Of a stretch of 64,000 nucleotides of DNA, positions 1 to 64,000 are shown in pieces (position 1 is the first letter of the stretch; each line of letters starts with the position of its first letter). The stretch spans positions 39,432,001 to 39,496,000 of the forward strand of contig OX597828.1 of the NCBI GenBank assembly GCA_951406725.2, written 5' to 3'. This stretch comes from Octopus vulgaris. Lineage: Eukaryota. Below the pieces are notes generated by a model. It had not been told where the DNA came from. It saw only the letters and a program-made list of their open reading frames with translations, and did no database searches. Position numbers and translations under genes: made by a program.

Positions 1-929
1 CACTATATATTCGTTCTTCACTCATTTATTACTGTTCTTGGTCTAGCTCATGTCCACTGTCATGCATCTGTGACATCCTCAGCAACACTTTCCATCTTTG
101 TGTGTGAAGAGCACACATGGAGACAGAAAATGTCATTGAAGAGGTCACATGTGTGTGACAAAAGATCCCGAGACAATAGACATGAGTTAGAATAAGAACA
201 GTAATAAATGAGTGAAGAATAAATATATATTGCATGTGTTTATTTGGAAAAAAAAAAAAGACCATCCCAAAATACAACAATATATATATGAGTAGCAAAT
301 GGTAATTTTTTTTTTAAGTAACTTAGTCAAAGTAGAAGTGGTGCCTCTAACCTTAGTGTAGTTGACATTCATATTGAACATCCACTGGAAGAAAATGAGG
401 AAGGAGTGGGAATCCCAGAAGATCACTTTACTGAGGAAGAAGAAATAGTGGGGGGAAAACATGGTAAAGATGACAGGAGGAAGAGGTAAGACAAATGTGC
501 CAACGTGATATGGGTAAACAAATGATTAATGTTGAAGAGTAGGTTTCAGACAAACAGAATATGGCAAGAAAAGAGCAAGGGCTTGGCCAACAGGTGGATG
601 ATCAAGTTGGAAACTAAGAACTCTATTCTTAGAGCAAAGACGAACAAGTGGTCGAGACATCCTTGTTAAAGTTAAAATAGAGAGAAATCAATTGAAAGAC
701 AGTAAAGTGTCAGATGTGTAGTGAAGTAGACTGAAACTGACAACTGTAAATTGTATGAATGTAGTGGAATAATATAAAAAGTATGGAAAAGAGGACAACA
801 GGGTAAATATAAAGATAGAGTAGGAGGCTTAGTAGTAAGTCTGGATTTAAAGTAGAAGTAAAAATAGTTCCAAAACCAGTCATCAGAACCTGTTATTGTA
901 CATTACTGTTGGAAGATGTCATGAAGCTT

Positions 930-1520
930 TACTGTATAAACTGACCGTGTAATTAGAAGCACTTAAACCAGATGTAATTGTAATAGAGAGAAAAAAGAAA
1001 CAATAATATTTTGTAAGGTTATTTTGTTATACCATGTAATATCAGAGTGGAGGTGCATGGCTTAGTGGTTAGGGTGTTGGATTCATGATTGTAAGATTGT
1101 GGTTTTGATTCCTGGACTGGGCGATGCTTTGTGTTCTTGAGCAAAACACTTCATTTCACATTGCTGCAGTCCACTCAGTGGGCAAAAAATGAGTAATCCT
1201 GCAAAGGACTGGCATCCCATCCAGGAACGAATATCTTTGCCAGAAAAACCAGGAAACCAGTTGTATGCTCCTTACTATCAGAGTGGAAATAAAGTTTAAA
1301 AAAAAAAAATGAGGTATCTGGACTTAGTCAGTGAACTGAAAAAAACTATGGGGCAGTCAGTAAAAGTTATCCCTATTATCCACACATGAGCAGTAGGGAC
1401 AATGCCAAAGCAAGGGCTGTTCAACATACAGAGAAATGTGTCAAAACTGAAACGCAGATTATTATAGTTACAGAGAACTATCTATTTTGTAAGAATTTTT
1501 TGTAAAGTACTTGAGAGTTG
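930..1520 (+). mobile_element. Degenerate 3' part of an RLE-endonuclease non-LTR retrotransposon (R4/NeSL-like), interrupted by a SINE
   Basis: Frameshifted translation TDRV..EALKPDVIVIERKK ... RYLDLVSELKKLWG..VKVIPII..AVGTMPK fits the PD..D restriction-like endonuclease C-terminus. Confidence 0.6.
1052..1275 (+). mobile_element. tRNA-derived SINE with 12-bp target-site duplication
   Basis: A-box-like GGCTTAGTGG head; TATCAGAGTGGA at 1040-1051 and 1276-1287. Confidence 0.8.
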
Positions 1521-1757
1521 AGAAGATTCATAGTCACTCAGTCTCAAGATATAACTGTAGACTTGGCCCACTTGGAATTTTGTTATAATAATGACAATGA
1601 TAATAATCGTTAATTTATGTAATGCTCTTGATGTGTTTATTGCTTTTGGGCTGTGAACTTTTTGCAAGAGAATTTTTAATCTGTGTAGTTCTTAAATTTT
1701 TCTAACTCATAATGATTTATTACATTGCCAAAAGGTTATAAATTAATGGAGAATTAA

Positions 1758-1981
1758 TGTATCTGGGGAGAGTCATTCTCTTTTAGTGCCTTATTATTTA
1801 ACACACTCACCAGTAAAGTTTCCATATTTTTTCCTAAAATTTTCATTGCATCTTGCAACCTTTTCAATGCAAGATGCAACGAAAATTTTTGGAAAAGATA
1901 AATAAGTAAATGAGTTGGAACTTTACTGGTGAGTGTGTTAAATAATAAAGCACTAAAAGAGAATGACTCTCCCCAGACACA
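1758..1981. mobile_element. Palindromic foldback/MITE-like element
   Basis: TGTATCTGGGGAGAGTCATTCTCTTTTAGTGC... is mirrored by ...GCACTAAAAGAGAATGACTCTCCCCAGACACA; nearly the whole element is an inverted repeat. Confidence 0.8.
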
Positions 1982-2480
1982 ACAAAATCAACATACAAAC
2001 TCACATGAAGAATCTTGCAAACCAAATCCAAACACAAAAGAAAATAGATTTAATCAACACTAAAAATATACTGATGTTGTAGATTTATAGAGAAGGAATA
2101 TGATAGATTTAATCACTACCAGTATATGCTTAGCACTTATTATCAAACTTAGCAGGGATGGGAGGCAAAGTCAACTCTGTTGAGGTTTGAACTTAAAACA
2201 TGAATAATTGACTACTGTACAAAATATTGCAATAGCTTCGACTTAGTTGCTTGAGCTGCTAGAAGTAGGAATCATAACATCTTTGAATTATACCCTATAA
2301 ATTTAGAGGTAAAAAGGAACATAGTTCTGTGCAAGAATTTGAATTAACTTCTACATGAAAACTAGATCTGTTTGAAAAAGGAACTAAATCTTCAAATCAC
2401 ATCTCGTCAACTTATAAAAGAAATAATGTATTGGGTAATGTAGTCCTAGAGACATGTTTGAAATGAGGTGGGATGGTCAT

Positions 2481-2685
2481 AAGGTGACAGAAATGTTAGC
2501 ACGCTGGGCAAAATGCTTAGCAGTATTTCGTCTGTTTCATTCTGAGTTCAAATTCCGCCAAGGTCTATTTTGCCTTTCATCCTTTCGGGGTCGATAAATT
2601 AAGTACCAGTTGCATACTGTGGTTGATCTAATCAACTGGCCCCCTCCCCCAAAATTTCAGGCCTTGTGCCTAGAGTAGAAAAGAT
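2481..2685 (+). mobile_element. tRNA-derived SINE, family B (core TTTGCCTTTCATCCTTTCGGGGTCGATAAA)
   Basis: B-box GAGTTCAAATTCC plus a conserved core shared with copies at 16446, 17904, 41746 and 57938. Confidence 0.85.
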
Positions 2686-5092
2686 AGGATGGTCATGCCT
2701 GGAATACCTTTGATCAAGGGCCTGTTAACCCTAAGTTCACCTAACACTAAACAACAACCACTGCTATCTGGTATTTAGTCCAGTTCTCTCCTACATCTAC
2801 TTCTCACCTGCCCATTAAATTTGCATCACAATGGCAAGGATTACTCATCAGTTATGGCTTTCATTTCTGTCTTAAGAACCATCCACACCTAGTTGATTTT
2901 TTTTTTCCCTGAGGAGGGGAGGCTTATTAAAAGATCTCACCTGTGTGTATGTATATGTATGTATGTGTATGTATGCAAAGTGTGTTCTCTTCTGTATCTG
3001 TGTCACTTTCATTTACTTGCCACATTCCTTACCTCTGGACTGTTTGTAATCTCAGCTGTCTTCGTCTTCTTGTTTTAATGACTATAACTATTTTCAAACT
3101 TAGCAAACAAATGGTATGCACCACCATGTTTGTATGCTAAAAGGTCATCAACTGACATCCCAACTAAAAAAAAAAAAATGTTGGAGTGATATTTATTCAG
3201 TATTTAACCTAGACTCCTGAAACAAACCTATGAAGTAAGCAATCACCCACCACCACCACCACTACCTCCAACCACCATTCAACTAATTAGCTGGAGGATC
3301 TTTAACCCAATCACAACCCATTTTCTTACCAACTACATTGCAGATCTCATTATGACAATTAGAGCAACAGTGGGGCCCCAACCTTTTTTGCATCATGGAC
3401 TTGTTTCATGCAAGGCAATTTTTCCATTGACCAGATCATGCGCATAACAACACACAATAAAGTGCGTAATAACATATTTTAACATGTATAAGGAACCCTT
3501 TTTTTGTCAAAATTAGGTTAAAAAAATATGGGAGTTTCTTATACATGGATAGTGTTATAATCCCTTACAAAAACATTTTTCTAAATTTTAAGCCCCAAAA
3601 ATTAGGGGGTTCCTTATACATGTTAAAATATGGTAATCTATAAGTGCAGGCATGGTTGTGTGTGATAAGAAGCTTACTACGCAAACTCATGGTTTCAATT
3701 CAGTCCCACCACGTAGCACCTAGGACAAGTGCCTTCTTACTATAGCCTCAGGTCAGCCAAAGCCTTGTGAGTGGATTTAGTAGATAGAAACTGAAGGAAG
3801 TCCATCAGATGTGCATGTGTGTTTGTGTGTGCGTGTATATATATATATATATCATCATCATCATTTAACATCCATTGTCCATGATGGCATGGGTTGGATG
3901 GTTTGACCAGAGCTGCACTAGACTCCAGTCTGATTTGGCATGGTTTCTATGGCTGGATGCCTTTCCTAATGCCAACCACCGTGGCACCGCATGAGTGCTT
4001 TTATGTGGAGCTGCACTAGACCTTTTACATTGCACCACACAGGTGCTTTTATGTGGCACTCCCATATATCTGTGTGTGTGCCTTTGTGTCTATGTTTGTC
4101 TCTACCATCACTGCTTGACCACCAATGTTGGTGTGTTTACGTCCCTGTAACTTAACAGTTCAGCAAAAGAGAATAATAGAATAAATACCAAACTTTAAGA
4201 AAATAAGTACTGGAGTTGATTTGATCAACTTAAGGTTCTTCAAGGCAGTGCCCCAGCATGGCCACTGTCAGCTGACTGAAGCAAGTTAAAGAAGAAAAAA
4301 ATAAAGATAATGACTGCATATATAATGCATAGATGATGCAAAAACACCTTGCAGACTGTAATAATCAATAAAATAGAAAGAGAATTAAATAATTTATTCA
4401 TTCTTTGCAGCCTGGTACCAAATGATCCACAGCTCAGTATTGGTCCATGACCAATTGGGGACCCCTGATCTCGGGTATCCACAATTCACTTACCTCTCGT
4501 CTTGTTATCACTTTTACTAGTGATTCAGGTGGATACTCTTATCCACCACCTGGCCTTATTTCATTTACTATTTGAAAATGAATGAAAGTAAAAAAAAAAA
4601 CTAGATTATGGATACAGAAATTTGAGAGCATTGGATAAGGTACCTCTGATATTTGCTTACAGACCTTTGTATCTGAGTTTAAATTCTGCTTGGGTCATCT
4701 TTATTCCTTGTTTTTTCCAAGTTCAAAAATAATGGGTGGTACTAAAATAAAATACCAGTCAATTACCAGAGGCTTGGAAAAAGTGATAATTTTTTTTTTT
4801 TGTAACATTTAACTTTGTTATTATTGTTGTTGTTTAGCTTTTAGGTCAATCTTAACTGAGCAAACTTATGTTCAAATGCATTCCATCCGTGGCCTTACTA
4901 TCTCTTTTCCAGACTTACTGTAGTCCTTGATTGTTTTATCCTATGTGTTATTTTTGTAAGACAGTTGGATGTAATTATTTGAGGAAAATTCAACAGACTA
5001 AAAAAATAATATAAAGCAGTGGTTCTCAATGAGGATTTACATGACCTGTGGGGGTCCATATAAAATTATGTCATTAAAATTTATGTGCAATA

Positions 5093-5715
5093 GGCATAGG
5101 AGTGGCTGTGTGTTAAGTAGCTTGCTTACCAACCACATGGTTCCAGGTTCAGTCTCACTGCGTGGCACTTTGGGCAAGTGTCTTCTACTATAGACTCGGG
5201 CCGACCAAAGCCTTAAGAGTGGGATTTGGTAGATGGAAACAGAGAAGCTTGTCGTATATATGTATATGTATATACATACACACGTCTAGACCACCAGCCC
5301 TCTTTCACACGCACATACATACTCTCTTATACACACATGCACCTTTGTGTTGGGGACACCTTCGTTTTGGAAGTCACTTGCTCCTGTTATCTCCCCTACT
5401 GTCCCTCTAGCGTCTGACCTCTGACCTCTGCCCGAAGTCAGAACGCCATGATAGATCGTTAGCTCCTACACACCTACATGTATATATATATATGTATATG
5501 TATATGTGTGTCTGTGTTTGTCCCCCCAGCATCGTTTAACAACCGATGCTGGTGTGTTTACGTCCCCGTAACGTAGCGGTTTGGCAAAAGAGACCGATAG
5601 AATAAGTACTAGGCATACAAAAAATAAGTCCTGGGGTCGATTTGCTTGACTAAAAGGCAGTGCTCCAGCATGGCCACAGTCAAATGACTGAAACAAGTAA
5701 AAGAGTAAAAGAGAA
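5093..5715 (+). mobile_element. SINE family A (GTGGCTGTGTGGTAAGTAGCTTGC head, (TA)n middle) with an internal insertion
   Basis: Head and tail closely match copies at 6970, 21517, 39287 and 52641. Confidence 0.85.
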
Positions 5716-5830
5716 TAAAAGTAGTTATAATGCTACAATACACAAAATATTTTAATGAATTTTTTATTCAATTCTTAATATATAATTATAATAGGATTTT
5801 TTAAACATCAAATGGCTATGAGGGTCCACC

Positions 5831-6099
5831 CAGGGGCATAGCTAAGGTGGGGCAAGCAGGGCACACACTTTGAGTGGGGTGCAATTTTGACCACAATCAT
5901 TTTCTAATTAAGCCATTAAGAAAAAATTTTTAAACCTTTTCAAGCATGGTTTATTTTGCTTGTTGCCATCCATGCCACTAGACAATAGGTGGTCTTACTT
6001 GACCTCACAAAACGCATGTGCTGCTTTTTGGTTGGGTTGGGTTGGGGGTTGCAGTTTTGAAGCTTGCCCTGGGCACCATTTACCCTAGCTACGCCCTTG
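5831..6099. mobile_element. hAT-like MITE
   Basis: TIR CAGGGGCATAGCTAAGGT / ACCCTAGCTACGCCCTTG; 8-bp TSD GGTCCACC / AGTCCACC. Confidence 0.75.
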
Positions 6100-6969
6100 A
6101 GTCCACCCGAGTAAAATGGAAATCAGAAGAGTCCATAGGTAGAAAATGGTTGAGAACCACTAATGTAGAAACTCTCTCTTTAGTTCATTTGTTAGACAAG
6201 TTTGGTGATAGACTATTCATAGACTACTTTATTGCTTAACATAAGATATATATACTTCAGTTCCCATCAAGAGCAGAGCTCTGTGGCTGGGAGATTTAAC
6301 TGCTGGACTTCTGCCCACATGGCCAGGAGTTCAAATCTTTGTGGTAGCTGTTTCTCCCACTTTGCCTGATTGACAAGAGCTTCCACTGCTTCTTTGGATT
6401 TGCATGGTTAACGAATTTATAATTAAGAATATGTTGCCAAAAAACCAAACACTTTTGAGGATGGTGCCTGGTTAATAGCAAAGAAAAGCATCCAACTGTA
6501 AAAGCAATCACTGTATCACGTCCAAATATAATCCAGTTGTTCTTCAAAAGAACGTACCCCAACGATGCATAAGCATGACCATGTGGATGAAATGTTTGGT
6601 TTGCAGCCATGTGGTTCCAAGTTCAAGCTCACTACTTGTAGTGAAATGTAGTAGATGGGAATTGTGTGGAAGTGGGAGTCCATTGTATGTGAATTCTCAC
6701 ACACACATACATATGGTAAATGGAAGATGGAATATACGAGAAGTTTTATTAATCATGACAACTGTTTCAACACATCTAGCATTGATCCCTCACAGGTGAG
6801 ACACTTAACAACTGGTTCAGGAGCATCCAGTGGTGCAGATGTGTCTCATTGGGTGATACAACTCATTAAAATAACAGTTCTGCATTGTACCTTCTCATTT
6901 CAAAGGAAAAAAAGCAGCAAAACAAAGGAAAGATATTTATTATATATATATATATGTATATATATGCAC

Positions 6970-7352
6970 AGGAGAGGCTGTGTGGTAAGTAGCTTGCTTA
7001 CCAACCACATGGTTCTAGTTTCAGTCCCACTGCGTGGCACCTTGGGCAAGTGTCTTCTACTATAGCCTCGGGCCGACCAAAGCCTTGTGAGTGGATTTGA
7101 TAGATGGAAACTGAAAGAAGCCCGTCGTATATATGTATATATATTTGTGTTTGTGCGTCTGTGTTTGTCCCCCAACATAGCTTGACAACTAATGCTGGTG
7201 TGTTTACGTACCCGTAACTTAACGGTTCAGCAATAGAGACCGATAGAATAAGTACTAGGATTACAAAGAATAAGTCCTGGGGGTCGATTTGCTTGACTAA
7301 AGGCGGTGCTCCAGCATGGCCACAGTCAAATGACTGAAACAAGTAAAAGAGT
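6970..7352 (+). mobile_element. SINE family A, near full length
   Basis: tRNA-like head, GGCACCTTGGGCAAGTGTCTTCTACTATAGCCTCGGGCCGACC core, AGTAAAAGAG tail. Confidence 0.9.
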
Positions 7353-7643
7353 ATATATATAGTTATTAGAGTCTATGTATTTGTTCAAAGCTGCTGATTC
7401 ACTCCATTGCCTACTCAAAGTTTCCTTGCTATCTGTGTTCCTTGATGCGATATGGAGATCAAAAACTGAGTAGTAATGGAATGAACATGTGGCTTTGAAT
7501 GATTACAAACGCACACACTTACACACATGTATTAATTAATATTAATAGCAAATTTCATGAAATGTATTACTTAGATATTATTACTGTGTACATGTGTGTA
7601 AGAACGAAGCTGTATAACAGACTGAGTCAACCCTTTATACATA

Positions 7644-8246
<603 letters not shown>

Positions 8247-8396
8247 TGTTACAGCTACTTATTCAATTTAATCTGGAGTCATTTTAACTCAAAACCGTAA
8301 GGTATTAATTACTAAACAAGTACAATGTTAAACAGCCTAGTGTTCTGTTATCTTAAACATCCATATTAATCAGCTAACTGACTTTGTCGAAAAGTT

Positions 8397-8520
<124 letters not shown>

Positions 8521-10146
8521 ATTTAAACATGAAAATTAGTGTTAATTTATTGATAGCTGTTATTTACTATAACACTTAACAATTTCTAGATTAGATTGAA
8601 ATAAAGTGCATTAGGTCAGTTTTTAACATTCATTGCCTTTAAACCTAGTTCTGTCCTGCGCAAGATATTACACTTTGACCAGTGGTGAGGCTCCTGCTCT
8701 GGAGTTTTAGAGAGGATGGAGTTACTCCTTGGTCACCATTACTCTTAAGTCCATTCTAGCCCAGGCTGGAAGTACCTATCGGGGGGTCTCAGTTACTGAT
8801 CCTTTGGCAAAAGCATTACAGGCTGACCCCTAGACATGTGTTACACCATCCTCATTGGTGTGTAGACATGCCCTGGTGTTGCATGAACCAGTTCCCTTGT
8901 CTAAGAATTAAATAGGTTCTGTGCTTTAATGGTAAGCTCAGAAGTGCAGGTGACTAGCAAACTGCAAATAAACCATTGCAATGTTTTTCTCAAAAGAAAA
9001 TCATGAATCTTCAGAATTTATCATAAAGGTCTATAATCATTAATGCTTGTATGTATTTCACCTGGAGAGGGAGAGAGACAGACAGACAGTCAGACAGGGA
9101 CAGAGAAAGTCCTTACACAATTATGTTGTTGATTAGCTTCCATATCAGTTCTGATCCAGTAGACCTTTTATAAGAAATGACAGCCAGATCTCCCAAATCA
9201 TACACTGTTACCTTTAAAATAAGGTAGGATATAATGGGTAACATTGTCTATTGACCAAGCAGGGTTATAAACTAGAAGACATTTAGTTGTGATCATTCTG
9301 TCTAAGGTTTTCCAAACATAGGGAATCAAAGTTTACTTTATTGAAAGATGCCTTCTCTATCTCTTTTTAAAGACATTTGGGTGTGATTCAAGAGTGAGCA
9401 ACCATGTAGAAGTATCTTCGTTTATTCATTCTGCAACATTATCTTTTAAAATATTTTGAGACAGCAACAGAGTCGTTAATGTGTTGAGCCAAGTTGCTTG
9501 ATCTACATGAAATGACATTCAAATTTCTGACATCAAACCGAACTTTAACTCTTTAGCATTTAAACCAGCCATCTCAGGCCCAAGTACTCTATCTCTTTTA
9601 TGTTCAAACCAACCAGATCTGGCCTCTTGTACTTACCCCGTAATGCCATTCTAAAAATAAACACTTGCATCATCAAAGTCTTGAAGCTACAAGATAATGC
9701 ATGATTAATTCAAAATAATGTGAGTAAATAAGCATTACATTTGACTTAGAAATCTGAATGCTAAAGGACTTTAAAAAAAAGTGAGTGGAGGGGTATGCTT
9801 GGGTGGTAGGGATAAGAACACATCAGATAATATAGTTCTAGGCATGTTATTGATGATAATTTGTTTGATTAGGACTGACTTGGGATTACATTAATTTTAC
9901 TAATTTCCCTATGTGTAGATGGCTGTCTTCTGTTGTAATAAAAAATGTATTACACTGACATTTAGCCATACATTTGCAAAGAGAGATCTACCATTTTCCC
10001 CTCCAGTTAATGACTGGTATCTATTTTATGTATGCCCCAAGGAAGTGAAAAACAAAGTCAATCAATTTGAAGTTAGTATACTATAAGACCTTATAGTATA
10101 CTATAAGGCATTTCATACAGTCTGCTGCCACATCATTCTTAGAAAT

Positions 10147-10532
10147 GGTGGAAGCACTCCGTCGGTTACGACGACGAGGGTTCCAGTTGATCCGATCAAC
10201 GGAACAGCCTGCTCGTGAAATTAACGTGTAAGTGGCTGAGCACTCCACAGACACGTGTACCCTTAACGTAGTTCTCGGGGATATTCAGCGTGACACAGAG
10301 AGTGACAAGGCCGGCCCTTTGAGATACAGGTACAACAGAAACAGGAAGTAAGAGTGAGAGAAAGTTGTGGTGAAAGAGTACAGCAGGGATCACCACCATC
10401 CCCTGCCGGAGCCGCGTGGAGCTTTAGGTGTTTTCGCTCAATAAACACTCACAACACCCGGTCTGGGAATCGAAACCGCGATCCTACGACCGCGAGTCCG
10501 CTGCCCTAACCACTGGGCCATTGCACCTCCAC
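10147..10532 (-). mobile_element. Full-length, apparently young tRNA-derived SINE, family C
   Basis: Minus-strand head GTGGAGGTGCAATGGCCCAGTGGTTAGGGCAGCGGACTCGCGG...GGTTTCGATTCCC; TSD TCTTAGAAAT at 10137-10146 and 10533-10542; many CpGs intact. Confidence 0.9.
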
Positions 10533-11027
10533 TCTTAGAAATATAATAGTGAACAATCCAATCTAGATTTCAGAGGTTGTGTTTATACATACATGTGTGT
10601 ATATACTCATACACACACTCAGCTATAACTCCATATTTCTCTAGTTCTTCCTTCTGTAATGCTAACAAAAGAATAATTTCTTTAGTTTCCAATTTATTCT
10701 AAAAAGAACCCCATCCCTTGTAAATATGGATTTTTGTACGTTTTTCCTGTTTCCAACTTGGATTTGTTTTCAATTGTTATCATAGGAAACAAGACATGCC
10801 TTTGATTCCTCCCCACCCCCACCTTGTAAGTAAAACAATATCATCAAACAAGTTGCTTTTTCATTTAATAACTCTCCCTTCCCCATCGGCCATTCTCCAT
10901 TTCTCTTTTGTTGAATATTTGGAAAGGGACCAGCTTGTAGATTTTTTATTTATGTTCAATGTGTCTGAATGCTTTGCATAACCACAATTTACATGCACAA
11001 GCCTACACTTGCGCATACAGTAACACT

Positions 11028-11058
<31 letters not shown>

Positions 11059-12445
11059 CCACCACTACCACTAATCCTTGTAGATATTCATTGTTGACTT
11101 TTAGCCCCAAGTCAACTCTGATCAAGCAAACCTATGATCAAGGACAATCCATCTGTGACCACTTTGTCTTTGTTTTTCAAGTATAGCACATCTAAAATCA
11201 CATTATCCAATACACTCACTCTTCCTCTTTTAAAACAATAGAGTGTGATTTTTGAAGGAGATCTTTTTTTGCTGCTATTTCCAGCAGATTGCACAACCAC
11301 ATTGAATTTCTCCTCATAGCCTTGTGATAGTATGTAATATATTTAAGAAGTATTTTTTTTTCTTTATTTTCCTTTTTATATCTCCTTGGTCATTCAATTC
11401 TTTCTTCTGCTGTGCTAACAAAAGAATAATTTCCTTAGTTACTCTAAAACCACCTCACACATTGATATGTAAATGTGAATATGCATACACAGTCTTCCTG
11501 TTTTTGACTGGAAGTCATTTTCAATTGTTATCAAATAAAAAAAAAATAATAATAAAAAAAGTTCAAATTATTAAATTTCCGTTTATACCCTGAATTGTAT
11601 TCATTGAGTTTTTCTTTGTAAACATTAAGCATGGCTGTGTGGTAAGAAGTTTGTTTCCCGGCCACATGATTTCAGGTTTTGGTCCCTCTGCATAGCACCT
11701 TGGGCAAGTGTCTACTGCTACTACCTTGGACCAACCAAAGCCTTGCAAGTGAATTTGGTAGATGGAAACTGAAAGAAGCCTGGCATATATATATATATAT
11801 GGGTTATATTACACTGATGATGGAAAAGGGGAATTTCCCTGTAATCCTGAAATCAATTGATATGTAATTGAACCATTTCATGAATCTTTTGCATTTATTT
11901 CCCCGAGTTTGGCGTGTGTTTATTGTGATATTTAAGGTAGTTTAGAGCCATTTGGCATCTTCTTTCAGCATGTGGCTAGGCCTGTGTATTTACTCGCTTG
12001 CCCTGGATATAAATAAATATATACATATATATATTTGGGTTGCATTCTCTGTCTCCTCTCTCTCTCTCTCTCTTGTCAGGTAACCATGTCTTCCTGTCTC
12101 ACTATAACCTTTCATCATCTGCCCCTCCCCTCTCAAAGGATCCTTGTCTTGCAAGGTACTTGGTGACCCGGCCAGTCCTGATGCCACATAAAAAGCATCC
12201 AGTCCACACTGTAAAGTGGTTGGTGTTTGGAAGGGCATCCAGCCATAAAAACCCTACCAAAACTGACCTTGCCTGTGCTTGTACCATGTAAAAAGCACTC
12301 TGCTGGGTGTTAGGAAGGACATCCACCCATAAAAACCCTGCCAAAATAGACACAGTAGTCTGTTGCAAGCTCCTGTTCGGCCAGCTTCTGTCAAACCATC
12401 CAACCAATGCCAGCATGAAAAGCAGACATTAAATGATGATGATGA

Positions 12446-12495
<50 letters not shown>

Positions 12496-12496
12496 T

Positions 12497-12810
12497 GGCA
12501 TAGCTGTGTGGTAAGAAGTTCACTTCACAAGCACCTGGTTCCAAGTTCAATCCCACTGCATGATACCTTGGCCAATCCTCAGGCCAACCAAAGCCTGTGT
12601 CTCTGTGTTTGTCCCCCACCACCACTTGACAGCCTGTGTGTGTGTTTATGTTCCTATAACTTAGCAGTTCAGCAAAAGAGACCAGTAGAATATGTACCAT
12701 GCTTTATAAAAATAAGTCCGGGGGTTGATTCATTCGACTAAAAGTTCTTTAAGTTGGTGGTGTCCCAGCATAACTGCAGTCTAATGACTGAAACAAGTAA
12801 AAGATTAAAA
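12497..12810 (+). mobile_element. SINE family A, degenerate
   Basis: Head and tail similarity to the 6970 copy. Confidence 0.75.
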
Positions 12811-13409
12811 GTGAGATATTAATCTTGTGTTGAAAGAAATTTTAGGATGGTAGAGTTTGATAATGTTTTAAAAAAATTTTATTTCCTATTTTAAGCTTGA
12901 ATTGAAGTGTAAATACTATTAAAATGTCATAACATTTAAATGCCAAACAGTCGTAAATAATGAACACCTCTATGGGGGGTTATTGTTTTGTTTCAGCCTA
13001 CTATATATTGACTTTGACTTGATGATTTATTAGATAGGGACCAGCATATTACAGGTACTTGTTTTATTAACCTGAACCCAGAAGGTTGAGAAACATTGTC
13101 AGTTTCAGCAGGATTTTGAACTTGTTTTGAATGTCCATTTTTCCATACTTGCATGGGTTCAAACAGAATTCATTGAGGGGATTTTCAATAGCTGGATGCT
13201 ATCCCTGCTGCTAAATATTATCTTTCTAATGCAAGGCAATATTTCCTCATGACCAGACATGTTTTCATGGAAGACTGGAAAGAGTAACACCACCTGTATA
13301 ACAGTGACACTCATTTACGACTATCACATAATGTCAAGACAAGAAGGCATACATACATATGTACATACATGCACAAACACACACACACACACACACACCA
13401 CATATTCTT

Positions 13410-13610
13410 TTATTTTTTTACTTGTTTCAGTCATTTGACTGTGGTCATGCTGGAGCACCACCTTTAGTCAGGCAAATCAACCTCAGGACTTTGTAAACCT
13501 AGTACTTATTCTATCAGTCTCTTTTGCCAAACTGCTAAGTTATGGGGACATAGAGGCACCAGCATCAGTTGTCAAGTGATATTGGGGTACAAACACAGAC
13601 ACACAAACAT
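13410..13610 (-). mobile_element. SINE family A 3' half (a matching 5' half lies at ~14260-14385)
   Basis: TTACTTGTTTCAGTCATTTGACTGTGGTCATGCTGGAGCACC is the reverse complement of the family A tail. Confidence 0.75.
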
Positions 13611-13619
13611 ATACTCACA

Positions 13620-13675
<56 letters not shown>

Positions 13676-16445
13676 AATAATATATATAGATGCATTTATA
13701 CATATGTATACATACATACTTACATGTATACGTATATACATATGCATATGTGGGCACAGGACATCACAAAACAGCAAAAAATTCTAAGTATGAGGACATG
13801 GAATATGAACTTTTTTTGCGAGCAACAAAAGAAACAAATAGAAAACAAGATAAACAACGCAAAGAAGACCCTTCATCAGTTGTCAGCTGTTTTTTTAATT
13901 CATATTTTGAACATTTCACAACAAGATACACCTTCAATAAAACATTTGCTCCTGCAAAGCAAATTAAATAAAATTTGGGATTTTGCAGAGGGCCAAAATT
14001 GGTGACAAAAATAAGACAGTGAAAACAAACAGGAAGGGCTGGTAAGCCTAAACAAAGTTGTGGTGGCGTACACAAAGAAACAAGCTTGGACAGGAGACAG
14101 ACAAGAATATGTCTTCCTTGTCCAGCAGCAACGGGAGAAAAAAAAGAAACACAAGTTAGGAGAAAAAAGAAAAATGGCCGATGGTCACGTGAGGAAAGGA
14201 GGAAGAGTGAGGGAGAGAGAGTGACAAACAGAGAACTGTGAAAGGGAATGACGTGCTTCATTCAGTTTCCATCTACCAAATCCACTCACAAGGCTTTGGT
14301 TGGCGTGAGGCTATAGTAGAAGACACTTGCCCAGAACCATGTGGTTGGTAAGCAAGCCACTTACCACACAGCCACTCTGCGCCTATGACAAGCTTCAATT
14401 CCCATCTACCAAACCCACTCACAAGGCTTTGGTTGACCTAGGTTTATAGTAGTAGGGATTGGACCTGGAACCATGTGCCTGAGAAGCAAACTTCTTACCA
14501 CACAACCACAACTAATCAAGGTTTTGGTCAGCCCAGGACTTATAGTAAAAGATGCCCAAAGGTGCCTGGCAGTAGGACTGAACCAAAAACGATGTGGCTC
14601 GAAAGCAGATTTCTCAATTACACAGCCATGTCTGCACTTTCTGCAATGAAGAACAGAAATGGCAAATCAGTTAAATGAAGAAGCAATGCAAGCAAATAAA
14701 TACATTAAGAAATAAAATAACATACTCTCATGAAAAGGGGAAAGGGATGAAACCAAAGTTTTTGGAAACAGAACTGCAAAAAAGATTTGTTGCACTCAAA
14801 AGAGGGCCATTGTTTGAAGGGTTATAAGCTCACTTACAACTTGTCCCCATAGAATACTTGAAACATCGCAGTGTTTTCACTATGCTGCCAGTATATGTGT
14901 GAATAGCTGTACCAAATGAATTCTTCAGCAGTGCAACTTTAAGAAATAGGCTGTCCTTAATTACGTTGGTACAAATAAAGAAGATTGAATTTCTGCTGTA
15001 GATAGGATAAGTCTGAACTCAACGACAGGCTCTGGTGGTTTCCTGAAGTGATTTGGAAGTTCTTAAGGAAAGAAGCAGAGCAGATGCTAAAAATTTTCTT
15101 TTTTTCTTTCTCTCTCTCTCTCTCTCTCCCTCTCTCTCTGTGACATATTAGTAAAATCACGGAACAAATAATTATTTGTTCCATGATTATAATCAAAAGT
15201 AAATCTCATTACACTCTTAGAAGAGAATGAATTTGTTAAGTGATGAGTCATAGTACAGTTTCCACCCATTTATCTGCTGCCTCACACAGCTAGTTTCTGC
15301 AGAATTGTAACAAGGTGTTTAAGTAGATACTCATTCAGAGACATTCAAATCAATCAACCATAAATGTATTAGAAATATTTCAAAGGCTTTCAATGAAGTT
15401 GGTTGACGATAAGTCAACACCTATGTGATCTAGGCAGAGTTGAAAAACTGGAAGAGTGGTTGTATGATAATATTTTAGTTTTAGATGGAAATATTGTTTA
15501 ATCCTTTAGCATTCAGATTATTCTGTCAAATCTAATGCTTCTTTATTCGCAGTTTTGAATTAATCACGCATTATCTCATAGTTTCATGATTTCGATGAGG
15601 TGATTATTTATCTTTAGAATGACATTGCGGTTGGTTTAAGCATAAAACAGGTAGAATATTTGAGCTAGATGTGGCCGGTTTAAATGCTAAAGGGTTAAAA
15701 AGTTTCCCAACCACATGGTTTCAGGTTCAGTCCCACTGCATGGCACCTTTGGTAAGTGTCTTCTACTATAAACCCCAGGTTAACCAAAGCTTCATGTTTT
15801 GATTTAGTAGCTGGTATCTGAAAGAAGCTTGTATGTGTATATGTAATATATGTATAATATGTATATATGTATGTATCTATGTGTGTGTGTGTTCCACTGC
15901 TTGTCATGTATATGTATAATAATATATATATATGTATGTATCTATGTGTTTGTGGTTTTTCCCCACTGCTTGTCAACTGAAATTGTTGGTTCAGCAAAAG
16001 ATATTAATAGAAGAAATAAAACTAAGTTGATTTGTTCAACTAAAGCCCTTCAAGGTGCTGTCCTAGGATAGTTGCAGTCCAATGACTAAAAAGTGAATGG
16101 AAAGATAAAAAAAAAAGGGCCTTCGTCCTATTATTATGACTAACAACTCTCTCAGCTATATCTTGTTTATCAGAAAAACAACCCTTTGTCGCTAATCTGA
16201 TGGTACCAAAATATTAAAGGCAACCTCCAAAAAGGTTTTGATGCCATATGCAAATGGACTGATGGAATATTTTCAAGCCCTTTTGGTATTATGATACATT
16301 GCAACCTTCTAAAAGCAGGATGCACTGAACAACTAGAACTCTATTTGCTTTGAATCTCCTTGAGTGATAACAGTTTCTACATCTATATCATGGTTGTGTA
16401 GCTGTGAGCATAAAGAGTGTCAGTGTTACCATAATATACAAATGT

Positions 16446-16661
16446 AAGGCGGCAAGCTGGCAGAAACGTTAGCACACCAGGCGAAATGCTTAGCAGTAGT
16501 TCATCTGTCTTTACATTCTGAGTTCAAATTCCACCGAGGTCAACTTTGCCTGTCATCCTTTCAAGGTCAATAAATTAAGTACCAGTTGCCTACTGGGATC
16601 GACCTAATCGACTGGTCCCCTCCCCAAAAATTTTGGGCCTTGTGCCTAGAGTAGAAAAGAA
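16446..16661 (+). mobile_element. SINE family B
   Basis: AAGGCGGCAAGCTGGCAGAAACGTTAGCAC head, B-box, core, GTAGAAAAGA tail. Confidence 0.85.
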
Positions 16662-17903
16662 TATGCAGATGTCTAACAACCCTACCTCCAAAAAAAGCAC
16701 CTTATTTATATGAACATTTGAATCAGTAATGTGTGTGTTTACCTATCTGTCTTTCTGTCTGCCTGTCTGTTTTGTCTATCTATTGTTCCATTTGCTTATC
16801 TATGATACCTGTTTGAAGGTACCTTCTAAATTTCTAAATATTAGTTTGTTTGTAATCAGTTTAGACAGAATGTAACTCATTACAATTAATTCAAAGTGTC
16901 AGTTTGAGACAATGATATCCAGTCCACTTCTTACCTTTATTAAATACTCAGGTGTTGAGAGAATTCATGAGGGGATAGAAAAACGACCCTTTTATAATTT
17001 TTTTTTTTTTTTTTTTTTTTTGGTTTCTGCTCTGCTTAGATGCTTGCACATCAGTCTATGTCTACTGAAGTTAGTGTGTGCTTATGTGTAATTACATACA
17101 TACATATAGGTGTATGGGTTTCCTGTGTACTCTCTTTTTGTTTGTTCATACTGTCTCCCTCTCGTTTACTTTATTTTTTTCTTTCTGTGTCATTTGCAGC
17201 TGGGTACTTTTTGTTGTTTTTTTTTATCAATGATTTAGCCAGAAGAGGGAGGGCAGAGTTCCTGACCCTTTTCAGGGCTTGCTTTATTGACTGGATTATA
17301 GGGAGCCAGTTATCCTTGAAGCCTGGCTCTAATGCTCTAATGCTTGCAATAAAGTTGATTCTACTGAAAACATCCAAGATCTGGGCATTAGTGTTACACT
17401 AAGTGATGTATTAAGTCTACCACCCAAGAACAGTTTTGCTTATCAGATTTCACTCATAAATCTTTGGTCAACCCAAGGCTTTGACAAAAAAACTTTTGCC
17501 AAATGTGATATACATTGGAATCTAAGACCATGTAGCTATGAAATCAGTTTCATTAACCACATACCTACACCTGTCTTCACTTCACACTTTTGGCTCTCTT
17601 TCTCTTTCTCTCTGTCTCTCCACCCCCCTCTCTCTCTCTCTCTGTCTATCTATCTCCCTCCCTATCTATTCCATTCTCAAAGAATGTTTGTTACTGATAA
17701 TGTTGTTGCTGAAAGTGATATACAGTGGAATTTAACTTCAAACCATATAGTTATGAAGTGCTGCTGTTGGTATTTTCTTTGGTAATGAGATGATGTAAAG
17801 GGATAAGTACCTATTGTGTATCTGCTGTTGGTTGTTTGACAGCCTTTTACAATGTTTGTCAAGTGATAAATACTGTAAGTTGTGTGGTAATATTTTACAG
17901 TGT

Positions 17904-18740
17904 TAAGGCGGTGAGCTGGCAGAAATGTTAGCACGCCAGGCAAAATGCTTAGTGGTATTTTGTCTGTCTTTATGTTCAAATTCCACTGAGGTCGACTTTG
18001 CCATTCATCCTTTCGGGGTTGATAAATTAAGTTCATGTTGCATGCTGGAGTCGATCTAATCGACTGGTCCCTCCCCCAAAATTTCAGGCCTTGTGCCTAG
18101 AATAGAAAAGAATATTAATTCATTATAAAGCGGCGAGCTGGCAGAAATGTTAGCACGCCGGGCAAAATGCGTAGCTGTATTTCATCTGCCATTACGTTCT
18201 GAGTTCAAATCCCGCCGAGGTCGACTTTGCCTTTCATCCTTTTGGGGGTCGATAAATTAAGTACCAGTTACACACTGGGGTCAATATAATCAACTTAATC
18301 CCTTTGTCTGTCCTTGTTTGTCCCCTCTGTGTTTAGCCCCTTGTGGGTAGTAAAGAAATAGGTATTTCATCTGTCTTTATGTTCTGAGTTGAAATTCCCT
18401 CGAGGTCAACTTTGCCTTTCATCCTTTCAGGGTTGATAAATTAAGTACCAGTTGCATACTGGCATCAATCTAATTGACTGGCCCCCTCCCCCAAAATTTC
18501 GGGTCTTGTGCCTAGATTAGAAAAGAATATTTTACAATGTTAAAGCCATTACCATGGTGGGGAAAATGCTTAACTTCATTTCTTCCAGCTTCACACTTTG
18601 GGTTCAAAATGCCACCAAGGTTGACTTTGCCTTTCGGGGTTGATAAAATAAATACCAGTTGTGTACTGGAGTGGGGGGAATGTAATCGATTTACCCCTCT
18701 CCCCTGAAATTGCTGGCCTTGCGCCAAAATTATAAACCAA
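17904..18740 (+). mobile_element. Head-to-tail cluster of about four SINE family B copies
   Basis: Core repeated at ~17995, ~18225, ~18410 and ~18625. Confidence 0.85.
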
Positions 18741-19114
18741 ATTTTTTTACAATGTTTATTAGTTGTGTGGTTACTATTTTTGTACATCTGTTAGTTATGT
18801 GATGATTACTTTTACCGTTTCTAACATGTTTCCTACAGCCATGAAGAGCCTTACATCATCCGTTGGTCATATGATAAATATTTTACTGCATTCATTAGTC
18901 ATACAACATTGTGTACTTTATTATACTTTACTACATCCGTTGGTCATGATGTAATGACTTGTGCCTTATTACTGTAAATGCTTTAATTGTTTGTTATTTT
19001 CAGCCTGTAAAATTAACCTTTGCTTATTTTTGTCTTCTACTTGTTTTCTCTTTTTTTTTATCATCATTGTTATTTTTATTTATTATTGTTATTTTTTTTT
19101 TTTTTGCTTGCTAG

Positions 19115-19189
19115 TTCTGACGATGATGACAGCCAGCACGGTTCTTTCTCCACTTCCCAAGATGCAATTGACAAAGAAAGGTTTGCCAG
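19115..19189 (+). CDS. ARNT: ARNT coding exon immediately preceding the bHLH domain (SDDDDSQHGSFSTSQDAIDKERFAR)
   Basis: Polypyrimidine-CTAG acceptor, AG|GTAAAT donor; DKERFAR is the ARNT motif that precedes ENHSEIERRRR; 75 nt, phase 2-2. Confidence 0.85.
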
Positions 19190-20911
19190 GTAAATCTCCA
19201 GATCTATTAGTTTGTCTGAAGATGAAATGAAAATAAATTTCACTGGCTTTTAACAACTATTTATGCTGTTAAAGAGACCTATGCTTCTTGTTTTAAAAAG
19301 CTTCAGGTGGTTCTCCAGGACACTATTTAGCCCTAGTCTCACTCCATTTCAAACTACTTGAATCTCCATGTTACACATTATCGTTATTAACATTTTTTTG
19401 TAAAGGAATGGTATGTGTGTGTGTGTCAGAAATGGTAGATTGCAGGCCTTCTGTTAGTTTTTACTTATATTCTAGTTGTAAATCATGCCAAAGTTAACTT
19501 CACCTTTCAGCCCTCTCCCTAGATATAAGTACCAGTCTTAAACTGAATTGATTCAATCAGCTACAGCCATCTCCTTCAAGTTACATCATCATCATCATCA
19601 TCATCATTTATCGTCTCTTTTCCCATGTTGGCATGGGTTGAATGGTTTGATAAGAACCTAGAAGCCAGAGTGCTGTGCCAGGTTCTGTGTCTGCTCTGGC
19701 AGAGTTTCTACCTTCCTAAAGCGCCAACCACTTAACAGAGTGTATGGCATGCATTCTCATGTGGCATCGGCTGGGTGGCGTTTACACTGGAGAAATAAAC
19801 TACAATAGATATGATAAAAGGAGAGGAGTAGGTGTCTTGCTGAAGATGTGAAGACATGGCTTGCCCACCTGGCAAGAGAGAATAAGAAAGAAAGTACACC
19901 AGATAATGAAGGACTACATCTAGTAGCAAGACACTACCAACCATTGGTAAAACAGATATGAAAGATCACACGTGCACGCATACACACCACACACAACACA
20001 CACACACGCACATACATACACACACATACACACACACACACAGAGGTAAGCACTATGAAGTAGAAGATGAGTTTCCAGTGACTAGTTTCACTTTTTTACT
20101 GTGGCTGTTTCACTTCAGGTGTTTACTAATTTCCTTGGGATAGGTGTAAGCATAACAACTCACATCTCTTCGTGCCATGAAGTTAATTGGATAAATCATT
20201 AATTGATGCAAGCCACTGATTATGAATAGTCAAGCAGAAAAATACAGAAAGCGCATAGACACAGTCACAGCTGGTTAAATCATTAGGAGTTCAGCCTACA
20301 AGCCAGAGGGCAATTATTCTTGTCTTATTAATGCATAGCTTCTTTTGCAGAGAAACACTTCTAATGGCCTTGTTCAGTCAGACATGAATAGATACATCTA
20401 TACACAGCAGGAACACTCTGTAACTTATAATTATTTCATTAGTGGGCAAAAATGTAATTCTTATTCGTGTGATCATGGAGAAAACAATATATGCAGATAC
20501 AAAGTTTAAAACAGTCTCCCCATGAACCTATAGGTTTACAAACATTACTGCAAAGTAGAGATAGAACACCTGAACTTTATATTTATTTTTCTTTTTATTA
20601 ATCTCAATATGTGTTTTGTTCGTAACACCAGTGATATGATAGCCTGAAAATGATTAAGACCAAAATATGATACAGTAAATCTTTAAACTAAAATGTCAAA
20701 TAGCAAAAAAAAAAAAAAAACCTAAAAAAAAAGACATATATCCCATTGCTCTTCTTAAAAATTTATTTTGTTGTTGAATTTCATTTATTTGTGCATTTTA
20801 AAAAATCCTTCATCAAAGTTTTTTTTTCTTTTTTGTGTACAAAAATCACCTCTTTTGTGGTTAGTCATCATTGTAATGAATGATTGTGAAGGGATGGACA
20901 GTACTGTGGCT

Positions 20912-20948
<37 letters not shown>

Positions 20949-21228
20949 GCAAATTAAAAATAAATGTAAAAATAAAAACAACAAAACAACAAGAATATAC
21001 ACAGTGAATGTATTAGGTTGAGGCTCAGTTTAAAATGGGGAAAAGGAGGGGTTGTGATATTTCAAGCATGGCTCTTCATCAGAAAGAGAATAGAGGAAAG
21101 ATCCATTGCTTCTTTTTGATGGTGGTCACGGTTGTAGATCTCATCAGTTACATCCAATCTCACTAATTATAGTCAGTGTTAAAGAAAATCTCTTGTCCCA
21201 ATTATACTCGCATGAGTATTACAAAACC

Positions 21229-21328
21229 NNNNNNNNNNNNNNNNNNNNNNNNNNNNNNNNNNNNNNNNNNNNNNNNNNNNNNNNNNNNNNNNNNNNNNNN
21301 NNNNNNNNNNNNNNNNNNNNNNNNNNNN
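21229..21328. other. Assembly gap (100 N)
   Basis: N run. Confidence 1.
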
Positions 21329-21516
21329 TAACATGTCACAAAAAGTGAAGGGAACTTTTCTGAAATCTACTGGCAAGACTGGCTTTTCCTTTTTCATCAT
21401 CATTGCCTTACACCCATTTTTCCATGTTAGCATGGAATAGGAACACACTCATACACACACATATGAGTGAGAGTGTGAGTGGGGGAACTGTATATGTAAT
21501 ATGTACATATTTTTTG

Positions 21517-21856
21517 TGGCTGTGTGGTAAGTAGCTTGCTTACCAACCACATGGTTCCAGGTTCAGTCCCTTTGCATGGCAAGCCTCGGGCCAACCAAAG
21601 CCTTGTGAGTGGATTTGATAGACGGAAACTGTATGAAGCCCAGTGTGAGTGTATATGTGTGTGTGTTTGTCCCCCACCATCGCTTGATGACTGATGCTGA
21701 TATGTTTACATCTCTGTAAATTAGCGGTTCGGCAAAAAGAGACCAATAGAATAAGTACTATGCTTACAAAGAATAAGTTCTGGCATCAATTTGTTCAACT
21801 AAGAGCAGTGCTCCAGCATAGCCGCAGTCAAATGACTGATACAAATAAAAGAGTGA
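21517..21856 (+). mobile_element. SINE family A
   Basis: Head, core and tail similarity to the 6970 copy. Confidence 0.85.
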
Positions 21857-22498
21857 AAGTGTATATATGCAGGCATAGTGATTTTGTGATGAAGAAATTT
21901 GCTTCACAAGCATATGGTTTCAGGTTCAATCTTACTGCACAGTACTCTGGGCAAATACCTTCTACTCTGATCCCAGTATGACAAGAGGAAGCCTTGTGAG
22001 TAGATTTGATAGTAGAAAACTTAAAGAATCGTATTGTATGTATGTATGTGTGTGTGTGTCATCATCATCATTGTTTAACATCCTCTTTCTATGCTGGCAT
22101 GGGTTGGGCAGTGTAACATGGAGCTGGCCAGACTCTAATTGTATGTTGTTGCATGGTTTCTATGGCTGGATGCCCTTCCTAATGCCAACCACTTAACAGA
22201 GTGTACTGGGTGCATTTTACATGCCGCCAGCATAGGTGTATTTACACAGCATCAGGACAAGTGCATTCATGCAGCACCGGCACAGGTGCTTTTTATGTGG
22301 CACCAGCACCTGAAAGGACAGGCCTGTATGTGTGGAAGACAGCAATTTCACTTAGCCCGACATATCTTATCAAGTACAGCAAATCACCGCATCTCCCAGC
22401 CCCTTGTCATTTCCTCACTGAGGCGTAGTGTCCAAAGGTCTTTTCTCACAACTTTGTCCTGTGTCTTCCTGGATCTACCCCTTCCACAGGTACCTTCT

Positions 22499-22574
<76 letters not shown>

Positions 22575-22589
22575 TGAAATCGAAATAAA

Positions 22590-23025
22590 ATTCGATGACT
22601 GTTATCCGTGCTAGTGGATCGCTAAGACCACCATCCGAGCATGATCATTGCCAGAGCAGCTAACTGGCTTCCATGTAAAAAGCACCATTCAAGCGTGATC
22701 ATTACCAGCGTCGACTTACTCGCACATGAAAAACATTTGAGCGAAGTCATTGCGAGTGCCACTGGACTGGCTCCTGTGCAGGGGGCACATAAAAAACACC
22801 ATTTGAGCGTGGCTGTTGCCAATACCGCCTGACTGGCCCTCGTGCCGGTGGCACGTAAAAGTACCCACTACACTCTCAGAGTGATTGGCGTTAGGAAGGG
22901 CATCCAGCTGTAGAAACTCTGCCAGATCAAGACTGGAGCCTGGTGCAGCCATCTGGTTCGACAGACCTCAGTCAAATCGTCCAACCCATGCTAGCATGGA
23001 AAGCGGACGTTAAATGATGATGATG
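22590..23025 (+). mobile_element. SINE family D (GGCGTTAGGAAGGGCATCCAGC core, (ATG)n tail, internal GGCACGTAAAAAGCACC-like repeats)
   Basis: Same element at ~12100-12450, ~26110-26580 and ~36155-36400. Confidence 0.75.
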
Positions 23026-23212
23026 AGGAGGAGGAGGTGCAGCAGCAGTAGCAACCCCAAGTTTTAGTAGCTTGGAATGGTTTCATAATGGAACAGTGGC
23101 ATACAACTACAGTAAATAACAAGGTATATGGTGTGTCTTGTCTTCATGTCTAATATAAGCTGACAAAAGAAAACTCTATTTTTGTATGTCTTACTTCATT
23201 TGTTTTGTGTAG

Positions 23213-23319
23213 AGTGACAGCAGTACTAGGCTACCAACCTCAGGAACTTCTTGGTAAATCTGCATTTGATTTTTATCATCCGGAAGACCAAGCCCATATG
23301 AAAGATAGCTTTGAACAAG
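23213..23319 (+). CDS. ARNT: ARNT PAS-B exon (RVTAVLGYQPQELLGKSAFDFYHPEDQAHMKDSFEQ)
   Basis: TAG acceptor, G|GTATG donor; strong match to ARNT PAS-B GYQPQELLGK..F.HPEDQ...DSF. Confidence 0.95.
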
Positions 23320-23399
23320 GTATGCTGTTGGTTTCTATCTTTTGTTTTAATTTTAATTGTTATTGTTGCTGTTGTTATTGTAGTTGTTGTTCAATGAAT

Positions 23400-23705
23400 G
23401 CACATGGCTTAGTGGTTCAAGTATTCAGCTCTTGATCATAAGGTCATAAGTTCAATCCCCGGCATTGTGTCCCTGCAAGACACTTTATTTCACATTGCCC
23501 TAGTTTACTCGGCTGGCAAAAATGAGTCTTACTAGTAATTCAGAGGGCCAGCCTTGTTCCAATCTGTGTCATGCTGAATCTCACTGAGTACTATGTTAAG
23601 GGTACATGTATCTGTGGAGTACTCAGCCACTTGTACATTGATTTCACAAGCAGGCTGTTCTTTGGATTGGATCAAATGGAACACACGTCAACCAAAGGAG
23701 TGCCA
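23400..23705 (+). mobile_element. SINE family C, degenerate
   Basis: Similar to the reverse complement of 10147-10532. Confidence 0.8.
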
Positions 23706-23829
23706 CTTAGTTGCTGTTCACACCTCTGATCAGCTCTGATTCCTGCCTTCTGGCTTTCCAGCCTTGCTCATCTTGTAATTTTTCTTTTTCTTTCATATAT
23801 AAACATGTGCCTAAGACTATGTTATCTAA

Positions 23830-24370
23830 CTGATGGTGAAGTGCCAGGCATCACAGTCCTCAATTAGGGTGGACCACTGGTGATGGTTGATGCGACAGGC
23901 ATCAAGGGATTTTTACAAACAGTCCTTGTATGGCTTCTTTGATGCTCTTCTGTTGCAATGGCCAGTGGAGAGTCTTAGAAAGGTGATGTTCCTTCATCCT
24001 GGCGACATGCTATGCCCTGCTCAGCATAGCTTTGACTTCAGCAGTATGGCTTCAATGCTGGTAACTTCTGCCTGATTAAGGTCTCCAACATTGGTGATGA
24101 AGTCACTCTAGTGGATGTTGAGAATGGTGTGGAGGCAGTGTTGGCAGAAGCACTCGCAGTGTAGATGATGACGATAAGTGACCCATGACTCTGAGCTATT
24201 TAAGAGAGTGGTAAGGACTATGGCACTGTACACACTGATCTTGGTGTCCTTTTTCAGGTGTTTGTTTTTCCACATGCATTTTTACAGTCTACCAAATGCA
24301 CTGTTCACTTTTTCTGGTCTGTTGTCAATTTCCCTGTTGATCTTGGCATCTGATGTGATGCTGCAATACC
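23830..24370 (-). mobile_element. RTE/BovB-type LINE 3' fragment, decayed
   Basis: Minus translation NSAFGRL..WKNKHLKKDTKISVYSAIVLTTLL.SSESWVTY...KKPYKDCL with stops and frameshifts. Confidence 0.85.
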
Positions 24371-24471
24371 TTGGCAGGTGAAGCAATGGGCCGATAATTT
24401 TATACATTAAGTCATCTATCTATGGGGTGGATTACCAAATGGTCTAAGAATTTTTATTGTTTATTTTGCAG

Positions 24472-24622
24472 TATTAAAACTGAAAGGCCAGGTGATGTCC
24501 ATTATGTACCGTTTTAGAGCATCGAATCGGGAATGGATGTGGCTGAGAACAAGCAGTTTTAGTTTCCAAAACCCTTACACAGACGAAGTGGAATACATAG
24601 TTTGTAACAACAGTTCTGCTAA
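24472..24622 (+). CDS. ARNT: ARNT PAS-B/PAC exon ([51 protein letters not shown])
   Basis: TTGCAG acceptor, AA|GTAAGT donor; in frame with the previous exon; hallmark KLKGQV..S...RFR...EW.W.RTSSF.FQNPY.DE.EYI.C. Confidence 0.97.
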
Positions 24623-27600
24623 GTAAGTAACAGAAATTTAAGAATATGCATATGTGTATTTTGTATGTATGTGTGTGTGCTGAGTTTAGACACAAGTCAG
24701 TCCTAACTCAGTAGATCTATGATCTAAAGCATTTCAACCATGATTGTCGTATCTTCTCATGCATTGTGTATCTCAGACTACATTTATCCAATGTATCCTT
24801 TCTCCAATTACAATGATAGAATGTGTAATATGAAGGAGATTTGGTTGCTATTTCATATGCCAAGCAACCACATAAAGGCTTTCTCATCAGCACACTTCTA
24901 AACATTGGATAAGTTTTTAGTGATCTCAGCTTTTATTTCCAGTTAGAATAATATCACTTCACTTCATTTTGTTTTGCTTAAGCCATGAATGCTTTTTGAA
25001 AATGGATTACCCATTACAGCTGCCTTTAATTGTATCAGGCTTCATACCAACATAAGAAAATAAGAAAAACACTTTAAACACATCAAAATTATTTTTACTT
25101 TTGGAAATATTTAGGATTCCCTTGTTCGAAAATATAAGGACACAGATCATGACTGGGGCTAAATTACAGCAACATTCATCCTAAACCAGGACTGCCATGT
25201 TATGTTGGCAAATAATCTTTACTCCATTTAGGACAATGTATTAAACTTTTGAAACAGGGATCATATCACATATGTTGATATTGTGACAGTGGAGGTAGAG
25301 AGATTTGTGGTTTCAATTCCAAGCCAGTCATTGTCAGATAAATTTGTTTGTTTATTTCTGTTTGGCACTCCATCACCAGATGCCTGAAAAGTGATAAAAT
25401 TTATGAGAGTTTCAGAAATGATAAACAAAAGTTGTAGAGGAAGAATGGAGCTACAAAAATCCCACAAAACATTATGATAAAAATATTTTGCATGTTAATT
25501 CAAATAGCATTAGAAAGGATTAAAATAAATGGGGGGGAAAAAAAATGAATTGAAATTTATCTGACAACCCAATAAATATTTACATAAACATATGACATTC
25601 AAAGATGGTCCGGGAATATACTGACTGAAGCATTCATCATCATCATCATTCAACGTCCATTTTCTGTGCTGGAATGGGTTGAATGATTTGGCAGGAGCTG
25701 GCAAGTTGGAAAGCTGCAACAGGCTCCAATTGTCTGTTTTGGCATCGTTTCTATGGCTGGATACTCTTCCTAATGCCAACCACTTTACAGTGTGCTACCA
25801 GTATGGATGCTTTTACTTGGCACCAACACAAATATGGTGTATCGGCATATGAGTGCAGATTATGTGGCACCAGCACTAGCTCATTTTATGTGGCACTGGC
25901 ATGAGTGAATTTTACGACATTGTGTAAATGAAATCACAAGTTTAGTGTTAATTGCACTTTAGTAATAATCTACCTCAAAACTGTAGAAATATGACATCGT
26001 GGGTGACATTGGCAGTAACGGTTGCTGCTGTTGTAGATTTGCCCTCATCTGTCTGTGACACAAATGTAACAAAGTGAATCCTTAGAAGAAAATCAATAAT
26101 ATTCTTCAACGTGAGTTCATGGCTGTTTCATGCACCAGCTTCACATAGCAGCCCCAGCCCATCCAAAGTACCTTGGATCGCAGGATGGCCTGCTGTGCTT
26201 GAGGAGACCTATTGAGTCAAGTACATCAACATCAAAATAAAAATCAAATGGAAATTGTAGTTTTGATACCCATGCCAGTGGCACATAAAAAGCACCATCC
26301 GAACGTGGCCAATGGCAGCACTGCCTTGACTGGCTTCCATACCGGTGGCACATAAAAAGCAGCAACTGATTGTGGCTGTCACCAGCCTCCCCTGGCATGT
26401 AAAAAGCACCCACTACACTCACGGAGTGGTTGGCGTTAGGAAGGGCATCCAGCTGTAGAAACACTACCAGATCAGACTATAGCCTGGTGCAGTCTCCTGG
26501 CTTCCCAGACTCCAGTCGAATCATCCAATCCATGCTAGCATGGAAAACGGACGTTAAATGATGATGATGATGATGATGATGACATCAGATATGCCATATT
26601 ACTTCAAATAGTCCTGAAACCACTCTGTGCACTTATTTATGCACTGAGTAAACAGTAATTATGTGGAGTGTGGCTCGGCACTTAGGCCTAGAACTTATGC
26701 TTTGCGTCAGTCAGTATACAATTGAAGGTAAATATGTTGTTGTTTAACCCCAGGTCAGCCTTGATCAAGCAGATCTTTGATCAGAGATGTTCTAACCTTG
26801 AATGTCGTGTATTTTTATATGTCCAAGACTGTTGTATCCAATGTGTCCTTCTTTGTTTCTAAAACAGTAGGGTTGTTGTAGTTTAGTGGTTGTTTTTGCT
26901 TGAGCTGAGATCGACCCTGACTGAGCAGATGTATAAGCTTTCCTACCATGACCAACCTGGTTTTTCTTTTTCTCTATATTCAGGGAATTCAAGACTACAT
27001 TATCCAGTATGTCTTTTTCTAAGACAGTGGAGTGTAATCCAAAATAAATCTGGCCATTGTTTCTAGCAAATTGAGTGACCACATAGAGGCATTTCAGGTT
27101 GGCTCAAACACTAATATGTTAGCTGACCTACATTGCTGGCTTAGGTGTTATCAAAAATTGTCGGGGACACATCACTGGGCTTGGGCCTTATGAGCCAGTT
27201 GATATGTTTTCAGTAATTATAAGGTGTATATGTGAAGGGTGTTGGGGTCACAATCATATGGCTGTGAGTTCAATTCTTAGACCAGGTTGTGCATTGTATC
27301 CCTGAGCAAAGCACTTACATTCACGTTAATCATCTCTACTTAGCAGAAAATGTGTACAAGCCTAATGCTGGTGCATCCCTTTCTTCTTCTGTCACATCTT
27401 CAATGTTTCACTAGGTCAAGGAATTAGAGGACCAAGAGTGACTACACTGGCATCTAATGCAAACAGTGAAATCTTGATACATATTGCCAAGTCATATTAA
27501 TTCAAATGTAACTTGTTTATATACATATACGTATATATTCCCTATGAAGTTGTTATGTTTGTCTGGAATCTGAGTTAGAATTAGTTAAGTTTTAGTTGGA

Positions 27601-27731
27601 TTAATTCAGTACTGTTTGAATTAATATAACAAAACCATTTTTCATTTTTATTTATGCTTTTTTATTTGTTACTATATTCAATTTTGCAGTCCAAATTTTC
27701 TTGAGAATTTAATCCCCAAATTTTGTTCTAG

Positions 27732-28143
27732 AAGTGTCCAGCAAGGTAATTCTACAGCCCCAACTATGCAGAATCCAACTGATCAAAGTTCAGAGCCAAC
27801 GCCGACTATAAATACATATGCGACTCCTCGGGGCCTACCTACAGACTCATTAGGTTTAAGAACAGCTAATGTGAAAACAGATTACCGTGATCCTTATTCT
27901 ACAGCCGATGTTTACAGCCGCAGTATGTTAAGCACTAATCGTAACCTTACCCAACAAGATTTGTACGGCTACAATTCTCAGTCTACAATGAAATACCCCA
28001 GTCACAGTGTCTCTGCTGCCATGTCACTTCCTCAGGTATCTCCTGCCACAACAATGCCATCTTTGGTCAGACACCCTAATCAGAGTCCCTCTCAAATGGC
28101 TGGTAATGCTTGGTCTAGTCAAGGAGCATACGCACAAAGCCAG
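27732..28143 (+). CDS. ARNT: ARNT C-terminal S/Q/P-rich exon
   Basis: TTCTAG acceptor phase-compatible with the previous exon, open through CAG|GTTTGT; overlaps ORF 27766. Confidence 0.85.
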
Positions 28144-29146
28144 GTTTGTATCCTTTTCACTTTTCTCATATTTTAGTTTGGTTGTGATGAAGCTATATGG
28201 TTGCAAAAGTTAGGGATACGGACTACTGACCACTTGGTCATAGGTTCAAACCTTATCTACAGCAGCATTTGTATATATGTTGTGATATTGTACTTGTTCC
28301 ATTGTAATTTACCTCATTTATAGGCTTATATCTTTATAAAACTGAAGCAAGGACAAAATCCTTATTTGTTTTTAAGGCTTACTAATATATATATATATAT
28401 ATACGTTTTATTTATTATTTTGCACATTACTTAATCATTAAGTTGGTGAAATTAGTGAAGCATTGGGCAAAATGCCTTGTGGTATTTAGTTACAGCCCTT
28501 TCTATCCTGAGTTTTAAGTCCTGCTCAAGTGAATTTTATTTTCATTCTTCCAGGGTTGATATGATTGATTCAACCCCTCTTAATGCTGGGGCCTTGTGAC
28601 TATTTTAGAAAGCAATGTATGTGCAAGAAAAAAAAAAGAAAAGAAAAACTGAATCTAGTCTGTTTGGTTGCCAGCATCAGTTCTGTTCGTATTTATTTCA
28701 TATTCAGTGTAATGATACACCTGTATAGGCTAATGAATTACGTGAAAATCATTTTCGCTATAAATCAGTAAATAAAGAGTTATTAGCAGTTAATGGTTTA
28801 AAATTTTTGTGATTTTAACCAATCTTAAGCCACAGAAACATTCATGCCTGTTTCCATAGTAACAAGCAGAACATGAGAACCCTTTTGTCTGTGAGAAAGT
28901 ACATGCCTGTTTCCATAGTAACAAGCGGAACCGAGAACTCTTTTATCTACATGAAAGCACATGTTGACAAGCTGTGTTTTGATGGAAATTTTTACTGTTT
29001 GATTATGGCAGTACTCCAGCATGGCTGCAGTTTAATCACTGAAACAAGTAATTAGATAAAAGAAGTGTACATGTTTAGGTACACTTTTGAACTCCTCCAA
29101 GAGTTATTTGTTACAATGTAAACTTTATATTCTCTTGTCATTTTAG

Positions 29147-29210
29147 CCAACTGCTGACTACAGTACAAACCCAGGCTATAATCAAATGAGCCCAGACAAC
29201 AGTTCTCCAG
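29147..29210 (+). CDS. ARNT: ARNT small exon (PTADYSTNPGYNQMSPDNSSP)
   Basis: TTTTAG acceptor, CAG|GTAAGC donor; its phase 0-to-1 exactly links the flanking exons. Confidence 0.85.
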
Positions 29211-29746
29211 GTAAGCTCCAATGATATTTTATAATTTTATAGTCTCAAAGGCATCACAAAGCTTGGCAAGTGTTTTTTTTTTTTTTAGCTAATCACTCCT
29301 ATCTCCGTCTCTCTCTCTCTTTTCCCTTCTCTCCTTTATTTTTCTCTTTCTCTCTCTTCCTTCTTCCTCATTCTCTCTCTGTCCCCTTCTCAAGTACTTT
29401 GAGAAGTTTGAAATGGATTTGATTAAACTAATAAAACAGTTCAGATTTAGAAATCACAGAAACAACTCTTAACCCTTTAGAATTCAAACTGACCATATCC
29501 GGACAGAATATTTCACCTGTTTTATATTGAAACTGGCCAGATCTGGCCTCTCACCTCAACGCTACAATGTCATTCTAAAAATAAACTATCACATTACTGA
29601 AATCTCTAAACAACAAGATTAATATAATATAAACCAACAAACATTTTATTTGACAGAGTGATCTGAGTAAAGGGTTAAAGTAGTTAATGAACTGACATCA
29701 CTTTTCAAAAACACCAATAACACACATACATGCATTAACAGAATTT

Positions 29747-30060
29747 AATAATAATAATAATGAAATTATTGTATACAGTGCTCAGGTGCACCACAATTTG
29801 TCAGAAAGTGCATATAAAGTACATGCAGTAATATAGAAATGTCTGGAAAGCGAACAATGTATGAGTCAGATACATGCTTGTGTGTGTATGGAGGGAGAAA
29901 ATCAAGTGTAGTGTTGGCGAATCTCAGGAAGCATGGAAGTTTTGAAGGATGCAGTGCTCCAACAACTAACAACTGATGCCGGCAGTATGTTCCATGCTTC
30001 AGCAACTCTCAGCGTGAAAAAATATTTCCTGAAGTCATGGGAGCTGTGCTGTTTACATGA
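29747..30060 (-). mobile_element. CR1-type LINE 3' end with adjacent (TAA)n tract
   Basis: FRKYFFTLRVAEAWNILPASVV...ASFK is the typical CR1 ORF2 C-terminus. Confidence 0.8.
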
Positions 30061-30929
30061 ATTCAATGGAATTACATGTTCCAAACTACTGTCACATAAT
30101 ACAAAAACAAGCCACAAGAAATAATGAGATGAAAACCTAGCATCACAGTTTAACATACAAGTCTTGAGATAAATTATGTAGTAGCATTTATTTATAGGAT
30201 TATGATAATGAGAATATAATTTTCAGAAACAAAATGAAGGAAAAAAATAATTTGGGTATGTTATGCTGTACATAAAGTAATTCTTGCATTATTGTTTCCA
30301 GATTTGCCAGCTGTTGGTTTCAACTTACCAGATTTCAAATGTAAGTCAAATTTCAATCAGTTCTTTGATTCTACTGTGAATGCTAATACTACTGCTAGTT
30401 ATTACCTCTGCTGGTGCCACATATTAAGCACCCATGCCATTGCTAAATGAAAAGCACCCAGTATACTTTGTAAAGTGGTTGGTATTAAGAAAGGTATCCA
30501 GCTGTAGAGACGATGCCAAAACAGACAATTGGAGCCAGGTGCAGCTCTCTGGTCTGCCAGCTCCTATCAAATCATCCAATCCATGCCAACATGGAAAATG
30601 GACATTAAATGATGACAATGATAATGATGATGATGACGACAATGATGAAATTACTGCGTATGGTGCTCAGGTGCACTACAACTCATCAAATGTACATGTA
30701 TAGTACATTGAATTCATCTTCATCATCATTTAATGTCCGCTTTCCATGCTAGCATGGGTTGGATGATTTGACTGAGGTCTGGCAAACTGGATGGCTGCAC
30801 CAGGCTTCTCTCTTCCACCTAGTAATTACAAAGACCATGGAAAAGTATCTGTGCCTGTGACTGCAACTTTGTGTGTCAAAATGGTGCATTCTTTATTATG
30901 CCCCCTCCTGGGATTTAGCATAAAGGGTA

Positions 30930-31255
30930 AAGACTCCCTTCAGTCATGAATGACCATGAGATTGCACCTAGAAAGTGACCCCCTGAGGCACAAGTCCAGG
31001 CAAGGTTTTTTTGTGGAAGACTAGCAGTCACCATGCATACCTCTCCATGCCACCGATGTTCAATAGAAAGGCAAAGGCCGATACAGCTTGGCACCAGTGA
31101 CATTGCTACTTTTTTTCTACAGCTGAGTGAACTGGAGCACCATAAAATAAAGTGTCTTGCTCAAGAATGCAACACACTTCCTGGTCTGGGAATCGAACTC
31201 ACAACCTCATGATTGTGAGTCCAATGCCCTAACCACTGAACCATGCACCTTCACT
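30930..31255 (-). mobile_element. tRNA-derived SINE
   Basis: Minus-strand head GTGCATGGTTCAGTGGTTAGGGCATTGGACTCAC. Confidence 0.7.
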
Positions 31256-31366
31256 TAGAATAACAAGGCCTGTAATTACAGCTGAAGGTGCCTGTAGATG
31301 ATTGAAATATGAAGAATAAATTGATCTAATAAATGGTTTTCTCAATGGTAATATTATATTTTGCAG

Positions 31367-31587
31367 GTAACCAACCACTATGGCAGCAGTGGTCTGGAAA
31401 TACAGGTGATCATGCTCAGCAAGGTTCTTCTCAAGGCAATCCATCAGCAGGAGCACAACAAGCTCAACAACAACAACAGCAGCAGCAACAGCAGCCAGAA
31501 GAATTCAATAACATGTTTCCAATGCTTGACCAGACCACACCAGAGTTCAGTGATCTTACAGGCATGTTCAATACTTTTGGAGAATGA
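31367..31587 (+). CDS. ARNT: ARNT terminal coding exon with polyQ and acidic transactivation tail, ending TGA
   Basis: TTGCAG acceptor, phase 1; ...QPEEFNNMFPMLDQTTPEFSDLTGMFNTFGE* resembles the ARNT C-terminus (EF.DL..MF..F.E). Confidence 0.92.
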
Positions 31588-34500
31588 CCCCCAGTGAGTT
31601 CTCATCAATAGTCCACCCAAACATCAACTCAGTATTGTGTAACATGAAAGCTACATGTTATGCAAAGGAAACAGAATGTGTTATGTATAATTGATCTGAT
31701 TAAGAAGTAATAAGAGCATTAACTCGCTCTTATGTTGTGTTTAGAGCAAAATAGAGAAAGATTTATAAAACATTAAACAAATAAACTATGGCAATTTACT
31801 GTAGAGATGTTCTCTCAGATTTTGCTCATGAATTCTCCACAGTATTTAAAAACAAAACAATCAACTCAATTTAGAATATTGCATATATCCATTCAGATTG
31901 TATCGGTTTTATGGAGTAGCCATAAACACAGAAGTTTTGATATACTGCTTAAACTCAAACATGACACTGTATTGACAATATCATTCCAGAACTCTAATGA
32001 AAAACTTGCTAAAGCATTTATTACACTAAAGGAAAAGTTTAAATTGGAGATTCTGACTGATTACCATTCTTATTTAACAATCAATTTTAAAACTTACAAA
32101 ATGCAAAAAAAAAAACAAACAAAAAAAAACAGCAAAATTATTCAAGACTCAGTCCAGTCCTCTTTTCTTTCAAACTGTCTTTCTCCAGAATTACATTGAA
32201 TATAAGCTATTGGCTTGTTTTGACTAAAAACTGAATCTGCCTCTCCTCACTGTCAATCAGATATTAGCCTGTTCTTATGTTCTCTATTCTGACATACAAT
32301 ATTTGGTTACATATTTTATTTTCTACACATCTCCCCTTTGCAGAAACTGCATACCTGACCGACATATGGAATGCTCTGGATATTTGTAACAATGGGTTTT
32401 CATTCTGTATTTCATTATACGATATACCCAATACTGAATACAAAATATTGAAAGTTAGTTCTTTGGACTAATTTTAGCCCCGTTTCTTTTAGTTCTGCTT
32501 CATTAAATCATGTCAGTAAGTAAATATTTGATTTACACTTCCTCTTCTCTATTGAACATTGAAAGCAGCCACTACCAACTTCTTTTCATAATACATATGG
32601 TACAAATATAGTGATGGTTCTTTGTGTCTTTAATTCAGAAAACTGTTTTTGTTTCTTTGGTTGTGATATTGCTAACAAAATAGTCTTATAAGGAAATCTG
32701 TTCTTAAACATTATAAGAAGATTAACTGTGCCAGCAACTGAAACCTCAAGGATTTGAACTCCTAATGTTGCATTTCAGTTGGTGGCTGGTGTCTTGTAAT
32801 CTGCTGATATTATTAACCTAAATCCTTCCTTTCTGACCCCGAATGCCAACTGATTTCAATAGAATCATTATTTTAGGCACAGAACAAAATGTATGTCATA
32901 TTCTACTAGAATATTACATTTAACTACTTTTAGAATATAATCATTGATTAACCCACAAATTTAATTATGAATTGTTCCAAAATTATTTGCTAATTATCAA
33001 TATTTGGAGATGATTTCTTGACACTCACAGATGATATTGTGATGACAGATTTTATAATTAAAGATAGGGTAGAAGAAAATTAATTCCATCAATTCTCTTT
33101 CCTAACACAGAATACTTTTTGTCTACTTTTTCACCTGTAGAAAAATGTCCTCTCATAAATATATATGTACGTGTGTGTGTGTTTGCATGTGCTATTGCTT
33201 ATACTTCAGTTTGCCCCACCCCCTTCATCCTTTCTTTTTTTAAATATTCTGTCTGAGTGTTTAAAAGAAGAATTCTGTTTATAATGTGAATAGCTTTTAA
33301 CAAAGCTTGATTGAAGACCTGAAGCAAATTATAAAAACCATGTTCCACCCAAATTTAATAAATTGAAATTCCAGGTTTGTCAGCCTTGCTCTTCATCAGT
33401 TAATTATTCAGACAATGATTAGCTCTTGATTCATCTCATTATGGGTAGAATTTTAATTAAGATTTCTCAAGACACTAAATTAATTATAGTTTTCTCAATT
33501 AACACAGCAATGGACAATAGTGATTAAAACATTGTTATTTGTAGATTTTATTCCATTTACAATTCATATTAAGATTCTACTAAAGTACAAAAAACAAAAA
33601 GATGTTATTTATAAGTTATCATTGCTTTGTTGCTAATAGGTAAATGTCATACCTTTTAAACAAAAGAAAAGCAGTGTACACCTATTCAAAATTACCTTTT
33701 TTTTTTTTCTTTTTCTCTTTCTCACTAAAATAATCTGGAATAGTATTTTTTTTTCCTTTCTTTTCTTCTAGTTTTTTTTTTTTTTTTTTCTTTCTCATTT
33801 ACTTCTGAAACTAAAATTATTCGGTTGGTGCATAATTATTGTGGGTTTTTTCAACAAATTTTATTCAACAAAAACAATAACAGCATGTAACAAAAACATC
33901 TTTAAATAATTATTCCAGAAGCAGACGGTCAGACCATCATTTTAAAATGTTTTTGTTAAATATTGTTATTGTTTTTGTTGAATTAAAATTTGTTGAAAAA
34001 AAGCAGCAATAATTTTGCACCAGTCCAATAGTACATTACTGCTAGCTTTAAGAGAATCAGTATGTAGATAGTGATTTTTATTTTGAATTACTGGACAATT
34101 TTTCTGATATAGATGTCATCTCACACTGATATGGTTTAGGAAGACATCTAAGTTTTCAAATGTTGTTTGGGTTGAAAAATCAAACTGATACTTGTACAGG
34201 TATTTATTTTACTGGGATCCCTTCATTTCACCCTGACTGCCATTTATTCTTTTCAGCCCTTTTGATATCAACCTGCCTGATATTGTTCCTCTTTCTATAA
34301 TACAAAACTTCCTGTTAAAGTGAATTAAATTAAAACCTTCCATCATGATTTCATATTAATTTACGTTCCAAACACCAGATTAATCATGAGAAGTAATTTG
34401 GCTAAATTATTATTTTCAAAATTAATTCCAACAAAGGTAGTGTTTTTCAATAATTTAATATCAGCATGAAATTGGAAGATATGATTTCAAAAAATGAAAG

Positions 34501-35262
34501 GAGTTTACATTCATTGTAGAATGGAGGTATTCAAGAATGAAAGCATTAATGAACAGGAGTATACAACAACAGAAGTCTTGCAGGACAGAACTATTCAGCT
34601 GAAAAGAAGTAAAACTTTCACTTGTTGATTCTTGAAGGCTGTTTCATCTAATATGGATCATGGTTTTAAGAGAAAATAGAACAAGTTGGGTTTGTTCTGA
34701 AAACGTTTAACTGTTTCAATATGTAAATGAATTACCATTTCGTTTTTGTTTTTTGTTTTTTTAATCAATTGGTATAGATACAAGCTCCGCCTTCTTCTTC
34801 ATTACTCATTCTTTTCAATAAATAAAAACCAAAATTACTTTGTTCTACTGAAATTCAAATCCTGTGATTATTTGTATTATCATTGGATAGACAGCCCTTG
34901 TTGTGTAGTTAAAGTTAACACTTACATTTTCCAGTACAATTTCTTTCTTCTTTTTTTTTTTTGCCTTCTTCAATTTTTTTCTCTGGTAAATGTAAGTCTT
35001 CTGATTTATTCTAAATGTTTGCAAGATTTTCTGCTCATTCAGCATGCAGATTTGTGTGCATGACAGCCAGTTTAGGTGAATTTAAATCTAGTGTCTGCTA
35101 GTAGGTCTATATCATTTATATGCCAGTGAGCATGGCTTCATATATTTTTATTTTATTTTATTCACAATGTTACTGAAACTAACCAGTGAATATAAAATCT
35201 GATTATATTTTCCTTTTTATGTAACAATAAATAATACTTATCAATCTCTTAATGTCAATAAA
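31588..35262 (+). other. Probable long ARNT 3' UTR
   Basis: AT-rich, almost SINE-free stretch after the stop; AATAAA at 31780, ~34817, 35226 and 35257; true end not determinable. Confidence 0.4.
33819..34030. mobile_element. Mariner-type MITE
   Basis: TIR ATTCGGTTGGTGCATAATTATTG / CAATAATTTTGCACCAGTCCAAT, TA flanks, palindromic interior. Confidence 0.75.
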
Positions 35263-35299
35263 GATAAATGAGGAGGTTCTTAATCTAATTTTTATTCTT

Positions 35300-35700
35300 G
35301 TTTCCGATTTGTTAATGTAAACTGTTTTGAAAAACATTTAAGATCAACACAGGGAGTCATGGAAAAAAAAATGCTGAAGATTAACAAAATGGATAAATGG
35401 CAAAACAACAGGGTAAATGTGGCAATAGGTTTAATGGATATTATCTGGAAAATAAAATTTCTGAAATGGTCTTCCACGGGACGTGTTCAGAAGAAAGGAT
35501 AATAAATGGAATAGCAAACTGAGAGAGTGGACACCAAGTCCAGAAAACGGAGGGGAACATCATGCAGAAGCTGGAATGAAGATTTTGTTAAATGCTTCAG
35601 CACTCAAACATGGATGAGGAAAACATCAGACCTTGGTTGGTGGAGAGATGATGTTGAGGCCTTCATCCAGCAGTGGACTGAACATATGCAAGAATGATGA
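35300..35700 (+). mobile_element. RTE-like LINE 3' remnant
   Basis: Translation ...WMRKTSDLGWWRDDVEAFIQQWT resembles the RTE ORF2 end. Confidence 0.6.
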
Positions 35701-37269
35701 ATGTAAACTGTAACATTTAGCACAAAAATAAGTTAATTTGAAATGTTTTAATACATGATGTATTATTTTTTTCTTGCTTCAAAATAGCCTCAAGAATTCA
35801 GGTTTCTCAACTGTACCAAATCATTCATTATCATCTGGCATCAACCTTCCTATGTTGGTATAGATTGGATGGGATTTCCATAGTATTTTATAGCTTGATG
35901 CCCTTCCCTTCGCCAACCCTTTTAGATACCGCACACGGGAGACACAAAAATCCATGGCATAACAGCTTAAAAGCCAGGATATAGTTAATAGTGTACCAAA
36001 TTGGTAAAAATAATTATTCTTATATAAAATGTTTGAAGAATCACTTGTTATCTTCATACAGAAACTTAATTTTCTTTGATTGCTATTTCATCTTGATACA
36101 ACGTAAACATATGGGTATCTGCCACAAACATCAAAAGACAATCTGAATATCCATTCCGGCCCCCGTGCCGGTGACACGTAAAAGCACCATCCGTTCATGG
36201 CCGTTTGCCAGCTCTGTCTGGCACTTGTGCGGGTGGCATGTAAAAAGCACCCACTACACTCACGGAGTGGTTGGCGTTAGGAAGGGCATCCAGCCGTAGA
36301 AACACTGCCAGATCTGACGAAGCCTTCCAGCTTCATAGACCCCAGTTGAACCGTCCAACCCATGCTAGCATGGAAAGCGGACGCTAAATGATGATGATGA
36401 TGTTCACACTGTTTTGTAAAACGATGCTGCATTCAAATCTTTCTATGGTCAATATTTGCATTAGAAAATAGGTGTATTTAAACTTCTTAAAATTGAAAAT
36501 TGGCAGAAATTCCAACACATCATTGCATGCAGTAACTGAATATGTAATATAGATGAATCCAGTAGCTTCAAGTGCCTTTTTCCTTGCATTTTTCAGTGCT
36601 GATATAACATCCTGGGCTCTTTTCAACAGAACCAGGGCTCAAGCATTTTAGATATCAATGGACCTGTATTGCAATCATAAGTGTATAGTTAAAAAGTTTA
36701 CTTCCCAACCACATAGATTCAGGTTCAGTCCCTCTATGTGGCACCTTGGGTTAACCAAAGCCCTGTGAGTGAATTTGGTAGATGGAAACTGAAAGAAGCC
36801 CATTGTGTGTGCTTTTGTCTCCTTATATTGACACCATGTGATAGTTATAAAAGAGTGTCACTGTCATACAAGCAGTGCTATGCATTTCCAAAATTCTTTG
36901 AAAACATGTCTAGCCATGGGAAAATATCTTACTTGGAAACAGGTGGTAGGAAGACAACTGACTGAAGTAAATCTACCTCAATAAACTTTGTCCAACTCGT
37001 GCAAGCATGGGAAGGCAAATGTCAAAATGATGGCAATAACACCAACAACACACAACCGAAGCCCACAAAGTCACTACAAATCCAAACAAAAACTAACTGC
37101 AGCATTAGTGGGAACGAAAGGGAGAAAGGATTTCCTGCATAAAATCAGTGGAGGGGGAAGATGAGGACATCCTAAAAAAGTCCAAGGAGGGGAGGAAAAG
37201 TCAGATGGGGGTGAAGAGGGAGGAACTTCATGAAACATTCCAAGGAAGGAGAGGGTGTACCTCCTGGAA

Positions 37270-38985
37270 AACCCCTTTTTCAGGAAGTACTGCTCACCTC
37301 ATCCTACCCTTGCCTCTCTTTGGACTTTTCCAGGAAGTCCCACGTACCCTCCTCCCCGTCCTACCCTTCCCTCTCCTTGGACTTTTCCAAGAAGTTCTGC
37401 TCACCCCAACTGGGACATTTCCAAGACGTCCTTCCTCCCCTGCTAGGACATTTCCAGGAAGTCCTTTCCCCACTCCTCAGAATTTTCCAGGAAGTCTCAC
37501 CCCAACTCAGATTTTTCCAGGAATCCCTTCCCCCCTTGAACTTTTCTAGGAAGTTTCCTACCCTCCCTCTCAAACTTTTTCAGGAAATCCTATCTCCCCT
37601 CCTAGAACTTTTCCAGGAAGTCCCGCCCCTCCACTCCTCAGATTTTTCCAGGCAGTACCTCTCCTTCCACACTCCTCTGACTTTTCCAGGAAGTCCTGCT
37701 TATCCCCCTGGGACATTTCCAGGAGGTCCTTCACCTCCTCCCCTTCCCTCTCGTACTTTCCTAGAAGTCCTGCTCCTCCCTCCTCGAAATTTGCCAGAAA
37801 GTCCTTCCCATTATCCCTCTTATTCCTTTGACTTTTCCAGGAAGTCCATCCTCTTCCTTTCCTTCCCCTTTCTCCCTCCGGACCTTCCAGAAAGTCCTGG
37901 TCACCCTTCAGATTTTCCAGGAAGTCTCCCCCCTCCTTGGACATTTCTAGGAAGTCCCGCTCCACCACCTCAGACTTTTCCACGGAAGTCACCCTCCTCT
38001 TCTCACCTCAGACCTTTCCAGGAAGTCCCGATCACCCTCCACAGACTTTTGCAGGAAGTCCCTCCCCCCTTCTCAGACTTTTCCAGGAAGTTCCGCTCCA
38101 CTCCTTGGAATTTCCAGCAAGACCTGCTCCTCCTCTTCGAAATTTCAAGGATTCCCGCTCTCACCTTTTTGGATTTTTCCAGGAACTCCCGTTAACCACT
38201 CCTCAGTCTTTTCCAAGAAGTTCATAAATCCTCGGAACCTTCCAGAAAATTCCTAAATTCTCGGAAGTTTCCAAGAAGTTCCTAAATCCTCAGAACTTTC
38301 CAAGAAATTCTCGGAAATTTCCAGGAAGTGCTCGAAACTCGGAACCTTCCAAGAAGTGCTCTATAGTCTCGACTTTTCAGAAAGTTCCGACAACTACGGA
38401 ACTTTGCATGAAGTTCCTAAATCCTCGAAACTTTCCTGGGTGTGCTCGATCCTCAGAACTTTCCAGGAAGTTCCTTCATCCTCAGAACTTTACAGGAAGG
38501 TCTTAAATCCTCGCAATTTTCCAGGAAGTTCCCATATTCTCGGAATTTTACAGGAAGTTCCTAAATTCTCGGAACTTTCCAGGAATTTCCTAAATTCCGC
38601 GAATGTCCCAGGAAGCTCCTAAATCCTAGGAACTTTCCAGGGAGTTCCTATATACTTAGAACTTGCCATGGAGTTCCTAAAGCCTCGGAACTATCCAGAA
38701 AGTTTCCGAGTCTTCGGAATTTTCTGGAAGTGCTCGATCTTCAGAATTTTCCATGAAGTGCTTGATCCTCGGTACTTTCCAGGAAGTTCATAAATCATCG
38801 GAACTTTCAAGAAAGTTCCTAAGTCCTCGGAACTATCCAGATAGTTCTCAAATCCTCGGAACTTTTCAGGAAGTGCTCGGTCCTCGGAACTTTCCAGAAA
38901 GTTTCTTGGTCCTCGGAAATTTCCAGGAAATTCTAAAATTCTTGGAAACTTCCAGGAAGTTCATAAATCCCCGCAACTTTCCAGC
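37270..38985. repeat. Bipartite minisatellite on core (AC)TTTCCAGGAAGT: C-rich variable spacers (37270-38200), then a regular 29-bp unit AAATCCTCGGAACTTTCCAGGAAGTTCCT (38200-38985)
   Basis: Direct inspection; unit starts at 38226, 38255 and 38284 give a 29-bp period. Confidence 0.92.
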
Positions 38986-39011
38986 ATATTTTGAAAATTA
39001 TTCCAGGAACA

Positions 39012-39225
39012 CATCCTCTCCTGGTGCTTTCCAATTTGTCAGCTGTTTTATAATCATTTCCACTTCATCCAAGATTGTCAGTTACCGGTTATTGAGGATA
39101 TTATTTATTGAGTTTATGTCTATATTTGTATCTCTATCGAGCACATCTTTTAAATGTTCCGCCCGACGTCTCAATACATCATTACGATATGTGAGAAGTT
39201 CCCCTTCTGTAGAAAGTACAACCAT
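39012..39225 (-). mobile_element. RTE LINE ORF2 fragment
   Basis: Minus translation EGELLTYRNDVLRRRAEHLKDVLD...DEVEMIIKQLTNWKAPGED. Confidence 0.8.
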
Positions 39226-39286
39226 CTGCATTCAGTTTTATTTATTCATTCCAATTATAAATGCTTGCAAGAAGGACTTCAGTTTA

Positions 39287-39683
39287 CTCTTTACTCTTTT
39301 ACTTGTTTCAATCATTTGACTGCGGCCATGCTGGAGCACCGCCTTTTAGTTGAGTAAATCGACCCCAGGACTTATTCTTTGTAAGCCTAGTACTTATTCT
39401 ATCGGTCTCTCTTGCCGAACCGCTAAGTTACGTAAACACACCAGATCGGTTGTCAAGCGATGTTGGGGGACAAAAACAGACACACACACACACATATATG
39501 TATACATATACATATATACGACGGGCTTCTTTCAGTTTCCGTCTACAAAATCCACCTACAAGACTTTGGTCGGCCCGAGGCTATAGTAGAAGACACTTTC
39601 CCAAAGTGCCCTGCAGTGGGACTGAACCCGGAACTATGTGGTTGGTAAGCAAGCTACTTACCACACAGCCACTCCTGCGCCTA
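39287..39683 (-). mobile_element. SINE family A, full length
   Basis: Reverse complement of the 6970-type element. Confidence 0.9.
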
Positions 39684-39849
39684 TGTTTGAACAGTTTTCA
39701 TGATGTTTCATATTTAGATGCTTTTATTAAATTCCTTCAGTTGTTGAACATAAATAAATCTTGGAATTAAATGGTTTTGATTTATTATCAGGTGACTTTT
39801 GGCCAACCCTGTATATATTTGTATGCACTCACATAATTATATATATAGA

Positions 39850-40230
39850 CTCGTTAGCGTGTAGAATAAAATACTTAACGGCATTTCTTCTGGTTTTCTG
39901 CTTTCTGAGTTCAAATTCCACCTAAGTTGACTTTATCATTCTTTCGGGGTCGACAAAATAAGCACGAGTTGAGCACTGAGGTCGGTATAATTGGCTGTTC
40001 TCTTCCCCACAAAATTTCATGTTTATGTCTACAGGAGAAAGAATTTATATAAAGCGAGTTGGTAGAATCGCTAGTGAATCGGACAAAATACTGCCAGCTC
40101 ATCATGTTTTGGGTTCAAATTCTACCGAGGTGGACTTTACCTTTCATCCTTCAGGAAATGATAAAATAAATAGCAGTTGAATACTGAGGTCGATGTAATC
40201 AACATACCAGTGCCCTTAAAATTGCTGTCC
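39850..40230 (+). mobile_element. Two tandem degenerate SINE family B copies
   Basis: B-box and core at ~39906 and ~40110. Confidence 0.75.
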
Positions 40231-40266
40231 TTGCGCCAAAGTTTAAAACTTTAATTTATATATGAA

Positions 40267-40355
40267 GAGTTATCTGCTCTTACATTCCTAGCACCTGATT
40301 TAATTTCTGTAGTACATTTTCCGACAAAATACATCGTATTGTGCAGCAGGTGAGT
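40267..40355 (+). promoter_or_regulatory. Module 1: 23-mer (40267-40289) + donor CAG|GTGAGT (GT at 40350)
   Basis: Exact GAGTTATCTGCTCTTACATTCCT; upstream part occupied by SINEs. Confidence 0.6.
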
Positions 40356-40827
40356 GGAAATTCATTTACGTTTGATCAGAGACGTTACAAAAGGATAAAA
40401 ACTATTCTGTAGACAAAATTTTCTTTAGTCTATCTACCTATTGATTGAATTGATCACCCCCAAAATATTTTCCTTCCCTGTTACCTAAAATCCTAGCCAC
40501 ACCACTCAATCTGTTTAAACCAAGCATTGGCAAACTTTTTAGAGAACCGGTCCGCATGAGTCATGGTCCGTCATCAGGTGGGCCACACTATTAAAAAAAA
40601 AAGATTCAAGGTAATTTTTCAAAAAGTTTCACGGGCTGCAGATTGCCCATTACTGGTTTAAACTTTCATTTGAAATTTACATCTAATTTAATATTATGAT
40701 TTGCAAGTTATGCTCCACACTTGTTCCCCTAATATCATTTAATAGGACTTTAATGTGTAAGATACATGGCTAATGAGGTAATTCTGAGGCGTGGCTATTG
40801 CTTATTGAAACTTTTTATAGCACTTTC

Positions 40828-40926
40828 GAGTTATCTGCTCTTACATTCCTGACTCAATTTGTAAACATTCGTTCGAAATTTGCGCCAGAACACAAACGTA
40901 CGCAAAAATATATATTGCAGGTGAGT
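40828..40926 (+). promoter_or_regulatory. Module 2: 23-mer (40828-40850) + CAG|GTGAGT (40921)
   Basis: Exact motif; recent copy of module 3. Confidence 0.6.
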
Positions 40927-41745
40927 AGAGATTCAGTCACTTCTATTTAAGCCTTGATCACAAATTTGCTCGTAAATTCATAATAAATATAATTTTTGAT
41001 GCAATTTTGTGCGTCCATATTCAACTAATTGGGTTTTTTGTCTCTTAAAATGTCTACACAGTATGCATGGGTGCACGGGTTCTGCATACTGCAGGTAACA
41101 TGTCTTAAGATATTTAGGTGATTCGAGATTCACTGAGTCAATCGAACTAAATCACTTTGTAAAATCTGTATGAAAGAAGCGTATTACGAATTATCATCTG
41201 TAATATATTTCTTCCAAAAAGCTGGTATTGATCAAATATTTACGTGTTTCACATTGAGAGACGATATTTTATAAGTGCAATGTTCATATAAATCTCAATT
41301 TCCTTCGCGTTTTAATTGATTATACTATTTTATGCACTTGAAATACAACAGACCTGGTATCGAAGTTAAATCATTTAGCAATTCATATTGATTTAAAGAG
41401 AATTGTTTCCCTAATATCATTTAATAGGACTTTAATGTGTAAGATACATGAGTATATATTTGTTGGTTAACTAGAAATGACTTTTCTTTGATATCTAGTC
41501 ATTTGTATTTCAGTATCCAGATTTAACTTCAATTTTTAAAATTTAATGAAAATAGTCTTCTATGGATTATAACCGACTGTTTATTCTCCAATAAGCAGTA
41601 GTGATTTTATGTTTAGATATTATACACAGGCTCATGACTATATTTGATTCGTGCAATGTTAATGTAACATCTGGATTTCCTTGTCCGAAATTTAAAAATC
41701 TAGAACAATCCCTTATCCTTTATCTCAATAAGATGTTTTAAAATT

Positions 41746-41962
41746 TAAGGCGGCGTGCTGGCAGAAGCGTTAGCTTGCCGCACAAAATTCTTAGCGGCAT
41801 TTCGTCCGTCTTTACATTCTGAGTTCAAATTCCGCCGGGGTTGACTTTCCCTTTCATCCTTTCGGGGGCGATAAATAAAGTACCAGTTGAGTACTGGGAT
41901 TAATGTAATCGACTTACCCCATCCCCGAAATTGCTGGCTTTGCCCCAAAATTTGAAACCAAT
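41746..41962 (+). mobile_element. SINE family B
   Basis: Head, B-box and core. Confidence 0.85.
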
Positions 41963-42295
41963 ATGACGTTTTAAATCTGATGTGGAATTGGTGTATATTC
42001 CTCATAAGCTTTTCTGTGGGGAAATAGAGTGTTGTGTTCAACTGCGAACCGTCTGGTTTTTCTTAGAAAAAAATTTCCTATCCTGAAAAATACCTCCTTA
42101 CTAAAACAAGTTATTATTATTTCTTTACATATATAAAAAAAAAAAAAACTCAGATGTAAAGTATGTTTGGTATTTTTCTCATATGGGTTGACAAAGACAT
42201 GTAGTACATTCGTTTTCTATACGAGGCGGTACCATGGCTAATGAGGTAATTCTGAGGCGTGGCTATTGCTTATTGAAACTTTTTATAGCACTTTC

Positions 42296-42390
42296 GAGTT
42301 ATCTGCTCTTACATTCCTGACTCAATTTGTAAACATTCGTTCGAAATTTGCGCCAGAACACATACGCAAAAATATATATTGCAGGTGAGT
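42296..42390 (+). promoter_or_regulatory. Module 3: 23-mer (42296-42318) + CAG|GTGAGT (42385)
   Basis: Exact motif. Confidence 0.6.
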
Positions 42391-44638
42391 AGAGATTCAG
42401 TCACTTCTATTTCAGCCTTGATCACAAATTTGCTCGTAAATTCATAATAAATATAACTTTTAATGCAATTTTGTGCGTCTATATTCAACTAATTGGGTTT
42501 TTTTGTCTCTTAAAATGTCTACACAGTATGCATGGGTGCACGGGTTCTGCATACTGCAGGTAGCATGTCTTAAGATATTTAGGTGATTCGAGATTCACTG
42601 AGTCAATCGAACTAAATCACTTTGTAAAATCTGTATGAAAGAAGCGTATTACGAATTATCATCTGTAATATATTTCTTCCAAAAAGCTGGTATTGATCAA
42701 ATATTTACGTGTTTCACATTGAGAGACGATATTTTATAAGTGCAATGTTCATATAAATCTCAATTTCCTTCGCGTTTTAATTGATTATACTATTTTATGC
42801 ACTTGAAATACAACAGACCTGGTATCGACCTTAAATCATTTAGCAATTCATATCGATTTAAAGAGAATTTCGTCTGAGGGTTCTAAGAAGTTTCAGTAGA
42901 AAATCGTTAGTGTTTGATAAAGTTCTTCCATAGTGTTCATACAAATTTAATTTCATTATGTTATGAAATTAATTTGTAAATGCAACGATGTAGTCACAGT
43001 TAAAAAGGTTTAATTGCTTCCTAACTATAATTAAATCTTTCATCTTTTACGTGTTTCGGTCATTAGACAGCAGCCATGTTGTGGACCACCTTAAAAACTT
43101 CAATCAAATAAATCGACACTGGTACTTATTTTTGAAGCCTAAGATTTATGCTCTTTTGCCTAACCGCTAAGTTACAGGGACGTAAACAACCAAGCGGTGG
43201 TGAGGGACATAATTTCAGCAAGTTTAAAGTTATGGATGATGGGTTAAATATTTAAAAAAATAAAACCTTGTATATTGTAATATTTGCGACTGGGTAATCA
43301 TTACAAATATCATGGTGGGGTGACCACATGCGTTCACACGCGCACGCACATACGTGTGTGTGTGTGTGTCTGTCTGTCTCTACCAGCGCTTGACAAACAG
43401 TGTTGGTTTATTTACGTCATCGTAATTTTGCGGTTCAGCAAAAGAGAATAAGTACGTCGACTCGGAGCTATAATAGAAGTTATAATAGAAGACGCCAGAG
43501 CCGGTTTTAAGCCAATTAGATTTGTTCCAATTGGACCCTGCCCCAAGAGAGGGCCCCGCGCACCCGCTCAAGCGGAGGACACTGTGATGAATTTTTAGTA
43601 TAGCATTGTGGCTAATGGTCCTCAATGCGTTTTGGCTGGGCCTGGCGTATTACACGAAGCATAAAACATCAATCTTCAGCTTTTGTAGAGTAGAGGACCC
43701 TACTGACAAATCTCTGAACCCCGTACTTCCAAGCGCCGGCCCTGGAAGACACTTGCTCAAGATGCCGCGCAGTAGAATTGAACCCAGCACCACAAGTTTG
43801 AGAAGCAACCTTCTTAACCACACAGTGACATTTATGCTTGTATATGTTTTCTATTTTAAAAAATGCTGTGCTGTCATTTTTGAAAGTTATTTATAAGCTT
43901 TATTAATTAAAAAACAACAATATAATTTTGCACGCAGATGGAAAACGTCTGTTCATTGTAATAATACGCCAGCTGATAAGGCTGTGTCTCCGGACATTAT
44001 TCACGGAGTCATTCCCTATTCATTGAGGATACGATCCTACGCCGAGTAAACACTTCTATCCGTACTTTTTGGTAGACATTCGCATCATGTAAATATATAT
44101 AGCGCCATGATTGACCGCTAAATCCACAAGTTTTTTTTTTTCTTTCATTCTCTCTCTGTTTATTTCATCGTATTCCTTTCTGTTGAAGAGCGTAGGCTCG
44201 AAACGTAAAAGGCTTTCTCACTTGCTCGAGCATCAAATTAATACACCCACTTGTTGTTTATACACCTGTCTTCGTCTTTTGTTTTCCTGTAAATTTCAAC
44301 TATATATATATAAATACAGATGCGCGCGCACACACACACACATACAATCTGCAATTGAAATCGGTATTTCAAAAGGTTGTGGTATGTCAGGAGACTTGAA
44401 ATCTAGATAGGATGCCTGTGACAGAAGGTAAACGGGAACCAGGAAGTGTTGTTAAACTGGACGGTGTATTAAGCCTGGTTTTGTTTTATTTAAATTCAGA
44501 AAATTGAAATATCAATAAAAGTTAGCTCTGATTCAAATGAATTATTTTGAGATATTTATCCAGCACTTACCACTGTTGTGCGAAGCGAGAATGGATTGCA
44601 TGTATCGTATAAGTTTATAAAGACATCAAATATTTGAA

Positions 44639-44719
44639 GAGTTATCTGCTCTTACATTCCTGACTGTAAACATTTGTTTAAAATCTGCAGCAAAATAACA
44701 TCAAATGTTACAGGTAAGT
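44639..44719 (+). promoter_or_regulatory. Module 4: 23-mer (44639-44661) + CAG|GTAAGT (44714)
   Basis: Exact motif; upstream GAAGCGAGAATGGATTG block. Confidence 0.6.
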
Positions 44720-45755
44720 GGTGATTCATTTATCTTTGATTAAACGTCATAAAATTGACGATTAAATTATAATTACTTATAACATATGGCCTACTTTTGC
44801 ATCTCTATTTTCACTTAGCACGATAATTTTCTTTCTGTTAAATCATTTTCTACACCACCTGTATATTATGTGATTGTGCGGGTGTCCACATTTGATCAAC
44901 AACAGATAACTTCACTCTGGTATTTAGGTATTTGAATTTCAATGCGACAATTTAATTTCACCTTTTCATAAAACTGTACGCAAAAGACTACATTTGAAGA
45001 CACAGAATTATTACCAATTACGTGCGTTTTCTAATAACTAATACTGAACAAATATTTATATACATATCAATGATATGCATATCGATTTTTCAGTTCAATG
45101 TTGACAAAAACTTAATTGGTTTTTTTTTTAGATTTAATTCCCTCTATTATTTGATACATTTGTGAAATGACATCTGGAACTGAAAATAACCATACGTTTC
45201 AGAAAAGGAACTTTAAATAACTCGGTATTTCTTTTACTATTGTTTATTGAAAATTAACTTGAATATCTTAAGAAATTAGTCTGCGTACGTTTTTCACGTA
45301 GAAACATTTTATTGCTTCCTATTGTTTTGTGGATGCAATCAAATTTTATAAATGTTGTTTTAGAAATATGGTTTAGAGCGGTGTTTCTCTAACTATCTGA
45401 TGTGGCATACCAGCATTTTTTTCGATGTGCCTGGGACCGGTAATATTTCTTGGTAATATTGATTTATACCAGAAACAATATAGATTTTGCCATGAGGTTT
45501 GTGCGCTTATGTTTTAAAACTTAGTCAAGAGGGACGAGTTTTGCCTATGGCCTTCAGAGATACTCTGAGAAAAGTGAGGTGAATACAGTTGTAGTAATGT
45601 ATACAGTTTGGGTTGGTTATGTATGATGTAATGTCTTAAGAGTTGACATTGAATATCAATTACCGCAAGAAGGTTTGAAAAAGAAAAAAAAATCTATACA
45701 CGCTTGTTGCTCTAGTCACGAACTGGATGAGAAGTTCATAAAGTGTTATATATTG

Positions 45756-46056
45756 AGTGGGCAGTCTCAAAAGGCTGCCTGATCCCACGAAGGTACTCAA
45801 TGGGCAGTCTCAAAAGGCTGCCTCATCCCACGAAGGTACTCAGTGGGCAGTCTCAAAAGGCTGCCTCATCCCACGAAGGTACTCAGTGGGCAGTCTCAAA
45901 AGGCTGCCTGATCCCACGAAGGTACTCAGTGGGCAGTCTCAAAAGGCTGCCTGATCCCACGAAGGTACTCAGTGGGCAGTCTCAAAAGGCTACTTGATCC
46001 CACGAAGGTACTCAGTGGGCAGTCTCAAAAGGCTGCCTCATCCCACGAAGGTGCTC
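45756..46056. repeat. 7 x 43-bp minisatellite AGTGGGCAGTCTCAAAAGGCTGCCTGATCCCACGAAGGTACTC
   Basis: Unit starts at 45756, 45799, 45842, 45885, 45928, 45971 and 46014. Confidence 0.97.
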
Positions 46057-47394
46057 CTTGTCTAATCAAGGTTCGGACGGTACATAAAAGAGCTTTTCTT
46101 CCTATATCCTGTGCTAAAGAGTAGCCTGACCCTAGAGAAAGTGCAATGGAAATCGATGCGTCAAGAATTTTTATCCTTTGGTCTGTAGCCTTCACCAAAT
46201 CCTCACAATATAGAAGAAACCCGTATCGTGTTGGGTTTGGGGAAATTTTATCTAGTTACCGGTCAATTACAGAGTGTGATGAGAGAACGGAAGCCCTTTT
46301 ACATGTAGGTTGACAAAAAGCACTGAATTGTTTTAATTTTATGTTTTATTGATATCGCAGGGATTCAGTTACTTCTGTTTAAACCAGGATTCGGCGAAGT
46401 GGCCAATATTGACTCATGGGTCTTTATGTACCTGTCCAACGGCTCGGTAAATACCTGAAACGATTTGGGGCATTAAGGATGCTAAATAATTAGTGAACTG
46501 AATCTGGTGATTTAAGGTTAATACCATGGAGCCTTAAAACTTTTGGAGATTTAGTTAGTTTTTTTCTATATCTTCAGTAGAGAATATTACGTTTGAGAGA
46601 ATGTCACAAAATATGTTTGACCGTTTCACGAAAAGAAAAATTCTGAAATTACAGTGAAGCCTTCGTTTACGAATAGTTTGTTCTGTTGTGGAAACAATAA
46701 CATATATAAGCGTTTTGTATATTATGCTATGTAACGTATTTGTACGTTGTACTAAAGGAAAACCGTTACGTATTTAGTTGGGAAGCAGTTTATATGAAGT
46801 TATAAAAAATATGCTAACCATAAAACTTGTGTATTTATTCAAATAAAATATATTTAGCTTTTTGATGGATAGTTATTGGTTGCTGAAGTTCGGTGTGATA
46901 ATTCAATGAATCATGAGACAAAATAATAGAATATCTTCACTTTATGTAAATATGTATGCATCTGAGAGAGTGAATGAGTGTGTATGTCTATGTGCGTGTG
47001 TGTGAATCTGTGTTTATGTATGTGTGCAGATATATACAGGTGTTTATTTCCATATATGTACTTAGGCGTGTTCATCTACGTGTGTGTGTGTTTGTAAAAT
47101 GACAAGTGTTTTACATCTAGTTGGCTAACCTTTGTTTATAATGATTATGCACCACGTGATAGTACAGACATCCAAAGGAGAAACCCACTCACTTGGCCAT
47201 TGCCATATATGGTAGTACTCACGTTGCTACGGAAAGCTTGTACGCTTATACCTCCAGCATGCAGTTGTACGGCAAAAAGAAAAGAAAAATTGAAACGAGC
47301 GCGGTAGAATATTTCGTTAACGCCCAACCGGATATCACCGACCACTGATGTGTGAAGTGAAAATACAATGTATATACCATAGACGCTAACAATG

Positions 47395-47474
47395 GCTCTA
47401 ACATTTCTGAATCGATACGTAATCATTTATTGTCAGTTTCTCACTGAACACATCAAATCATATTACAGGTGAGT
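47395..47474 (+). promoter_or_regulatory. Module 5 (degenerate): half motif GCTCTAACATTTCT + CAG|GTGAGT (47469)
   Basis: Upstream CTGATGTGTGAAG block and downstream GAACACATCAAATCATAT shared with module 13; the GATA half is missing. Confidence 0.45.
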
Positions 47475-48059
47475 GATGATAACTAGATCATGGTTTAAAA
47501 CTATTAAAAAAATTCAAGTCTAGTTTATGATTACATATAACACGTTCTCTACTTTTACGTATCTGTTTGCATCAACCTAACAGGGCATTTTCTTTCTACT
47601 TTATAATTCTCAATGCGGTTTATATATTGTTTATGTTGCTGTGTGAGTGTATTCGTTTTGATAAGCTACAGAATACAATTTCTCTGCTATTTTTGACTTT
47701 TAGATTTTAATGAGTCGATTTAACTTCAATCCATAAAATTTGCTGGCAAAGTGAATTCTAGATACAATACAAACTGCATGCGAATATATAAAATTATAAC
47801 TATTTTCAGTTGACTCTAGTGTCCCACAACGTTCAGTTTCTATCTCCCGTCCTCTTCCTTCTAAACACAAAGGACTTGTTGCCATATTCAACAGCCCCTA
47901 TGCTTATGCAAACGACACAGCCCTTTACTCATCTCTAACCTTCCTTAACTATGCATCATCCACACGCCAAATTTGCATTGAGCATAAGCGGAGACCCTAA
48001 AGGCATCCTGCTGTAAGATCGTGGCCAACCTTTTCGTTTTTAACAGTAAAATCTCAAGC

Positions 48060-48165
48060 GCTACTCGTATAAAGAAAACACTAGCACGCAGCAACCCTCA
48101 ACTGGAGCCCTCATAGTCGCTCCAAATTACGGACCTCAATATCATTGAAAATCTCTCCTGATGAA
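48060..48165 (+). mobile_element. Possible Tc1 transposase remnant
   Basis: ...TDLNIIENL resembles the SPDLNPIENLW motif. Confidence 0.35.
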
Positions 48166-48695
48166 AGAATATTTTTAGCATAGATTGTACTTTAGTTTTC
48201 AAGGCCAGAAAATATTTCACTTCCCGACAACGGTTGACATTCTCTCTGCAACGCTCCTCTGGAATGTTTGCAGTCATGTATAAAGCTTGTATATATGTCG
48301 CAATGTAATTTTTGAAGTTATTTGTGTTTTACGAATTAAACAAGACAAAAATGTTCTGCATATAGTTTGCAAACTTTTCTATATAGTCTCCAGTTGATAA
48401 GGCAGCTCCCCACGTATTATCCATCGGATAACAGTGGTGATTGAATTAACACCCAATGTGAAATTTAGACTGGGAGTTTGCGACCGTAAATCTACTATAG
48501 GAAGTTAATATCTGAGAGGAGCAGTTCACGGGGGTGGCGTGTCAGGATTAATATCGATTGAATCATACAATTGTACGATTAATAAAATTTATCTCATCTC
48601 AAAGTCAATTATTGAGTTTTATTGACCTATCACAAACTATTGATTTGTGAAGCGAAAATGGAATGCGGAAATCAAATTGCTTAGCAACAGTCTAC

Positions 48696-48773
48696 AAGTT
48701 ATCTGCTCTTACATTCCTAACCTGTTTTGTAATCACTTATTGTAAATCGGCAGGTGGACGAATTCAGGTGAGT
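48696..48773 (+). promoter_or_regulatory. Module 6: 23-mer (1 mismatch, 48696-48718) + CAG|GTGAGT (48768)
   Basis: AAGTTATCTGCTCTTACATTCCT; upstream TGTGAAGCGAAAATGGAATG. Confidence 0.6.
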
Positions 48774-48958
48774 GGAGTTTCGTTCAACATTCTACAGAGT
48801 TTCAGTCTGAAATTTAAGATTAGTTTATAATTTCATATAACTTGCTCTCCTCATTTTGTATATCTACTTTCACCTTACAGGTTAATTTCATTTCTTCTTA
48901 AATAATTTTTTTTATGCAATCTATGGATTGTTTATGGCCTGTGAGTGTACACGTGTTG

Positions 48959-48992
48959 ATCTGCTCTTACATTCCTAACTTGTTTTGTAATC
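48959..48992 (+). repeat. Module 7: partial local re-copy of the module 6 motif
   Basis: ATCTGCTCTTACATTCCTAACTTGTTTTGTAATC versus 48701-48734. Confidence 0.75.
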
Positions 48993-50149
48993 TAGCTGAG
49001 TGGACTGTAGCAGCGTCAAATAAAGTGTCTTGCTCAAGGACAGTGTATTTTCAATGTGAGAGAATATTTTTCACAACTGTTCATAGAAAATATAAATTAA
49101 CCCTAAACTAAACTAATTCTTAACTAATCTGTAGCTGTGTTAGTATTTCGGTTTGTAATTTTCCGTTAATTTGTGAATGCAATTAGTTTATAAATTTTGA
49201 CTATTGAATTTTTCAAAATTCAAGATTTCTGTCTTTGCTTTATGGTTTATTCACAACAAATGTGTTACGTTTGATCTTCGCAGATCTTCTGCCTTATTTC
49301 AATTTCTATCAGTTAATGACTGCTGATGTATTCACGAAGAACAAAATGCATTTTTTTAAATATTAGTTAGCAAATGCGTACATTTTCATTTCGTGTGTTT
49401 TATTGTCTCTTTTTATAATATAATTATGGGAAGATATAAAGCTACACAGTATATGATTAACGTCTTTCTTTACCCATGTTTTGGTCAGTTACAGAATAGT
49501 CAATTGGGATCCAATAAGTGAATTTTAACTGCTTCACATTCTAAAATCTATATGAAAAGAGAATTCTATGACCTATAAGCATTTATGTTGTCTTTCCAAT
49601 AATTTGTGGTACAAAAATATTTAGATATTTCGCATTGGTTTACAATATTTTGTCGGTATACTGTCGATATCAATTTAGATTAAAGATGAGAAAATTTCTT
49701 TCATACTTGTCCTACAAATTTAAAGTGAACATTTTATCGGATGAATCAGTATTTGCATGTTCATTGTGTTACGGTCAGAAAAATTCCATTGTCTTCTGAG
49801 GTATAACTACGTGTCTAAACATTGTTTACAACATTTTGCAAAGAAGTGTTGAAAGCTATTTATATGCTTTAAATACAAGATCAATGTGAGTTTTGCATCT
49901 ATCTTACTAATATTTGTTTGTAGTGATTTTACTGAAGGCAGCCGTTACAGTGTATAGGGGCTCCCACCACTGAGCGACTTCTGTACATTCCGATAAACAG
50001 TCGCACCGTAGAGAGAGAATTGCCGCGACAGTCAGCACATCAAAACATTGCGTTACGCCCAACCTGAAATCTAAACCGGTTTCTAATAATCGTATTTTGT
50101 TCTTTTGTTTTGGGACTTGAGAGCAATGAGGTACCGTTAAACATGTCAG

Positions 50150-50330
50150 GCCTGATATAGTTTAAATCATAATGTTGTACTATGAATTAATTAATCATAT
50201 TTTAAAATCAATTATTATGAGGTATTCATCTATAATCGACAACTGATTTGTGAAGCGGGAATGGAATGTTTTATGTCATAGTTAAAGAAAGGCCTGTAGT
50301 TGTTGGTGAGTTATCTGCTCTTACATTCCT
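50150..50330 (+). promoter_or_regulatory. Module 8: GGCCTGATAT box, GGAATGGAATG, exact 23-mer (50308-50330); donor deleted
   Basis: Near-identical to module 9 except for a deletion removing CAGGTGAGT. Confidence 0.55.
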
Positions 50331-50518
50331 AACCCGTTTTGTAATCATTTATTCTAAATCGCTGTTTGTTCGAATCCAGTCTCTACGAACTTTTAGTCTG
50401 AAATTTAAGATTAATTTATGACACATTACTCATAACGTATTTTCCCTCTTTGTGTATCAGTTTTTATCTTACGGGATAATTATTTACTTATTAAATAATT
50501 TTCTACACAACGCATATA

Positions 50519-50871
50519 TTGGAGTAAAGATTGCTTGCCAACATAACATGGCAGTTCTGGGTTAGGACGAATGTTGCTGTAATTTAGCCCCAGGAGACAT
50601 CGTCTCCAGCTGGCTATACAACATGATCTGTGCCCTTATATTTTCAAACAAGGGAATCTAGCACCCCCGCTCAGCTCAAAACATATCATATCGACAACTG
50701 AAGTGCTTTGCAAAATGTTGTAAACAATGTTTAGATTCCCTTGTTCGAAAATATAAGGACAGATCATGTCGTATGGCCAGCCGGAGGCGATGTCTCCTGG
50801 GGCTAAATTACAGCAACATTCTTTCTAAACCAGGCCTGCCATGTTATGTTGGCAAACAATCTTTACTCCAA
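50519..50871. mobile_element. Long-TIR palindromic MITE (a fragment is also at ~25114-25227)
   Basis: TTGGAGTAAAGATTGCTTGCCAACATAACATGGCAG... / ...CTGCCATGTTATGTTGGCAAACAATCTTTACTCCAA; arms ~140 bp. Confidence 0.85.
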
Positions 50872-52040
50872 TTGTACTGTTGCTGAATATCTCTCGTTGT
50901 GAGGTTTACAAATAGTAATTTTCTAACGCATATATTGTTTTATGTAGCATCGTGGGTATACAAGTATTCATCGACTTGAGTTAACTTTTCTCCAGTGTGT
51001 CGACATTTCAATTTCCTAGGAGTCACTGTTACATCATCCATCATTTCATATACTTTATATGCAAACTTAAATGCATACGAATTGCATATGATATAGCATT
51101 ATAAACAGTTGTCAGTTCCTTTGAAAATCTAATAGTAATCTAACTATTTGTCAATTCGATGTCTTCAAATTAGAAAGAATTTACCACCTACAATTTCGGA
51201 AAAGAACTTTTTAATGTGACGGATTTCTTTCACCATTATTCATAGAAAATTCGAATTGAATCTCTTAACTAAATTAATCTGTGGTTGTGTTAAGTCTTGC
51301 GGAGTTACACATTCTGTTGTGTTGTGCACACAATCAAATTTAAATATTTGGCGTAGAATAGCATGTAAAGAGTTTTTCAAAGTCCCCGGTTTTTCTTTTT
51401 GTGTTTTATACTTTAGTCGAAAGGAATGAGTTTTGTCTGATCTTCTCACAGTCCTCTGCTTCATTTCAATTACTAACCGCTGAAGTATTCACAAAGAAGA
51501 GATGCGTTTTTGATATAAGTTGACAAATGCATACATTTTCATTTCATGTGTTTTATCATCTCTTTTTATAATATAATCATGGGGAGATGAATCAACTTCA
51601 GTTTTCGTGACCTTCTCTATAAATATTGTTTCTGAATCTGTGACGAAATCCATGGATGAGGAGCGGGGATTCCTTCGCTGCTATGTGAATATTTACTCCA
51701 AATTCGAGGCAAATTTTCAACTACTTATAACTTATTCTACATAATTATGTTCATTTATTTTTTATATAATAGGAATTTGTATGTAAAGCTATATTGCATA
51801 TGATTATCGTGTCTGTGTGTTCATGTTTTGATCAATCACAGAATAGTCAGTTGGGATTCAATGATTAAATTTTAACTGCTTCAATTTCTAAGATCCATAT
51901 GAAAAGAGAATTTAATAGCATTTATGTTGTCTTTCCAATAATTTGTGGTACCAAAATATTCAGATATTTCACTTTGGTTCACAATATTCTGTCGGTATAC
52001 TGTCGATATCAATCTAGAATTAAAGATGTGAGAAAATTTC

Positions 52041-52387
52041 GGTCAAACTAAAGCGTTTGACCGGGGTCAGAGAAACAAAAAAAAAAGTGAATTTTCCGAG
52101 TCCTCTCCTCCACCCCTTTCGCGAGTGCGCATTTTTTTTGTCATATTCGTTTAGAGCAAGTTGTTTTAACCCTATTACACTATTTTTTTTTTTTTTTGTG
52201 CCCGGGTCAGACCCTCAGAGGCTTTCGGAAAATCACTATGTGAATTTTCCGAGGCCTTTCCCCCCACCCTCACTTTCGCGAGTGCGCATTTTTTTTTTGT
52301 CATATTCGTTTAGAGGAAGTTGTTTTCCACCTATTACACTATTTTTTGTTTTGTTTTTCTGACCGGGTCAAACACTTTAGTTTGACC
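52041..52387. mobile_element. MITE with GG...CC ends and 8-bp TSD (Merlin-like), with an internal tandem duplication
   Basis: TIR GGTCAAACTAAAGCGTTTGACC / GGTCAAACACTTTAGTTTGACC; TSD AAAATTTC / AAATTTTC; empty site in the paralogous unit at ~49690. Confidence 0.8.
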
Positions 52388-52640
52388 AAATTTTCTTTCC
52401 TATTTGTCCATACATATTTAAAGTGAACATTTTGTCGAATGAATCAGTATTTGTATGTTCATTGTGTTACCGTCAGGAAAATTCCATTGTCTTCTGAGGT
52501 ATAACTACGTGTCTAAACATTGTTTACAACATTTTGCAAAGAAGTGTTCAAACCTATTTATATGCTTTAAAAATAACAAGATCAGAGTGAGTTTTGCATC
52601 TATCTTACTAATGTTTGTAGTGACTTTACTGAAGTTAGTA

Positions 52641-52796
52641 AGGCTGCTGTGTGGTAAGTAGCTTGCTTACGAACCACATGGTTCCGGGTTCAGTCCAACT
52701 GCGTGGCACCTTGGGCAAGTGTCTTCTACTATAGCCTCGGGCCGACCAAAGCCTTGTGAGTGGATTTGGTGGACGGAAACTGAAAGAAGCCCGTCG

Positions 52797-52835
<39 letters not shown>

Positions 52836-53057
52836 GTTTGTGTTTGTATGTCTGTGTTCGTCCCCCCCCCCAACATCGCTTGACAACCGATGCTGGTGTG
52901 TTTACGTCCCCGTAACTTAGCGGTTCGGCAAAAAAGAGACCGATAGAATAAGTACTATGCTTACAAAGAATAAGTCCTGAGGTCGATTTGCTCGACTAAA
53001 AGCGGTGCTCCAGCATGGCCACAGTCAAATGACTGAAACAAATAAAAGAGTAAAGAG
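52641..53057 (+). mobile_element. SINE family A, apparently young
   Basis: Near-consensus with CpGs intact; absent from the paralogous unit at ~49935. Confidence 0.9.
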
Positions 53058-53291
53058 TATATACCCACTGAGACCACCGCTACAGTATATAGCGGCAACC
53101 ACCACTGAACGACTCTCGAACATTCTGATAAACAGTCGCAATGTACAGAGAAAATTGCCGAGACAACCAGTTCGTGAAAACATTGCGTGAAACCCAACCA
53201 GAAATCTAAACCGGATATTAGTAATCGTGTTTTTCTCTGTGTGTCTGTGTCAAATGAACTTGAGAGCAATGAGGTACCATTAAGCATGTCA

Positions 53292-53540
53292 GGCCTGATA
53301 TCGTTTAAATCATAATGTTGTACTATGAATTAAGTAATTATATATTGAAATCAATTATTACGAAGTATTCATCTATTATCGACAACTGATTTGTGAAGCG
53401 GGAATGGAATGATTTATGTCATAGTTAAAGAAAGGCCTGTAGTTTTTGGGTGAGTTATCTGCTCTTACATTCCTAACCCGTTTTGTAATCATTTATTCTA
53501 AATCGCTGTTTGTTCGAATCCAATCACGTAACAGGTGAGT
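53292..53540 (+). promoter_or_regulatory. Module 9: GGCCTGATAT box, GGAATGGAATG, 23-mer (53452-53474) + CAG|GTGAGT (53535)
   Basis: Exact motif. Confidence 0.6.
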
Positions 53541-53611
53541 GAAGCTTGGATCAAAACTCTACAAACGTTTTATTTGAAATTTAAGATAAATTTATAATTA
53601 CATATAACTTG

Positions 53612-53693
<82 letters not shown>

Positions 53694-53784
53694 CTCTGTC
53701 TTTCTCTTTTCACTTTGCAGGATAATTTGTTACTTCTTAAATAATTTTATGTACAGCCTATGTATTGTTTATATTGCTGTTTGG

Positions 53785-54214
53785 GGATCTTTTCGGTTTG
53801 AACGGCAGTTTTTTCTAGCGGTGTCATATGAAATTGTCACCCATAATTATGACCCTAGTATCGATCTATTGCATTTCAATCTGTTTTAGGGTTTAGGGTT
53901 AGTTAGGGTTAGGGGTGGGGGGAATGGTATCTTTTTTTCATCACAAATGTAAATAAACCCAATCTGTTTCATAAACGAGGGACATATTCATATGGCACAG
54001 AATGTTTTTTTAACTCAATGGATGTCATCGATTGGCTGAAATTGCAGAAATTGAAGAAAAAAAAACAGCAAATATCTTACAAACTATAGAATTTTCTCAA
54101 TAAAGCCAAGAGAAAAAGATGTTTTATAAACACATTCTACCAGTATACGAAGTTTTAAATTTTCTAGTTACCTAGAAATTATGTTAAAAACTGCCATTCA
54201 AACCGAAAAGATCC
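53785..54214. mobile_element. Merlin-like MITE
   Basis: TIR GGATCTTTTCGGTTTGAACGGCAGTTTTT; perfect 8-bp TSD CTGTTTGG. Confidence 0.88.
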
Positions 54215-54764
54215 CTGTTTGGTAAACGTGAGCAAATACTGATAAGTTTTCTTTAACTTCTAAATATTTTAATTTCAATGAGTCAAGTTAACTCCATCAG
54301 TTCATGAATTCTGTGTGCAAAGAGAATTGTATGCTAACTACTTATGAGTAAATAGAATTATGACCTACTTTGTGTTTCAGTATTTCATATCAAATCATAA
54401 TATATTGTCAATTCCGTGTCAATAAACATCTAAATATTCTAGAATTAAACGACTGTACTATATTATATATATTTGGAGAATGACAGATTAGGAAACATTT
54501 CTAACCATTTATTATTTGGTGTCTTCGATCTAAACTGAATTTCCTACCTGATTCTTACATGTTTCGGAAAAAAAATTTTCAATGTGATAGTTTTTTTTCT
54601 TCTTATTTTCACAGCTGTTCATAAAAAATATAAACTGAATCTCTCAGTAATCTAATCTGTGATTGTGTTGGTCTTTCGGTTGATAATTTTCCGTTGTTTT
54701 GTACACACAATCATTTTATAAACTTTGGTGAACGATAAATTAAAGAATTTTTCAAAGCTCAATA

Positions 54765-54989
54765 TAGTAATCCCTCACCATATCGCGATTCACCTATTGG
54801 GGTTTATTATTTAAACTTACGTCGATTCCTCCGTTGTGTTGTTTTGCATTAATAATAAAATAAATATATACAAATTATAGAAATAATTGTAAAAATACAG
54901 TACAGTACTGTTTCTACTTCGCCGATTTTCACCTATCGCGGGAGGAGGAGTTGGAATGTAACACCCGCGATAATAGAGGGATTACTGTA
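54765..54989. mobile_element. Tigger/pogo-like MITE
   Basis: TAGTAATCCCTC..TATCGCG / CGCGATAATAGAGGGATTACTGTA. Confidence 0.7.
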
Positions 54990-55693
54990 CTTCTGTTCTT
55001 GTTTGTATAATGGAATTGTAACTCAGGTATTAGCAGATACTTTCCCTTTACCTCCTCTTCGTCCATACCAATCTAATTTGACCGTCTTCCTAAATGAATG
55101 TGTATTTGTACAATCTTTGTGTTACCTTTAGGGAAATTTCCTAGTTTTCTGAGAACGTCTAGATTGTTTGAACTTTTTGTTCAAAATGCTGTAACGTAAT
55201 TTCTGAAAGTTATTTGTGTGTTTTTACTAATTTAAGAAGGCACAAAAGTTTTGCATCTCGCTTGCTAACGTATGTGATTATGTTCAAGTTGATAGGGTGG
55301 TTACTGAAGGCCTTAACCACTGAGCCGTTCACTACAATATGTAACAGTGACTACACTCAGCAGCTCTTGTACATTTGTACTTCTAAGAAACATTTTCATT
55401 ATGTACAGAAAACCGCAGTCGGAATCGATGCGTCAAAGTATACGTTAACCCCTAATTGAAAAGTAGCTTGGATACTTTGTTGAAATAACTTAACGGCAAA
55501 GAGATGTTGTTTAACTGGATGATGTGTTGGGTCCGTTGTAATTTTAATTAAAGTCGTAAAATTGTGATATTGCTAAAATTCATAACAGCGAATCAGAACT
55601 TCGGAGGTATTGACCAAACACCAACAACTGAAGTATGAAGCGATAATGGAATGCGTGTATTATGTGGGTTTAGAAAGGTTTGCAGTACTTGAT

Positions 55694-55716
55694 GAGTTAT
55701 CTGCTCTTACATTCCT
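55694..55716 (+). promoter_or_regulatory. Module 10: exact 23-mer; canonical downstream donor degenerate
   Basis: Upstream CTGAAGTATGAAGCGATAATGGAATG. Confidence 0.55.
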
Positions 55717-56163
55717 GTTTCAGTTTCAAAATATTTATTCTCAATCTCCGTAAGAACATATAGAATGAGCTATAAACACTTCAAACCACAGCTTTCTGAA
55801 ATCGAAGTGTAACTTATAATTAAATATTTTCACCGAAGAAGATATCTCCTTTCTCTTAGATAAATTTATGTACAACCCATCCCTTGCTTATGTGGATCTG
55901 TGACTTTACACGTTTTCTTCAACTCCAGATAACTTTTCTCTACTATTTTATATATTTGGATTTCAAGGAATAAATTTGGTGTCATAAAATCTGTATTAGA
56001 AAATATGCGTACTGTACATAAATATATGAAACTATAGCTGATTTTCTCGCTTTCAAAAGAACCAATATTAGCTAAGTCAAAAGACAATTTTGACCAAATA
56101 TTGATTTACAGTATTTTGCTACTTTAATATTGATAAAAAAAAAAATAAATAAATAAAAAAAAA

Positions 56164-56198
<35 letters not shown>

Positions 56199-56926
56199 GA
56201 TGTTCTAGAATTGATTAACTATGTATATGATACATATGTGGAATGACAGATCTTAATTGCCACTAATTATTTATCGATGTCTTCAGTCTCAAGAGTGCTC
56301 AGTACCCACTGTCTCTCAGATATCTCGGAAAGGGAATTTTAAATGATAGATTTTGTTTTCAACGTTGTTCATCAGAAATTCATATCGAACATCTTAGTAA
56401 ATTATTCGGGTAATTGCGTTAGTTTTTCGATTCTAATACCCCATTCTTAAGTAGAGGTAATTTATAAACTTAGGTGGAGACTTTGATATAAATAATTTTT
56501 CAAAGCTTGGTTTCTATTAATATATGTAAAAATATAAATAAACAAAATATTTAAACATTTCAAACTGAGTTACAATGTCGTTTTTCGGTGAATTGTTGAT
56601 ATAAATATAAGCATTATTAATTTGAGTTTCAGTAGGGAGTCGTAAATGTGTGAAAATTTCTTTCCTTTTTGTCCATACACTTTTAATTTCGCTCTCTTAC
56701 TAAATTCATTTGCAGTGTTACTGTTGTAGTACCACCTACTGTCTATACTTTGTATACAATATGGTGCAAAGTAATTATCTGCTTTACTAACGGCGAAAGT
56801 TAATTAAATAAATAAACCCTGTAAATAAAATAACAGTAGAAAGTGACTGGTCGACAGATTCTGTTCCCGCCTAACATAAAAGGAACTTCCCATCAAGGAG
56901 GTGTCATTAAAGTGGGCGGTACGTTA

Positions 56927-57125
56927 GGCTTGATATCATTTTAATGAAAGTCAGAAGAATCTGCTATAAATAAAAGTTACTTCATATTCAAATCGATTAT
57001 TGTGAGGTATTGATTCATCACCAAGTGTTTAGTAATTGACGAGTTATCTGCTCTTACATTCCTGAGTCGATCTGGAAACATTTATTCTAAATCTCCGAGA
57101 ACATCAAATTGTATCGTGGGTGAGT
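56927..57125 (+). promoter_or_regulatory. Module 11: GGCTTGATAT box, TATAAATA (56965), 23-mer (57041-57063), G|GTGAGT (57120)
   Basis: Exact motif; the GGAATG block is absent. Confidence 0.6.
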
Positions 57126-57903
57126 GGAAACTCGTGATTTTTCTTTTTTAAATTTTTTTATTTAAATTCCTCTGAAATTGAAAAATGATTTATAATTACT
57201 TGTAACCTATTCTCTAATTTTATGATAGTTATTTTTACCGGACAAAATAATTTCTTTTTCTTAAATACTTTTCTATACAACCTATGTATATTGTTTATGT
57301 GGCTGTGTGAATGCACATGTTCTGATCAACTGGAGGTAATTTTTGTTTTTCTGTAGATTTTAATGAATCAATTTAACTTCGTCCGTTCATATAATTTGTC
57401 AGCAAAGTAGGTATACTACTACATATATATTGAATTATAACCATTTATACGCTGTTTCTAATAACTCGCCAAATATGTCGATATCTCGTATCGAATGACA
57501 ATATTTTATCAATTCAATAATGTTCAAAAAAAAAAAAAAGAAGGAAAAAAGATTTAGCTATTCTAGAGTTAATTAACTAAATGTGCAGTCATTATTATGA
57601 GGTAAGAAATTTGTTTCCCAACCACATGGTTTCGGGTTCAGTTCCCTTGCAATCTGGATTTTATAGAGTTGATTGGCTAGAATCATGGGCAAGTTTCTTA
57701 TACTATGCTTCCGGGCCGACCAAATCTTTGTGTGTGAATTTAGTAAACTGCAAATGAAAGAAAACCGCCATGCGTGTGTGTGTGTGTGTGTTTCGCCTGA
57801 CAGCGAGTCTTTGTTTACGTCACCGTAATTAAGCAGTTCAGGAAGAGAGACCGATAGAATAAGTACCAAACTTTAAAAAAAGTTCTAGGGTCGATTTGTT
57901 AAT

Positions 57904-57937
<34 letters not shown>

Positions 57938-58153
57938 GCCTTCCTACTATATGCACAAGGCCTGAAATTATGGGGGAAGAGGTTAGTAGATTACATCGAG
58001 CCCCAGTGTTTCACTGGTACTTAATTTATCGACCCCGAAAGGATGAAAGGCAAAGTCTACCTCGGCGAAATTTAAACTCAGAATGTAGCGACGGGCGAAA
58101 TACCGTTAAGTATCTCATCTAGCGTGCTAACTATTCTGTCAGCTCGCCACCTT
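57938..58153 (-). mobile_element. SINE family B within (TAA)n
   Basis: Reverse-complement core TTTATCGACCCCGAAAGGATGAAAGGCAAAG. Confidence 0.85.
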
Positions 58154-58337
58154 AATAATAATAATAATAATAATAATCGCATCGTGTAAGAAAAATGCAT
58201 TTGGAAACGACGCCTCAATAAACAATTAACGCCCGACCGGTTCCTAGTTACTGTGACTCTGTTAAGAACTAAAATTGTCGTTTAAGAAGGCGGCATGTTG
58301 GCTGTGTGATATGTTTGTGTTTGTGTCATAAAATTGT

Positions 58338-58559
58338 TATAAATATAAGCTATTTTCTGTTCAGATCAATTACGAAGTATTGATCTATCACTACCATCTA
58401 AGGTATGGAAACAACAATACAAAGTATGTATTATAGATTAATAAAAGCTCGTAGTAGTTGATGAGTTATCTGCTCTTACATTCCTGTCTCTCTGACTCTC
58501 TCTCTCTGTAAACATTCTGAATTTCCGAGAGAGAACTTCATATCGTATTGCAGGTAAGT
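58338..58559 (+). promoter_or_regulatory. Module 12: TATAAATA (58338), 23-mer (58463-58485), CAG|GTAAGT (58554)
   Basis: Exact motif. Confidence 0.6.
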
Positions 58560-59084
58560 GAAGATTTATTCGTGTTTTTAAAGCGTTCCTCTGAAATTGT
58601 AGACCAATATATAATTACATATAACTTATTTTTCATTTTTGTGTATTTTTTTTCAGTTAACAAGATTGTTTCATTTTCTTATGATTCCCTATACAAATGT
58701 TTGTGTAGTATTATTGTATGAGTGTAAATGTTTTGATCAACGCAAGACAACTTTTCTTTGATGCTTAGACATTTGAGTGAATTTTGTCATCACTTCAGAA
58801 TAATTTGTATGAAGAGGCAATTAAATATGAACTACATCTTGTCAATTTAATGTTGATATAGAAAAAAAATCATGGTACAATGTTATTCATTCGCGAAATG
58901 TAAGAGCTATAATCTTACCTTTATTGTCGCCGTCTAAAAAGGATTTGGTATTTCTTTCTGTCGTATCTGAAAGGGAATTTTAAATGCGATTTCAAGATTG
59001 TTCATAGAAAAATGGAATTGAACATCCAAATACATTAATCTGTGTAGGTCGGGCAGTATTTCGGTTAAAATTTTTCTTATTTTC

Positions 59085-59117
<33 letters not shown>

Positions 59118-59152
59118 GACACATATATATATATATATGAATATATATATAA

Positions 59153-59202
<50 letters not shown>

Positions 59203-59342
59203 CCGATTTTCTGAGTACCTCATTTCTTCTAATATATATATGTATGTATATATATATATATATATATATTAGTAAAAACGGTAAGATAACAAAACAAAGA
59301 AAGAGACCTCAATATTATGTAAATATATATATATGTACACAC

Positions 59343-59373
<31 letters not shown>

Positions 59374-59396
59374 TATGTATACATACACATATATTC

Positions 59397-59428
<32 letters not shown>

Positions 59429-59470
59429 TTTAACCGCAATACTGTCCGACCCACAATATATATATATACA
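59085..59470. repeat. Compound (TA)n/(CA)n microsatellite region
   Basis: Direct inspection. Confidence 0.9.
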
Positions 59471-59725
59471 TTTGATACGATCAATTTATAAACTTTGTTG
59501 TAGAATATGCGGTAAATAGTTTATCAAACATGAAATAAATAATTTATGAAAGCTCCAAATTTCTTTTATTTGATTACGGTTAAATCAAAAGAAAGGAGTT
59601 ATGCCTAATTTCTTTTTAGACCTACGTTATTTCGGTCATTCGAACCAGGTTATTAGCAAGAGTAAATTTTTGAAGGGAACGCGAGTGCCAGAACGCTTGT
59701 AATCTCGCGTGCGAGCTGTTGTTGG

Positions 59726-60350
59726 GCCTGACATCGTTTTAATTAAAATGAGAAAATATTTCTACTATAAATATATATAGTGGGATCTTTTCGGTTTGAA
59801 CGGCAGTTTTTAACATAATTTTTAGGTAACTAAAAATTTTTTAACTTCGTATACTGGTAGAATGTGTTTATAAAACATCTTTTTCTCTTGGCTTTATTGA
59901 GAAAATTCTATAGTTTGTAAGATATTTGTTGTTTTTTTCTTCAATTTCTGCAATTTTAACCAATCAATGATGTCCATTGAGGTAAAAAAAAAAAACATTC
60001 TGTGCCGTATGAATATGTCCCTCGTTTAAGAAACAGATTGGGTTTATTTACATTTGTGAAGAAAAAAAGATTGAAATGCAATAGATCGATACTAGGGTCA
60101 TAATTATGGGTGACAATTTCATATGACACCTAGAAAAAACTGCCGTTCAAACTAAAAAGATCCTTATAGTGAGCTCGACAACTACTGACGTGTGAAATAT
60201 GGAATGCGAGAGAAAGAGAGAGAGAGGGGGTATGTTTTAACAAAGGCTTTCAGTCGTTCATTAGTTATCTGCTCCTGCATTCCTGCTTCGATCTTTTAAG
60301 ATTTATTCTCAATCTCCAGCAGAACACATCAAATCATATCACAGGTGAGT
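59726..60350 (+). promoter_or_regulatory. Module 13: GGCCTGACAT box, TATAAATA (59766), MITE insertion, variant motif TAGTTATCTGCTCCTGCATTCCT (60262-60284), CAG|GTGAGT (60345)
   Basis: 3 mismatches; TTATCT and RCATTCCT are kept. Confidence 0.55.
59783..60163. mobile_element. Merlin-like MITE, same family as 53785 in opposite orientation
   Basis: Same TIR; TSD ATATAGTG / TTATAGTG. Confidence 0.88.
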
Positions 60351-61191
60351 GGGGATTCATTTATCTTTTTAAAACATTCTTCTGAAATTGAAGACTATTT
60401 CAAAATTACAAATAAGCTATTCTCTACATTTGTGTGTAGAGTTTCTTCCCCTAAATAAACTTCTTTATAACCTATGGCTTGTTAATTTGGATGTGTGAGT
60501 ACGAATGTTTTCAACTCCAGATAACTTTTCTTTGATATTTACATATCTGCATTTTAACGAGTCGATTTAACTTCATCACTTCATAAAATCTATATGTAAA
60601 GAAAAAAATGTAGGCGAGCTGCGTGTAGATGTATAGAATTATAAGAAATTTTATTCCTTCACAAAACTAGTATTAACCAAATTTTATATTGATTAATCCG
60701 AAAATCAGTATTTACTAAACTTTTTACAATTGATTGGTAATATTTTGTTCATTCGTTATTGATAAAAATCTGGATTTTATAGAGTTGATTGGTTAGATTC
60801 ATGTTGCATTTCTTCCAACATTCGAAGCACTTCAAATTTTCACCAGATTATTTCCAAGAAATACATAATAAAGAAGTTATATCAAAGAAAATTTTTTTTA
60901 AAAAAGTGGTGGAAGTTTGAAATACTTCAAGTGGTTGGAATAAATTTAACAAGATCCATTGATTATGCTATTCGATATATTTGTTGAATGCCGGATTTGG
61001 TATTATTGATTGCGATTTATGAATTTGATATCTTCATCTCAGGAGTATTCAGAACCTCAGACGTCTCGGATAATGATTTTAAAAGTGGTGGGATTTCTTT
61101 CGGAGAAAATTTAAATTGAACGTCTTTATCACTTTATAAACATTTGTGTATTTTTCACGGTTCAAATTTGTGTATCTTCATGTAGTTTTTC

Positions 61192-61594
61192 CAGGGACGT
61201 GCCGCCTGGGTAGTTAAGGCAGGCGGAGCCTACCCTACATAAAATAGATCGATAGTAACATTTTCCTTTTATGGCAAAATACGCACATAATTCAATTAAA
61301 TTATGAAGGTTACCCTACTTTGCATAAAATGCTTTTTTTTTCTTTCTGTAGATTAGGTAGGTATAATTCGCCCCTGCCTCTCAATTTCAGTATGAAAACT
61401 ACGTACAGTACTGCTGTAGTACATGTGCTGCGTACATTACTACAACGTTTTCTTTATGTGCTATAAAGGCAGAAGTAATTCTGCCTCCAACTCAGTCGCG
61501 CGACTGTTTCGCTTTTTTTTCTTTCTTTTGCGTGTTTTACTATATAAACGTCACCAACTGCCTACCCTGAGTAATTACTGACAGCACATGCCTG
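61192..61594. mobile_element. hAT-like MITE
   Basis: CAGGGACGTGC / GCACATGCCTG ends; 8-bp TSD AGTTTTTC / ATTTTTTC. Confidence 0.6.
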
Positions 61595-62072
61595 ATTTTT
61601 TCAGAGCCTAAATTTGTGTTAACCAACATTGTAGATCTAATAGGCAAAATATCAATATATTTGAAACTGACAGGTTGTACGCTCTTGACATATATCTAGA
61701 CTAGACTAATTTAAGTTTCAGCAGGGAGTCGTAAATGTGAGAAAAATTATTTCAGCCTTGTAAAAAAAATTTATTTGACCGTTTTACTAAAATTCATCTG
61801 TAGTTGTATATACTCTTAGGAAGGTTTCATTGTTTTCTGGGTACAACCAGCCTAATAAACTTTGTAAACAACGTTGTGCAAAGTAATTGTCGAAAGCAAA
61901 TTGTATGCTTTACAAATTACAAAAATAAAGAAAACTATTCGCACTGCAGTAGTAAAAGGCTAATTTTCAGATTGTGTTAGCACCCAGCCCGTACTCTCGA
62001 TCGGATACTAGTAACGTGAATCTGGTTAAAGAACATAAACCCACAAATGCTGTTAAGCTGGGATGCATGTTT

Positions 62073-62319
62073 GGCCTGATATAATTTTAATGGAAATCAG
62101 AAAATTTTGCTATAAATACAAGTCATCTCGGATTCGAATGAATAAGATATTGATTATTCACCAACTTCTGACGTGTGGAGCGAGAATGGAATGTATGTAT
62201 CATGTACGTTAACAAAAGCCTTTAGTACTTGACGAGTTATCTGCTCTTACATTTCTGAATCTCTGTAAGCATTTACTTTAAATCTGTGAGAATAACATCC
62301 AGTCATGTCGGAGGTAAGT
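62073..62319 (+). promoter_or_regulatory. Module 14: GGCCTGATAT box, TATAAATA (62111), GAATGGAATG, 23-mer (1 mismatch, 62234-62256), GAG|GTAAGT (62314)
   Basis: Most complete module. Confidence 0.62.
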
Positions 62320-63074
62320 AGAGATTCATCCATTTTTTATTTCCTCAGAAATTGAAGATAATTATATACTTCACTTTTGTGTATCTGTTTTCACCTTATA
62401 GGATAGTTTGCTCTTAGATAATTTTCTGTACACTCTGTTTATGTGACTGCACGTTTCGATCAATTATAGATAACTTTCCTCTGCTATTTGGACATCTGGG
62501 TTTCAATGAGTGAATTTAACTCCATCTCATCATAAGTCCTGTATGCATAGGCAGTTACATATGAACTACATTTTATCAATTCTGTGCTGATAAAAATCTA
62601 GCTTCTCTAAATTTGAATGATTATACTATCGTTGGAGTTCGAGTCACAAACTGGAAGGAAAGTTAATCAGATATTCTGTGCTAGCTGATAAGGATATTTC
62701 TCGAGGTTGTACCCACGAAGCACTTCATAACATGGGGTGTTAGATCGGACGGCGTGACGGTCCTGGAAAATATTTCTGAATAGCCTTTGTCTCCCGGTTA
62801 GAATAAATTATAGTTGTGAGGATAAGTCACCTCTATTGAACACATTTGTTCACTTTCTGGTGGCGATCACCAGTTTTTACGCTGTATAAAAAAATAAGCT
62901 GCTTCTTTCACTATTTATCTCCCCTTAATTTTAGTTCCTTTTTTTATATAACTAAATTGCAGTGGCAATCAGAGCATCAAGAAATTATATTTTTTTCAAC
63001 CAAAGACCTAACTGAAATGCTTGCGACATTTTATTCAATCAGTTATTGTTAGATCTTGATCAATTGCTAATTAC

Positions 63075-63351
63075 GGAGGTATTACGTTGAGAATGGAATG
63101 TAAATTTCATGACTCAGAAATATAACCGGAGTTGTCTCCCGTACTTTCAAGGTAATTGAAAACTATTTTTTTTTATTCTTTTAACTTATCTGTACCTTGT
63201 ATTTCAAATTGTTCGAAAAAGGCTGAATATATCTACAGAACAATGTTATTTCTTAGCGTAGAACGTTCGTTACATAATTATAACAGGTTGCAGATAAATA
63301 GCGTTTTTTGTCGGCAGTACGATATGAAAAGTTATTTCCCCTTACATTCTT
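63075..63351 (+). other. Module 15 (degenerate): GAGGTATT..GAGAATGGAATG and AAGTTATTTCCCCTTACATTCTT (63329-63351)
   Basis: About 5 mismatches to the 23-mer; no clear donor. Confidence 0.35.
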
Positions 63352-64000
63352 GAATAAGTCTAACCGGTTACAACACTTGAAATCATTGTAGCTTGTTCTC
63401 ACTGCAGCCCCTAATAAGGACTGTGCTTCACCGTTTTTTGGTTTTTTTTAAGGCTTATGTATTTTATAAGCAGCTGGAGAAACCCTGGTACCCATATTTT
63501 ACTATTTGCTAGATAGTTTTCCTCAACGAAGTCACTGTGTTTTGATGATGTCGACTGAAACGAGGTTGTCGTGTATCGGCTGTTGGATGTTTTTCAGATC
63601 TTTGTTCATAGGAAACGGTGCAATTCTGGTGGTGTGTGTCGTTGCGGGAGGGATGAGACATCAGTATAGAAAGTGTAGCCACACATCAAACCTGATGCAG
63701 CAGACTTAAGCTCAAAAGAACGGTTGAGGATTTTTTTGTGGGAAGAGGAGGAGGTTTCTGGCAGTGTATATGCATCCGATAAGAGAACTGAAGCCATTTC
63801 AGCTGCTATTGGCAGCAAGTAATCAGCCACAGATGTTCTTGTGTAGACGTTGGAGGAGGGGCTAAAGAAGATAGTATTATATTTTGTGAGATCTCAACAA
63901 CTGAGGACATTCATGTATTAGGGTTTCATTGGTAAATCACTTGGACAATCCAAGATAATGACTAAGATACACCAGCTCCAACCTGATAACCGAATCCCAG

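Follow-up and report, generated by a model that had tools for sequence, protein, structure and literature searches.

Introduction

Mouse Blustr, which acts on Sfmbt2, is an example of a spliced, enhancer-associated long non-coding RNA (lncRNA) (reviewed in PMC6884709). Like Blustr-type lncRNAs, the units of the octopus array described here conserve splice signals over RNA body, have no open reading frame (ORF), carry a promoter-proximal donor and are candidates for action in cis on their neighbours. The array is known here from sequence alone and, unlike those lncRNAs, consists of about 13 tandem paralogous units sharing a near-invariant 23-mer.

A second comparison is with variable-first-exon clusters such as protocadherin-alpha, UGT1A and Ugt2 (PMC8494205, PMC2819257, PMC3325998); the variable exons of protocadherin-alpha carry CTCF sites as a conserved protein-binding element (PMC8494205, PMC2819257). 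The array resembles the protocadherin and UGT1A clusters in its tandem homologous units, single orientation, donor (in 11 of 13 modules here) and conserved putative protein-binding element. By contrast, the variable exons of those clusters are long, coding, in one frame and spliced to a constant region, whereas the candidate exons of the array are non-coding, with mixed phases, stops in all frames and a branch-like block per unit; no constant region was identified for the array, and the genomic layout argues against one.

BDNF, NOS1, NR3C1 and CYP19A1 have many short non-coding first exons, mostly unrelated in sequence. The array likewise holds several candidate first exons, short and non-coding, that might all supply a single coding exon, but these are paralogues with one common motif. 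Cyrano and NORAD, both lncRNAs, each contain a short conserved site for a small RNA or a protein; like them, the array keeps a near-invariant site of ~23 nt amid drifting non-coding sequence, and unlike them it has a motif for which no strong partner was found, its pairing with miR-1 being ordinary.

Our literature searches found no description of the locus or motif. Neither is mentioned in the searched sections of PMC13282606 and PMC9699675, and the motif words are absent from the searched supplements of PMC9699675, which do not include its miRNA list.

Results

The 64,000-nt stretch of Octopus vulgaris DNA analysed here (the window) contains a head-to-tail array, lying between an ARNT-family gene on the + strand and a Bcl-2-family gene convergent with it, in which a ~1.9-kb unit has been duplicated about a dozen times, with homology over the entire unit length (Table 1). 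All 13 aligned modules lie on the + strand. The window holds 12 copies of the 23-mer with 0-3 mismatches, all +, against 0 in 100 shuffles, and motif copies are absent from its first 40 kb and from 150 kb beyond it; profile searches with a module model covered the window and neighbouring and selected loci. These searches recovered all 12 copies where an earlier sequence-only reading had placed them, together with its partial copies (48954 with 4 mismatches, 63329 with 5, and 47395, without the motif 5′ half), and bore out its observation that the first 40 kb hold none. Its description of the modules as diverged homologous units holds for the ~1.9-kb duplicates, which have no ORF, but 63329 is nearer to the genome-wide motif described below than to the full unit.

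Table 1. Features of the array and its upstream surroundings, in window positions.
Feature	Positions	Strand	Details
ARNT/BMAL-family bHLH-PAS gene, 3′ exons	23154..31587	+	PAS exon near 23200; stop by eye 31587
Minisatellite, 29-33 bp	37250..39000	no strand	just upstream of array; rich in TTCCNGGAA, CAGGAAGT
Module 1	40241..40431	+	exact 23-mer 40267-40289; donor CAG/GTGAGT 40350; dispersed repeat, ending near 40249, in place of upstream part; downstream truncated
Module 2	40762..41008	+	exact 23-mer 40828; donor 40921; no TATA; recent duplicate of module 3
Module 3	42232..42472	+	exact 23-mer 42296; donor 42385; no TATA at homologous place
Module 4	44496..44820	+	exact 23-mer 44639; donor CAG/GTAAGT 44714; branch-like block 44772; acceptor-like TAG 105 nt past donor
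Module 5	47299..47585	+	motif 5′ half deleted (47395 copy); donor 47469; branch-like block 47530; ancestral acceptor retained 115 nt past donor
Module 6	48563..48881	+	23-mer 48696, 1 mismatch; reverse TEAD-type site 48659; donor 48768; ancestral acceptor ends 48880
Partial module 6 re-duplication	48911..49115	+	motif 48954, 4 mismatches; no donor
Module 7	50149..50451	+	GGCCTGATAT 50149; exact 23-mer 50308; donor lost in ~30-nt deletion
Module 8	53292..53721	+	GGCCTGATAT 53292; exact 23-mer 53452; donor 53535; branch-like block 53597; acceptor 186 nt past donor, behind TC microsatellite
Module 9	55554..55827	+	exact 23-mer 55694; reverse TEAD-type site 55647; donor decayed
Module 10	56927..57230	+	box 56927; TATAAATA 56965; exact 23-mer 57041; donor TGG/GTGAGT 57120
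Module 11	58326..58657	+	TATAAATA 58338; exact 23-mer 58463; donor CAG/GTAAGT 58554; branch-like block 58614; acceptor-like CAG 103 nt past donor
Module 12	59725..60450	+	box 59725; TATAAATA 59766; 23-mer 60262, 3 mismatches; donor 60345; ~360-nt inserted element with terminal inverted repeats, 59782-60140, between TATAAATA and 23-mer
Module 13, most complete	62073..62402	+	GGCCTGATAT 62073; TATAAATA 62111; reverse TEAD-type site 62187; 23-mer 62234, 1 mismatch; donor GAG/GTAAGT 62314; acceptor ends 62401; nearest AATAAA 487 nt past donor
Three degenerate genome-wide-type sites (62912, 63129, 63329)	62912..63351	+	edge of CpG-rich domain; no donors

Modules 2 and 3 are recent duplicates (98% over 641 nt), as are modules 7 and 8 (87% over 449 nt), and the copy at 48954 arose when the module 6 motif was re-duplicated locally over a short length, which leaves about 11 independent copies; conservation was therefore counted over 11 copies, with one member of each recent pair left out. 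Copies have diverged by 35-50%, and more than 95% of each unit drifts like neutral DNA, with frequent insertions and deletions; four motif copies are impaired and two donors lost. By contrast, 215 of 222 motif letters agree with the consensus (97%) against 3858 of 5296 in the flanks (73%; column permutation, p = 0/5000), as the earlier claim of selection on the motif had it. The edges of the motif are sharp, identity stopping within 5 nt of it in 34 of 36 pairs. Further, all 14 proximal regions homologous to the module (E below 1e-5) carry the whole motif or part of it, so that no selection bias enters the comparison.

All 11 donors named in the sequence-only reading are present: GT(A/G)AGT lies 49-70 nt past the motif in 11 of the 13 aligned modules, and its proposal that selection keeps the donor agrees with the alignment, in which 67 of 70 letters match the consensus (96%, flanks 73%; permutation p 0.008, 11 copies). 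The background of GGTRAGT within the 22-nt band is 0.5%. Variation among these words is that of splice donors, with CAG preceding GT in 9 of 11 and A or G at +3. Some 60-90 nt beyond the donor stands a branch-point-like block with 94 of 102 letters at consensus (92%); the best 12-column block is this branch-like one (column-permutation p 0.002). Of the 11 donor-bearing copies, 8 have a branch-like word whose end lies 62-87 nt past the donor, and five of these 8 have a YAG at 103-115 nt. The block could instead be a transcription-factor site. The ancestral acceptor, 88-186 nt after the donor, is intact in some copies; its AG is retained in 4 of the 11 donor-bearing copies, and its conservation (0.80) does not exceed that of the flanks. 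An acceptor directly 5′ of the motif was rejected, agreement there (47 of 66 letters) being at flank level.

Promoter-type elements are less well kept. The TATA element TATAAATA occurs at all four positions previously reported (Table 1), but the proposal that a TATA promoter is a conserved part of the module did not hold: a canonical TATA is found in 4 of 11 copies, one of them separated by an insertion, and 62 of 78 letters are at consensus (0.79; flank 73%). The GGCCTGATAT box (72 of 94 letters; flank 73%), an initiator-like TCAA/TCGA/TGAA found ~30 nt beyond TATAAATA in three copies (0.73) and the upstream TEAD-type site (0.76) were also scored, and none of these, like the TATA element, is better kept than the flanks. 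T-over-A skew is +0.073 in the units, +0.098 in nearby + strand introns and -0.061 in a - strand intron; the skew of the units is thus intron-like, fitting the + strand and opposing the - strand. The unit skew was inherited from a single ancestral unit, and post-duplication substitutions are strand-symmetric.

With TATAAATA, an initiator-like word and intron-like skew, the ancestral unit resembles the 5′ end of a gene on the + strand, and the comparison suggests that the array consists of old, decayed copies of such a front end. Our preferred reading, held tentatively, is that the modules are promoter, first exon and short intron cassettes, each locally spliced to a non-coding RNA, that together form a cis-regulatory bank. 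The ancestor would have been the ~1.9-kb 5′ end of a + strand polymerase II gene, comprising a TATA promoter, non-coding first exon, first intron of ~105-115 nt and start of exon 2, amplified head-to-tail in an old burst and then by two later duplications. Comparison of the copies shows purifying selection on the 23-mer, donor and branch-like block amid drift over the greater part of each unit. The 23-mer would be a composite protein-binding site on DNA, a dispersed 15-nt motif overlapping a TEAD-type site, and its binding would license transcription of each copy; the short promoter-proximal intron would be spliced locally and boost that transcription, and the RNA body would be non-coding and expendable. 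In the weakest step, these spliced enhancer-like transcription units would act as a bank regulating neighbours in cis, most plausibly the Bcl-2-family and BH3-only-like genes.

The sequence-only reading had proposed splicing to a shared downstream gene body or a ncRNA launched by each module. The next gene downstream is the antisense Bcl-2 family gene, CpG-depleted down to ~63.6 kb, and the next + gene, a BH3-only-like gene, lies 20-45 kb downstream beyond it, with its ORF in one exon, non-coding 5′ exons before that and its own CpG-rich first exon with donors. There is thus no promoter-less gene body downstream, and because every unit retains a branch-like block, in many cases with an acceptor as well, we consider a shared body the less likely arrangement. 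A 95-aa - strand ORF at 63606-63893 lies in single-copy DNA, with no protein relative found.

Variable first exons, in which each donor joins one shared exon (either the last unit's exon 2, from 62402 on, or that of the BH3-only-like gene), are in our estimate unlikely. Donors outnumber retained ancestral AGs, neither a poly(A) signal nor an exon-2 block is conserved, orientation is single throughout and the last unit has a full acceptor, all of which favours this arrangement; moreover, the stretch from 62.3 to 87.6 kb has just two + strand acceptors in which 12 or more of 13 letters are pyrimidines, both in the BH3-only-like gene, whose promoter carries a GAGTTATC word (L002:8852). However, that gene's own first exon and the antisense gene in between speak against the arrangement, and the module model has no match in the BH3-only-like gene at E up to 5. 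Mixed donor phases relative to the motif leave no common frame, and a branch-like block in each unit, with frequent acceptors for an intron of ~105-115 nt, would favour local splicing. The two downstream neighbours of the array are likely cell-death genes. In a bolder version, about 11 cell-type-selective first exons would splice across the antisense Bcl-2-family gene into the BH3-only-like coding exon. We think this improbable; if true, firing any module would run antisense through a survival gene while a death protein is made, and tandem duplication of a non-coding promoter cassette would have produced an apoptosis switch with many inputs.

It is also doubtful that the 23-mer acts in RNA, the units being paralogous spliced lncRNAs, or one multi-exon lncRNA, with a dozen protein or small-RNA sites. 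The motif has the length of a small-RNA site, sharp edges and a sense fixed relative to the donor, and it matches the miR-1 seed perfectly, this genome's miR-1 pairing with a run of 14 target bases. The duplex, however, reaches only -14.1 kcal/mol, equalled or bettered by 6 of 19 nearby seed sites, and extended 3′ pairing to miR-1, as in a target-directed miRNA degradation trigger, was not found (miR-1 only). The 23-mer has no perfect complement elsewhere in the genome, stays perfect in two copies that lack a donor, and its first 15 nt turn up across the genome on either strand.

Several RNA and coding identities were rejected. For a microRNA gene cluster, no hairpin was shared on either strand among the folds listed (up to 15 anchors), and no Rfam family was found for the array units. 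A box C/D snoRNA is contradicted by a variable C box, CTGA after the motif in 5 of 13 aligned copies, a motif 5′ of the donor rather than intronic and the lack of an Rfam match. For Dscam-type docking, the best duplex over 72 kb (-21.8) falls within the range of 8 shuffled motifs (-18.6 to -24.6). Spliced-leader RNAs are countered by the 49-70 variable nt between motif and donor and, by eye, by no conserved U-rich Sm-type word after the donor. As a coding exon or small ORF, the ELSALTFL frame has 3 synonymous changes with third positions otherwise invariant, and stops and donor phases vary between modules.

Within the 2.8-Gb genome, the 23-mer is restricted to the array: exact 21-mers (10 of 10) and module matches (9 of 9) fall inside it, and matches at 3 mismatches outside number 8 against 7 for a control. 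This excludes a dispersed transposon terminus, the alternative that the sequence-only reading had raised. The first 15 nt, by contrast, fit a degenerate motif, GAGTTATYTN{1,3}CYCTT, that occurs at unrelated sites throughout the genome with threefold enrichment: the two strands together hold 907 matches, compared with 312 for the reversed control; an 18-mer form has 15 matches outside the array against 1. At 34 dispersed sites the flanks are mostly unrelated and a donor follows in one, as expected of a DNA-binding site. Dispersed sites are not enriched in CpG-rich sequence (0.63 vs 0.66 in 20 control stretches), and a promoter bias suggested by comparison with the local region vanished against those controls.

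The last 8 nt of the motif fit a putative TEAD site, whose consensus is CATTCC (PMC4546604). A genome-wide composite is unconvincing, since outside the array the dispersed motif directly abuts a TEAD-type site at 3 places, compared with 6 for four alternative spacings. At three positions that vary freely in the dispersed motif, the array shows a single letter in 10 of 10 copies (p about 3e-5); this is left unexplained by a two-site model of 15-nt motif plus TEAD-type site, and counts in favour of an RNA site. THAP1, with core TxxxGGCA (PMC2879526), is a weak lead only, the array motif missing one invariant base.

A third alternative is a DNA-only enhancer or boundary array between convergent genes, with the donor-like word an unspliced second factor site. 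The array fills a CpG-rich gap (observed/expected 0.73-1.23) between CpG-depleted gene bodies (0.14-0.37), three generic motif sites stand at its edge and the motif outlives the loss of donor or TATA (perfect in three copies without the latter). Yet the CpG level equals the unmethylated background of the genome (20 control stretches, bimodal), the word obeys the splice-donor consensus, including an A/G choice at +3, and beyond it, at intron-like distance, come a branch-like block and an acceptor; we judge this reading improbable. A neutral relic, that is, a decayed tandem-duplication or transposon array with a gene-converted motif, would fit the drift, indels and damaged copies but is very improbable, given that identity halts at the motif edges (which rejects gene conversion as homogeniser), that three separate blocks are conserved and that motif sequence persists in every homologous proximal region of a unit found nowhere else in the genome.

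The array is a natural mutagenesis experiment on a gene front end, revealing which letters selection kept (23-mer, donor, branch-like block) and which it dropped (TATA, acceptor, RNA body). If transcribed, the modules would form a rare set of paralogous, spliced, non-coding regulatory units, and would allow a direct test of the idea that function resides in splicing and not in the RNA. The array also brings to light a 15-nt motif, so far uncharacterised, that shows genome-wide enrichment in the octopus. Its place beside Bcl-2-family and BH3-only-like genes may, speculatively, be linked to the programmed senescence of the animal.

Copy number and genomic distribution

All twelve copies of the 23-mer with at most three mismatches lie where the sequence-only reading placed them, on the + strand, and none arose in 100 shuffles; all 11 claimed donors and all four claimed TATAAATA words were likewise confirmed. 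In a genome-wide check, exact 21-mers (10/10) and exact 17-mers (11/11) fell within the array, as did nine of nine matches to a 600-nt module and, over 214 kb, the 14 module-profile matches at E < 1e-5 among 18 listed. At three mismatches, eight genome matches fall outside the array versus seven for the control. These distributions mark the array as a local tandem amplification rather than a mobile element.

Arranged head to tail, the units share homology across ~1.9 kb and are interrupted by dispersed repeats. Pairwise flank identity is 0.39-0.68, two recent pairs excepted, and the copies form a star-shaped tree whose terminal branches measure 0.14-0.7 in the non-recent copies, pointing to an old burst of amplification.

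Conserved elements of the unit

Conservation was counted over 11 copies; the recent duplicates 40828 and 50308 were excluded, as were 48954, 63129 and 63329. Agreement with the consensus was 215/222 for the motif (21 columns) and 67/70 for the donor, both kept above the flanks (3858/5296). A third block, ATTACATATAAC, 60-90 nt 3' of the donor, agrees at 94/102 (p 0.002 as best among all 12-column windows). It lies 30-40 nt 5' of a pyrimidine-rich ancestral acceptor, which four of 11 donor-bearing copies keep intact; a strong acceptor follows the donor by 88-186 nt in 5/11, against a background of 21%, which alone is not significant. The alignment shows purifying selection on three short elements, namely motif, donor and ATTACATATAAC block, with copies otherwise drifting. 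In 34 of 36 pairs identity stops no more than 5 nt from the motif, which speaks against gene conversion.

The TATA box stood at flank level (62/78). Also not above the flanks were GGCCTGATAT (72/94), an initiator-like word (44/60), an upstream reverse TEAD-type site (48/63) and the acceptor (103/128). Three copies have TCAA, TCGA or TGAA ~30 nt downstream of TATAAATA, which fits a TATA promoter in the ancestral unit. Neither a conserved block or ORF nor a fixed poly(A) signal is present in the distal 1.4 kb of the unit.

Resemblances of the 23-mer

The first 15 nt of the motif fit a degenerate pattern, GAGTTATYTNCYCTT, with 907 genome matches spread evenly over both strands versus 312 for the reversed control, a roughly threefold enrichment at unrelated sites (for example, L017-L050). 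Extended by ACA, the pattern has 15 matches outside the array versus 1; for the 16-mer of the array itself, allowing one mismatch, the counts are 67 versus 43. The 34 dispersed sites examined have mostly unrelated flanks (one trio has a repeat in common), a downstream donor at 1/34 and background CpG levels, a pattern that suits a DNA-binding site.

The last 8 nt include CATTCC, given as the TEAD consensus in PMC4546604; copy 60262 retains it despite an A-to-G change. Against a simple two-site reading count the invariance, in 10/10 array copies, of three positions that are free in the dispersed motif, and the lack of clear enrichment elsewhere in the genome of the motif abutting a TEAD-type site. 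At one independent locus (L075, G000:C18:30199841) the dispersed motif abuts a perfect TEAD-type site, with a partial inverted motif copy ~45 nt upstream. No explanation for the 23-mer came from tests for a hairpin, an Rfam family, a docking site, snoRNA boxes and a reading frame.

Proposed mechanism and alternatives

The motif may be a binding site that switches the unit on, and donor and branch-like block would form the two ends of the first splicing step of a short intron. Copies 1-3 lack a TATA box and copies 7 and 9 lack a donor, yet all retain the motif, showing its independence of both. With these roles assigned, we tentatively favour, as the leading prediction, an array of independent, locally spliced non-coding units of regulatory value. 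Enhancer-associated lncRNAs with selected splice sites, and Blustr, offer a precedent (PMC6884709). The array is likened to a spliced enhancer-lncRNA or multi-promoter array; unlike protocadherin- or UGT1A-type clusters (PMC8494205, PMC2819257), it fails a coding-frame test. Literature searches, octopus papers included, found no description of the locus in the text accessible to them.

The donors have persisted better than the acceptors, and over the following 25 kb just two + acceptors are very strong, both in the BH3-only-like gene, as would suit the variable first exons of the sequence-only reading, whose donors would splice to a shared gene body; such splicing would, however, have to prevail over the branch-like block close by and pass through an antisense gene, and we consider it unlikely. 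Next in likelihood, and also doubtful, is a site acting at the RNA level: the 23-mer contains a miR-1 seed match, but the duplex is no better than 6/19 other seed sites. A DNA-only element is improbable, and a neutral relic very improbable.

Genomic setting

Two genes on opposite strands, one of the ARNT/BMAL bHLH-PAS family and one of the Bcl-2 family, flank the array, which takes up the whole space between them. Protein products of a gene 23 kb beyond the window match O. vulgaris-labelled records at full identity. CpG o/e is 0.14-0.35 in the ARNT/BMAL-family gene, 0.73-1.23 in the array and 0.21-0.37 over ~63.6-69 kb; given gene-body methylation in molluscs, we infer that neither gene body extends into the array. 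The Bcl-2-family gene is a divergent one, its intron follows the GGW motif, and only three relatives were found, one labelled O. sinensis. The single-copy stretch is probably the far 3' end of its transcript.

Features in and around the window (G000:C15:39432001-39496000; genome size 2.8 Gb), and the genome's miR-1 hairpin
Feature	Position	Strand	Remark
ARNT/BMAL-family bHLH-PAS gene	last exon end 31587	+	end read by eye
Single-copy stretch	63400-64000	-	95-aa open frame; no protein relative
Bcl-2-family gene, two exons, TATA box	L002:1205-690, L001:4002-3901	-	PF00452
BH3-only-like gene, single coding exon	L003:3612-3887, ~23.6 kb beyond window	+	79-91 aa
miR-1 hairpin	L016 = G000:C13:72703197-72703272	-	Rfam RF00103 over cut-off

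The next + gene, the BH3-only-like gene, begins ~19 kb beyond the window's end; its first exon is non-coding and CpG-rich, and it is arranged head-to-head with the Bcl-2-family gene. Its protein carries two BH3-like motifs (LRLLGDSF and LQLIADKF), shares 95% identity with a record from O. bimaculoides and had no match in Pfam or PDB; its Atlas feature neighbours are BMF, NOXA, BIM and BIK clusters (0.77-0.84), which is a lead only to BH3-only family membership. The promoter region (L002:8852) has CACGTGA words and one GAGTTATC word, which resembles the 23-mer minus one base, and is without wider homology to the modules.

Repeats in and beside the array

The CpG-rich domain begins at a minisatellite of 29-33-bp units (37250-39000). 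This minisatellite holds 18 CAGGAAGT words and 18 TTCCNGGAA words, the latter present only 3 times in the remaining 212 kb; the two kinds of word resemble STAT and ETS sites. Within the array lie a young 43-bp tandem repeat (45756-46056; 7 copies, 96% identical) and two inverted copies, 96% identical, of a small element with terminal inverted repeats (53782-54215 and 59782-60140). One of these has come between the TATA box and the remainder of module 12, whose 23-mer is the most damaged among the full-length motifs.
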